A DNA stretch of 63,988 bases, filler included, from Octopus bimaculoides (GCF_001194135.2; 6 parts of 6 records of this genome joined end to end with filler, not necessarily neighbours in it), one strand, 5' to 3'; positions 1-63,988 are shown, counted from the whole stretch's first letter. Program-made: numbers and translations. Notes: generated by a model not told the origin, from the letters alone.

Positions 1-57
<57 letters not shown>
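1..57. repeat. (AC)n microsatellite
   Basis: Direct reading. Confidence 0.99.
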
Positions 58-59
<2 letters not shown>

Positions 60-548
60 TATATATTGCTACATTTATTTAGATTTCACAAAACTGATGT
101 GTGATAAGACTATACTATAATCCTCTTATCTCGAATTCAGTCACCAATGTGACCAACACTCCTCGCCACAAAAATTACAGGAGGCGTTCTAATGAAATAT
201 ATTGCCTGTTCAAAAAACGTCGACATAGAAGACATATTTTTGTTGTGATTGTTGCCGCTTTTGTTTGTTGTGAATTCTAAATATTCCTTTACACGTGATT
301 ATTGTGGTTTCTAAGAATTAATGGCCGTCACGAATACACTACAGAAAAGATATTTTATTTCATATTTCTTATACATCTTGTATTGTTTGTTTAGCTGGTC
401 AACACAATTGTCATTGACTGTATGCTTATAAACGATGCTTTTTATTTCCCTTTTTGTAACTGCTTTACACACGCACACAGACAGACACACACGCACATTC
501 AACATCCACACATTTACAAACTACAATAAAAATGGCACTTTGTCGCTT

Positions 549-700
549 ACGACGACGAAGGTTTCAGTTGATCCGATCAACAGAACAGCCCGCTCATGAA
601 ATTAGCATGCAGGTGACTAAGCAATCCATAGACACGTGCACCCTTAACAAAGTTCTCAGGATGATTTGGCGTGGCACCCCAAATGTGAGCCGAATACTCT
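549..700 (+). mobile_element. SINE body fragment, family uncertain
   Basis: GTTGATCCGATCAACAGAACAGCCCGCTCATGAAATTAGCATGCAGGTGACTAAGCA resembles a recalled abundant octopus SINE body; not database-checked. Confidence 0.5.
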
Positions 701-796
701 AAACAGTACGCCACACACCTCACTTCAAGATAACAATAGGGTGCCCGCTATTCACTCACCTTGCTGATAATAATATCAATATGTCTGACTCTGATT

Positions 797-1010
797 AGGT
801 AGTTAGTTGGCAGAATGGTTAGCACGCCAGGCAGGACGATTTGCGGCACTTCGCCTGTCTTTACATTCTGAGTTAAAATTACGTCCAGGTGGATTTTGCC
901 TTTTATCCTTTCGGGGTCAATAAAATAAGTACCAGTTGAGCACTGAGGTCGGTGTAATTGACTTACCCCTGTTCCGAAATTGCTGGCTTTGTATCAAAAT
1001 TTGAACCCAA
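797..1010 (+). mobile_element. tRNA-derived SINE, family A (OK-like)
   Basis: Aligns by eye with the copies at 9279-9663, 56012-56195 and (minus) 6438-6651; shared CTGAGTT(C)AAATT, TTTGCCTTT(C)ATCCTTTCGGGGTC and AAGTACCAGTT motifs. Confidence 0.85.
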
Positions 1011-2559
1011 CGTATCTGACCCTTAGCTTTTTGAGTTTTTCTTTCCTTATTGAGTTTTGGGTTGGAAGAAAAGTGATCAAATCGTGGGTCGAAATGGAGA
1101 GTGCATTTGTTAGCTTATATTTCTGGCATTGTTCTTTTTCGTTTTACATTTTCTTTTGGTGATTGATTTTTTGAGAAACGTCGGAGGAGAGTATTTGTTC
1201 AATATTTCAGTTTGAGGAGATTACTTTCACTTGTTATCGTAATGTGAAATATGGCGTCTCCTTCGTTGTTGTTGTTGTTAGTGATTATGCTAATTACTCT
1301 AGATGTGGTACTCATACGTTGCGCCGCAACGAGTACCTAGGGGCACCGCTGATTAAAAGAATGTGATTTCAGAAAATCCATAATATTGATTGAACATCTT
1401 AATAAAATAAAAAAATAAAAAAACTCGATTTCCTCGTTATTTTGCTATGGAGGACTATGAGAAATAAAATAAGTTCGATTGCAACTTTGACTTCAAAACA
1501 ATTTTTTTAAACTTCTCAAGTGAAGAGCATCAGAAATATTCTTCTTTCTTTTGCTCGCTTGTGAATCAAAGCCAAAAAGATCAGGCATCACTAATGCTAT
1601 TTTATCATTTTATTGTTAATTCTGTGCTTTATTTTGAATACAAATGTCTCAGTTTTCTATTTTTTATAGTTTATTGTTTTTGTTTGTTATTTCTTTGTTT
1701 CGTTGTTTGATGTTCATTTTTTTTTTATTTCAGTTGTCTGTGGTTTTGGTGTTTCGTGTTGGAAATTGTCATTGGTTTTTATTGGGTTGGCTATTTATTG
1801 TGTAATCGGGTTGTGCCAAAGATACAGCGGTTTTGAAGAACAAGCAGTGTGGAATCGAAACCGCAACTCTTATATTCACACTTTTAATCATATTCATTAG
1901 CGGATATCCTTCACATTTCTAGAAATTTTGGAAACGTTGACAATGGCGTTACTTAAGTCCAGATTTGAGACACTAAGGAGGAAAGAATATTTTATCAAGT
2001 TCAACAAGTCGACCATCAAAAATATTTTTCTTGCCTGTAGCGAGTGAGGTACGTCTTGCTTAATTTTTCTGAACACAGTGGTAGCTACCTTCAGCCCCAC
2101 CCCACCGTATTTGATATAACAACAATCCAAACAAAAGTACCTCAAGTTTTTATGGACCCTTCACTTATATTTCTGATTCTGAACATTTTCTAAAAACAAC
2201 TTTATGTTGTCGTATGACTGTTTGCTGTTTACAGTACGTACCTTTGGCACAGAAGGGAATTTATTATTATTATTGAAGAGGAATGCTTTCAGGCTGAATT
2301 TTAAAGAATCAGCGAACAGTCAGCACCCGACCACGTTATGTTTATGGCTAATAGACCGAAAACTGAATTTACATTTTTACAGAGCATTTGTCCTCTTCCT
2401 GGAAGAAATATTCTTTGAATTCAATATGACTGCAGAAAATAAACCTTCATATATATTACGTGTCAGTAGATTTCAACCTTTCATTCTTAAATCTAAAATT
2501 TCAACCCCAAATGATGAACTAAGTCGTTCAGATCTTGTGACAGTAAATATGGTACAATA

Positions 2560-2800
2560 GAAAAAATAGCTCTCTTGGAATGTCACATCACTTGTGTCTA
2601 TGTCAGATAATAATCTTGGTCATAAATTTATTTGCGATCACAAATGTCTGAGTGCAATCCAATATTAGATCACAGATCTTTACATTTTCCTCAGTGATTT
2701 GCTCCAGCTTCGTTTGATTGTCATCCCTTAATGTAAAGTGCTCATGTGAATTTTGAACTGGAAGCTGAGTGTTGTGAGGAACTGCTCTAATTACACACAA
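2560..2800 (-). mobile_element. Decayed mariner-like transposase N-terminal/HTH fragment
   Basis: HFTLRDD..ITEENVKICDLILD resembles the mariner pattern FxxGxxSLEDDxRSGRP..TEENVxKVxDLILxD; heavily degraded. Confidence 0.4.
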
Positions 2801-5800
2801 TAGATGAAGATAATTTGATAAGTAGACGATAGTTCAGGACATTTGATTGAGAAGAATATAGATTAGGGTTTTTGACTAAGCTATTTGATCTTGAAGTGAT
2901 TGTTTTTGTACTCACAAAGTACAAACAACAGTTTGTTGTGGGATCTTTGGTTTCTCTCCAAATATTTGATTTGAATAACAAATGGCAACTGACGTCAAAC
3001 ATGTAGCCATATTGTTAGCTGTTTCCTCCATGTCACCCCAAAATACGCCAGTCACGACACTTACCCTAATAATCTATTTTACACCCAACGTATAGTCCAT
3101 AGCATTTGTCTTTTTTTCTATTGCTGTAGCATAATTTCTCCGAGATTTGAACGTTAGATTACGGCATAGATAGCAGAAGAAATTAGGATGGTTCAGACAG
3201 TTTCGTGGGTATAAAACAAACATGTGCTCGAGGACAATATCGTTCTAACATCAACAAGGAGCAACATACACTAGTTGTTAACATTGTGGCATTTACAAGG
3301 AGACTTACTTGAAGCTGTTCTCTACACAAAGACTAAACTCATATTTGAACAAGTTTAAACATGTTTTAACGGGTCCAGTCAGTTTCCGTGACTAAGTTGA
3401 TCCTGCTGGCATCATCGGAATTTTCTATCTTTTTTACATAAGAATTAACACACTCATGCACACACACATACATACACGCGCACGCACACACACACACACA
3501 CTCATATACATGCACGTGCGCACACACATAGTTGCATTAATTAATATATATTCTTTTATCTGTTGGTCATGCTAAATAATGTAAAAACCAAGCGTGAAGG
3601 GGAAAATCTTATTTTGTATTTATATTCATACAACAAAAATACGCTTAGAACAGCATGAAAACATGTTTGTGGTAAAACCGTTGATGGCCAGGATCATTAA
3701 ACTAATAATTTATTTGAAGGGACACTCTATAAATTTTCTTTCTAATGGCAATCAAGCAATTTAGTCAATTAGTTTTGATTATTTGTACTCACTTTTATTG
3801 AACCTGGAGAGATGAAATATATATTAAAAAATTTGGTTTCCATCAAGATTTGAACCCGAAATATACAACAAGACTAAGTATGTTAACTGCTTCTACCAGT
3901 TGTCCATTGCAAAGGAAGGGGTGGGGGTGGGGGTGTAAAAATTTCTGAGCGACGAAGGAACACATTTGAAGAGAAGTATAAGGTTTATACCATTCTCATG
4001 GGTGTTGCCAGAGTAAATAACTTGATTTAAGAGGGAACCAGGATTTAAGAACGAACCAGTCTTTTGGCGAACATCTCCGATGTTTTCCGAAAGACACGAA
4101 AATTATTTTTAGGAAAAGCAATTCTTTTCACTGTCAAATATTTTTGAATCTACAAATATTGTTTCCTGTCTCAGTTCCACTTAATTAAACGATCTAAAAT
4201 TAACTTTTATTTGCCTTTTCAATCGAGGTCAGGAATAATTAGGTGCTTAAAAGCACTTTGATTCCATCCTACATCCCCACCGTCAGCTTTTTGGTGCTGA
4301 GCTGAGAATGCATTTTTTCTTTCTTTTATCTTAGAGTAGAATTCATGTTTCTTGGATTTTTTTTCCTTATTTCTTTTCTCAAGTTGCATAGTTGCATGTG
4401 GATGTATCTCTCTTTAGATCTTCTCTTTACCTTTTTTCTCTGGCGATGCGGGTGAGTTCGTGTTTTTCTGCGATTTACTGAAAATAATCTAAAATCTATT
4501 TGTAGTTTTTCTCCCCAGAAGGAAAATAAATGAACAAATATAATCCATAAAGTCACAAAAATAGAATCACCACCAGAAACTATGCAGCGAAATGGAAAAT
4601 TACTAAACAGGTCATGACATTGCTATTGACTTTATAATTATCAGGAAAACACAAGTCAAATGCTGGTAAATGAGAATTTACCACAGCAACATTGAAATAG
4701 AGTAAAATTGAAACAACGATACAGCAAAACGAACAGATCGAAGTGAAGCTATAAAAAGATAGCTAAAAATGCTTGTGTATTTTCGTTCAGCTGTGACTGG
4801 AATCTATGACGTTGTTCTAGAATACAACTTGATATCGAATGTTTGCAGTCGAGAGAGCAAAATTAAGCGATAATAAGCGAGAACAATATTAAGCGATAAG
4901 AGCACGAAAGCTAAATATTATAATTTAGGTGTTCGTAGATTCAGCTTCAATGGTTACTAAACAAAGCAATTGTTTTAAGTTTGATTAATACACACACATG
5001 CATACACACAAACCTACATCCATAGACACATGCATTCACACACATATGTGCATATATATATATATATATATACATTGTTTCAATGTCCATTTTTATTTTA
5101 TTTTTTCATGCTCTTTTCAGATGGAATATTCTGAACTAACACATTATTTTCCTATGCGTCATATTCTTGCACTCTTTCGTCCATACAATCAATTCTCAAA
5201 CAGAAATTATTCCTTCTTTTATCTCACCTCTACCGCAGGTAGCTTCCAGTTGTAATTTGCGCCAATATCTTAACAAACAAATCTGCTGTTAATCTGCTTC
5301 TGCGATAAATACTTATATCACCGTACACCATTCCCTTAAATATATCTGCCTGGGTCTGTGGTACCCAGTTGTTATCTCCAGTCATATGTTTTTTCATAAT
5401 CTTTTTTGCTAAGTTAACTGTAAACAGCCAACATTTCTATTCAACTCAAACTTTTTTCGATGAAAATATTTCTGGAATATCTGGAGTCATATCCATCACC
5501 TAACCAAATATTTAACACCAAATCCGGAATGATTAAACAAAATATAAAAGGGTAATTTTGTTTGAAATACTCAAAGCTATTATGCAGACATACAAATGTA
5601 CTTGTATACGTATATATATATATATATATATACATATGACCACTTCCCAGCATCTACACCATCATCCACACACCTACACATGCACACACGCACACGTCAA
5701 GGTCACCAGCCCCCATCCACACGCACATACACGCTCTCACATACACACGCACGCACAGCTTCGTTTTGGGATCACCACTACTTTATTATCTCCCCTTCTT

Positions 5801-5819
5801 CCTAGTTATACTGTGTGAC

Positions 5820-6035
5820 CCCTCTGTCCGGCATTCGCCATGATAGATCGCGAGCCACTAAACCTTTTAATATTTTCTCTCTCTGTTTCTTTCTGTGTTC
5901 CTTTCTGTTGAAGAGCGTAGGCTCGAAGCGTAAAAGACTTTCTCACTTCCCGAGCGTTAAACTAATACATCTGTTTGTTGTCTACACCACCTGTCTTCGT
6001 CTTTTGTCGTTTTTGTAAATTCTCACTATATATAT
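5820..6035 (+). mobile_element. Small non-coding repeat (family H1) with a degenerate hammerhead; Penelope pLTR-like
   Basis: Its 3' half matches 41162-41270 (minus); contains the HHR-like motif at 5901-5936; ends in (TA)n. Confidence 0.6.
5901..5936 (+). ncRNA. Degenerate minimal type I hammerhead ribozyme
   Basis: CUUU-CUGUUGA-A-GAGC(GUAG)GCUC-GAAG-C-GUA-AAAG: stems I and II pair; core has A6>U and GAAA>GAAG. Confidence 0.55.
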
Positions 6036-6437
6036 AAAAACACACACGCACACGTACACACACATATATACGTGCGTTGCTTTATGTCGAATGAGCACAG
6101 TGGCGTGAAACTCGAGTAGCGAGACAAACTCTGTTTTATTTACAACTGCACACGTGTTCAAGCATTAATGCGTTATGTATGTATATATATATGTATGTAT
6201 ATGTGCGCAGGTATTTTTGTGTGGTTCATTAATTTGCTTGTCAGCCACGTGGTTTCCGGTTCGGCCCACTGAGCGTTCCAGGTGCCGTACAGTAGGACTA
6301 CAGTCTTCTATTATAGCCCAGAGCTAGCCAATCCCTTGTGAGTAGACAAAAACATAATTTTAAGAGTTTAGTCGGTGCATCGGTCTGTATACAGAGATAC
6401 ACAAAAGCAAACCGTGAAGATTGTAAAGTTTATAGAA

Positions 6438-6651
6438 ATACTGGTTTCTAATTTTGGCACAAGGCCAGCAATTTCTGGAAGAGGGTAAGTCGATTACATC
6501 GACCTCAGTACTCAACTGATACTTATTTTATAAACCTTGAAAGGATGAAAGGCAATATCGACCTCGGCAAAATTTGAACCCACAACGTAAAGTTGGAAGA
6601 AATGTCGCTACGCATGTCTTACGCTGCACCGATTCACCCTGTTCATCACCT
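6438..6651 (-). mobile_element. SINE family A with a 14-bp near-identical TSD
   Basis: Reverse-complement match to family A; flanks TAAAGTTTATAGAA (6424-6437) and TAAACTTTACAGAA (6652-6665). Confidence 0.8.
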
Positions 6652-6665
6652 TAAACTTTACAGAA

Positions 6666-6752
6666 ATATTGGTTTCGAGTTTTGACACAAGGCCAGCAGT
6701 TTTGGGAGGAGGGGGAGTAGTCAATTACATGGACTGATACTTATTTCATCGG
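6666..6752 (-). mobile_element. SINE family A, 3' part only
   Basis: Repeats the tail seen at 6438-6520; breaks off where the palindrome begins. Confidence 0.7.
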
Positions 6753-6772
6753 CCGCTTGCTTGTGCGTGAAA

Positions 6773-6995
6773 TTTTTTTCCCACGAGAGTTCCGGACCCC
6801 AGTAATGAACTCATTTGCATCTGCCGATTAGAGCAGAACCACCTTTATCCTTTCTTCCTTTCTAGTCAGCACCGTGCATTCCTTACTCCCTCTCTACTGA
6901 CTAGAAAGGAAGAAAGGATAAAGGTGGCTCTGCTCTGATTGGCTGTATGCAAATGAGTTCATTACCGGGGTCCGGAACTCTCGCGGGAAAAAGTT
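6773..6995. repeat. Long inverted repeat (foldback/MITE-like), ~95-bp arms, 27-nt loop
   Basis: 6776-6869 is the reverse complement of 6897-6990 with a few mismatches. Confidence 0.95.
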
Positions 6996-7329
6996 TCGCT
7001 GCCCGTGCGCCCACCCTAATGCACGAGTCTATAAATTTCCTCTTCAGTGTCCAGTGGATGAATTTTTATTGCGGAATGTTATATATCTTTTATGGTTTAT
7101 TCAGACAGAGGTGGGAGGGAAGGGGTGGAGTGGGAACAGAAATAAGACCTAACGCGTAGCTTACCCGCAGACGAAAGATATTTGCTTGTATTAAAAGTGA
7201 ACAACAGTAAAATTAGCGAAGGAATAAATAGAGCAACGAATGAAGACCATGACTCATATCGAATATCATAAAATAACAAATGAATATCCATCCTTGCACA
7301 TTAACTTACAAATTCAAAATTCTAATATA

Positions 7330-7358
7330 TGTGTGTGTGTGTGTGTGTGTGTATATGC

Positions 7359-7438
<80 letters not shown>

Positions 7439-7577
7439 CTGTATGTATGTATATATTTGCATATATATAAAGATATATATTATATATAATATATATATAT
7501 GTATGTATCTACATACACACATACTCTCTCACACACACACACACACACACACATACACACACGCAAACACACACACA
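7330..7577. repeat. Compound (TG)n/(TA)n/(CA)n microsatellite
   Basis: Direct reading. Confidence 0.95.
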
Positions 7578-8254
7578 GTTGAAAATATTCCGAAAGAACG
7601 GAGACATCAATTTGTACGGCGAAAATATTTGCTATTTAATCTCTAGTTTATACGAGATATCTTTATAGACATCATATTATTTTAGGTTGCAATAAGTTTC
7701 TTAGTTTCGCCAATTCTTAAATCTTCAGACGCGCTTATTTGATTATTTTTAATACTGTCGCAGAGTATGGCTTCTATGCTTTCGTTTTCACTTGTGATTC
7801 TTTGAATTAAAACACATTGAAAATTACTGAGATAAGGAATTATTGTTTTTTTTCTTTATCAAATTCTTCATTTACTCTTTTCTTTTTGCAAAAGAACAAT
7901 ATCTGATTCTTTCTACAATAGAAAAAAAAGAAAGAAAAAACTAATTAGATTTGATATAGGATGCTAAATGTTATTTTTAATTATTACTATGATTTTAATA
8001 AGTCATTTATGAACGATGGCAACAATGCTAGTTAATTGAGAAGTTCTTAGATTTATGTCTCTGTACTGGAGTGTTCCTCGTCATATGACGATGGGTAACT
8101 TTGGAAATATACTTTTGCCATCATGGGTAATATCAAAAAATATGGCAGACATACAATAATGATAATTTTAACTGTTACCAAAATTCTTTGTGCTGATACA
8201 AAATGATGAAGTGAATACTAATATCCAGAAGAAAAATATGTATTGTATTAAAAT

Positions 8255-8329
<75 letters not shown>

Positions 8330-8909
8330 TTTTACTTTTCAGAGCTCTCGGTCTTACTTGCTCTGATTCTGTGAGAGCGGATAGCAACCTGTTGTCAGAA
8401 TTCTCTCAGGGACTCAGGGTCTTTCTCGCAAACTATAAGCTTTGGTACTTGGATGATGCCTATCGCGGAAGGCACTCAGCACTCAAGCACCAATCTCAAA
8501 ATCCTAGCTGTCCCCCAGTAGAGCAGTTTTTTTGGGGGCCTGCTCTTGCCTCATGACAATACAAATTTCTCCGACATATTTCTCGAACTCGGTTCCTAGT
8601 ACTCCGAGTGCCCCTACAACAACTGGAATGACAGACACTCTCCTCAGAGTCCATATTCTTGCAATTTCATCTTTCAGTAAACTGTATTTCTCCATTTTTT
8701 CCAGCTCTTTGTCAACTACGCGCGCAATACCAAGTATGGTGATATCTATGCTCTTAGCTTCCTTTTCTTCTTTCCTGTCCTACAACAATGTCTGCTCTCC
8801 GATCACCAATCACTGAATCAAACTGTATTGTAAAATCCTACAAGATCAGATATTCATTATTCTCGGTGACACCTTCTGATTTATGCTAGTTACACTTTCA
8901 AGACCATAC

Positions 8910-8961
<52 letters not shown>

Positions 8962-9899
8962 AATGAACATACTCAGCTACATTGTATTCCTCTTGAGACA
9001 ATTTCCTACACTCACCCAGAACATGTGTGAGACTTTGATTTTGCTGCCACGCATCCTACAAAGGGAGCGATTCACTGCTCTTATATTCTGGTAACTTGGT
9101 GTAATTAGTTCTCAAAACTTGTTCCTGGGTGCTGCATAGAAATGACCCAGTACATCATTTCAGATCACTTTTCCCTAGGCACCACCAGATGTTGCTCTTG
9201 CTTTTCCCTTCGATTTCTCTGAGGTATTGCCCATGTATTGTTTCCATTTTCCAGTTGTTCAATCTTTGTTCTCCACCTGAAGGCGGCGAGCTGGCAGAAA
9301 CGTTAGCACGCCGGGCGAAATGCATAGCGGTATTTCGTCTGCCGTTACGTTCTGAGTTCAAATTCCGCCGAGGTCGACTTTGCCTTTCATCCTTTCGGGG
9401 TCCATAAATTAAGTACCGGTTACGCACTGGGGTCGATCTAATCGACTTAATCCCTTTGTCTCTCCTTGTTTGTCCCTTCTACGTTTAGCCCCTTGTGGGC
9501 AATAAAGAAATAAGAAACGTTAGCACGCCGGGTGAAATGCTTAGCGGTATTTAATCTGTCTTTATGTTCTAAGTTCAAATTCTGCCGAAGTCGACTTTGC
9601 CTTTCATCCTTATTAAATATCAGTTGCTCCAAAATTTTGGGCCTTGTGCCTAGAGTAGAAAAGAATCTTTGTTCTCCACCTTGTTTCTTAAATGTTTTCG
9701 TGTGTATTGCATTTTCACAAGGTATTGTGTTGATATTTCTAACAGTAACAGGCAAAGGTTCAATCTGCCGTTTGATGTGCCATCCTAGAATATTTTTCAG
9801 CTAAGGGTTCCTCAGTCTTTTTGAGAGATCCTCTCGAAGTAAATAACGGAGTATTGTGTGTTCTAACACAACCTCCACGATGCTAAACTGAACATCAAG

Positions 9900-9900
<1 letters not shown>
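8255..9900 (-). mobile_element. RLE-endonuclease (R4/Dong-like) non-LTR retrotransposon, decayed 3' portion with (TAG)n tail
   Basis: Minus-strand peptides WKMETIHGQYLREIEGK..KSDLK, RRADIVV..IDITI and EKMEKYSLLKDEIARIWTLRRVSVIPVVVGALG match the RLE C-terminus; (CTA)n at 8255-8329 sits at its 3' end; interrupted by (CA)n at 8912-8959 and a SINE. Confidence 0.85.
9279..9663 (+). mobile_element. Dimeric SINE family A with an 18-bp TSD, nested in the RLE LINE
   Basis: AATCTTTGTTCTCCACCT at 9261-9278 and 9664-9681; AGAAACGTTAGCACGCCGGG head repeated internally. Confidence 0.93.

Positions 9901-9901
<1 letters not shown>

Positions 9902-9956
<55 letters not shown>
9902..9956. repeat. (TATC)n microsatellite
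   Basis: Direct reading. Confidence 0.98.
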
Positions 9957-10075
9957 GAATGTACATGCAAATACATCAATTAAAGAACAGGAGTTACGAT
10001 TACGTAAATCTTGTTCTTTTGTCATTCAATAATTTCATATTGCACTCTGTACACACAGGATGCATTCCTCTAAAG

Positions 10076-10260
10076 CAGTGCACCGCAGTCTTTTTTCACT
10101 TGCGGCACACTTATATTCTTTTCAAATTTCGGCGGCACACCTGAACTAAAAATATAACTAAAAGTACGGAGGAAAAATTATAGTCAGTTTACGCTGCGGC
10201 ACACCTAGCATCGTCCCATGACACACCAATGTATCGGGATATATCGGTTGCAGAGCACTG
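10076..10260. mobile_element. hAT-like MITE
   Basis: Imperfect TIRs CAGTGCACCGCA ... TGCAGAGCACTG; three internal GCGGCACAC repeats; left flank CTCTAAAG fits the hAT/Charlie target but the right flank does not match. Confidence 0.5.
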
Positions 10261-10329
10261 CATAAGTGTATGAATTTCTAACAACTTGTTATTAGCATTG
10301 ATGTGGATTGTTGGCGATTCCCCCCCCCG

Positions 10330-10465
10330 TCTTCCTTTTATTTTGGACTTTCCTCTGTCTCCTGTTTCTGAAGAAGAGCTTTGCTCGAAATGTAAAACCA
10401 CCTTTCTTTCTCTCCCTGAGCGTCTGCTGATACTTTACATGTAACACGTTCTCGCTTGTTTTTTT
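10330..10465 (+). mobile_element. Small non-coding repeat (family H2) with hammerhead
   Basis: Homologous to 52234-52375; contains the HHR at 10364-10398. Confidence 0.65.
10364..10398 (+). ncRNA. Minimal type I hammerhead ribozyme
   Basis: GUUU-CUGAAGA-A-GAGC(UUU)GCUC-GAAA-U-GUA-AAAC: intact CUGANGA and GAAA, GUA site; stem III C>U. Confidence 0.75.
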
Positions 10466-11549
10466 TCTTGTTTTTCTCCATTTTTTTTAGTTCAACTACA
10501 TCCATTCACATGCGTATATATTTATACATATAATTCCCTTTTACAGGATTCCTCTCACAAGGCTTTGGGCAACCTGTGGCTAGAGAAGAAGAATTATCTT
10601 TAAGATTATTTCATTGGCTGCTTCACCTTTCAATATGGATAGCTTAAATATTGTCATTGTTCAGACACAAGATTTGCGACAGCTGAATATTTTGAGTTCG
10701 CGGACAAGAGGCTTTGCCCCAAAATAGAAAACATTTTATTTCATGGCACAACGTTTCTTCCAATCTTTGATATATGCCTTGAAGAAAAAAAAGCAACCCA
10801 AAAACCGAAAAAAGCAAAAACTTCGTAAATCTTTGAAGAAGTAAAAGATGAAAGAGAGATATAAAATAAGCTGCTTCTCAGATATAAAATATAATTTTCT
10901 GAGAATTCATTAACCAAAAGCTGATGTTCATAAAACTATTCTATGAAGTTCACGTAAAATAAAGTGATCGAACTCTTGAGAGACAATAACAACAAACTGA
11001 TAATTTCCGCTGCTGAGTTGTCTAAACAAAGGGCTTCAACTCAGAGTTTGAAGATCAAAGAAAACTGCAAAATCGAAGGAATTCATATTTATTTATTATC
11101 GTTTCTTTAATCCTAAATATTTTTACAAGTGTGTTAATAGAATATCGTGATCTTCATGTTGTTCTCAAAATTATTAACGGCCTCGTTGGAGGAGAATGAC
11201 TAGAACGAATGAAAGAAACACCATTACAGAGTCAGCAGATGCACCATATTTATTCTATCAAGACGTGACGATGTCATAAACGGCAAAATTCCAAACACTT
11301 TGCGATATTTAGATACATTTTATGCGAAAACTTCGTCAATGCGTACTTTCTCTTTCAAGTCTCTAGGGTCCATAAAATGCTATCAGAAATATACCGGGTC
11401 CGTTCAATATTCTGTGATCCTTACTTTCAAAACTGTGGAATTGTACAAAATTTGAAAATAATGATTAAATGTTTATTTTACAATGTTTGTTTTCTAGACT
11501 GCAACTGGATACATTATTTAGCTCTGCTCGGGAACTAATCAATTACTTT

Positions 11550-12100
11550 CAAAGAAACCTCACAGTTACCAATAGAAACATTTCTTTGAATATAAACATT
11601 TAAAATTAGGTGTGTCTATAGAACTGCGAAGAAACTTTTACTCACATAGACACACCTATTTACGTAGGTTGTCCTCTGAGAGTAACATTGTATTTGTCTA
11701 GCAAAACAGATCTATCGACGTCTATCTATATGTCTAACCTATATTATATAATAAAATTCCTTTTTATTCAGCTGACTTTGCTATTTTGAAAACAGAATTA
11801 GAATATAAGAGCGTTTGAATATTGTTATTGTCAAAAGTATTCAGAATTTCATCGGATTATGGATTGTAATCTAGCTTTGACAAGAAGCAATCATTTTCTC
11901 CTTCGTTCAAGAGCATTCGTAATTGAATACTTTCGTATTGAACGAACCAATATCAACTAATTATAATGTTAGACGACTTTTCAGTTTTTCTTCAGCTAAA
12001 TCTAGACAAATCAATAGAATCTGCTGCTAATGGAAGCAGTGTGTATCAGTAATTTCTATGAGTCTTCCTTTCAAACTAATTCCAAGTATTGTTGCTAATA
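11550..12100 (-). mobile_element. Possible ancient Penelope-like RT N-terminal relic
   Basis: Minus-strand SSNIIIS..NEGENDCFLSKLDYNP.DEILNTF resembles the Penelope NxNIIIKPADKG..NEGxRQLxD..YxKLDYDPT region; many stops. Confidence 0.3.
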
Positions 12101-12807
12101 TTTTGGTTATTGGGAAGATTTTTCGAGAATCATCTTCATCGACGCACTTCAGTAATAAAACAAAATAAAACAAATGAAACTAAAGTCCATTCCAGTTCCA
12201 TTGTTTGGAAATAGATACAACCAAATAGATGAAGGTTTCGAGCTTGTACAACTTCGATATAATCAAATAAAGTTTATTCTTTCATATCTAAGGAAGATTT
12301 ATATCGAGTGGCGGGAAATTCTTCACGGAAGTGTTGAACGTTGCATAGACCAACCACCACAGTAACCCTAAACTTGAAATATGTTACGTGAAGTAAAAAA
12401 TCACGAAGACGGGTTGATCCGACTGTCTTAGGCTGAATATTCCAAAGTGAAATGTTAGTTTTCCTAATATCGAATATATTTGCCTTCTATTAATTCACAT
12501 CGATTATAAGGCGCATAAAGCTGGCTTTTCATTTTTATAAACTAAGCTTGCTTTTTTAGTAATGAGTGAGAGAAGATTGAAGGTTATTTACATGTTTACA
12601 AGGTTTTGTTTATATAACTTAGATAAAACCCAGCATAGAAGGAATTAAATTTAGACATTTAATACGAACCAAATGAATCTCTTTGGAAAATTTCGTTTTT
12701 AATAGCTTTCGAAATGACTTTATATAGCTGTACAAACATCTTGTTTAAAAACATAATGCACAAGCGTGCACGCGTACATATACCGATACACACATATACA
12801 CACACAA

Positions 12808-12877
<70 letters not shown>

Positions 12878-15800
12878 CACACACACAATTAAAAAAACCC
12901 AACTCACAGAATACACATGACTGTCTGTTATGACGTATTCTAGCCTTCAGCGAGATTCTTGTTTTCGTCTTTTTTTTTCTCTGTGTTTAAAGGTTAAAAG
13001 TTGTATTGTAAATATGTTTTTGTGGCGGTAATATTGTCGGTTAGAGAACTGAGCTAAATTATTTTCTACAACATCGAAGCTGTCTGCTGAGACAGGGGTG
13101 GATTCTCTGTGAACAGAATCCTATATGATGTTTCGATTTTCATTTACAAACACTCCACTTATGCACTTAGAAGACCTCCAGCTTTTCATTTCCTAGTTCC
13201 CGTCATGCAACATTTTCCTATGTAATTAAGAATTCATTATTTTCTGACAGTTGCCCTAAAGCGTGGTTTTTCTCTTCATTATTGAAACATAAATTTGTGT
13301 TATGTGTATTTATTTAGCCAAAGGAATCATTTTCAATCTATATTAATGTGTGCAGCTCTAGTACAGCTGAGCTACATTCAAATTACCCATCGCGTTTCTC
13401 TATTTACCTGTTAACGAAGAAACTAACCACCAAAAACATTTCCATGCGAAGTAGTCCTACACCGGTTTTTCCGATAATTTGTTGCTATGTTTTCTTAATG
13501 AACTGGCAGACTCTAGAGATATTTTCTATATATTGTTTAAATTTTAATCCCTTCGAACGTCGTGAGTAGTAGCTATGGAAACGTGTCCCAAAGTGGAGCC
13601 GTTAACAAAACAACAAATCCTGTTTATTATCTTATAATTTGACATATTAAAAAAGGATTAATGGTCTTACCTGGTAGCTTTAGGATTAGCGTTTGTGAAG
13701 TTTTGATATTCCTAATTAAACTATAAAACCATATTTACCCGTGTTAAGAATGCTTTTCCACAAAAGTTGATTTAGTTTTGGATTTAAATCCGATATTTTT
13801 TGTTTGAGAAATGTTTTATTTGCGCGTTTTAAATTCGCGAAATTCAATTAAAAATTTTGGTAACTAATCCGAAAATAAATAGTTTAGGGTGTTTGAATCC
13901 CTGTAAAAGTTTCAACCCAATAAAACCGACTAATGTAAAAAGTACCGATATGCAACATGTTTGCGGGTGGGATAATGGGTAATTGAAGCGAACTCAGTAC
14001 TTGGTTGGTTGTTTTTATTTTATGGACTCAGAAGAATATAAGTTAAAGTTGACACTGGTGCAATTTGAACATGGAATCTAAAGAGTTGTAGCTAAATGCC
14101 ACGAATCCTTATGTTCGCCAACCACTATTCTTTAGTTTACTTCTACTGATGTAAAAATAGTGCAAGCTAACAAGCGGATATCCGTTTCCCTTTCATCTAG
14201 ATTACTGATAATTAGGGTAATAAAATCCATATTTTGGTTGTGGGAACACATCCTAAACCGAAGTAAATTTCACCAGAACATCTTAACTAGTCAAGTATTG
14301 TTGAGAGATTGAATAACTTCTAAGAGACAGAAACACAGGAAATGAACAGGAATTCGTGATTGCACTTTATGAATAAGAAGTGATGTTTCTAAGTAGACAC
14401 CATGTTCTTTGTCGAATGATTTAAATCTGAAATTATAGAAATAACTCATAGAATTTGCTTTAATAGAATCGATATATGAGGCAAATTGTAGGAAACATTA
14501 AATTTATGGCAGAGCTCTAGTATTTCTGCCATCTTGGTTGAAACTGAATGAAGAAATCTTAGAGATACAGGAGAACCGAAACAAATGAGCTAAAAATTTA
14601 GTCTCACCCTTCGTTTCATGAACATAACACATTAATGGTGACAGGATATAAACTATGGTCTCTTTCGCTGGTCATCTCACGTATACTATCTCTGTTATCT
14701 TTAGTAATGTCTCCTCTGTTATATTTAGCAATGCCTTTATACGAACAGGAATGGTTGCTAAATATTTCACTATAAATATCAAAATAATTTACAAAAATCT
14801 ATTGATCTTTCAGAGTTCATATCTTAGCAGATCTCAGGCAATGTTTTACCGTCTTACCTGCAGGAGATCTAATTTGATTATGGTATACAGGTACAGTTTT
14901 CGCTCAATGATTTTTACGTTTCTAACTTTCGTTTATTGTTTCCATAAAGACAAAAGGAAATAAAGGCTTTACATTACAACTTGTTATTTTTAGATGGTTA
15001 CAATCACGTTTGAAATACTATGGCCACTAAAATATTTATAGAAACAAACCCCAGTGAGTCTGCCACAACTATTAAACATTGGCTCAATGCCGCGCCGTCA
15101 CTGTCTTTTGGCCACGGTAATGATTCGAGTTGTTTTGTTATGTATTGATCTACCGACAGACGCGACAAAAGAGTTGGAGATGTTTTGTTGAATAAAGTAT
15201 TGAAATCAATACATTATTTTGCAAGGCCGCCGTTTATGTTAGAAATATCACGTAAAACATTCACAAGTTTCTTCTAGTTGATATTACAAAGCCACCGAGT
15301 CTCTTCCAGAACAATTCCGTAATATTTTCTCAGACTTTAATACTTCAGTTTATTTCTAGAAAAATAAAGAAATAAATTCAAACTTCCATCCTCTATACAG
15401 AATTGAAGAAATACAAAAGACGCAAGCAACATTATTTTACTACTAACAATAATAAAATCGATAATTTAACTTACAAATCGCCATTTTAGTCAAATATAAG
15501 ATATTTATCTCTTGATTTTGCTTCTAAATATATAGAACACGTAAGCTCAAATATTGGAGTATATATTCCATTCTTTGACTCCAAACCGGGATCAAGATAA
15601 TAAATCATTTTATGCTCGGGGAACAGTGAGATTCGAAACGATTACTTGTATACATATTCTTAATACATTTCGGCTGATTAGAACGCAAATATGTCAATCG
15701 CTGTTGCGTTCGCTACAGGGAAACAGCTCCTTTACGACGAATGTCCATCACATAAGTAATTCATTAGTAGAAAGGAATCTGGGACATCGGTGTTCCAAAA

Positions 15801-16166
15801 TGTGTCTCCTTAGCTAGACGTACTCGGACCAATGAATCTAAACGAGGGCTGATGGTCTTTTCTCCTTTTTAAATATCATCCTATGCTAGTTTACTCATAA
15901 CTGCTCTACCAATTGAAGTATATTCCTCAGAGATCCTCTCTTACATGGCAACTCTTCTACATCACCAATTCACATCTTGACTCTTCTTATCGCTCTCATT
16001 CTTATACAAGAAAATCTACGTCTGCTCTTACTTAATAGGCAAGTTTTCTTCTGTCAGATCTGGTATTTTTTTTACACGATGCAATTTCACTTTCACTCTT
16101 GAGTAGAGATATATTTTAAAAATTTAATTAGAATGTTATTTCAATTTCAAACAGGTATGTGAGACA

Positions 16167-16385
16167 TAGGCGCATGGCCTAGTGGTTAGGTGTGTTGTTC
16201 TCACGATCGTGGTTTCGATTCTCTAACCGAGCAGCGCGTTGTGATCTTGAGCAAGACACTTCATTTCACGTTGCCCCAGTCCGCTCAGCTGCAAACGGGT
16301 CACCTTTCAACGGACCAGTCTTCTGATCCGGGGGCATGTTGGCCTGATCGCCTAGTCAGCGGGGTGGCATCATTCCAAAACTAAA
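16167..16385 (+). mobile_element. tRNA-derived SINE (family B)
   Basis: A box TGGCCTAGTGG, B-box-like GGTTTCGATTC, then CTTGAGCAAGACACTT conserved-domain-like body. Confidence 0.7.
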
Positions 16386-16683
16386 ACGATACAATATGTT
16401 ACTGGGATTCATAGTTGTCTTGGAATCGTGCTATGGTAAATAAGCGAAGAACCAGTTGCATATTGAAATTCAATTTGCTTATTGATTCGATGTTATAAAC
16501 CACGTGTCCCTGTCTTATGAAACTTTAAGATTAAATATTGTCAATTTGCAAATGTATAATAACTACTGCGGAATCTTTAATAGAAAATGGTTTAAATTGA
16601 AGTCGGCGTTGCTTGGTTTTCAGGATGAATTATTGTTAATGTACAATATAAAGACACACGTAGACACACGGAGATATAGATAT

Positions 16684-16805
16684 CCACATGGTTCTGGGTT
16701 CAGTTCCAGTGCGTTGCACCTTGGGCAAGTGTCTTCTATAGCCTGGGGCTGACTAAAAGCCTTGTGAGTGGATTTGGTAGACGGAAACTGAAAGAAGCCC
16801 GTCGT

Positions 16806-16841
<36 letters not shown>

Positions 16842-17057
16842 TATATATATATGTATGTATGTATTTATGTATGTATCTATGTGAGTGCCTTTGTGTCTGT
16901 GTTTACATCCCCCGTAACTTAGCTGTTCGGCAAAAGACATCAATATAATAAGTACTAGGCTTAAGAAATAAGCCCTGAGGTCGATTTGTTCGACTAAAAA
17001 CCTTTACGGTTGTGCTCCAGCCAGGCTGCACTCAGATCACTGAAACAAGGAAAAGAA
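16684..17057 (+). mobile_element. SINE family C (CORE-like body, internal microsatellite)
   Basis: CCTTGGGCAAGTGTCTTCT, GGATTTGGTAGACGGAAACTGAAAGAAGCCC and ACTGAAACAAG tail shared with 41665-42030 and 52418-52822. Confidence 0.88.
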
Positions 17058-17149
17058 TATAAATGTAATGTTTGTTTTATACTCAGTTATAAGCTTTCTA
17101 CACCGTGGCCTGGGTATATTTTCTGAGTTTCCCATTTTCCTTGCAGTTG

Positions 17150-17850
17150 CTTCTTTGCCATATTTTATGCTGTAGGTCTACACCAAACCTAACAATCCGA
17201 AATTCATGCCCTTTCTACATTAATCTTCATGCAAAGAAGTGGTTGAATTCTTTATGTCATGATTTGGATCTTCTTACGAGATGAAACTATCCATTTAAGA
17301 ATTTATTCAGATCGAAGGGCTGTCCCAATTTTGTGTAGAGTTAGATCTGGTTCGTTGAGCACTTGAATACCTGCTTCAGGAGCAGCTCAAAGAAAATGAA
17401 ATAAAATCATTGCTTTACTCCGATTCTCATTCCAAATCCTTTGGACATAAATCCGCCACACTCGCTAATACTCATTAATCCATCCCACAAAATCCTAATA
17501 GCACTTAGCAGCTTAAGACCACATCCAGTAAGTGTTAACAGTTAACAGCTTAAACAGGTTGTCCACTATACTAAGGCAGTAAAATACTTTCGTGAGATCA
17601 TTGAACATTAAATACAGAGGCTAATTCTATTATCTTTTCTTGGAGTTGGTGAAATATGCCTTTGATGGACCTCTTGGTACAAAAGCGCATTGTGACTCAT
17701 GATATACTCTGTCTACAAGTTCTTGAAATCATGAGGCGTATCTCTGCGATTACAATCGCTTCTGTTGTCTTCCTTCTTATACAGTGTAACAATGTTGGAA
17801 TTCTGTAAGGTGACAAAACAGATTGTGATGTTTGAGTAAGGTAGTCTCTG
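17150..17850 (-). mobile_element. Decayed RTE-clade RT fragment
   Basis: NSNIVTLYKKEDNRSDC, ESQCAF, MFNDLTKVF, GMRIGVKQ and FFELLLKQVF match RTE/BovB-type RT motifs with frameshifts. Confidence 0.7.
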
Positions 17851-18154
17851 TCCATTTGGTTACCACAACGCTCTGGCGGGAGAGGGGGGGGGGGAAGGAA
17901 ATCCTGGATTGAAAAAAGCAAGTATAACTTGTGTCGTAATGAGTAAAACTGGCCCAAAACTAGGGGCTAGAGATTGTTCCCGATGGCGTTAGGGGTTACG
18001 TAACTTCATTGGATAGCTACCATCCTCCTCAAACGGAACAGCCCTCAGTCAGTAAGGTGTTGTTTACCACTGTTCACACGTATGTGTGTGTGTGTGGGGG
18101 GGGGGGGGTGCAGCATATTGCAGACAAATGGTAACTTTCACTCTCCCTCTCTTT

Positions 18155-19177
18155 CTCTGTCTCTCTNNNNNNNNNNNNNNNNNNNNNNNNNNNNNNNNNN
18201 NNNNNNNNNNNNNNNNNNNNNNNNNNNNNNNNNNNNNNNNNNNNNNNNNNNNNNNNNNNNNNNNNNNNNNNNNNNNNNNNNNNNNNNNNNNNNNNNNNNN
18301 NNNNNNNNNNNNNNNNNNNNNNNNNNNNNNNNNNNNNNNNNNNNNNNNNNNNNNNNNNNNNNNNNNNNNNNNNNNNNNNNNNNNNNNNNNNNNNNNNNNN
18401 NNNNNNNNNNNNNNNNNNNNNNNNNNNNNNNNNNNNNNNNNNNNNNNNNNNNNNNNNNNNNNNNNNNNNNNNNNNNNNNNNNNNNNNNNNNNNNNNNNNN
18501 NNNNNNNNNNNNNNNNNNNNNNNNNNNNNNNNNNNNNNNNNNNNNNNNNNNNNNNNNNNNNNNNNNNNNNNNNNNNNNNNNNNNNNNNNNNNNNNNNNNN
18601 NNNNNNNNNNNNNNNNNNNNNNNNNNNNNNNNNNNNNNNNNNNNNNNNNNNNNNNNNNNNNNNNNNNNNNNNNNNNNNNNNNNCTCTTTCTCACTCTCTC
18701 TGTCTCTCTTTCTCTGTCTCTCTGTCTCTCTTTCTCTCTCTCTGTCTCTCTTTCTCTCTCTCTGTCTCTCTTTCTCTGTCTCTTTCTCACTCTCTCTGTC
18801 TCTCTTTCTCTGTCTCTCTGTCTCTCTTTCTCTCTCTGTGTCTCTCTTTCTCTCTCTCTGTCTCTCTTTCTCTGTCTCTTTCTCTCTCTCTCTGTCTCTC
18901 ATTCTCTCTCTCTCTGTCTCTCTTTCTCTCTGTCTCTCTGTCTCTCTTTCTCTCTCTCTCTGTCTCTCTTTCTCTCANNNNNNNNNNNNNNNNNNNNNNN
19001 NNNNNNNNNNNNNNNNNNNNNNNNNNNNNNNNNNNNGTGTCTCTCTTTCTCTCTCTCTGTCTCTCTTTCTCTGTCTCTTTCTCTCTCTCTCTGTCTCTCA
19101 TTCTCTCTCTCTCTGTCTCTCTTTCTCTCTGTCTCTCTGTCTCTCTTTCTCTCTCTCTCTGTCTCTCTTTCTCTCAC
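18155..19177. repeat. Compound CT-rich homopyrimidine array spanning gaps
   Basis: Direct reading; CTCTTTCTCAC recurs at 18684 and 18780. Confidence 0.95.
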
Positions 19178-19337
19178 ACACTAAGAATTATATCTAAATA
19201 CAAACCGTAAATCAAAAATAAAACCTTCTAATGGGACCACGTGGATATCATTTATCAGATGACCTCATTACCAGTTACACCACACTGCGTTTAAGTATCT
19301 TTTATTATACATGGAACTTGACAGGAACCCTTAATTT

Positions 19338-19378
<41 letters not shown>

Positions 19379-19926
19379 TATATGTGATCGTAAGTTTAAC
19401 CTAATACTCAACCATTAGCTTATCTAACTTAATATGCACTCATTTATACTCACAGATAGGCGTGAGAACTTATTCAGTTTTTAGGGAGTCTGTGATATTT
19501 CCGCCGCCGAAATAGAATGAAACCAAGTGGGCTTATATTACCAACTACCTTGAGAATTTAGCGTCACGCTACACTGGCCAGCCCTTAACCAATATTCATA
19601 AGTGCTTGTTGTTATTTTAGAATTTTATAGGAATTGAAATGAAAAAAATTTGATGTTCATGCTTCTCGCGCAGCAGCAATTATAAGGTTTGAGTTTTGAT
19701 TAAAGACACGATTTGTTGATTGACGTGATTCACCGGTCGACGTGATTGATACTGGTCCACTGATTGAGAGCAACAACGTCTTAATAAACATTCCTTAAGA
19801 CCAGATCTAGGAAAAAGTTCGCTGAAATGTCTATTACACAATACTAACTTCCTTTCCAGACAGCTCATTTACCTTATTTACATTATTTACATTTGACGGA
19901 TATTTGTCCTCATCTTGTTTGTTGTC

Positions 19927-19972
19927 AACACAACGTTTCGGCTGATATACCCTCCAGCCTTCGTCAGGTGTC
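19927..19972 (-). ncRNA. Minimal type I hammerhead ribozyme (intact core)
   Basis: GACAC-CUGACGA-A-GGCUG(GAGGGUAUAU)CAGCC-GAAA-C-GUU-GUGUU; palindromic ACGU stem III. Confidence 0.8.
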
Positions 19973-20070
19973 TTGGGGAAATTTCGAACCTGGGTTCTCA
20001 TTCCTAACGATGTTACTATTATTATATTATTATTATTATTATTACTATTATTCACCCCATAATTTCCCAC

Positions 20071-20144
20071 GGGCATATGGCGTAGTGGTTAAGAGCGCGG
20101 GCTACTAACCCCAAGGTTCCGAGTTCGATTCACGGCAGCGACCT
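20071..20144 (+). other. tRNA-derived SINE head (Pol III A/B boxes), not a functional tRNA
   Basis: A box TGGCGTAGTGG 20078-20088; B box AGTTCGATTC 20122-20131; anticodon-like loop CT-ACT-AA but only a 3-bp stem, no long Ser variable arm and a poor acceptor stem. Confidence 0.8.
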
Positions 20145-20228
20145 GATTAATAATAGTAATAATAATAATAATAATATAATAATAGTAACATCGTTAGGAA
20201 TGAGAACCCAGGTTCGAAATTTCCCCAA

Positions 20229-20274
20229 GACACCTGACGGAGGCTGGAGGGTATATCAGCCGAAACGTTGTGTT
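20229..20274 (+). ncRNA. Type I hammerhead ribozyme, core variant CUGACGG
   Basis: Same as the left-arm copy except A>G at 20240. Confidence 0.7.
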
Positions 20275-23127
20275 GACAACAAACAAGATGAGGACAAATA
20301 TCCGTCAAATGTAAATAATGTAAATAATTCCTCATCTCTTAAATATAGAACAGCTCATTTACCATTGGCTCTCACCTGACACACAACTCTCACCCGTGGA
20401 TTCACAAACTTTCTACTAGCGGCAGTGTGCTCCTTCCTGGCCATTAATACCGACAGATTAAACCAGATGGAGGCTTGTTGACGAGTTTTAAGTTCTCGAG
20501 TGAAATACTTTGACGATTTAACATTCTTGTGAAAACTAAATTTCAGGCGGATTTTGTTTCAAGATTTAATGGCCAGCGGTCAAGACTTAATGGCCAGTAA
20601 GCGATATCCCGCACCATTACCGTGGGACGCGTACCTCAAAGTATGGTCAGACCCGCATATCATTCTAATCATTGCACCATATTTCTGCTATACCTCTAGG
20701 CGTTTAAGTCTACCTTGTCACTGATCTACCAAGCAAAGAACGAGAGAGTGATCACTCGGCGCAGCTTTCAATTATTAATATATGTCTAGCCTAAGTTGAG
20801 GCTTGATTTTTTTTTAAGATCCAAAGACAGAATGTTTTTATGCAGCAGTCGGGGTATCATAGAGAATGGAATACCGTCACTGCCATAGTTTCTTCAACTG
20901 TGAAGGCACACAGAACGTGTGCCTTGGATAGCAGCAGTTGTGACTTGAAACAACAACGAAGGCTGCAGCCATGCGGCATGATTCCATCGTTGGTTGTTCT
21001 TCGAGAAGTGTGGTTGGTATTTAAAAGGAAGAGTCTTGGAGGAAGTGAAATGGTACGTTATGATGTTCATGTATTTTTCTGTTAAAAGTAAGACTATGTC
21101 TCAGAGAAGACAGACAAGGCAACTAACAGTACTGTGGTCCGCGAGCCATTATTGAAGTAAATATCTCGACATATATATGACGCCTGTATACAATAAAACT
21201 GTCGAGGAGGAATAAGTCTTTTCTAAAATGAAATTAAGGAACTGAAAAGGCTAAAATCGTTAGCGAAAAAGAAAAGGGGTGGTGGTGGTGGTGATGGCGC
21301 TGTACATCGATCTGTTTATAGTGGAGAGAGTTAAGCTTAAAGCACGGTTGTTGCCTAGCTCCAGGTTTGTCTTGATTGAGCAGAACTAAAATAAAAAAGT
21401 GTTCTTGCTGTGACTATCCCGTGTTTTTATACATTTAGAAATACATAATTAAATGTCGTAAAATATATTTGCCAACTAAATGTGGCGGTCCTATAGAGGA
21501 CGATATTACTGTTGTTTTTAGTCCCAGGAAGACATCTCCTTCAGCAGGCCAACGGCACACAGTCTGTGTCCGATTATTGAATGTATTCTGTTTTTAGGAC
21601 AGTAAGAGGTGATTTGAGGATCTGACTGCTATCATAGCAAGTTCAGGAATCAGGTAGAAGTTTCCTTGAGATGAAGGGTCACGAATTTTTATAGGAACCA
21701 AGAGATTGGATAGTGTGATGTTTCCAAGAGCGTTTGCAAACTAAGTTGTTCTTGATTCGGGTTACCAGGAAATAATTTCTTTGCTTCTGGTACAGCTGCA
21801 CTGTAAGAAGGGATTTAGTTCTTGGAAAATGGTTCATCTGCAATTCACAATACAAAGAATTTAATTATAAAAGCCACATGGATTAGTAATTATCAAGCTA
21901 GATGTACAATGAAAAATTGCTGAAATCCATTTATTAAACAACAGCGATTAATAATTACTTTGTCAAGTCGCTGGAATATTTTTGTGAAAAGTTAAATTTA
22001 AAACGAGATTAATTTAACATCGTCTCTTTCCATTGTTATTCATGAATTATGGAATTAAAAAGAAATATATGATACTATTTTTTATAATTAAGTTCAGAAT
22101 GTATTAGGTTGCTATAATGTCTGGTTTTATCAAAGAAAAAAGATATTGTATTTCTGTAATTCAATGAAATAAAAAATAAAACCGATGAAATGAAAAAGCG
22201 AGGTTGTATTGAATCTATTGTAACAGGTTCAACCAGTTTTATGGAAACGTTCAATATATCGGAAAAACTATATAAACAGGTGCAACCGATTTAATATAAT
22301 GATTAAAAACGTGCTTGAGAAAATGGAAAATATAGAAAAAACTGTTTAATACAAACATTGCTAAAAGATTATTAATAGAGATATGAGGACAATACATTAC
22401 TATTCACCGAGCAAGTTGTTTTTTTAAACCTATTTCCAAAGACACCCAATCATCATCACTAAATATATATATGGAATTTGAAGTGAACTTACTTTTAGAA
22501 TTCTTGATACTTATGTATTTTTCAATGTCACAAATATATTATTAATTATTTTTGTTCATCTAACAATCTTTTACCTTCTCATAATACTGTCGGATTCAAC
22601 TGGATTAAAAATAAAATATTATTCCTAGATGTGTTCAGGCTTTTCTTTATTGAAGAAAAGCAAAAAAAATTGTTTCACTAACATGAGTTTACGTCTCTGA
22701 CTTGCAGCAATGCCAAATTCTACTAAAATATTTACGACACAAAGTGAGTCCTTGTCACGTTGATTGTTAGCAATGGCTAATGCATATTATAAGGCATTCT
22801 ACCTTATACTGAACAAACTTATGATTTGCAGACTCGTAGTAACAGTAGATAGTATTTCAGTTCAGTAGAATCAAATTCTGAGTTCGAATCCTATCAAAGT
22901 GTCTTTAATCATTTTCAAATCGATGGAATAAGTACCGATCATAGAATACAGACGATCCAAACACACCAATATTAGAATTTGCCAACATTTAAACATTGAT
23001 TTGAGAGTCTTCTCTTCTGGAGTTTCCTTATCTTCCCATCACTAAAACAACTAAATTGCTAGTCATTTAGTATACACGGTACACTGTACAGTGCAGTCGT
23101 TGCTGGTGCACTGTCAGGTGCACACCA

Positions 23128-23134
23128 CATGCAC

Positions 23135-23177
<43 letters not shown>

Positions 23178-23183
23178 GCCTGC

Positions 23184-23255
<72 letters not shown>
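23128..23255. repeat. (TATC)n microsatellite
   Basis: Direct reading. Confidence 0.98.
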
Positions 23256-23324
23256 ATTTGTCACATCACCTGCGCACCAGACCCACCCACCCATCCACAA
23301 CTATTTCTCTCTCCTTCATGTTGA

Positions 23325-23600
23325 TATTAAACAGAGTAGAGGGTGAACTAGTTAAGAAGCTAGAAGAGGCAATTAGAAGTGGCATCGCATCCGACGTTTT
23401 GGCGGCGAGGTTGGCCCTTGACCAACACTTCAACGCCAAACACGAAGGGTGCGTTGTCAGGGCTAGGATGCGTGCTCTAAGAAACGAAGGTGTTGGAGCC
23501 GCACGAGAGGCCCGGGTGGCGGAGGCGCAACAGGGCAACAAAGCCACCATTCGGTCTCTGGTGGACGAACAGGGGCGCGAACTGCTCGAGCCAAGCAAAA
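23325..23600 (+). mobile_element. L1/Tx1-clade ORF2 fragment (EN-RT linker)
   Basis: GCVVRARMRALRNEG..KATIRSLVDEQG resembles the L1/Tx1 GAxIRSRxxWxEEGE..KTIxxLxDExG pattern; open frame up to a gap. Confidence 0.7.
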
Positions 23601-23700
23601 NNNNNNNNNNNNNNNNNNNNNNNNNNNNNNNNNNNNNNNNNNNNTTAATTAATTAANNNNNNNNNNNNNNNNNNNNNNNNNNNNNNNNNNNNNNNNNNNN
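23601..23700. other. Artificial 100-bp scaffold join (44 N + TTAATTAATTAA + 44 N)
   Basis: Identical construct at 34384-34483, 55049-55148, 57808-57907 and 62784-62883. Confidence 0.97.
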
Positions 23701-23739
23701 ATATATATAAAAAGGAAAAATAACTCAAGTGTTTTCATA

Positions 23740-24147
23740 TATACATACATACACATACCCATATACATACATCCACATATCCATATATATGTGTGTGCAT
23801 GTATACATATATATATATATATATATGTGTACACACACACACACACATGCACATATATACACAAACACACACATACATACATAAACACACATACACGCGT
23901 ACATACATATATACATACGCACACATACATATAGAAATATGTACTTACATACAGAACATAATAACGCATACATATGGGTTTATACAAATACATACACAAT
24001 TATATATGCTTACATATACGTAGATTTGTACACATATACACACATATATATATACTTACAAACATACGTACACCCCCCCACAGGTATACATGTATACATA
24101 CATACACAGATACACTCATCCACACATATATATACCCATATACACAC

Positions 24148-24202
<55 letters not shown>

Positions 24203-24310
24203 AAAATGTATATACATACATATACATACACATACATACATACATATACATATACATACACATACACACATATACATATATATATATACACACATACATA
24301 CACACATACA
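23740..24310. repeat. Complex CA/TA/CATA low-complexity tract
   Basis: Direct reading. Confidence 0.95.
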
Positions 24311-24322
24311 TAAGATGATTCT

Positions 24323-24421
24323 CATGCTTTCCCTGATGAGAAGGTTACAATTTTAATATCAAAGATCCCTATGGATCACACAGGTTGTAATCCTTTGAAA
24401 CATATGTAGGAATAAAGTATG
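24323..24421 (+). ncRNA. Type I hammerhead ribozyme with long branched stem II (intact core)
   Basis: UUCC-CUGAUGA-GAAGGUUACAA..UUGUAAUCCUUU-GAAA-CAUAU-GUA-GGAA; stem III ACAUAUGU is palindromic; stem I extends as CAUGCUUU/AAAGUAUG; inner hairpin GAUCC/GGAUC. Confidence 0.85.
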
Positions 24422-25548
24422 CAGTTATAACATGCGTTTTCTCCATTCCTTAAATTCTTAAATATATATATATATATATATANNNNNNNNNNNNNNNNNN
24501 NNNNNNNNNNNNNNNNNNNNNNNNNNNNNNNNNNNNNNNNNNNNNNNNNNNNNNNNNNNNNNNNNNNNNNNNNNNNNNNNNNNNNNNNNNNNNNNNNNNN
24601 NNNNNNNNNNNNNNNNNNNNNNNNNNNNNNNNNNNNNNNNNNNNNNNNNNNNNNNNNNNNNNNNNNNNNNNNNNNNNNNNNNNNNNNNNAAATACACACA
24701 CACAGACACATATATGTAGAGATACACACACACATATATTTGTTATTGTGAGGATATAGATACTTCTTGAAGGGATGTAAAATGCAGGATTTGGATATGG
24801 AAACAATTGTAGGTATTATGAAATTGACAATATTTAATAAATTGATGTTTATCTGTTAAACTCTCCAGGCTGGATCTTGGGATCTGTGTTAGGGTACTGT
24901 TATAGCAGGTATATATTATATTAGAGGAAAAATCAAAACCAAGGCAGAACGGGTATCTCAAGTCATTTAGAATAATTTAATTAGGGTAATGTGAATTTGA
25001 AGTCTTACAGCCATTTCTGGGATAAACCAAGAAGTAGGTTATTATGCCCACTCAACTGAGTATTCCGTAATCAAGGACAAGGTATGATTATCTTGGACAG
25101 GGAAAATTTACAGTTTACAAGGAATAAAATTCACAGTTTATAAGCAATAAGATAGAAGAATAAAGAGTAAAGATAGTTAGAAGAATATTGGCAGGAGAAT
25201 AATGTTCACAACTCATCTTTTTCCAAAGGATATGGATGTTGTCTGTACTTCCATTAAAGTACAGGTCTTTAGTTAAAATCCTAGGTAAATCCAGGCAGTA
25301 TTTTGAATGATATATTCATATTGTAAATGTGTATATAGAGCGAGGAAGATAAACATAAATGGATTTTATGAGTGGATGTATATAGGAGAGAGTGGAGAAA
25401 GGAATAAAAATAAGATAGGGGCAAAAGGGTAAAAATAAGAAAAGATAAAAATAAAATGAAAGCAAATGTAATGATAGAGATATCATAAATGGATTTTGTG
25501 AGAAAGTGGAGAAAGGAGTAAAAATAAAAATAAGATGGAGTAAAAGGG

Positions 25549-26136
25549 TGGCTAAACGGCAGTAGTGTGTTCCCTTATTGGGGTTGTCACATTAAGTTGA
25601 CAATACACTACAACTTTATCGCTCCACTACTGCTTAAATCTCTCTGAGAGATTTAGAAATATTATATTTCTAAGAAANNNNNNNNNNNNNNNNNNNNNNN
25701 NNNNNNNNNNNNNNNNNNNNNNNNNNNNNNNNNNNNNNNNNNNNNNNNNNNNNNNNNNNNNNNNNNNNNNNNNNNNNNNNNNNNNNNNNNNNNNNNNNNN
25801 NNNNNNNNNNNNNNNNNNNNNNNNNNNNNNNNNNNNNNNNNNNNNNNNNNNNNNNNNNNNNNNNNNNNNNNNNNNNNNNNNNNNNNNNNNNNNNNNNNNN
25901 NNNNNNNNNNNNNNNNNNNNNNNNNNNNNNNNNNNNNNNNNNNNNNNNNNNNNNNNNNNNNNNNNNNNNNNNNNNNNNNNNNNNNNNNNNNNNNNNNNNN
26001 NNNNNNNTGGCTAAACGGCAGTAGTGTGTTCCCTTATTGGGGTTGTCACATTAAGTTGACAATACACTACAACTTTATCGCTCCACTACTGCTTAAATCT
26101 CTCTGAGAGATTTAGAAATATTATATTTCTAAGAAA
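25549..26136 (+). mobile_element. 3' part of the structured family-R element, present twice across a gap
   Basis: 25549-25677 is identical to 26008-26136; both match 32053-32175 (minus). Confidence 0.75.
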
Positions 26137-26479
26137 TAAAATAAAATAATAAAGATAATGAAGATATGTCAGAATTGCATCGGGGTGAGAGGTCAAATGT
26201 TAAAGTCTCAGTAAAGTAGGGGTAGAAGGCCATTCTAGATAAGGTTGCAAAGGACAATAGAATAGTGGTTCGTACAGATATTTAAAACTATATTTCAAGC
26301 TTAATAGTAATTTAATGGTATGGGGATAAGGGATTAAGAATTAAAACTTAAAATTAAAACTTAGAACCTATAATTGCAAGAAAAATAAAACCTAACACCT
26401 ACAAAAAATTAAAAATTATTGAATTGAAACTAGCTAGCTTCTAAGATATTCATATTGATAGAGAGGTAGAAGAAAAGGA

Positions 26480-27003
26480 AGTCTAGACTTAGGATGAATC
26501 AGTAAGGATATACTAGACAGTATAATACCTATAGTTAGAAAAAAATTAGTCAATTTATGGTCCTGCACAGGTGAAGTTATTACCTGGTTTCACCTCGAAA
26601 ACAAAACACTTCCTCATTCCTACAATTTGATATCAACAATTACTACACTTCTATATCCCCTATCCTCCTTAACAAAGCTCTCATTCTAGCTAAAAACCTA
26701 ACTAACTTGGCTCCCTTAGAAATAGATGTAATTCTACTGCCAGAAAGACACTAATTTCCTTCAATGATAAGCTTTGGTGCTGAGATACCCACAATAATAA
26801 CTTCTTTGATATAATCATGGGTTCCACTGACTCTGCTCAGGTCACAAATCTGGTCCAACTATATCTCCTCCAGCAACTTTGCATGTATTTCCCTAACCTT
26901 AAGTGGGGCTTGTATAGGGATGATGCATTGTTGGTTACAACGGGCCTAAATAAATCCAAATTAGAGGAAACTATAAAAAACTTACATAACATATATACTT
27001 GAA
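26480..27003 (+). mobile_element. Penelope-like RT fragment (decayed)
   Basis: ISKDILDSIIPIVRKKLVNLWSCTGEVITWF, QFDINNYY, NKALILAK, FDIIMGSTDSAQVTNLVQLYLL and GLYRDDALLV. Confidence 0.85.
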
Positions 27004-27368
27004 TAATAGTTGATCTCATGTAAAAGTTGACCCCCTATTTTTGGCCCCAAAATTGGGAATTTTCCATAAACCCCATCTAAAAGTCGACCCTAGTATTTCA
27101 TGAACAGCAGGACATTATTTGTGGACCAAGGTACCATATTATCCCGTACGTAGAAATAACACTGTTACAAAATTGTGTGGCTACCTTACTGTAGCCTGCT
27201 CTATAGGTGGAATGCTTGGTGCTTATAATGGAATGCTCAGTGATTATAGTAAAATACCATTTAATAGCAAGCACTATACATCTGTTGATAGGTGCTAAAA
27301 TGTATGCTCAGGATATGCTGCAAACCTGTATACATCTTGAAGCACAATAAACACATGTCATACACTTG

Positions 27369-27684
27369 TTGTTTACATGGTGAGAAATGTGTTCCACAGA
27401 CAGCACTATTGGTGAACACTGGCAAACACCACTGTCTGAATTCATACAAAGGCATGACTTTGATAAACCTACAAACATTCAATTAGTCACTAGATCAGTG
27501 GTTCCCATGTGACCTTTATATTTTCCTCATCTCCAAATACAATGAAAATATGCGTCATCTGCTTGTCTGTTTACATGGTGAGAAATATGTTTCACAGACA
27601 ACACTATTGGCGAACAACAGCAAACACCACTGTATGAATTCGTACAGAGGTATGACTTCAGTGAGCCTAAACAACATTTAGTTA
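27369..27684. repeat. Diverged ~115-bp direct repeat, period ~198 bp
   Basis: GTTTACATGGTGAGAAAT..ACCACTGT(C/A)TGAATTC at 27371-27486 and 27569-27684. Confidence 0.9.
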
Positions 27685-27784
27685 TTTGCTAGATTAAACT
27701 TTTTTTGCTGTGGAATCCTTCAAAATTATTTTTTAAAACGTGGAACCCCTGATAACTTTCAGGGAACCCTGGGGTTTTGCAGAA
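27496..27784. mobile_element. hAT/Charlie-like MITE remnants
   Basis: CAGTGGTTCCCA TIR-like start at 27496; GGAACCCC..GGAACCCTGGGGTT subterminal motifs before the gap. Confidence 0.4.
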
Positions 27785-27884
27785 NNNNNNNNNNNNNNNN
27801 NNNNNNNNNNNNNNNNNNNNNNNNNNNNNNNNNNNNNNNNNNNNNNNNNNNNNNNNNNNNNNNNNNNNNNNNNNNNNNNNNNNN

Positions 27885-27915
<31 letters not shown>

Positions 27916-28184
27916 CATATATACATACACATATATACACACACACATATATACACACACATATATACACACAAACACACATATATACACACAAACACAC
28001 ATATATACACACACACATATATATGAAGAGAGAGAGAATAAAAAAAGAATACCTGAAACATCACCAGTTGTTCGATTAACTGAATTATTAGAGTGAAAGT
28101 GACTGAGTATTCCAGACACTTGTAAGCATTTACATAATTCTGATGTAGAATAAATGCGATAGTGTGTACAAAGGATGATCACAG

Positions 28185-28335
28185 TCCTTGGGACTCTACA
28201 GTTTCCGTCGTCTGAATCCATAAGGCTTGGTATAGTTTCAGGTTACGGTAAAAAAAAAAAAACATTCGGCCAACATACCACGAAGTGGGAAGGAACCCGA
28301 GTTCTCATAATTGCAAAGTGAACTTCTTAAACATT
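28185..28335 (-). mobile_element. Decayed SINE family C, 5' part
   Basis: Reverse complement resembles the family C head and GACGGAAACTG motif. Confidence 0.5.
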
Positions 28336-29859
28336 CGATCATTTCTCTCTCTCTCTCTCGATGGATAGACAGACAGACAGACAGACAGACAGATAGATAG
28401 ATAGATAGATAGATAGACACGTTTATTAATGTATATCACACACAAACACACAAGTATACACACATATCAATCTAGATACAGCCTCTATATGTGTGTGAGC
28501 GTGTGTGTGTGTGTTTAGAGAGAGACCAACAAGCCGAAACGTTTTTGTCGAGGTAAAAACTAAGAGAGAAGGATATGGGAAGTCAAATATGAAAATTAAA
28601 GAAGGAAACTCGTGGTGAATACAAATAACAATTAAGTGAAAGATTTAATAAACACCAAACAAGGGAGGGTTGATAATTGAGTGGTTATTATTCTAGAAAA
28701 GCTATTTTCTACGAGAAAGTGAAGCGGCAATGATAAAAGGCGGAGAAACCGCAAAAAAAAATCTCCAGGAAAAGATTTGTTGTCGTCTCAATAGAAACAT
28801 TAATAGTTTTAATTTTAAAACACATTCTTAACAGAAAAGATAAAATTATAAAAATAAAAAAAAGAGTAGTGTTACGCACCTTCAGCCTGTGTAAGCAAAT
28901 AGCAACCGCATAAATGGAAAATATATCCTAATAAAGCGCAGTGGATGATGATGGCGTGCTGTCGTGAAGAAAGATAGAGTAAGAACAATGAGATGGTAGC
29001 AAGCAGAAAGGTGTATGTTCCTTTATCTTTTCATCTCTCACCACCACTCACTGTTGCTGAGAAAAAAAAAGTAACAGCAGGAGTGAAGAGGAGGGGTCCA
29101 ATCTATTAGAACAACGTGAGCTGTGGACGGTCAATGTTGGGGATCAGAGTCCCTATGTTGCTTCGAAAAAAAAACGTTTCATCATACAGCCAAACCAAAG
29201 AATAAACATTAACTAAATATGAAACTTTTAAAAATGACAAGAAACAAAATAGAAAATGTCAAAAAAAGAAAAGGAAAACCTTCTTTTAAGCAATATTAAT
29301 TTTATTATATCAGTACAAACAATATATTTTTATTTATATTTTTTCCCAAAAAATTTCGTATTCAGAAGAAAGTTACCAGCGTAGCACTAAAAGAAATGTT
29401 TCTACCACGAAGGCTTTGATATGACGTAATGCAATTCTATTGGTTGATGGTCTTGTTGTACAGGTTTATTTACAGCCAACGGCTGCACGTTAATGTTGTA
29501 AGGTGACGAGGGCTGTCACACCCAATAATTTAGGCACGTTCCGCTGACACCTTCAGTATTCCTTTCGTTTGACGTCCTAAATCAGGCGTTTAAATCTACG
29601 TTGTTTTTTTCTGCCTGTTCCCATTAGCTGTGTTGAAATAAATCCATTGAAAATTTTTCGAAGGAAGTTAGTTCTGAAATAGGCTAGCGTCCTGTGCAGT
29701 GGATAGGTGAACTGACGACTAGTTGAAATCGATGGAACCTTTCAAACAAAAGATCTTCAAGCAAAGCAATATCTAACAGCTACAAGTGCAAAGGGAAGTG
29801 ACACCTGTCACATGAAATATTTTCCTATTTGAACCAAAAACAAAATTTAAAGATCTCAG

Positions 29860-30850
29860 ATGTATGAGAGTTAACCTTGAGTATAATTCTCAGTTCTCTC
29901 CTACTCATCATTCCAGTTCAGGCTATAACAGAGGAATTCAAGACTCGGAACTGCTATATGCTGATGATCTGGCTCTCTTTCCTGATTCTGTTACAGAACT
30001 AGAAAAATTCCTGGTGTGGAAGCAAAACCTGGAAGTAAAGAGCCTTAAGGTTAACTTAGCAATCAATAAGGTTCAAGTACGTAGACCCTAGCCCCATCAG
30101 GTAAATGGCCCAGCTTGATATATAGGAAAGGGCTATGCAAGAATTTTATATGGCGCATCAAGTGTGAGCTATGGACACACAAGAGGTGCAGTGGCGTAAT
30201 AGGAAAGTTATCAGAAAAAGTAGTGTATGTAGAAGATACACAGGATCCATAATGACTACAGATACTAAGATAACTGATTTCTTAAAGTGCTCCAGAGTCT
30301 CTTTAAAGAGAGAGTGGATAATTTCAGCTACCTAGGGGACTAATTAGCTGTGGCAAAGGATATACAGAAAGTGTAATTGTTAGAATAGAATGGAGGAAGA
30401 TCAGAAAGTTTTCACCTCCAGTGACAACAAAAAGTCCCTGTATCTCTCTCTCTCTCTGAGTGAAAGGAAGATTGTATGATGCTTGTGTGTGAACAGCAAT
30501 GCAACATGGTTGTGAGGAATGAAGCTAGTAAGCTCTGCTGGATGTGCAATGTCAGTGTACATGTGCGGTAGAGTGCTAGTGTATTGCAAGAAAAGTTAGG
30601 CACAACACGAATGAATGCAATGTGCAAAAGAGAAGACTGCACTGGTTTAGGCATGTAGTGCATATTAATACGGATAGTTGCATAAAGAAGTGTTGATCAT
30701 TTAAAGTAGAAGGAAGTTGTTGAAGAGGGAGACTCAGGAAGACATGGGACAAAGTACTGAAGGCCAATCTCAAGACACTGAGCTTTAGAAAAGAGATGAC
30801 AAAGGACTGAGATATCTGGTGCCTTGCTGTACTAAAAAAGAACTGTCCAT
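29860..30850 (+). mobile_element. RTE-clade LINE 3' fragment (decayed)
   Basis: ELLYADDLAL, LKVNLA, FSYLGD, VKGRLYDACV, RRLHWFRHV and GRLRKTWDKVLKANLK. Confidence 0.88.
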
Positions 30851-31699
30851 CACAGCAGAATTGATATCCTAAACCACCTTGGTTAATGCTTGGATGTGCG
30901 GGGTTCTGTTCTATGCTCACCTGCATCATCTCTATCCTGTCAACCTTCCCCACCACACATATACCTTTTATCCCCAAACACTCATCACCTATCTATCACC
31001 TGAGAGCAGAATAGATGCATACTACTTCCCCCCTACTTCTTTAGTTACTTCCTTCCCCACCCCCACCACAAACTACTTTCGTTTCCTGTTATTCCCCCCT
31101 GTCCCCACCTACTGTCTCTACCAATCACCTCCTCTCTATGACCTTTGTCCTCTGTGTTGTTCTCCATCATTAGCACCTCACTTATTCTGCTATCACCCTC
31201 AATGCTCTCAAATACCTACCACAACCCCCGCTCTTGGGACTCTCCTATATTTCACTCCATCATTTGACTCAGTCACCTCAACCCTGCCAACCCACCCAGT
31301 CCAGACCTCTGTATCACTCCACTTATTCTCACCACATCCAATGTCCCTTGAAAACATGTCCCAACACATTGTCACCACCTTCATCTTTCTCACTGTTGCT
31401 CTCATTATCTTACTCTAACACACCCTCTCACTTTATCCTACTCTCTAACTCATTCTCCTTTCTTTTTCAACTGGAGTATTCATGTATCTACTCTACAGCA
31501 GGACAATTACCTCTGTTCCTCTTTACCTCTAGTCTCTCATCAACTGACACAATGCCACCACACCCTCACTACAACTCCCTCCTCCCTGCTAAGCAGATTT
31601 TTGTCTTGTAAGTTACTCAGTGACCCTGTCATATACAGAGATTTATAATAGTGTAAAATACAATTATGGGCACAGAGGCTTCTGTGCTGAAGAAAGATA

Positions 31700-32005
31700 T
31701 GCTGGTTCCACATAAAAAGTACTGGTGCTGGTACCAGGTCAACATCACCAGGGCTGATTCCATGTAAAAAGCACTAGTGCTGATGCCACATAAAAAAAAC
31801 ACTGGTGCTAGTGCCTCATAAAAAGCACCCAATACACTCTGTAAAGTGGTTGCTTTAGGAAGGGCATCCAGTGATAGAAACCATACCAAAACAGACAATG
31901 GAGCCTGGTATGACCCCCAGCCTTACCAACCCTTGTCAAAGCATCCAACCCATGCCAGCATGGAAAGCAGACGTTAAATGATGATGAGGATGATGGCGAT
32001 GATGA
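31700..32005 (+). mobile_element. SINE with RTE-type tail and (TGA)n end; central domain resembles Meta/MESC
   Basis: GTGGTTGCTTTAGGAAGGGCATCCAG domain; CCAACCCATGCCAGCATGGAAAGCAGACGTTAAATGATGATG tail. The domain name is recalled, not verified. Confidence 0.7.
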
Positions 32006-32009
32006 AGGT

Positions 32010-32052
<43 letters not shown>

Positions 32053-32056
<4 letters not shown>

Positions 32057-32340
32057 TATCACATTTCTAAATCTCTCAGAGAGATTCAAGCAGTAGTGAT
32101 GCGATAAAGTTGTAGTATATTGTCAACTTAATGTGACAATCCCAATAAGGGAATATACTACTGCTGTTTAGCCCTAGGAAGCTGGACCACTTCCTGTCGG
32201 CCTTGACACAATTACTGTGTCCTTATGTTTGCGAGGAGGAGACAAACTCCTCCACCCAGCCTAGCCAGCATTCAGGGACATGTTTCTGAGTCTTTGCTCG
32301 TCATCAGCCTGAAGTAGCATGACCAGCTGGTTGATAAATT
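32053..32340 (-). mobile_element. Structured non-coding hammerhead element (family R; retrozyme/pLTR-like)
   Basis: HHR followed by at least six hairpins; homologous fragments at 21500-21580, 25549-26136 and 55560-55680. Confidence 0.7.
32271..32313 (-). ncRNA. Minimal type I hammerhead ribozyme
   Basis: UUCAGG-CUGAUGA-C-GAG(CAAAGA)CUC-A-GAAA-C-AU-GUC-CCUGAA: perfect 6-bp stem I, GUC site, palindromic ACAUGU stem III; C.A mismatch at the base of stem II. Confidence 0.82.
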
Positions 32341-32531
32341 TTTATTATGATCACTAAGGATCGAATACAAAGATGGGTACAATACAGAACAAACAAATAA
32401 ACAAAATGTATGAGTTTGTATGATCAGTTAAATATTAATAATTGTCTTTATATTTACAATTCATATGTTCGTTGACCTTTTTTTTTCCCCCTTTCAATTA
32501 TACAGACATACATATGCATACACACACACAC

Positions 32532-32574
<43 letters not shown>

Positions 32575-32644
32575 TATATACATACATACACACACACATA
32601 CATACACACACATACACACACATACATACATACACACACATGTA

Positions 32645-34383
32645 TATATATTTTATAATAAAAAGATTGGGTTTTTCAACCCGGCAGCCTATAAGGCCCA
32701 GCAGCTCACCTTTTATTTTTTTGATGATTAGTTTGGGTGACACCTACCTTTTTCACCACTTCCTTCCATCTCTGTTCATATACTCTAGCTGACAGGGTTC
32801 TCTTTTCCAGCCCTATCTTGCTCTTCAGATGGTATTTGAAGTAAGTCAGCAATCCAGGACCGGGCATGTAGTACCCTGTCACCAAACCTTCCATTCTTGT
32901 CCTCCATATGCACTCTTTCAACACTGCTACCGTACAGAAAAAGCAAGCCTCACCTTCCTTTGAGAGTCCAGTTGGCGGTATCATCTTTATCATAGACCNN
33001 NNNNNNNNNNNNNNNNNNNNNNNNNNNNNNNNNNNNNNNNNNNNNNNNNNNNNNNNNNNNNNNNNNNNNNNNNNNNNNNNNNNNNNNNNNNNNNNNNNNN
33101 NNNNNNNNNNNNNNNNNNNNNNNNNNNNNNNNNNNNNNNNNNNNNNNNNNNNNNNNNNNNNNNNNNNNNNNNNNNNNNNNNNNNNNNNNNNNNNNNNNNN
33201 NNNNNNNNNNNNNNNNNNNNNNNNNNNNNNNNNNNNNNNNNNNNNNNNNNNNNNNNNNNNNNNNNNNNNNNNNNNNNNNNNNNNNNNNNNNNNNNNNNNN
33301 NNNNNNNNNNNNNNNNNNNNNNNNNNNNNNNNNNNNNNNNNNNNNNNNNNNNNNNNNNNNNNNNNNNNNNNNNNNNNNNNNNNNNNNNNNNNNNNNNNNN
33401 NNNNNNNNNNNNNNNNNNNNNNNNNNNNNNNNNNNNNNNNNNNNNNNNNNNNNNNNNNNNNNNNNNNNNNNNNNNNNNNNNNNNNNNNNNNNNNNNNNNN
33501 NNNNNNNNNNNNNNNNNNNNNNNNNNNNNNNNNNNNNNNNNNNNNNNNNNNNNNNNNNNNNNNNNNNNNNNNNNNNNNNNNNNNNNNNNNNNNNNNNNNN
33601 NNNNNNNNNNNNNNNNNNNNNNNNNNNNNNNNNNNNNNNNNNNNNNNNNNNNNNNNNNNNNNNNNNNNNNNNNNNNNNNNNNNNNNNNNNNNNNNNNNNN
33701 NNNNNNNNNNNNNNNNNNNNNNNNNNNNNNNNNNNNNNNNNNNNNNNNNNNNNNNNNNNNNNNNNNNNNNNNNNNNNNNNNNNNNNNNNNNNNNNNATCT
33801 TCGGAGAGCCTCTTCTACACGAGGTAGTTGTGCTTCTTTAGACACGATGAGAGTAACGTCATCAGCATAAGCAGAAGTGAACTTACCGCATCCAATCTCA
33901 TTAGGGATGTTGCCCAACTTCTCCAGCCTCCGCAGCAATGACTCCAGGGCCAAGACGTACAGGACCGGGGACAAGGGACACCCTTGATGAACAGACCGCT
34001 TGATCGAAAACGGCTCCGTTAGGTAACCGTTTATCTGGATGGTGGACTTGATGCCGCTGTACANNNNNNNNNNGTTAGGTAACCGTTTATCTGGATGGTG
34101 GACTTGATGCCGCTGTACATAGCGGAGATCCACCCACGAAAGCCTGGGCCCAGCCCAGCCGCTTCGAGGACGGCCACCAGGTACCGATGGTCTACCCTAT
34201 CGAATGCTTTACTTTGGTCTAAGTGGACCAATGCCCCTCCTTTGCCGGTTAATTTCCCAACCCTGTCTAAGGTGTAGCGGAGAAGGTGAAGGTTGTCCTG
34301 GATTTACCTGCCTGGGATTGCACAGGTTTGTGTCTTCCCGACAAGCTTCTCCATGACAGCCGTCAACCTTTTAGCTAACACCT
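32645..34383 (-). mobile_element. L1/Tx1-clade LINE: RT, C-terminus and 3' UTR (gapped)
   Basis: LDQSKAFDRVDH, QGCPLSPVLY and SAYADDVT; one in-frame stop at 34304-34306; 46-bp duplication across the 10-N gap is an artefact. Confidence 0.92.
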
Positions 34384-34483
34384 NNNNNNNNNNNNNNNNN
34401 NNNNNNNNNNNNNNNNNNNNNNNNNNNTTAATTAATTAANNNNNNNNNNNNNNNNNNNNNNNNNNNNNNNNNNNNNNNNNNNN

Positions 34484-34758
34484 TGGAATCTAAAAACAGA
34501 AACAATTCCTATCATAGTAGGTGCCTTAGGTATAATAAAAAAATATTCAGACAAATACATAACAAAAACACCAGGACTTACAAATATATATAACATACAG
34601 AAAATTGCACTACTGGGTACTGCACACATTCTACGCAAAACACTTTCAATACAGTAAACATAAGAGCACCACAGCAAACCACAGCACATACCCAAGGCGC
34701 ACAGAGCTGCGCTCGGTAGTGAAGTGAAAGTACGTTATAAAAATAAAACTACTGAATG

Positions 34759-34809
<51 letters not shown>
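34484..34809 (+). mobile_element. Young RLE-type LINE 3' end with 3' UTR hairpin and (TAA)n tail
   Basis: Open frame WNLKTETIPIIVGALG..KIALLGTAHILRKTLSIQ* (34484-34657); GCGCA/TGCGC hairpin 34697-34712; (TAA)n 34759-34809. Confidence 0.88.
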
Positions 34810-34894
34810 TCTGCCCTAGGTGTACTGAAAACACTCGGCGAGAAATGGGAAAAAATTTGAAGAAAGAAGAAAAAAAACATAATAATAATAATAA

Positions 34895-35440
34895 TTCTCA
34901 TATAGTAAGTATAAAAAGTATACAAGTAATGACATGATAATCTCGGGAGAGCAATCCACTGGGAGCTATGTAGAAAGCAAGGATTTGAACACACTGATAA
35001 ATGGTATGGACGTGAAAATAGTAAAGTACTAGACAGTAACAAATATAAGATGTGGGATTTTAGCATTCTGACTGACACAAGTAACAGAAGCTAGGAAGCC
35101 TGATTCGGTAATAGTACCTAATAGTAGTAGATAACGACAATAGTGCCAGACAATTGAATTTACAGTTCTAAATGATGAAACTATTAATATGAGAAGTATA
35201 AGAAAAAATAGCAAAGTGACAAGACCTAGCTATTGAATTACAGAGACTATGGAAAGTGTAGGTGGAATGCATGCCAGTAGTTATAGGTGCATTGGGAACA
35301 ATCCCTAAAGATCTGAACAGATGGATAGAGGAACTAGGCGAAACTCAGTTTAGTACAGCTTCAGAAAACATCGTTGCTAGGGACAGCGAGAATAATTTGG
35401 AGGGTTTGGGGCATCTATGATTACTTGTTGCAGTCCGATG
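34895..35440 (+). mobile_element. Older RLE-type LINE C-terminal fragment
   Basis: HDNLGRAIHWELCRK, WDFSILTD, RKPD, QDLAIELQRLWK, PVVIGALGTIPKDL and LLGTARIIWRV. Confidence 0.88.
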
Positions 35441-37198
35441 TTAGAATTCTTTCCTTTTCCAAGCCTAATCTGTTGAGTGTATATGAAAACAGTACTAATA
35501 AGAATAATTACAATACACAAATAAACATACATATCTATATCTATTTCTATCTATCTATATGTGTGTGTGTGTGTGTATATGTGTGTGTGTATGTATGTAT
35601 GTATGCATGCATATGTATGCATAATGCAGATTTATACACACACACACACATATGTCTCTATGTATGTTGCGCCTGCAGGTTTATGTTTTTTTGTTCCTGT
35701 AGTGTCTGGTCCAGCTTTCTAGTAATCTGTAATCACGCTTAATATGTCAGTTTGTGTGTGTATGTTTGTGTGTCTGAGTATATATGTGAATGTATGTATA
35801 TACGTACAAATGTATCTATCTATCTAGCATATTAATGATCAGATCATACAGATCATAAACTCATAATTTCTAAGACATAACATTTTTTTTTATATAAAAA
35901 CTATATATCTCTGCTAAAATCTTCTGTTAAAAAAATATTGTCTTCAAGGAAAGATAAAAGAACTAATAGTCTATGCTGAAAGTCTAATTTTTTTTTTCCT
36001 GAAATCTCATCGATTTTATAAAACATGAAACATAAATGATTAATCGGTTTCTGATGTCGGCCGAACAACAATGAACAAATATACTCTGGTAAATGTACAT
36101 TTTCAGCTGTATTACATCAGGCACCAACATCTGTGCTTTTTCTGATCTGCCATTATTTGTCTTCTCATTATTTGAATCATATTGTTAGGAATTCAAATAT
36201 CGTTTGTCTCTATTTGTTGTAAGAAATATTGGTTTAGTTGGTTCGAATTGATACGTTATTATTCGCGTTTAGTTTTTGTTTCTTTTGTTAAATTTGCATA
36301 TAATTCATTGGATTTCAAAATACCTACACAGCTTCAAATCAATAGTTATTGGATAAAGATTATCTTGAATTTATTATTTTAGCTACATCTTTACTTCTAC
36401 AGAGATTCTTTCATTTTATATGATCGTAAAATGTTACCTATAAAAAGCTATATATTAATATAAGTATCTTCCGTGTGCACGTTATCTGAATGCTGCTATC
36501 AGAATTTCTCATCTCGTACGCCTGCGTATATTTAGGATGTTAATTTTTATGCTGATATTACGTTGATTTTCAAGAATTTGTTTAAATATAAAAGCATGTT
36601 GGCACATTTCCGGGTATATTCTAATGTTTATAGTGCAGTAGCAATGAAACTTTGCTTTTTCGAGGACTCCGAGAGATTTATGAAGAGTTCAGGCTCGAAT
36701 GCACGCAACGCAGTGAACCGTGTTAAAGCACTCCAGAACTTGTAATATTTTTAAATCGGCCAAGTGTGTTACGAAATATTAAGGCTTCGACAAGAATTCA
36801 GGACACACGAATATGAAAGAATTACTACGGTATTTTAAACTCGATACAATAGTAATTCCCATTCCACACTGCCACAGCTGTTACCTATGTTTTGAACAAG
36901 ATAGGATAAACATAAAAAAAAAATGACCTTGCCAAAACTTCAATACACAACATAAAGAGCCTTAGTAAATTACTGAAATTATCAGGCGATCTCATATGCC
37001 ACCTAATTCGATATTATGATACCTTTTCTCTACTAGTATGTTGTTCTGTATATCCAGCAATAGCATCACGTTAATTATATACTACCCCCAGTCGGTCATT
37101 CCTAGACATGTTTAATGCGTCTGACTGTGACTAAAGTTAAGTATAGTGGAATTATTTTACATGAATATCTATACAAAGATACATACACAGAAACACGC

Positions 37199-37245
<47 letters not shown>

Positions 37246-38060
37246 NNNNNNNNNNNNNNNNNNNNNNNNNNNNNNNNNNNNNNNNNNNNNNNNNNNNNNN
37301 NNNNNNNNNNNNNNNNNNNNNNNNNNNNNNNNNNNNNNNNNNNNNNNNNNNNNNNNNNNNNNNNNNNNNNNNNNNNNNNNNNNNNNNNNNNNNNNNNNNN
37401 NNNNNNNNNNNNNNNNNNNNNNNNNNNNNNNNNNNNNNNNNNNNNNNNNNNNNNNNNNNNNNNNNNNNNNNNNNNNNNNNNNNNNNNNNNNNNNNNNNNN
37501 NNNNNNNNNNNNNNNNNNNNNNNNNNNNNNNNNNNNNNNNNNNNNNNNNNNNNNNNNNNNNNNNNNNNNNNNNNNNNNNNNNNNNNNNNNNNNNNNNNNN
37601 NNNNNNNNNNNNNNNNNNNNNNNNNNNNNNNNNNNNNNNNNNNNNNNNNNNNNNNNNNNNNNNNNNNNNNNNNNNNNNNNNNNNNNNNNNNNNNNNNNNN
37701 NNNNNNNNNNNNNNNNNNNNNNNNNNNNNNNNNNNNNNNNNNNNNNNNNNNNNNNNNNNNNNNNNNNNNNNNNNNNNNNNNNNNNNNNNNNNNNNNNNNN
37801 NNNNNNNNNNNNNNNNNNNNNNNNNNNNNNNNNNNNATATATATATATATAAGGAGTTAAACACAAGTGTTATTAAATTTTTTTTTGCATGCGCTAAAAC
37901 CAAAGAATTTTCTCACCTTGAAAGGTATACGTGATGTCAAAAATTAATTGTATATTTGAAATTAGCATTAAAATCTACACTAAATACACCTTGACATATG
38001 CTTGATAAAAAAGTACTTGTTGACCAGTGTAATTTTTGATCCTTGAATATGCGTATACAG

Positions 38061-38270
38061 TGTTATAAGAATACTAAATAGAAACAGCGGCATTAACAAA
38101 GACACGCCGAACCAACAATCAATTACGAACCAACACACCGACTCGAACTGTAAATTGTAATTGGACTTCGAACACCAAACTACGAACTACCGACTACATC
38201 GGACTGCTACTATTTATATGTAGTGATCCAATCTATTCTCATCAGAGGCTGTTGTACTCTCTCCACAACA
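38061..38270 (-). mobile_element. Possible solo LTR (~210 bp)
   Basis: TGTT...AACA termini and minus-strand TATAAATAG; no matching TSD or PBS seen. Confidence 0.35.
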
Positions 38271-39259
38271 CTATCATAAGCATAGAGCGCTCTGGTTAAC
38301 GGCTAGTAAAATCCGGGCAAGACAATTCGTGAATAACAGCAGTAGAAACAGCAGCAGAAGAGGTAGAAGCCGCATAAGCAGCATTAGCAGCAGCAGCAGC
38401 CCTGTAGCTGTTGACCAGACAATTTACTGCTGGAAAGATAAGGTTGCGTTAGTTTTGAAGGTAACGAAAGCTATTGCTAAGCGTTTTCCAATTTGATAGA
38501 CTCAGGAGAAATGTATAGATCAGTATCCGTTCCTTTATATAACATTAGTGGATTATATAAATTCATCAGGCATAGATAAAAAGATGATTTTTATTTCTGT
38601 AGTGTTCTTGCATAATCCTTTTGTTAACTCATGTTAGTGCATATACTACACTAAATTATGATGGCATACTGGCTAGTATTAGGAGAAACTGAGAGTTATA
38701 CGTATCATTTTCTCTTATAATAGTGATAAACTCTTTGTGTCTTAGCGTCTACTCTTTCTAATATCATAATATATGCAGTATGTGAAGATTTGACAAGAAA
38801 TGGGGTTCATACTCTCAGAAGACCCATTACCAGCAAATTCAAAGGTAGAGACGTTGGACTATAGTCTTTCATAGAACACATAGAGGCGAAACAGTCACTG
38901 ATATACATGAAGGAAGATTTATAGCCTCTCATAAAACCTGTAATGTTTTGAGTTTTGAGGTTGCAGTGTATATAATGTCTTTTTTTAGATTTGTGAACAC
39001 AATGATTTTACTTAGGTTACTATCGTTACATCTCATATTTTACCTGCATTCAATGTTTTTAGGGGTTGTGGGGTTGTGGCGAAGAACGAAAGAGCTAACC
39101 CCATTTAATTTATCTCAGCACTTGATGGGAATTTATTTTATGAATCCTTGCAGGATTCGCCCCAATAGAATTTGGACTCAGAATATAAATAAATGCAATT
39201 TACCCTGCAGGGCATTTTTGTTCTCATATCAACTCACATAGTAGTGATAATGATAAAGC

Positions 39260-39261
<2 letters not shown>

Positions 39262-39319
<58 letters not shown>
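39262..39319. repeat. (TAA)n microsatellite
   Basis: Direct reading. Confidence 0.98.
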
Positions 39320-39321
<2 letters not shown>

Positions 39322-41161
39322 CTTATGATGATAATGATGATCATAAAACTCGATGATGAACTCTAATTAGAAAACCAGTAGTAATGTTTGGTGACCGTAC
39401 ACTTCATGCACGCAACTCCAATATATTGCTGACTGTTAATTGATCTATAATGTAAGTATCAAAGACTAAATTTACCCTGGTCACAAATGCAGTCGGAGCA
39501 TGAATTTTGCTACTAAATACACCAAGGGGATTTGTCCACTAATATACCAATTCTGGCTTTCATATTTTAAATCAATACAGTACAAATTGAAAGAAACACA
39601 TCATGTAAATGAGACACACTTATTGATGCCCGGTCATGCATTGAAATCATGAAGTAACACTAATGATGTGACGGTAATGATAATAACAATAGCAATAAAA
39701 TCAATGCTAAATATAATATGATGATAAAAAAATACGACAAAAAAATAACTTACAGAAACGAATACAAGGAAATAATAACAAAAAAATAACAGAAAATTAA
39801 TTCAGAGTTTTATTATTAATTTCAAAACCACAATCCTGATTACATTCGGCCTGGATCAAATGTGCTTTGAAAATATTTGCTCAAAATAATTAGGTGCGAA
39901 GAAGATCAATAAAAACGAAAGATAAAAATTGAGTTGTGAAGAGATTGAGGATAAAAAGAAGGGAATGTGTTTGTAAAAACATGTGAGAGAAGAGATATAG
40001 GAAAATATTTTCTTTTTCAGCATTGATGTGTAAATCTCAAAGGATATTTAAAATTACAAATACAATTATGTCGACAGTATTGCATGGAAATTACTGTGAA
40101 CATATTTTTTAATGTTTTATTTGGAATTAGTTAATAATTTTACAATTTATTTTGTAAGTTTTATCATTCAACATATAGGTTTATAATACAAATATTTTTC
40201 GAAGTAGGAAGAAGCCCAATTGAGGAATGTTTATTGCTTATCTATCAATATTGACAACAACGAATGCTTATATGTATGTTTGTATTAGTGATTTATTTAA
40301 AAGATAAAAATCTAACATAAGATTTTCTATAGTACTGACTGGTACCTTTTATCGGCAAACATGTAATAATGGCATAACTATGAAACATTCAAAGAAAGTT
40401 TAATGTGAGAAAACAGTCTTCTTATCACTACACACACAAACATACAGACACATACATGCATCATGCAGGCACATCACACACAGACACACACACCTCAACA
40501 CACACGAACGCACACATATACAAACATACATAAATGTATTTATACATAATATATAAGCATATACACATGAAATATTTATGTATATACGCACAAACACACA
40601 CATGTATACACAAAACATACATGTATGCAGACATACATACATTCATACATACATATATGCACGCATATATATATATATATATATATACTAAAGCAGAAAT
40701 GAAAAGGCAAGCGGCTTGGCAAAATTTGACGTACATACATACATACATACATACAAATATACATGCATACATCCAGAAAGAGAGACAGACATACATACAG
40801 ACAGACAGGCAAACAAAATTAATACCACTACGACATGAATTTGCTTATTGAATTCAAAAACAATAAATCTTAAAACTCTCGGCACATATATGTTTACTTG
40901 AAATCGTGGTTAAATGAGAAACGAAATCGATACAATATTTCCAGAAATAATGCATTGTGATATTTCGGGACATAATCTAGGCACACAGAGATCCGTTCAT
41001 GACTATATCACATTTATAGAAATAGAAATTCGAAAAAATAGGACCATCTTAGTTTGATAGCCATTTCAATCAATCATGTGTGTTGGTTTTATACAAATTG
41101 CGACTACTACGGAATAACACATATTGTAAAATAAATTTGCGTGCATGTGTGTGTATGTTTG

Positions 41162-41270
41162 TGTAGCGAGAATTTACAAAAAAAGAACAAAAGCAAAATA
41201 CGAAGACGGGTGTGTAAACAACAAAAAGATATATTAGTTTAACGCTCGGGAAGTGAAAGTCTTTCACGTT
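41162..41270 (-). mobile_element. Family H1 3' half, truncated at the hammerhead stem III
   Basis: Reverse complement AACGTGAAAGACTTTCACTTCCCGAGCGTTAAACTAAT matches 5929-6030. Confidence 0.8.
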
Positions 41271-41578
41271 ATATATATATATATATATATATATACAACA
41301 CATATCGTAATATATTTGTGTGCGTATATATATCTATATATNNNNNNNNNNNNNNNNNNNNNNNNNNNNNNNNNNNNNNNNNNNNNNNNNNNNNNNNNNN
41401 NNNNNNNNNNNNNNNNNNNNNNNNNNNNNNNNNNNNNNNNNNNNNNNNNNNNNNNNNNNNNNNNNNNNNNNNNNNNNNNNNNNNNNNNNNNNNNNNNNNN
41501 NNNNNNNNNNNNNNNNNNNNNNNNNNNNNNNNNNNNNNNNNNNNNNNNNNNNNNNNNNNNNNNNTATATATATATATA

Positions 41579-41624
<46 letters not shown>

Positions 41625-41664
41625 CATATGTGTGTGTATACGTAGGTAGATAGATAGAGACTGG

Positions 41665-42030
41665 GCTAAGAAGCTTCTAAACCGCGTGGTTCCAGGTTCT
41701 GTTCCACTGCGTGGAACCTTAGGTAAGTTCTTCTATTATACCTTTGGGTCGACCCAAAGGTATAATAGAAGAACTAAAGCATTGTGAGTGGATTTGGTCG
41801 ACGGAAACTGAAAGAAACCTTTCGTACATGTATATCAGTTTGTGTGTCTTTGTGTTGGCGTTTTCCCCATCACCAGTGTTGGTTTGTTTATGTAGTGGTT
41901 TGGTAAAATATACTAGTAGAATAAATACTAGGCTTAAAAAGTAAGACCCGAGATCGATTTCTTCGATCAAATCCCTAGAAGACGGTCCCCCACGATAACT
42001 ACAGTCAAATGACTGAAACAATTAGAAGAA
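41665..42030 (+). mobile_element. SINE family C
   Basis: Same motifs as 16684-17057. Confidence 0.85.
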
Positions 42031-43928
42031 CAAATATATACATCGATATTCACATATATACATAATAAAACTCATATAAATTAAATGACTTATATAAGTA
42101 ATCAGCCAAAGTTAGGCCCAGGCCATATCCAACTTTATAACACCAACTGATAGGAAACGTTAAGTCATTTTAAAGTCACGTTTGTGGTATCATGGCTCAT
42201 TTAAGTAATGAGTTGTTGACTTAGATGTATCCAGGTTTAGTTGGTCTGTCTGGTATCCCTTGAAGAGAGCTTTCCAGATTTTGTTTGAAGGTGAGGGGAT
42301 TTTTTTCTTCTTTGATTGGTTTTGGGATAATAGGCTCTGCTGGATTGAAGAAAGGAAATTGTGTTGCAGAGAATGTATGTGTTGTGAGCCTGAATAACGT
42401 ATGATACGTGGTTCAGGATCGATGTTTAGAAATTAACAAGAGGTTACAGAGGGTTTGATGTTATAAATACTGAAAACTATTGCAACTATATCTCAAAAAA
42501 TGTAACGTATAAATAACATTCATTTGAAATATATTTGTCCTAAGTTTTCGATATGCGAACTTTTATTAGTGCATATATTCAGAATTTTACTTAGCGTTAA
42601 GTAAATTTCATACATTTGAAAGTAATTTGCAATCCTTCCTTACTCACTTCTTTCTTATCAGAAAATGAGAGATTATATACTTCGGTTCGAATGATTTCTG
42701 TAACACATGCACTGCTCTGCATACATAGACACCATCTATCCAAAAAGATATTGTTCTAAAAAGATACAAACATCAACAACAATAAGAAAAATAGCGTTAA
42801 GACGGAATGCATCATGGTGATCGCAGACCACATGCATTTATAAAGCACTTAATGCATTTATAATGCACTTTTAGAGTTAGCCTCATAGTAAAAAAGCAAA
42901 ATAATAATAACAAAACAGGATACGCACATATTTATTGATCCTGAAGACTGCGTCACTTATTTTGGATCGAAGTCTTGGCTTCCAGATCGAAGTGCATGAG
43001 GAGGTTACTGCAAATCTTAGAACTGGGTCTTCCCGTATTAGTATAGAAAATAGTTTTCTATACATTGTTTACTCCAAGTCCAACTTTTTAGTATCTTGGA
43101 AGTTTTGATTCTAAACGACTCTCACTCTGTTTCACTATTTTACTTTAGTTCGATAAGGATATCAGTTTTTGATAACTTCTCCTTATCAGTACGTAGTTTG
43201 GGTGGGGGTAGTTCATTTTTCTTTGTGTGTTTGCTGGTACTGCAACTGTGAAGGTTGTAGCTGTGGATTTGTCTATGCTTCGTATATATATATATAGAAA
43301 AAGTGTCTTGTTTTATTGTAATTTGGTTTCTAACAAGATGTTACTAACAAGATGAAATTTCCACGTCAGAAAAATCTGCTGCGAGTGACGGTCGTGGTGT
43401 TTTCGCGTTCATGTGTGTGGGTGTGTGTGTGTGTCTGTGTGTGTGTGTGTGTTTGTGAGTGTTTCATAGAGGGAGAATAGTGTGCCTAAGAGATGTTAGG
43501 TTGGAAGTTTCCTGGGTGGAGGCTATTAATCCTGTTATCAATACAGAAGTACCTGGTGCTGCTGTATTACTTTGGATTGCTGCTCCAATTGATATTGTTG
43601 TTGGTGTTGTTAATGCTGCTGTTTTACTTGTTCTCTTTACTACTACTTATGCTGTTCTTGCTGTACGTTCCACTTATTTTCTTTGAAGACACAAAGCTAT
43701 TTAAGTGGCATTCCATCATGAACGTGTGCTCTGAACAGAAATACGCAGCTTCAGTATCATGCAGGTGATTAATTTCTGAGATATTTCCCTTCTCCCACGA
43801 TTTGGTTTCTCCCATAAAACATCTACTCAGCAGTGTGGTTAACTTTGAGGTGGTTGTTGCGACTCTTCACGAAAACACAAACAGTCACCACTAATGCAGC
43901 ACTTGTGGAACTTGATCTAACATAACAC

Positions 43929-43967
<39 letters not shown>

Positions 43968-43989
43968 TAAATATATAAATGAACACAAT

Positions 43990-44860
43990 GTCACAAATGA
44001 GACTTGGGGAGTAACTCAATGCGATGGTTTCCTTTTTGAGAAGGATCTTTATGTTCCTGAACTGTCACACTTTAGTTTCAATTTCTATGTTTGCTCGTAT
44101 ATCTGCGAGTTTAATTCCTATCGTAATGTCTACTACTGCTTCTAATTGTTGGACATTAGTCGACACCCATGAATAGAGTACTGCTTTCTGGGCAGATGAT
44201 CCAAGCTTTTCAGTTGTGATAACAGCCTGGGTTCTGTTGCAGTTTACGTTCACATGGTCTGCCGCCTGTTTTGAGGCATTCCTCCTAGTTGCTTAGATAA
44301 AAGGAGTATGTTGTTCATTTCATCCTCATGCCAACAAAATATTAAGTGCCAATAGAGTTGATTGCATAACGCACTTTGCCATTGTCGTTGATGTTACTCT
44401 TGCTCTTGTGATTGGTGTGGCTTTGATTGTTGTTGTAACATTTGGAAGAGGAAGTTGAGAGTAGAGAGGGAGGTACTCCATTCAAGCATGTTTAACGAAA
44501 TATGGACGAGAGCGACATGACTTGTAAGGCTGAATGAGTTTATACTGATTATGCTTTTCTGGGTAGATAACTAGGTAGAAAACTCTTGAAGACAAATGAG
44601 TAATAATGGGCTTCTTGTGGGTCTTTTCTCCCAATTTTTCCAGGGGGCTTTCCTCAATATTTATCTTTCTGTAGTTTATTCAACAGCTTTTTTGCTGTTT
44701 CTGTATTGCTGTTGATTCTTCACAACATCGATGTAACCCTACCGGTCTGTGCACTGTAGTTTGTCTTTTGATGTTCTTCACAGTGTCTTGAGCATTTTTG
44801 GCTATATGTACTATTTAGACTTTTTTAAAAGCTGTTAGTCTGTCTTACAATAATCTGTTT
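43990..44860 (-). mobile_element. Possible ancient RTE-like C-terminal remnants
   Basis: AVLYSW..GIKLADIRANIEI and KKLL..GKPPGKIGRK weakly resemble RTE C-terminal motifs. Confidence 0.3.
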
Positions 44861-47854
44861 CACATACACACGTATTTCTGCGCCGTGAGTATAGCATCAT
44901 TTACTCATCCTCCTACTTCTCCTCTTCCGCCTTAATGTTCTTTCTCTCTCACGTTTACTTTTGTTATCTTTAACGCATTGCCTATAACCAAGCAATCAAC
45001 GTCGACATCGTAGGTCAAATCTGACTAAAACGCCAATTCACTCTTTTTCCGCTCTCTCTCTGCATTATGTAGAACATTAATGGAGAAATCATTCAACAAA
45101 CTGTCTTATTCATTGGCTATTATTGTGTGGAGACGTTTCTCTAATTTCTTCCCTCCCCGATTCAAGGCAAACATATTTATCGCATTCTGAGAGATATGAT
45201 TTACAGTTTTCTTATAGTCGTTTTAATAAACTTACAAATATATATTTTTTTGTGATATGAAATAATACATTGTTTCTCAATAAGAAATACGGCAGTTACG
45301 GTCACAGGCAAGTTTGCACAAAATATATATTATACTTGGTTATATTCGATATATTACGTTTATTACAACTTTGTTAATACAACGGGTGCTGTGCTGTCAA
45401 TAGAGATGTTCAGATATCTTCCGATTGAAGTGGAGCACAATTTAAGTTCATGAAAATTATTTATATCTCTTTAATGAAAATTTATAATAAATCATTATCA
45501 ATATCCCAATAAAATACCATAAACACCAAAATGCGAGTTAATTTGAATCGAAAATATACTGAAGCGAAATTTGTCAATAATTATCTGGTTCGTATCGAGT
45601 TAATTCTTATCATTAACATCCGCAGAAAATAATTGACGCATAAGGAAACGTATATATGATAAATGTATTTGAATTTCAGCTTCTGGTTTCTTTTGACGAC
45701 AAAAGTGCTTATAACTATTGCATACAATATCTCATATTTTATTAGAAATACTTATTTACATGGAATGCGAGCAATTAGTTTATCTATAACAATCAAACAA
45801 ATGTTCAGATCGGAAATTATTTAAATACATTTGTCTACACAATATATATCGATGAGTACGACATTCCTCATATTAAAATTGTTTTACCTTTCATATGTTA
45901 ATAACGAGAAAATATTAATTACATTAATACACACCACTATAAGTGCCTTATTTTCTGTTGGCATAAATCTTAGGATGCGGTTCGTTGCAAATTTCACAGT
46001 CAGAAATGTGTAATACCGATGATAAATCAATCCTTATAGAATTGTTGTGAAATGCGAATATTGAAAATGAATATAATTTGAACAGATCTTAATAGTGTGT
46101 CGAAAATGCACATATAAGAGAAGTGTATTCATATATCAACGGTTGTTCCAAAGAAAACTTCGTATTATCAGACATCGTAAATATTTGAAATCAATGACAA
46201 GAATATTGTTTTAATTCAATATATATCAGAGTGGAAGTTAGTCATATATTACGAATAAAATAAAGGTAATTTACTTGCACTAGCATAATCTAACATTTTG
46301 TTTTATCATCGCTACATTTGCATATATGTTTTTTTTAGCAAAACACTGCAAAAACGTAACTGAGTTTGATAAAAAAAAAATCTATCAGTCTTCTCCGAAT
46401 TAAATCCTTATTGATAATTGGTATAATGTATTGTGGGCAAGGTCATATTTTACTTACTTCTCCATTTTCGTAAACTTACGTTTACACACAAACTGATCTG
46501 CATAAAAACACAAATACACATGAATAATCATGTATATATATTTTGTCACTCTTTCTCTCACCGCCCCCCCCCATATATATATATATATATATACATATAA
46601 ATATGTACTATACATCTATTTGTATAATGTGTCCGTTTTATTAGATATTTATATTGAATATAGAGTTAGCACGTCTAGATACATAATTTTATGGTTGATG
46701 TAGCATCTTCCAGAATATCTATAGTTCATTGATCACTTCATCACAGTCAGCGATTAAATATAAATCTATACTCGACAGCAAAACCAATTCAGCATTCAAT
46801 ATCGAAATTAAATATATTTTAGAGAGTTTCAAACTAAAATTATTCAGTTTCCTGGTCAGACGCAATATCTAACAATTTCTCTCTATATATATATGAAATA
46901 ACAATTTCATAAATTTAAATTTCGCCTGAGAACATGTATGATAAATCTTCAGATATCGTGTTAAAATTAGCTTTATAAAACTATTTCCTATTGATTTCGC
47001 ATTAGTTTTTTTTAAGCAACATCTTTATTATACTTGCTCATAGTTATTTATAAAATATATACAAAACCATACTCAGAGAAACACATACACTCACACATAA
47101 ACACGCATGATCGTGAACATAAATATGCACATATGTGTATATCCGTCTAAGCGTGTACATACACACACACACTGATATATATATACGTATATATATATAT
47201 ATATATANNNNNNNNNNNNNNNNNNNNNNNNNNNNNNNNNNNNNNNNNNNNNNNNNNNNNNNNNNNNNNNNNNNNNNNNNNNNNNNNNNNNNNNNNNNNN
47301 NNNNNNNNNNNNNNNNNNNNNNNNNNNNNNNNNNNNNNNNNNNNNNNNNNNNNNNNNNNNNNNNNNNNNNNNNNNNNNNNNNNNNNNNNNNNNNNNNNNN
47401 NNNNNNNNNNNNNNNNNNNNNNNNNNNNNNNNNNNNNNNNNNNNNNNNNNNNNNNNNNNNNNNNNNNNNNNNNNNNNNNNNNNNNNNNNNNNNNNNNNNN
47501 NNNNNNNNNNTATATATATAAATAAACAAAAATAAGTTATTGCATTATATCAGTGAGCCATTATGAAGAAAAAGATCAAAACTGATTTTACAGCAACAGA
47601 ACAGATTTCATCAACTCTTGTTTTGCCTTCGAACTGAATTTCCTTTGCGTTAACGAAAAAAATTAAAATACGTTCTGTATTTGACGTAAAGGAAATTTTC
47701 TGGGAGAATTTCAAGACAACAATCTACTTTTAATAATTGACGTGGAAGTTTTCTCTTTCTACTTTTTAAAGTAATCTTTTATTTGTATCATTGAAATATT
47801 TCTGTATTGCGTGTATATCCTAATAAAAGAAATATCAAAAAACAGAAATTTACC

Positions 47855-48410
47855 GGAACTGTTAATCAATCATGTTGACAGATGTAATCCGTTTGGGATT
47901 ATTTGAATTATTAACGAAGTAAACATCTGAAACCTAATAAACAAACTTTTTAACATTACTTTCATAAATCTGTAAATACTCGAAAATAAGCATAAATAAA
48001 TACACATACTTGCTCATCAGTAGAATTTCTCTTTGAAAGCAAATGCTTTACAAGTGAAAATCACAACATGCATATGTTACAAAATGCAGACATGTATTTC
48101 GATTATAATTACTGGTGCAAAGGATGAAATATATCAGAGAAGTAGGAATCGTCTAGCTCTCATAATGAGCTAATCACGTGTAAATCATAAACATTAAAAA
48201 CTAGATATAAAATATAAATCTAAGTTTGAATTACACAACATCACCTTAGACATTACATATTATTTATTTCAATATCACTGTCATCTCTTTCTTTTTTTCC
48301 GAGCATAATATAAAGCAATATTACATAATTGTTTTCATAGTTCCTTACAACGTTTCTAATAATAAAGTTGCTGCTTATAAGAATATTTCGGCTAAATCTT
48401 CAACGTATGA
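47855..48410. repeat. Diverged direct duplication, copy 1
   Basis: Aligns with 50354-50840; 2 mismatches in the first ~76 bp, then decaying. Confidence 0.93.
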
Positions 48411-50353
48411 TGTAAATTATTGCCTCATGCATGTAAATTATGTAGATAATTACTTACCACTTCTAAATTTCCTGCTTGTGGAGTTACATATGATAAAGAA
48501 AGTGAAATCAATGATTCAAAATGTTTAGAACGCTATATAAGTATAATCATTTCAAACGATAAACATTCATTTGGAGCAACGTTGCACGATTTCCTACCTC
48601 ACGCTTCCAAATATTGTAAATCCCGTAATTTATATATACAAAATTGGAGCTACCTTCACAAACAGACCTCAAGGTGCTATTGTTATTCATTGATTCATAG
48701 AATAGTTGGTGTAAGGTTGCATTTTACTCATTTTAAAGAAATGATTACTATTCCACTTTAAACATTGAATTCATCCGTGACATCAAAACTTTGCAATGAC
48801 ATCTGGCTACTTTCTTGAATCATGAAAGTAATAATATTTTATTGAGATTTCTATAATATGTCCATATCAATATTTGTAAACACACATACCTGCATGAAAA
48901 TAATAAAGATTCATTCAATTTATAGGGTAATAAAACAATATAGATTAATTAACATAAACGGGGCAATTAGCAATATGAAATATAAATTTTATGTTATTTA
49001 GTTTAATGCGGCAATAATTCAAGTGTAATTTTTCCTATATCACTGTATTATTCTAGAAGCGAATTATCTTTCAAATAAATCAGGAAAAAGTAATAAAACT
49101 TTGAACGTGTAATTGTAAATCATATAACATTGAAGAATCTAAACAAATACGCGAAAATAAAAACTATTAAATCAGTTCTGCCCCTTGTACGTAGAGGGAA
49201 ATGATTTCTTATATAATGTGATTAGCAGTATTTCGGAGAAATGATTCAAAATGTATTTCCACCTCTGTCACACTTCAAGAGAAATTTCTCAAAAATGGCA
49301 TCTCAATTCCATCTTTAGAAATATTCAGACAAGTCTTGTTTTTCCCGGGATTATGAGATAAATTCTCCATTATACTTTACAAAGTTAACGAGAAGCACTG
49401 TATAGTTAAGAGCTACAAATAAGTTCATGCACTGGTCTAGACATGTTTTTATTGTACGTCGAATGTTTGCCATACAATCTTAGACTCTCATCTCTTGTTG
49501 TAAATCAGGACAGTAGAAGAAGAGAAGTTACGACAAAAAAAGAACAAAAAAAAACGAGAAGTTGGACGCTAAAAGTGGAAGGCTGGAAAAAAAAAGAAAA
49601 CAAAGGAAAGAGAGAAAAGAAAAAAGAAAACTAAGGCTATGTACAACCGTCATAAAGTTAGTTGTTGCAGAATTAATGAAGAGGGATCTGCAATACTGCT
49701 TCTCAATTCGGAGAGAGCGGTGCCCTTCAATTTGGCAAAAGAAACTTGTGCACATGTTTAAATTTTCCACCAATTACTGATCTGGAATTCAACAGTGCGA
49801 TGGGAATCTTAGCTCTAAAATGATATATGATCTTTCAACTCGCATTTCTTAGATCCACTGGCATATGGCATGGATTCGTGTCGGTTATTCCACTTGAGTG
49901 TATATGGCGTGGAGTTGATCATCAAACTCCACAGGTGGAAAACCATCTTCGTAGCTTTCATTTGCTCCATTTGCTGGAATTAATGTTGATGGTTTGCATA
50001 GCGAAAGATGTGTAGACATGTGTAAGTGTAATTAGAAGGCTCGTAACCGAGAAACATGAAAAGAAAATGTGATTAATATCATATTTACGCTTTGGGGAGA
50101 TCCCCAAATGCTCAAACAATGGTAAATTCAAGTATTGAATTACGCAGCGAGGAAACGCGGAACGTGTGACGTGGAAGAGCTAAGGAAAATGGAAGCGGGA
50201 AAAGTATGAGAATGATGAGGAAGGTATTTAAAAGAAGAGATACATGCGCATGTGCCCGTGTGTATGCGTTGGAGAGGAAAAGAATCAGTGTCAGGTAAGA
50301 TATTAAATAGAATTGCCAAATATAAAAAAAAATGAGCGAGAAGTCTAGTGTAT

Positions 50354-50840
50354 GGAACTGTTAATAAATCATGTTGACAGAAGTAATCCGTTTGGGATTA
50401 TTTGAATTATTAACGAAGTAAACATCTGAATTCTAATAAACAAACTTTTAAACATTATTTTCATAAATCTGTAAATACTTGAAAATAGCCATAAATAAAT
50501 ACGCAGTCTTGATCAGCAATAGAGTTTCTCTTTGAAAGTAAATGCTTCAGAAGAGAAAATAACGACATTCAACATTCATATGTTACAAAATACGGACATG
50601 TATTTCGATAATATACAAACACGTAAAGTATACAAATATTAAAAACTACATAGAATATAAATCTGATATACGACTACACAGCATTATGTTAAATACTATA
50701 TACATTTAAATTTTCAGTAACAGCATCATATCTTTTTTTTCAAAACAAGAGATTTTACATAATTATTTTAACATTTCCAACGACAATCTTATTTATAATA
50801 AACATACCGCTTATAAGAATATTTCGGTTAATTCTTCCAA
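50354..50840. repeat. Diverged direct duplication, copy 2
   Basis: See copy 1. Confidence 0.93.
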
Positions 50841-51025
50841 GTACAACATCGAATGTGTAAACATAAAATGTGTAAATCTTTATTTATATCTTTCAAAAAA
50901 CACTCGTAAATTTTATTTGGTACTAACCTTGTTCCATGTTAAATTATTCAATCTAAACATTTTTTTATTCATAAACCGCTATTATGCAATATGTGAATTT
51001 TAATTGCCGAATTTAATTTTAATAG

Positions 51026-51091
51026 CTAAAGGAAGCTGAAACACGTGACAATATTGAGTGTCACAGCTGCGATGATATACCTCACACTCTG
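51026..51091 (+). CDS. Candidate exon fragment LKEAETRDNIECHSCDDIPHTL (runs into a gap)
   Basis: T-rich tract and TAG acceptor at 51023-51025; only the phase-0 frame is open; CxxC motif. No donor visible. Confidence 0.25.
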
Positions 51092-51489
51092 NNNNNNNNN
51101 NNNNNNNNNNNNNNNNNNNNNNNNNNNNNNNNNNNNNNNNNNNNNNNNNNNNNNNNNNNNNNNNNNNNNNNNNNNNNNNNNNNNNNNNNNNNNNNNNNNN
51201 NNNNNNNNNNNNNNNNNNNNNNNNNNNNNNNNNNNNNNNNNNNNNNNNNNNNNNNNNNNNNNNNNNNNNNNNNNNNNNNNNNNNNNNNNNNNNNNNNNNN
51301 NNNNNNNNNNNNNNNNNNNNNNNNNNNNNNNNNNNNNNNNNNNNNNNNNNNNNNNNNNNNNNNNNNNNNNNNNNNNNNNNNNNNNNNNNNNNNNNNNNNN
51401 NNNNNNNNNNNNNNNNNNNNNNNNNNNNNNNNNNNNNNNNNNNNNNNNNNNNNNNNNNNNNNNNNNNNNNNNNNNNNNNNNNNNNNNNN

Positions 51490-51520
<31 letters not shown>

Positions 51521-51779
51521 GGGAGTGTATATATGAATGTTATATACGCATACCTATTTGCACACACATACACATACGCACATATAGATATATATATATA
51601 TGTATGTATGTATCTAATTATACACACACACATATGTACATATGTGTGTGTCTGTGTGTGTATAATTAGATACATACATATATATGTGTGTGTGTGTGTG
51701 CGTGTGTGTGTGCGTGTGTGTATATATGTATGTATGTATATGTGTGTGTGTGCTTATATATATGCGTTGCGTGTATATA

Positions 51780-52233
51780 CAGAGCGCGCTCAGTAAATTG
51801 TCATTTAATTTACGCAAAAATTAAAATAACACTGATATCTCATTAGATATATTTACCAAAATTACATAAAAAATATCTTGAAATGCTAAAGAGTAAACTT
51901 ATACAATAAAATCGTCATTGACTTCAAACACGGTTTCCCGACAACTTCGAAATCTGCAAATTTTCAGGATAGTCTCGTTGTTGAAGTTGGTGAATGCTTC
52001 CATAGTTCTTGCCTTCAGTTCATCTTTGATGTTACAAGGTGTTTAGGTAGTCTCTCACTCAATTGTGCCCCACATATAATAATAAAGAATGTTGGAGTTT
52101 GCTGAGTTAGGTGACCAGATATTAGGGGTGATGCGGTCGCAGAAACTGACTGATAGCCACGATTGTATTCTCCTGCTTGTGTGGCATGGTGTAGATTCCT
52201 ATTGCCAGACATAGGGCCTTCCAGCAGTCATCC
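51780..52233 (-). mobile_element. Tc1/mariner (DD37D/maT-like) transposase C-terminus and right end
   Basis: RPYVWQ*ESTPCHTSRRIQSWLS..PNIWSPNS..YYYMWGTIE..KDELKARTMEAF; TA|CAGAGCGCGCTCAGTAAATTGTC terminus at 51780. Confidence 0.85.
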
Positions 52234-52375
52234 TTTTCTGTTGGACTTTACTGTGCCTCCCGTTTCTAAAGAAGAGCATTGCTAGAAATTTAAAACAACC
52301 TTTCTTTCCTTCCCTGAATGTCTCGCTAAAACGTTGCATGTACTACGTCCACGCGATGTTACTTTTTTCTTGCAT
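52234..52375 (+). mobile_element. Family H2 copy with an inactivated hammerhead
   Basis: GTTT-CTAAAGA-A-GAGC-ATT-GCTA-GAAA-TTTA-AAAC at 52262-52296; homologous to 10330-10465. Confidence 0.65.
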
Positions 52376-52417
52376 TCTTTTTTTGTTTTTGTTTTGGTGG
52401 GGATTAATTTCATACAA

Positions 52418-52822
52418 GAGTGCCTGTGTGGTAAATAGCTTGCTTACCAACCACATGGTTCCGGGTTCAGTGCCATTGCGTGGCACTTTGGGCAAGTGTC
52501 TTCTACTATAGTGTCGTGCCGACCAAAGACGTGTGAATGGATTTGGTAGACGGAAACTGAAGGAAGCCCATCGTATATGTATGTATATATATGTGTATGT
52601 GTGGGTATGTGTGTGTTTATACGTCTGTGTGTCAGCGTTTGTCCCCCCACCAGTTCTTGACAACAGACTGGCGTGTTTACGTCTCTGTAACTTAGCGGTT
52701 TGTCAAATGTTTCTGATAGAATAAGTACTAGACTTACAAAGAATAGGTACTGGGGTCGATTGGTTCGACTAAAGGCAGTGCTGCAGCATGGCCCCAGTTA
52801 AATGACTGAAACATAAGAAAGA
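52418..52822 (+). mobile_element. SINE family C (near full length)
   Basis: Head, CORE-like body, internal microsatellite and tail; 52454-52590 is repeated identically at 52833-52969 across a 10-N gap. Confidence 0.9.
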
Positions 52823-54167
52823 NNNNNNNNNNCATGGTTCCGGGTTCAGTGCCATTGCGTGGCACTTTGGGCAAGTGTCTTCTACTATAGTGTCGTGCCG
52901 ACCAAAGACGTGTGAATGGATTTGGTAGACGGAAACTGAAGGAAGCCCATCGTATATGTATGTATATATGTAATGAAAGATGAAACAAAGAACAGTGAAA
53001 GAGCATCCATTGGTTCAATGAAATCAAGATGAATATAATCAGTGAATAGAATAAACCTGTAAAGTGACAAGGTGAAATTTTGGCATAAAAATGTACAGCC
53101 TGTAAGAATCCATCTTCTATTCAATTCCGTTCTCACTTTTTTAATTTGTAATCTCAGTTCATGTTGTGAGAAATGATATACCATATCAAGGAAGCCATGT
53201 TTAGAAACTTGAAACGACAATATGCATCACTAAGAACTCATCCGTATTGAGTAACATTTTAATTTTCAATCTCTCTGTGTCTCTCTGCACACGCACGCAA
53301 ACAAATGCCACACACACACACACACACACATACACGCACACGCACACACAGAAGCACACGAACACATACACATAGGCACACACAGTCACACACACACAGC
53401 GGCAAACACGACATACACACACCACAACACCACCCATATCCATACACACGTCAGTTCTTTTATTAAAACCAGAAATACTTCATAAACATTTATACACAGT
53501 TTCACTTATCCGTTCGTGACACACTTGTGGTAATATAGAAAAATGGGATTTTATAAATTGTGGGCATAGTTACTATTTTGTAGATGCCAGTTTCGAAAAA
53601 AACAATCGCGCATAAATGGCTGCAAGTGGTAAGACCATAGCGGAGAAGTTACTGTAAAAAATTCCTTTACGTTATTACGTTTGTACTTATTTCCCCGTGC
53701 TCCCTTTACGTCTGTATTTTCTTTTGTTTCTTTTCTACTTCCCTTCCCTGTCTAACTTTTATTTCCTTTATTACTACATTTCTTTTTAGCTTTTTTTGAT
53801 ATCTTTATTAACGCAACTATAATTTTTAACCTTTTGTTGTATATATATATATATATATATNNNNNNNNNNNNNNNNNNNNNNNNNNNNNNNNNNNNNNNN
53901 NNNNNNNNNNNNNNNNNNNNNNNNNNNNNNNNNNNNNNNNNNNNNNNNNNNNNNNNNNNNNNNNNNNNNNNNNNNNNNNNNNNNNNNNNNNNNNNNNNNN
54001 NNNNNNNNNNNNNNNNNNNNNNNNNNNNNNNNNNNNNNNNNNNNNNNNNNNNNNNNNNNNNNNNNNNNNNNNNNNNNNNNNNNNNNNNNNNNNNNNNNNN
54101 NNNNNNNNNNNNNNNNNNNNNNNNNNNNNNNNNNNNNNNNNNNNNNNNNNNNNNNNNNNNNNNNNNN

Positions 54168-54203
<36 letters not shown>

Positions 54204-55017
54204 GTATGTATGCATGTGTATGTATATATGTATATGTATATATGCATATATAAATATACACACACGCTCACACACACACACACATATAATGACAATTTAA
54301 CCCACACTCCAACGTTTTTAACTTATATTCCGTTTCATAATTTGTAAGTTCGTTTTCTTTACAACATCTATTTTATTTTCTCTCCTGTTTACCTCTTATC
54401 AGAGAAAGGTTTTCAATTGAACTATCTAACATAGGATCAACGTCGGCAGAGTGAACTGGGGGTTTGGAAAAAAACACTGAAATATCAGAGAACCCTTAAA
54501 TCTCAAGACGTTTCTATTATCTTGAATTCCTTATTATCCGTTAGAAGGGAATTTGAATTATCAATACAATTATTTGTGCAGATATGACGTCCGTTTCGTC
54601 ATTATATCATTGTGAAAAAGCGGATAAAAATTTGAGATATTTTGTTTTTGAGACTATGCGTCTGTTTGTACATGTGCGAATAGCATCTGTGTGTGTGTGT
54701 GTGTGTGTGCATGTCTGCGTACGTATGTGTGTACATGTGTGTTTGTGACACGATTGCAGGGTTACAGGTAAACGCGAGCGTGTATTTGTCTATCTATCTA
54801 CTGCTTATCTTTATCAATAAAACATTACAGTGTGCTTCTAACTTAGCTTATTTTCGAATTCATAAAAAGTATTGTTGATAACATCGGTATTGTCTCAACC
54901 CTTTTCCTAATAAGTCAAACTGTGTAGATAGGTGTGTGTATGTGTGTATACATAGATACACATAGATACAAAGATACGCACACACACACACACACACACA
55001 TTTATATAAATAAATAA

Positions 55018-55048
<31 letters not shown>

Positions 55049-55148
55049 NNNNNNNNNNNNNNNNNNNNNNNNNNNNNNNNNNNNNNNNNNNNTTAATTAA
55101 TTAANNNNNNNNNNNNNNNNNNNNNNNNNNNNNNNNNNNNNNNNNNNN

Positions 55149-55486
55149 CGCAAGGACTGGTGCAGCTTTAGTACCCATCGCGATACCACATTTTTGGCGA
55201 AAGTATGTGTCTGCAAACAGGAAGTAATTGTTGGTCAGAATGAACTTAAGTGATTCTATAATGAAGGTTGTGTTGATGCGATTAGGAAATGTTTCTGGGT
55301 GTTTGTGCAGCCAGAATTTAATTGCCTCAATAGCATATTCATGAGGGATATTTGTATAAAGGTTGACCACGTCAAAAGAAACCAAGAGTGACTCCTCGTT
55401 TGTTGATTTCGGGAGGTGATTGAGCATGTCAAGATCATCTCTAATGAAACTTTTGATGTGACTTAGGAAAGGTTTCAAAAGAATGT

Positions 55487-55490
<4 letters not shown>
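55149..55490 (-). mobile_element. Penelope-like RT fragment, uninterrupted reading frame
   Basis: SFIRDDLDML..LLVSFDVVNLYTNIPH..NNYFLF..YFRQKCGIAMGTKAAP; 114 codons without a stop, cut by a gap. Confidence 0.92.
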
Positions 55491-55519
<29 letters not shown>

Positions 55520-56011
55520 TAACGGTTGTTACCGCCTTATCGTGGTTGTTCCTTACAGAACACTGTTACTACTCTTTTTAACTCCAGGAGGAGGACATCT
55601 CCAGCTGGTTAACGACACACTATCTGTGTCCATTATTTTGCGAACAAGGGAGTAAGCAACTCCCATCTAACGCTGACTGGAATATATATATTTATATGTA
55701 TGTATGTATGTATGTAATTCAGTTTTATTTCAAGGCTTCTTGCCAATAGGAAATGAGTCGATTTCTAACCTTAGACTCAAAACTCCTTCATTGGAATTTG
55801 AATGGCGTCAATAGAGCATTTGTGTAAGCAGGTATGTATATGTGCAGTATTTGGAGTCAATGCGTGTGCAGATTTGTATGTTTTGCTTTATGTATGTATA
55901 CGCGTGCATACAGTTGCGCGTCTAGAGATGCATATATATACTTAAAGGACAAACATCTGGAAAATTTTACAGATTTTTAGATCTAGCGATGGCTTGGATC
56001 TGTAGACTTCG

Positions 56012-56195
56012 AATCAGCTGACGGAATCGTTAACATGAGTAAAATGCTTAGCGGCATTTTGTTCGTCGTTACGTGCTGTCCTGAATTTTTTCCGAGGTCG
56101 AGAAAATAAGTACCAGTCGAATATTGGGGTCGATGTAATCGACTTACCCCTCCCCCGAAATTACTGAACTTATGCCAGAATTTGAAACCAATATT
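56012..56195 (+). mobile_element. SINE family A (internally deleted)
   Basis: Head GGAATCGTTAAC and tail GGGGTCGATGTAATCGACTTACCCC..TTTGAAACCAATATT. Confidence 0.8.
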
Positions 56196-56619
56196 ACCCC
56201 CATCCCCACCTCCAATTGTACATTGCTGATAATTTAACTTTAAATATTTTCTACATTCTTAGAATCAGATTGTTGATAGTTGTATAGAATCAGTTTAATT
56301 GCTAGAGTAATTTTCAGAAATTCTGTGTCTGAGGAACAGGGAGAGTAACCGTTTAAGAAGCTGACTTATAAATTGCGTAATGAACGATCCCCTTTAGTCA
56401 CGAATGAACATGGGGTTGTACCTAGAAAATTCCCCTCCGAGGCACAAATCTGGGCATGATTGTTTGTAGAAGACCAGCAGTCACCCACGCTTATTCTACT
56501 GTTGCTTCAATCGCCTGTTTTTTTTAAAAAGGAATTCCACCAGCACCGCAACACCAATATCGCCATCACCGTAACCAACATCGTCACCCACAGCACTATT
56601 ACTAACAATGCCATTATCT

Positions 56620-57280
56620 CCTCCCACCACCACCACACACCACCCTACTGCACCACCACCACCCTACTGCACCACCACCACCCTACTGCACCACCACCAC
56701 CACCACCACTATTATCGCCACCAACAATATTAGCACTCCCACTTTAACCACCACCATCACCACCACCACCACTATCACCACCACCACCAGCACCATCACC
56801 ACCACCACCACTATCACCACNNNNNNNNNNNNNNNNNNNNNNNNNNNNNNNNNNNNNNNNNNNNNNNNNNNNNNNNNNNNNNNNNNNNNNNNNNNNNNNN
56901 NNNNNNNNNNNNNNNNNNNNNNNNNNNNNNNNNNNNNNNNNNNNNNNNNNNNNNNNNNNNNNNNNNNNNNNNNNNNNNNNNNNNNNNNNNNNNNNNNNNN
57001 NNNNNNNNNNNNNNNNNNNNNNNNNNNNNNNNNNNNNNNNNNNNNNNNNNNNNNNNNNNNNNNNNNNNNNNNNNNNNNNNNNNNNNNNNNNNNNNNNNNN
57101 NNNNNNNNNNNNNNNNNNNNNNNNNNNNNNNNNNNNNNNNNNNNNNNNNNNNNNNNNNNNNNNNNNNNNNNNNNNNNNNNNNNNNNNNNNNNNNNNNNNN
57201 NNNNNNNNNNNNNNNNNNNNNNNNNNNNNNNNNNNNNNNNNNNNNNNNNNNNNNNACAACAACAACAACAACAACAACAA
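56620..57280. repeat. (CAC)n-rich and (CAA)n trinucleotide tracts around a gap
   Basis: Direct reading. Confidence 0.95.
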
Positions 57281-57451
57281 GGATAGTACATTTTCCCACT
57301 CTGCAGTTAAATGTACAAAACAATTATTCCCTTCCAGCCCGCGTAAATGCAAGGCATAGAAACAATGTGCGGGTGTGTGTATACATGTAATATGTATGTG
57401 TATATTGATATCTCTATATAGATATGTGTGTGTGTGTGTGTGTGTTTTATC

Positions 57452-57670
57452 TATTACCTTTTACTTGTTTCAGTCATTGGACAACTGCCATGCTGGAGCA
57501 CTGACTTGAATTTTTGGCCGAATGAATCGACCCCAGTACTTCTCTTCTTTTTTTTTTTTTTAAAGCCTGGTACTTATTCTATCGGAGTCTTTTGCCGAGC
57601 CGCTAAGTTACAGGGACGCAAACTCACCGACACCAGTTGTCAAGCAGCGATGGGAGGACAAACATACAAA
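57452..57670 (-). mobile_element. SINE family C, 3' half
   Basis: CTTTTACTTGTTTCAGTCATT..GCCATGCTGGAGCAC..GGTACTTATTCTATCG is the reverse complement of the family C tail. Confidence 0.85.
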
Positions 57671-57907
57671 CAGACACACACACACAGACACACAGACACA
57701 CGCACACACATACACACACACACAAACACACACACACACGCACACACACACGCGCGCACGCACACACACACACACGCGCACGCACACACACACACACACA
57801 TACACACNNNNNNNNNNNNNNNNNNNNNNNNNNNNNNNNNNNNNNNNNNNNTTAATTAATTAANNNNNNNNNNNNNNNNNNNNNNNNNNNNNNNNNNNNN
57901 NNNNNNN

Positions 57908-59140
57908 CTAACAACTTGATACCTCTGTAATTATTTGTATCTAAAGCGTCACCTTTACCTTTGTAGTAGTTGACTATGGTGCTGCTACACCAGTCATTGG
58001 GTATGACTCCTTCGTGTATCACCTGGTTAACAATACGGGTGACTAGGCTATAGCCGACACTGCCAGATATTTTGAGCATCTCTGCAGTGATTCCTGATGG
58101 GCCAGGGGCCTTCCCTGTCTTCATGCTCTTAATTGCTTTATCTACCACGGTACTGTCAACTTGGATAGTTGGTCCCTCTGTTGGGTCGACATTCGGCAGA
58201 CTCACTTTCTCCCATTCATTCTCTTTATTAAGCAATGTATCGTAGTGGCGTCTCCAAACCTCTTTATTTGCAGCCTCTTTTAGTGCAAGCGTACCATCAT
58301 CCATGCGAACACATTTCTCTCCCATGACATCACGATTCTCTCTCACACACAGTCTTGCAACACAAAATACTTCAAATCTTTGGTCCTCACAGCAGAGAAC
58401 ATTGGCAAATTTTTTCATATCTGCTTCCCCTCTGGCTAAATAAACCTGTCCCTTAGCTTCCCTTCTGGCAGTCTGATATAATTCCCTGCTACCACCATTC
58501 TTCCAGTCCTTCTAAGCCTGTTTCTTTTGTCTAATAGCCCTGTCAACATTTTTGTTCCANNNNNNNNNNTCTACATCCCCCTCTATATCGTCAAAGGCTT
58601 CAAGTAATAAGTCTCTAAATCTCTGTCCATTCGCAGGATCTTTAAGCTTCCAGACCCTTCTCCTCCACGCTGGTCGTCTTCTGGGCAACCACTTAGCCCT
58701 GATCCTGAAGTCACTAACTACTAGTCTATGTTGTGGGGTGCATTCTTCGCCTGGGAAGGTTTCGGCATTTATAAGCAGACATCTTTCCCTTTTCCTGGCG
58801 AGAATGTAGTCAATTTGGCTAGTGTGCCTGCCAGAACGGTAGGTGACTAGGTGACTGGCATGTTTCCTGAACTTAGTATTGCAGACCATAAGGTCATTTG
58901 CATCACAAAACTCCAGCAGCCTGGTTCCCTCCTCATTGTGGGAACCAAAACCATAGCCTCCGTGTACGCCATAGAAGCCCCCTGAATGTCGTCCAACATG
59001 ACCATTGAAGTCACCAGCCACAAAGAGAAGGTCCCTGTCATTCGTTGACGAGGTAGTCTGCAGGAGGGTGTCATAAAATTCGTCTTTCTGTCCGTCGGGT
59101 AGCCCGGACTGAGGGGCATAGGCCATGATAGCTGTCCCAT
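57908..59140 (-). mobile_element. Relatively young RTE-clade LINE: APE endonuclease to RT N-terminus
   Basis: AYAPQ, AGDFNGHVG, SQIDYIL, QHRLVV, MKTGKAPGPSGI and NYRGIKLL; one TAG in KKQA*KDWK; 5'-truncated. Confidence 0.95.
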
Positions 59141-59419
59141 CAACACACATACCACACCACATCACACAGTACAATCACTACATTGATGAGCTCTTAGATG
59201 ATTTTTAAGACCACCTGTTGTCTGACAGGGTTTAAAACACAAGTGACAGATATTATTCAAGTTTCTTCTATATCTCTGCCCTTTGGAATCTAATTCTGAA
59301 GGAGTGTTTTTTGTGAACTAGCATATGTCTGTTAAATCAAGATATTGTCTTACAAGTTTTGTGACATATGTGGTTCACATATCCTGCTTTTGGCAACAGA
59401 ACATGTTCACATATAATAC

Positions 59420-62400
59420 ATATTCAGTGTTCACTGTTGATTACAGTTCCAATTGTTCCTTTGCGACAGGTCCTTTTAAGTTCAGAATGCTGAACATATT
59501 TTCTTCCCAGGCATTGCAACCAGTCCTAACAGCACCTCTCCACTTGTTCTGATCTAGAACATCATTTTCCCAATCATTTTTGCTCATATCTAGTTTCTTC
59601 AGGTTTTCCTTCACACAGTCTTTATACCTTTTCTTCGGCTTATGTTGTGGTTGCTTACCAGAGTTGAGTTCACCATAAAAAAGACTCTTTGGCAAATGCT
59701 CATCTTTCATTCTAATAACATGTCCAGTCCATCTCATTTGAGCCAAGATAACATGTTGTTCAACTGAGGAGCAACGTGCCATGCACAAAACCTCCGTATC
59801 TGGTATGAAACATTCCCACTTGACTCCTAAGATATGTCTGAGGCACTTTTGATGAAATCTCTCCAGCATTTTTATGTGACACTTGTAAGTGGTCCATGTC
59901 TCACTTGAATAAAGAAGTGCAGACAATACACACACTTTATATACACTGATTTTTGTCTGCAGGAAAATACCTCTATCCGCCCATACTCACTTTTCGAGCT
60001 TTCTAAATGCAACACTTCCCTTCCCTATTTGATAGTATATATCTGCATCAAGACTACCATCTCTTGACACTGTGCTTCCTCGTTAAACAAAGGTATCAAC
60101 GGCTTCTAACCTTGTTCTATTCACAAAAATGTTTGGTTCAGAATGTTTGTCCTGGCACGGGAGTAAACATTACATTGGTTTTCCCCAAACTAATTGTGTG
60201 TCCGAAGTGTACACATACAGTGGAAAATCTGTCCATTAAATGTTGCATATTCCCTCAGAGTATGCCAACAAATTAGCATCATCAGCATAAAGTAATTCTC
60301 TAACAAGTATTTTGAAAGTCTTTGCTCTGCAGTTAAACCGGGTCAAATTAAAAATATGACAAGATGTCCAAAATCTGATTCCAATTCCCCTGTTGCAGTC
60401 CTTGAAAGCATACCAAAGTAATGCAGTAAAATAAATAGAGAAAAGTGTAGGGGCAGGAATATCACCCTGTTTGACACCATTGTCCACCGAAAATTCACGA
60501 GATTGCTCACTATTAAAGACTACCTGAGCTTTCATGTTTCTTTGTAGTTCTTTAAAAATGCTCACAAAATGTGTTGGACAACCAAGTTTACACAAAACAA
60601 TCCACAGTGCCTCCCTGTTTACTGTGTCAAATGCCTTAGTTAAATCTATGAAGACCTGGTATAGTGGCATTTGTTCCTCTAAGCATTTCTCTTGAACCTG
60701 CCTCACATAAAATACCATGTTCATTGTTCCTCGCTCATGTCTGAAATCACACTGTTCTTCAGGAATCACATGTGGATACATTCTCAACAAGACAATCTAA
60801 CATGATCCTTGAAAGTATCTTCCCGGTATGTTCCAGAAAAGTTATCCCTTTAGAATTACCACACACTGCTTTCAGGCCCTTACCCTTGTATACAGAGATT
60901 AGAATGCCCTTTATCCATTCTTGTGGCACAGAAGATTCATTCCAAACTCGAGTTATCAGGTTATGAATTTCAGATGCAATATGATCCCCACCTGCTTTCA
61001 GAAATTCAACTGGAATACCATCCAATCCAGGAGCTTTACCTGATCTCAGTTTACATAATGTCAGATTTACTTCTTCAATGGAAGGTGTATCATCCATGTG
61101 TTGCATTATCTCTCTTTTCAGAATGTTGTTTATGGTATCCGTGTTCACAACAGATGGACTGCGGAAAAGATCTGCAAAGTGTTCTCTCCATCTATTCCTT
61201 ATTCCAGGAGGATCTTTAATAACCTCATTTCCTCATTTCCATCTTTTGACTTCATGGGAACATATGATGATGAAGATTGTGGTCCAAAAGCTTGCTGCAA
61301 TAAACTATAGAAACTCTTTCCAGTCATAGGCTGCCTGTACTTGCTCAAATTTCTCCACCAAGTGTCTTTAAGCCTCCTGAATTCTTTTTTGCAAGTCTGT
61401 TTTCTGAGCCTTGTACAACTTTTCTAGTTGCACTTTGTTCTTAACATTTGGGTTAAGAAGCTTTTTTTATGAGTGGACCACTTTGTTGCTGAAAGCTGTA
61501 TCATTGTACCATTAGAATTAAACCAGTCTTGGTGCTGTCTCTTCTTAAAACCTAACACCTCTAATCCCGTTTTATATATTCCATCACAGGAAGATTGCCA
61601 TGAACCTTCAAAATGAACACCGCTGCATCTCTTCTGAAACAACTACAAAACTTGTGGTTGTTTTAGCTGCTCTACATCAATTTTCTTTGGTACTCGTACA
61701 CCTGCACTACAAATCTTCTTAGGAATCCTGAACTTGAACTTGGCCCTAACCATTTTGTGATCAGTATCACAATCAGCACTTTGCAATACTCTGAGACTGC
61801 ACAAATCTTGTAAGTCAACTTTTCGGTCAATCATGTGACCCCACTTTGATCTTGGGTGAATCCAGGTAACTTTGTTTCATCTTATGATGAAAAAAAGTAT
61901 TCCTAACAATCAACCCTAGCTCAGAGCACATTTGTAGCAGATGCAACCTATTGTTGTTCACCATTTCTATTCCATAACGCCCAAGTACATTCCAAGAACC
62001 ATAGTCTCTACCAACACGTACATTAAAGTTACCAAGCACAACCAACTTCTTATTCAAAGGTAATGACAGAATACTTCTTCTAAGCTCCTCATAAAATGCT
62101 TGGACATTTTCCTCACTAGCTGAAAGTGTAGGAGTGTAAATAGAGAAAATAGTTACAAAACATCCACAAGAAAGAGGGATGCTGAGTTTCATTATGCATG
62201 TATTTATGCTTTGTGGTTGTTCTAGGTCTTTTAGCAAATCACTTCTAATTGCAAACCCAACACCACCTTCCCTTTTCTCTCTCTTTGGCTTCCCAACCCA
62301 GAATAATGTGAAACCTGCCGCTCTTTCAACATGATCTTCATCTGAACATCTTGTTTCAGAAAGAGCTGCAATATCAACATTAAGACACCTTAGCTCCTTA

Positions 62401-62500
62401 GTTACTAGAGTTGTTCTTCTTTCAGGCCTATCTGCTTGATCTAAATGAGTTCTCACATTCCAACAGGCCAGGTTAAGAGAAACTTAATTCCTTGCATACT
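59420..62500 (-). mobile_element. Near full-length but decayed RTE/BovB-like LINE ORF
   Basis: LNLACWNVRT..RPERRT..DIAALSETR, DCDTDH, GKAPGLDGIP, FIDLTKAFDTVNR, GVKQG, LLYADD and QMRWTGHV; many frameshifts. Confidence 0.95.
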
Positions 62501-62532
62501 TGTTATCATTGTTTATATCAATTCTTTGTTCA

Positions 62533-62783
62533 TCTATACTATATATAAAATAGAGATGTGTGTGTAATCGCTTATCACGTGAAAACGGCTTTACCATTTA
62601 CTTCCATACTTGTAATACATGAATAATTTGACCTTGGATAAATCTTAGGCTCTTCATTTGATTTTTTTTTTTATCTCTAATTAAAAATAAATAATATTGC
62701 TTTATATTTAAGATTCACTTCTTTAAAAAGGTTTCTCAATGTCAACTTCTGGTACGGACGTTAAAAAACGGTGACGTCTCTCA
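62533..62783 (+). mobile_element. Helitron-like 5' end
   Basis: A|TCTATACTATATATAAAA followed by GTGTGTGT, typical of non-autonomous Helitron starts; 3' end lost in a gap. Confidence 0.5.
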
Positions 62784-62883
62784 NNNNNNNNNNNNNNNNN
62801 NNNNNNNNNNNNNNNNNNNNNNNNNNNTTAATTAATTAANNNNNNNNNNNNNNNNNNNNNNNNNNNNNNNNNNNNNNNNNNNN

Positions 62884-62914
<31 letters not shown>

Positions 62915-62930
62915 ATTGTATCATTTGTAT

Positions 62931-62963
<33 letters not shown>

Positions 62964-63218
62964 GTATGTATAGACATGTATACAAACAATATATGTTTAT
63001 TTATAACTCCATATGTGTTTTACATATATATGTGTGTGTGTGTGTGTGTGAGTGTGTGTATGGTTGTATGTATAGTATATCTGTGTATAGACAGATGTAT
63101 ACATGCAAATTTATATAACAGCATGTGTGTGTGTGTGTGTGTGTGTTATAGTACATCCGGGGACACTAGACACCACCAATCTTCAACTTCCTGTCTTCAC
63201 TGCAGAGGTTTCACTTAC

Positions 63219-63248
63219 TTTTGACATTCAAAGCTCAAACAAAGCCTT
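63219..63248 (-). CDS. Candidate 30-nt micro-exon (phase 2-2, RLCLSFECQ)
   Basis: Pyrimidine tract plus CAG acceptor and AAA|GTAAGT donor; one open frame. Confidence 0.25.
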
Positions 63249-63406
63249 CTGGGACGTACAGACAAAGAACAGTTGAGCAAAGAAATAAATGGCTTGTAAT
63301 GTTCACACCAGTGGGGAGGGACTCTTGTGAAACCCCCTTATAGATATATGTACATATATAAATATATATGTATATATATGTGCGTGTGAGTGTGTGTATA
63401 TATGCA

Positions 63407-63439
<33 letters not shown>

Positions 63440-63449
63440 NNNNNNNNNN

Positions 63450-63610
63450 GGTGGTGGTGGTGGTGGTGTTGGCCGTCATGGTGGTGGCAGTGACAGTGAT
63501 GGTAGTGTAGTGGTGGTGATTCGTGGTGGTAGTGATGGCAATAATGATGATGATGATGATGATGATGATGATGGTTGTTGGGGTGGTGGTCGTGGTGGTC
63601 GTGGTGATGT
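63450..63610. repeat. (GGT)n/(GAT)n tract
   Basis: Direct reading. Confidence 0.95.
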
Positions 63611-63783
63611 TGGCAGTGGTGAATGTGTTGATGGGGTTGATATTTTCAAACTACTTCCAGCTCCAGCCTGACTCTGTCTTCCCCATATCATGCTTTCACT
63701 ATCCAATGTAACGTTCAGCACACATGTACATGAATTTGTCAGTATGCAATGCGTATATGTATGTGTCTATATATGTGTGTGTC

Positions 63784-63823
<40 letters not shown>

Positions 63824-63988
63824 CATATGTATATATGTATGTATGTCCATATCCAACCTAAGCTATCGTACAGAACAGACGGTGATAAGGAGTATGTATA
63901 CATATATACATGTGTTTATATATCTTGATGCATGGATATATACGCATATATATCCACATCTATATATTCATATATATATATATATATA

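What the first reader, a model, noticed from the sequence alone, without database searches (positions are those of the whole stretch)
5901..52296. Seven hammerhead motifs from at least four unrelated small repeats in 64 kb: a ribozyme-dependent non-autonomous retroelement ecosystem
Seen in sequence: type I HHR folds at 5901-5936 (+), 10364-10398 (+), 19927-19972 (-), 20229-20274 (+), 24323-24421 (+), 32271-32313 (-) and 52262-52296 (+). Stems I and II differ between families while the core is kept, and stem III is minimal or palindromic (ACGU, ACAUGU, ACAUAUGU). Established: minimal HHRs with palindromic stem III that act as dimers occur in Penelope-like pLTRs and in metazoan retrozymes. Inference: several non-coding families here use Penelope machinery, and Penelope RT fragments occur in the same window (26480-27003, 55149-55490). 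I do not know whether these particular families are described in cephalopods.
Basis: partly seen in the sequence, partly recalled or inferred. Interest (0 to 1): 0.8.

Follow-up and report, generated by a model that had tools for sequence, protein, structure and literature searches.

The report
Hammerhead-tailed octopus SINE among Penelope relics
Most of the seven hammerhead-shaped RNA motifs in this octopus-like DNA are likely the worn tail-ends of Penelope-type jumping genes, a known phenomenon, but two are the mirror-image arms of one very abundant short element that joins a tRNA-like head to a hammerhead tail and is likely copied by Penelope enzymes rather than by the LINE enzymes that SINEs normally use.

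Summary
All seven motifs are at the stated places and exceed chance (3 strict hits against a mean of 0.05 in 60 shuffles). Only 4 of 7 keep an intact catalytic core, and they belong to six insertions, not seven. Hammerheads at Penelope-like element (PLE) ends are known, including in Octopus (Hydra-1_Obim). Both RT fragments are PLEs: one canonical, one Hydra-like.

The new part is 19874-20351. It consists of an inverted tail-less arm, a tRNA-like head with A and B boxes, (TAA)n, a hammerhead arm and a one-sided 24-nt tail, inside an exact 14-bp target duplication. Reads and contigs from two organisms show a very abundant family. Its majority core is intact, head and tail occur at about 1:1 depth, and the head-arm join is present in other copies. 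This is PLE insertion anatomy on a SINE-like head, so a Penelope-mobilised SINE is likely (about 0.6).

Not shown: the autonomous partner, Pol III transcription and cleavage. RNA-seq gave no end pile-up at the cut site and an excess of editing-type changes. Whether the other families are non-autonomous, rather than truncated PLE ends, is untested.

The parts
19860..19873 (+). Left copy of 14-bp target-site duplication of element B
   Evidence: Identical to 20350-20363; the 14-mer occurs at only these two places in the window
19874..20052 (-). Element B left arm: inverted, 5'-truncated, tail-less copy of (TAA)n plus hammerhead end; hammerhead 19927-19972 with intact core CUGACGA/GAAA, stem I 5 bp, stem II 6 bp, stem III ACGU
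   Evidence: 179 nt, 99% complementary to 20149-20327; descriptor hit with no mismatch
20053..20148 (+). Element B head: short leader that is a degenerate mirror of the head start, then a tRNA-like region 20071-20143 with A box (20078-20088) and B box (20123-20131)
   Evidence: Sequence; Rfam tRNA 14.3 bits, E 5.4, below the gathering score of 29; ARAGORN finds no tRNA; loose-end consensus before 20066 is the reverse complement of the head start
20149..20327 (+). Element B right arm: (TAA)n spacer and PLE-type end with hammerhead 20229-20274 (this copy A9G; family majority CUGAUGA); predicted cut after 20269
   Evidence: 20240 reads A in 99.9% (X3) and 99.7% (X13) of contig depth and in 92% of RNA reads
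20328..20351 (+). One-sided tail of element B (24 nt here, last 2 nt shared with the duplication; other copies add about 4 nt)
   Evidence: Loose ends pile at 20351 (1832 and 1612 reads; 351 and 400 contigs); depth is less than half to about half that of the distal arm
20350..20363 (+). Right copy of the 14-bp target-site duplication
5901..6026 (+). Family A: decayed minimal hammerhead (5901-5936; A6U, A15.1G) and 3' end running into (TA)n 94 nt after the would-be cut
41164..41269 (-). Second family-A copy, 5'-truncated at the ACGU of stem III, 5 nt before the would-be cut; it has A at 15.1
   Evidence: 82% over 108 nt to 5929-6028; sequence
10329..10470 (+). Family A': minimal hammerhead 10364-10398 with intact core, stem III AUGU (likely CpG decay of ACGU)
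52227..52372 (+). Family A' second copy; hammerhead 52262-52296 decayed (G5A, stem II mismatch)
   Evidence: 80% to 10329-10470; not found by model R1
24323..24421 (+). Family C: intact-core type-I hammerhead with long stem II, extended stem I and 8-nt palindromic stem III, resembling Hydra-clade forms; (TA)n begins 53 nt after the cut; single copy in the window
   Evidence: compared by eye with File S2 of PMC8557442
32051..32327 (-). Family D: canonical-type hammerhead 32254-32327 (bulged stem I, loop 2 CAAAGA, C-A mismatch at the base of stem II) followed by a strongly folded body ending in (TA)n; retrozyme-like monomer or PLE end
   Evidence: Rfam HH9 27 bits, E 5.7e-5; 296-nt fold z -4.5, 0 of 200 shuffles
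25549..26133 (+). Family D 3'-end piece without the hammerhead, present twice (25549-25674, 26008-26133, 100% identical) around an N gap, probably one copy
   Evidence: 92% to 32051-32173
26480..27003 (+). Frameshifted RT fragment resembling the Hydra clade of PLEs
   Evidence: 21 of 42 ungapped residues identical by eye to Hydra-1_Obim as printed in the supplement of PMC8557442; no Pfam hit; no homologue at E<=0.001
55149..55490 (-). RT fragment of a canonical PLE with C-terminal GIY-YIG
   Evidence: 87% to an O. bimaculoides predicted protein; full-length relatives have RVT_1 then GIY-YIG; own profile iE 1e-54

Best explanation
The window is octopus-like DNA carrying six insertions with hammerhead-shaped motifs, most likely the 3' ends of Penelope-like retroelements, and one of them (family B, 19874-20351) joins a tRNA-like head to a hammerhead end and is likely a SINE copied by a Penelope-type reverse transcriptase and nuclease. 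Proposed cycle. (1) RNA polymerase III would start at the tRNA-like head (A and B boxes shown; no TTTT stop before 20486) and read through (TAA)n, the hammerhead and the tail (inferred). (2) The single hammerhead has only a 4-nt palindromic stem III, so it would cleave poorly alone and need a partner RNA or a tandem copy. Most transcripts would stay whole and keep the PLE-type 3' end as a recognition signal (inferred from Cervera 2014). (3) A PLE GIY-YIG nuclease would nick the target and the PLE RT would prime there. Completion leaves the marks seen here: an inverted, 5'-truncated, tail-less copy at the 5' side, a tail on one side only, and a long target duplication (marks shown, enzyme inferred). 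(4) In read-through transcripts the two arms pair into a duplex of about 179 bp (predicted) that would sequester both ribozymes and attract A-to-I editing (excess of editing-type changes shown, cause inferred). Families A, A', C and D are likely decayed or truncated PLE or retrozyme ends; whether they were ever independent non-autonomous families is open.
For: Anatomy of B matches the PLE insertion unit described in Craig 2021 (inverted 5'-truncated copy at the 5' end, tail on one end, variable target duplication): arms 99% complementary, 24-nt one-sided tail, exact 14-bp duplication. Family level: 21,077 contigs laid in X3 and 36,290 in X13; summed depth head 0.88 M, hammerhead 1.5 M, distal arm 2.5 M, tail 0.99 M against 17.3 in the unique flank (X3); 3.5/6.1/9.0/3.2 M against 22.9 (X13). 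Tail-less arm ends are about as common as tailed ends among the rows shown (499 against 351 contigs in X3; 543 against 400 in X13). The join is not a one-off: 123 (X22) and 64 (X23) RNA reads cover both 20139 and 20193, many with letters that this copy lacks, while this locus's flank has zero RNA depth; the head is followed by (AAT)n in 95 and 128 contigs. The majority core is intact, and the tolerant position N7 is the most variable one (T 73% in X3, 48% in X13). The same motif type marks PLE ends in other animal-like contigs. With a pattern that did not include the 5' core, 64 of 86 low-GC matches have CYGA there and 48 of 86 have stem I of 3 bp or more, against 0 and 2 of 34 high-GC matches. 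31 of the 86 are head-to-head palindromes, and in L008 and L068 the motif lies about 90 and 680 nt after a PLE GIY-YIG end. Stem I covaries across 14 rows (14 double-sided cells against 5.3; 0 of 500 shuffles). A, C and D end in (TA)n, the reported PLE landing bias. Two hammerhead-bearing PLE clades are present in the window.
Against: No autonomous PLE sharing B's 3' end was found: no genome is held, the arm's translation finds only one host gene model, and neither RT fragment has a hammerhead attached. The tRNA match is weak (14.3 bits, E 5.4). About 75% of RNA reads run on into unrelated sequence, so the RNA seen is mostly embedded in longer transcripts and gives no evidence of Pol III starts. 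No start or end pile-up was found anywhere, the cut site included (table 6). No compensatory stem changes inside family B appear in the 40 variant rows shown (87 not shown). The inverted orientation of tail-less arms is seen directly only in this copy, plus a few opposite-strand joints. The tail (24-28 nt) is shorter than the 30-40 bp reported. The 11 outside rows of the covariation test were hand-picked from 120, and their stem II was fixed by the search pattern. Summed contig depth is not a copy number.
Confidence: 0.6

Rival explanations
1. B is moved by PLE enzymes, but the tRNA-like head is a passenger: a SINE piece captured once into a PLE end and amplified from read-through Pol II transcripts, so B is a non-autonomous PLE or retrozyme derivative and not a Pol III SINE.
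For: 75% of RNA reads run on into other sequence and no 5' pile-up is seen at the head; weak tRNA score; one subfamily carries extra sequence upstream of the head (loose ends before 20050-20053).
Against: Homology stops at the head start in most copies (depth rises about 35-fold from 20045-59 to 20075-89 in X3, partly an edge effect); A and B boxes are kept and the B box majority is closer to consensus (20132 A>C); no TTTT inside the unit; the libraries are unstranded cDNA libraries and may under-sample Pol III RNA.
Confidence: 0.15
2. B is an ordinary LINE-mobilised tRNA-SINE that carries a PLE-derived hammerhead as a dead middle body; the inversion is twin priming.
For: SINEs dominate octopus repeats and RTE and CR1 LINEs are abundant; LINE-type RT and endonuclease fragments lie at 58.5-62.5 kb; a 14-bp duplication also fits LINE insertion (own knowledge).
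Against: No poly(A) or simple-repeat 3' end; no similarity of B's end to the LINE fragments in the window; tail-less inverted arm plus one-sided tail is the PLE signature said not to occur in non-LTR insertion; the core is kept intact in the family majority.
Confidence: 0.1
3. B, and D in particular, are non-LTR retrozymes that spread through self-cleaved circular RNA and rolling-circle reverse transcription.
For: D has a canonical HH9-like hammerhead and a strongly folded body; X13 contigs show 3'-end-to-internal joints (20351 to 20203-20210, 20350 to 20068) that fit tandem copies.
Against: No same-strand tandem hammerhead units in the window; those joints are small in depth and come from one run of unrecorded kind; among the joints shown none of this kind comes from RNA, and there is no end pile-up. 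For D no reads were laid, so this rival is more likely for D (about 0.4) than for B.
Confidence: 0.08
4. B is a MITE-like DNA transposon with 179-bp terminal inverted repeats that happen to include a hammerhead-shaped stretch.
For: Long near-perfect inverted arms and a non-coding centre.
Against: Asymmetric ends (24-nt tail outside the right arm), 14-bp duplication, depth rising towards the 3' end as in 5'-truncated retrocopies, and variable inversion points (opposite-strand joints 20242/20297 and 20278/20307).
Confidence: 0.07

Closest known systems
Minimal hammerheads in pseudo-LTRs of metazoan PLEs (Cervera and de la Pena 2014, PMC4209133; parts 1-2 of 4 read)
   Same: Type I fold, extra nucleotide after A9, G10.1-C11.1, palindromic minimal stem III, several families per genome, mostly lone truncated copies, and pairs on opposite strands 100-700 bp apart. 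Sites A, A' and B fit.
   Different: That paper describes no tRNA head between the opposite-strand pairs in the parts read; no cephalopod in the parts read.
EN+ PLE insertion unit; Hydra clade including Hydra-1_Obim; non-autonomous Chlamys MRC1 (Craig et al. 2021, bioRxiv 10.1101/2021.04.23.441226 passages; PMC8557442 supplement Files S1, S2 and protein text)
   Same: Inverted 5'-truncated copy, one-sided tail, variable duplication, (TA)n bias. An Octopus hammerhead is already listed. 26480-27003 resembles the Hydra RT; C and D share long stem III or a mismatch at the base of stem II with Hydra-type motifs.
   Different: The Hydra-1_Obim hammerhead differs in sequence from all seven motifs here (by eye). 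The non-autonomous elements described there lack hammerheads and no tRNA head is mentioned in the passages read.
SM-alpha / Sj-alpha SINE-like hammerhead repeats of Schistosoma (seen through the review PMC6765202 and PMC8490949, passages; primary papers not held)
   Same: Pol III-type promoter plus type I hammerhead in a short abundant repeat: the nearest precedent for B.
   Different: Tandem arrays with the promoter at the 3' end of the cleaved unit, and the mobilising enzyme is not named in the passages read. B is a dispersed palindromic insertion with PLE-type ends and a minimal stem III.
Non-LTR retrozymes (PMC7229834, part 2 of 6 and passages; Li, Clavereau and Pollet 2026, 10.64898/2026.07.22.740005, parts 1-2 of 5 and term search)
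   Same: Non-coding hammerhead repeats argued to be non-autonomous PLE derivatives; D resembles a monomer.
   Different: Defined by tandem units and circular RNA. 'tRNA', 'octopus', 'cephalop' and 'mollus' occur 0 times in the 2026 preprint's main text; B has an internal promoter-like head and inverted arms.
Octopus tRNA-derived SINEs (Ohshima and Okada 1994, seen only as a reference title; SINEs 11.6% of O. vulgaris, PMC13282606 parts 1-2 of 3)
   Same: tRNA-derived head, very high copy number, Octopus range. B may well be one of the already catalogued SINE consensus sequences.
   Different: No ribozyme or Penelope partner is mentioned in the texts read; sequences could not be compared.

Membership tests
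Minimal type-I hammerhead (PLE type) | Core CUGANGA, GAAA, UH | tested here: met
   4 of 7 copies intact; B majority intact; 5901, 20229 and 52262 fail as copies
Minimal type-I hammerhead (PLE type) | Stems I and II pair, with covariation | tested here: inconclusive
   Stem I covaries across 14 rows, 11 hand-picked from other contigs (0 of 500 shuffles); stem II was fixed by the search pattern; no compensatory change within B in the rows shown
Minimal type-I hammerhead (PLE type) | Palindromic stem III allowing a dimer | tested here: met
   ACGU (B), ACAUAUGU (C), ACAUGU (D); self-duplex -1.7, -7.0, -4.6 kcal/mol; not met at 10364
Minimal type-I hammerhead (PLE type) | Self-cleavage (dimer-dependent) | not testable with these tools
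   Indirect test negative: no end pile-up in 2 unstranded RNA-seq runs, about 6% of each read; threshold is a fifth of local depth
Non-autonomous PLE (family B) | Inverted 5'-truncated copy at the 5' end | tested here: met
   19874-20052 against 20149-20327; tail-less arm ends common family-wide
Non-autonomous PLE (family B) | 30-40 bp tail on one end only | tested here: inconclusive
   One-sided tail present, but 24 nt here and about 28 in other copies
Non-autonomous PLE (family B) | Target-site duplication of variable length | tested here: inconclusive
   14 bp exact in this copy; variation across copies not seen
Non-autonomous PLE (family B) | 3' end shared with an autonomous PLE | not testable with these tools
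   No genome held; analogous motif follows PLE ORFs in L008 and L068
tRNA-derived SINE (family B) | tRNA-derived head with A and B boxes | tested here: met
   Boxes in sequence; aligns to Rfam tRNA positions 8-63 but at only 14.3 bits
tRNA-derived SINE (family B) | Short, non-coding, dispersed, high copy number | tested here: met
   About 300-nt unit; 21,077 and 36,290 contigs laid; heterogeneous flanks
tRNA-derived SINE (family B) | Transcribed by RNA polymerase III | not testable with these tools
   No TTTT inside the unit; no start pile-up
tRNA-derived SINE (family B) | 3' end from a LINE partner or an A-rich / simple-repeat tail | tested here: not met
   Ends in a unique tail after a hammerhead; no match to LINE fragments of the window; genome-wide LINE ends not tested
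Non-LTR retrozyme | Tandem same-strand units each with a hammerhead | tested here: not met
   None in the window; only minor tandem-type joints for B in X13; D not tested outside the window
Non-LTR retrozyme | Abundant circular unit-length RNA | tested here: inconclusive
MITE | Symmetric terminal inverted repeats with short fixed duplication | tested here: not met
   24-nt tail outside the right arm; 14-bp duplication
Hydra clade PLE (26480-27003) | RT similar to Hydra RTs | tested here: met
   21 of 42 identical by eye to Hydra-1_Obim; no match to 52 proteins, mostly canonical PLEs, at E<=0.01
Hydra clade PLE (26480-27003) | C-terminal GIY-YIG and 3' hammerhead | not testable with these tools
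   Fragment ends after the catalytic motif

The most novel reading that the evidence does not exclude
One of the major SINE families of octopus is driven by Penelope-like elements instead of LINEs: a unit of about 300 nt with a Pol III tRNA head and a conserved minimal hammerhead end, which inserts as a built-in fold-back. It would be the smallest natural substrate for PLE retrotransposition, and its palindromic copies would be a large ready-made source of double-stranded RNA for cephalopod ADAR, which edits the ribozyme core itself.
Probability: 0.5. Interest if true: 0.72.

Novelty: new variant of a known kind. Interest (0 to 1): 0.5.

Why it matters
The role of the hammerhead in endonuclease-bearing PLEs is stated to be unclear, and no in vitro PLE retrotransposition system exists (Craig 2021). 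A unit of about 300 nt with its own promoter, which keeps the core intact across a very large family, would show which RNA features a PLE RT needs. It would let cleavage and recognition be separated by point mutations. It would also extend the SINE-partner rule from LINEs to PLEs and could reclassify part of the SINE fraction of octopus genomes (11.6% in O. vulgaris, 893 of 900 recently active SINE families unclassified). The rest of the finding, many hammerhead relics per 64 kb, is expected in animals with PLEs.

Tried and rejected
No whole genome is held, so no genome-wide family clustering was possible.

DNA pattern scans for family B found nothing in viral contigs, metagenome contigs or GTDB contigs. 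A 16-nt family D pattern gave 11 viral-contig matches, 0 of 11 with a 5' core within 45 nt upstream, so chance.

My first guess that 26480-27003 is a hammerhead-less Naiad was wrong: it resembles the Hydra clade. The protein search for it gave no hit at E<=0.001, and the Atlas gave only unnamed clusters and an RVT_1 cluster at 0.90.

Single-strand folding of the short motifs is not significant (z from +0.5 to -1.6 for 8 stretches), as expected for minimal hammerheads. One search used a stem I register off by one column and is superseded.

No target duplications of 9 bp or more were found for A', C or D; the 9-10-mers near the A copies lie in low-complexity flanks. A profile of 22 full-length PLE proteins found no GIY-YIG remnant upstream of any hammerhead. 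No tRNA head was found beside the hammerhead in the outside loci (1 of 86 with a B-box-like word; ARAGORN positive in 1 of 16, L033, downstream and apparently a separate repeat).

Papers not held: Lunse 2017, Ferbeyre 1998 (75), Albertin 2015 (90). bioRxiv supplements, the Zenodo repeat library of PMC13282606, Repbase and Dfam could not be seen; any of them may already list family B.


Full report
Setting. The window is 33% GC, rich in microsatellites, with 4,748 N. Named protein hits point to Octopus: the RT fragment at 55149-55490 is 87% identical to an O. bimaculoides predicted protein, and the translation of the family B arm matches an O. sinensis gene model at 86%. No whole genome is held, so family-level evidence comes from public reads and contigs and from pattern scans.

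1. The observation. All seven sequences are where stated. A strict type-I hammerhead descriptor finds 3 motifs against a mean of 0.05 in 60 shuffles, and 0 of 60 shuffles reach 3; the one-mismatch palindromic version finds 4 against 0.08. With a mismatch allowed at the base of stem II, exactly four motifs have an intact core: 10364, 19927, 24323 and 32271. 5901 has two core changes, 20229 one, and 52262 one core change plus a broken stem II end and stem III. A model built from 11 outside sequences ranks 10362, 5899, 19926 and 20228 first to fourth among 17 matches, scores 32271 at E 0.39, and misses 24323 and 52262 (partly circular for the A sites). Rfam recognises only 32254-32327 (HH9, 27 bits, below the gathering score of 52); searches show no hammerhead family. 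By BLAST the motifs fall into A (5901 with a truncated copy at 41164-41269), A' (10364, 52262), B, C and D; A and A' are related. 19927 and 20229 are two arms of one insertion, so there are six insertions.

2. Element B. 19874-20052 is the reverse complement of 20149-20327 (179 nt, 99%). Between them lies a tRNA-like head with A box and B box, flanked by (TAA)n. It aligns to Rfam tRNA positions 8-63 at only 14.3 bits, and ARAGORN reports no tRNA. After the right arm come 24 extra nucleotides, and the whole is bracketed by an exact 14-bp duplication found nowhere else in the window. No run of four T lies between 20071 and 20485. The full insertion is predicted to fold into one long hairpin (z -38.5).

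Twenty of 24 listed runs hold the stretch or part of it, 14 with half of the words or more, in coded organisms A, B and C. I laid 20030-20460 on two raw RNA runs of organism A, one DNA-like contig set of A and one contig set of B. 21,077 and 36,290 contigs were laid. Summed depth in X3 is 0.88 M at the head, 1.5 M at the hammerhead, 2.5 M in the distal arm, 0.99 M in the tail and 17.3 in the unique flank; X13 gives 3.5, 6.1, 9.0, 3.2 M and 22.9. The tool warns that this is no copy number, but the family is clearly very large, with head and tail near 1:1 and the arm in excess. Ends cluster at 20351 (tailed) and at 20321-20328 (tail-less) in similar numbers among the rows shown (24 shown, 1,081 not). 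The head-arm join is present elsewhere: 123 and 64 RNA reads cover both 20139 and 20193, many with variants absent from this copy, while this locus's flank has no RNA depth. Many copies have the reverse complement of the head start directly upstream of it (472 and 353 reads; 94 contigs), so fold-back at the 5' end is a family trait. The majority core is CUGAUGA/GAAA: 20240 is A in more than 99.6% of contig depth, and N7 is the most variable core position.

Results against activity. No place shows a pile-up of starts or ends, the predicted cut after 20269 included (table 6; threshold a fifth of local depth, unstranded libraries). About three quarters of RNA reads run on into unrelated sequence. 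RNA shows A>G or T>C changes at 32 and 41 places against 2 and 4 in the contig sets, while C>T or G>A changes occur at 42 and 43 places against 25 and 31 (Fisher p 7e-4, 7e-5 and 9e-4 for the 3 pairs tested). At 20235, a core U, 13-17% of RNA reads carry C against less than 1% in contigs. This fits A-to-I editing of fold-back RNA, known to target cephalopod repeats (PMC9068888, passages). However, RNA and DNA come from different animals, and expressed loci are a biased subset: a 3-nt deletion is in 10% of RNA reads and 0.02% of X3 depth.

3. The other families. A ends in (TA)n 94 nt after the would-be cut, C after 53 nt and D after 226 nt. D has a canonical-type hammerhead and a strongly folded body (z -4.5) and is the best retrozyme candidate. 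C has a long stem II and an 8-nt palindrome, like Hydra-clade motifs in File S2 of PMC8557442 (by eye). 64 of 86 low-GC matches have CYGA at the unsearched position against 0 of 34 high-GC matches. 31 of 86 form head-to-head palindromes (some are duplicates of one locus), 3 of those 31 with a possible duplication. Two loci, L008 and L068, carry the motif about 90 and 680 nt after a PLE GIY-YIG end. Stem I covaries over 3 window rows and 11 hand-picked outside rows (0 of 500 shuffles). So the A-type motif marks PLE ends, and inverted pairing of such ends is common. Nothing here shows that A, A', C or D are independent non-autonomous families.

4. RT fragments. 55149-55490 is a canonical PLE: full-length relatives have RT followed by a C-terminal GIY-YIG (3 of 3 scanned). 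26480-27003 has two frameshifts, no Pfam or database hit, and matches Hydra-1_Obim by eye at 21 of 42 residues around the catalytic motif. Hydra elements are reported to carry hammerheads throughout. Neither fragment is physically joined to a hammerhead.

5. Mechanism. Shown: motifs, anatomy of B, family abundance, intact majority core, excess of editing-type changes. Inferred: Pol III transcription from the head; weak monomer cleavage that leaves most transcripts whole; recognition of the PLE-type end by a PLE RT and nuclease; formation of the inverted arm, tail and duplication during insertion; silencing of palindromic copies by duplex formation. I put the whole reading at 0.6. Rivals are PLE-mobilised with a passenger head 0.15, LINE-driven SINE 0.1, retrozyme 0.08 and MITE 0.07.

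6. What is known. Minimal hammerheads in PLE ends, thousands per genome, with opposite-strand pairs 100-700 bp apart, are in PMC4209133 (parts 1-2 of 4). The insertion unit, non-autonomous PLEs and an Octopus hammerhead are in Craig 2021 (passages; supplement). Retrozymes as PLE derivatives are in PMC7229834 (part 2 of 6 and passages) and a 2026 preprint (parts 1-2 of 5 and a term search). Pol III plus hammerhead is known from Schistosoma SM-alpha (review passages). [quoted passage not shown] Ten paper searches listed no paper whose title or abstract start describes a tRNA-headed SINE mobilised by PLEs or a hammerhead in an octopus SINE. Most listed papers were not opened, subscription journals, Repbase and Dfam are outside the library, and the 1994 octopus SINE paper was seen only as a title. 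Earlier scan notes held nothing for this sequence or genome.

7. Verdict. As framed, the finding is largely known biology, overcounted and without evidence of ribozyme dependence. Family B raises it: a likely Penelope-driven SINE, a new variant of a known kind. Interest 0.5; 0.72 if the partner is confirmed.

Noticed in passing
window 6775-6992: A 218-nt imperfect palindrome (85%) without a hammerhead, containing an octamer-like and a CCAAT-like word; MITE-like.
   Followed up: no
P0001 (Octopus sinensis LOC115224785 isoform X2), residues 1-36: The predicted N-terminus of this cysteine-rich membrane protein model is a translation of the family B arm (86-89% identical), either exonisation or a gene-model artefact.
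   Followed up: partly
window 41164-41269 (-): A family A copy begins 5 nt before the would-be cleavage site; if common, truncation may be tied to the ribozyme fold. One copy only.
   Followed up: no
window 41726-41775: A perfect 50-nt palindrome inside a copy of a second SINE-like family (copies near 16684-17057, 41680-42030, 52449-52954, 57458-57633).
   Followed up: no
window 805-1010, 6424-6734, 9289-9611, 56090-56195: A third dispersed repeat family, 73-90% alike between copies, no hammerhead core found.
   Followed up: no
window 57855-62483 (-): Fragments of two LINE-type elements with endonuclease and RT domains; further RT-like frames at 32709-34196 and 23269-23652.
   Followed up: partly
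L033 4359-4605: Two tRNA-Thr-like genes in inverted orientation inside a longer palindrome in an animal-like contig, 340 nt downstream of a hammerhead; possibly another fold-back tRNA-headed repeat.
   Followed up: partly
L001-L120, low-GC loci: 27 of 86 matches have CCGA instead of CUGA (U4C) in the hammerhead core, apparently a whole subfamily.
   Followed up: no
window 25549-26133, 34018-34119, 52454-52951: 100% identical pieces on both sides of N gaps, probably assembly overlaps; several gaps contain a repeated N44-TTAATTAATTAA-N44 pattern.
   Followed up: no
window 47855-48407 and 50354-50843: A local AT-rich duplication (88% and 69%), no hammerhead core.
   Followed up: partly
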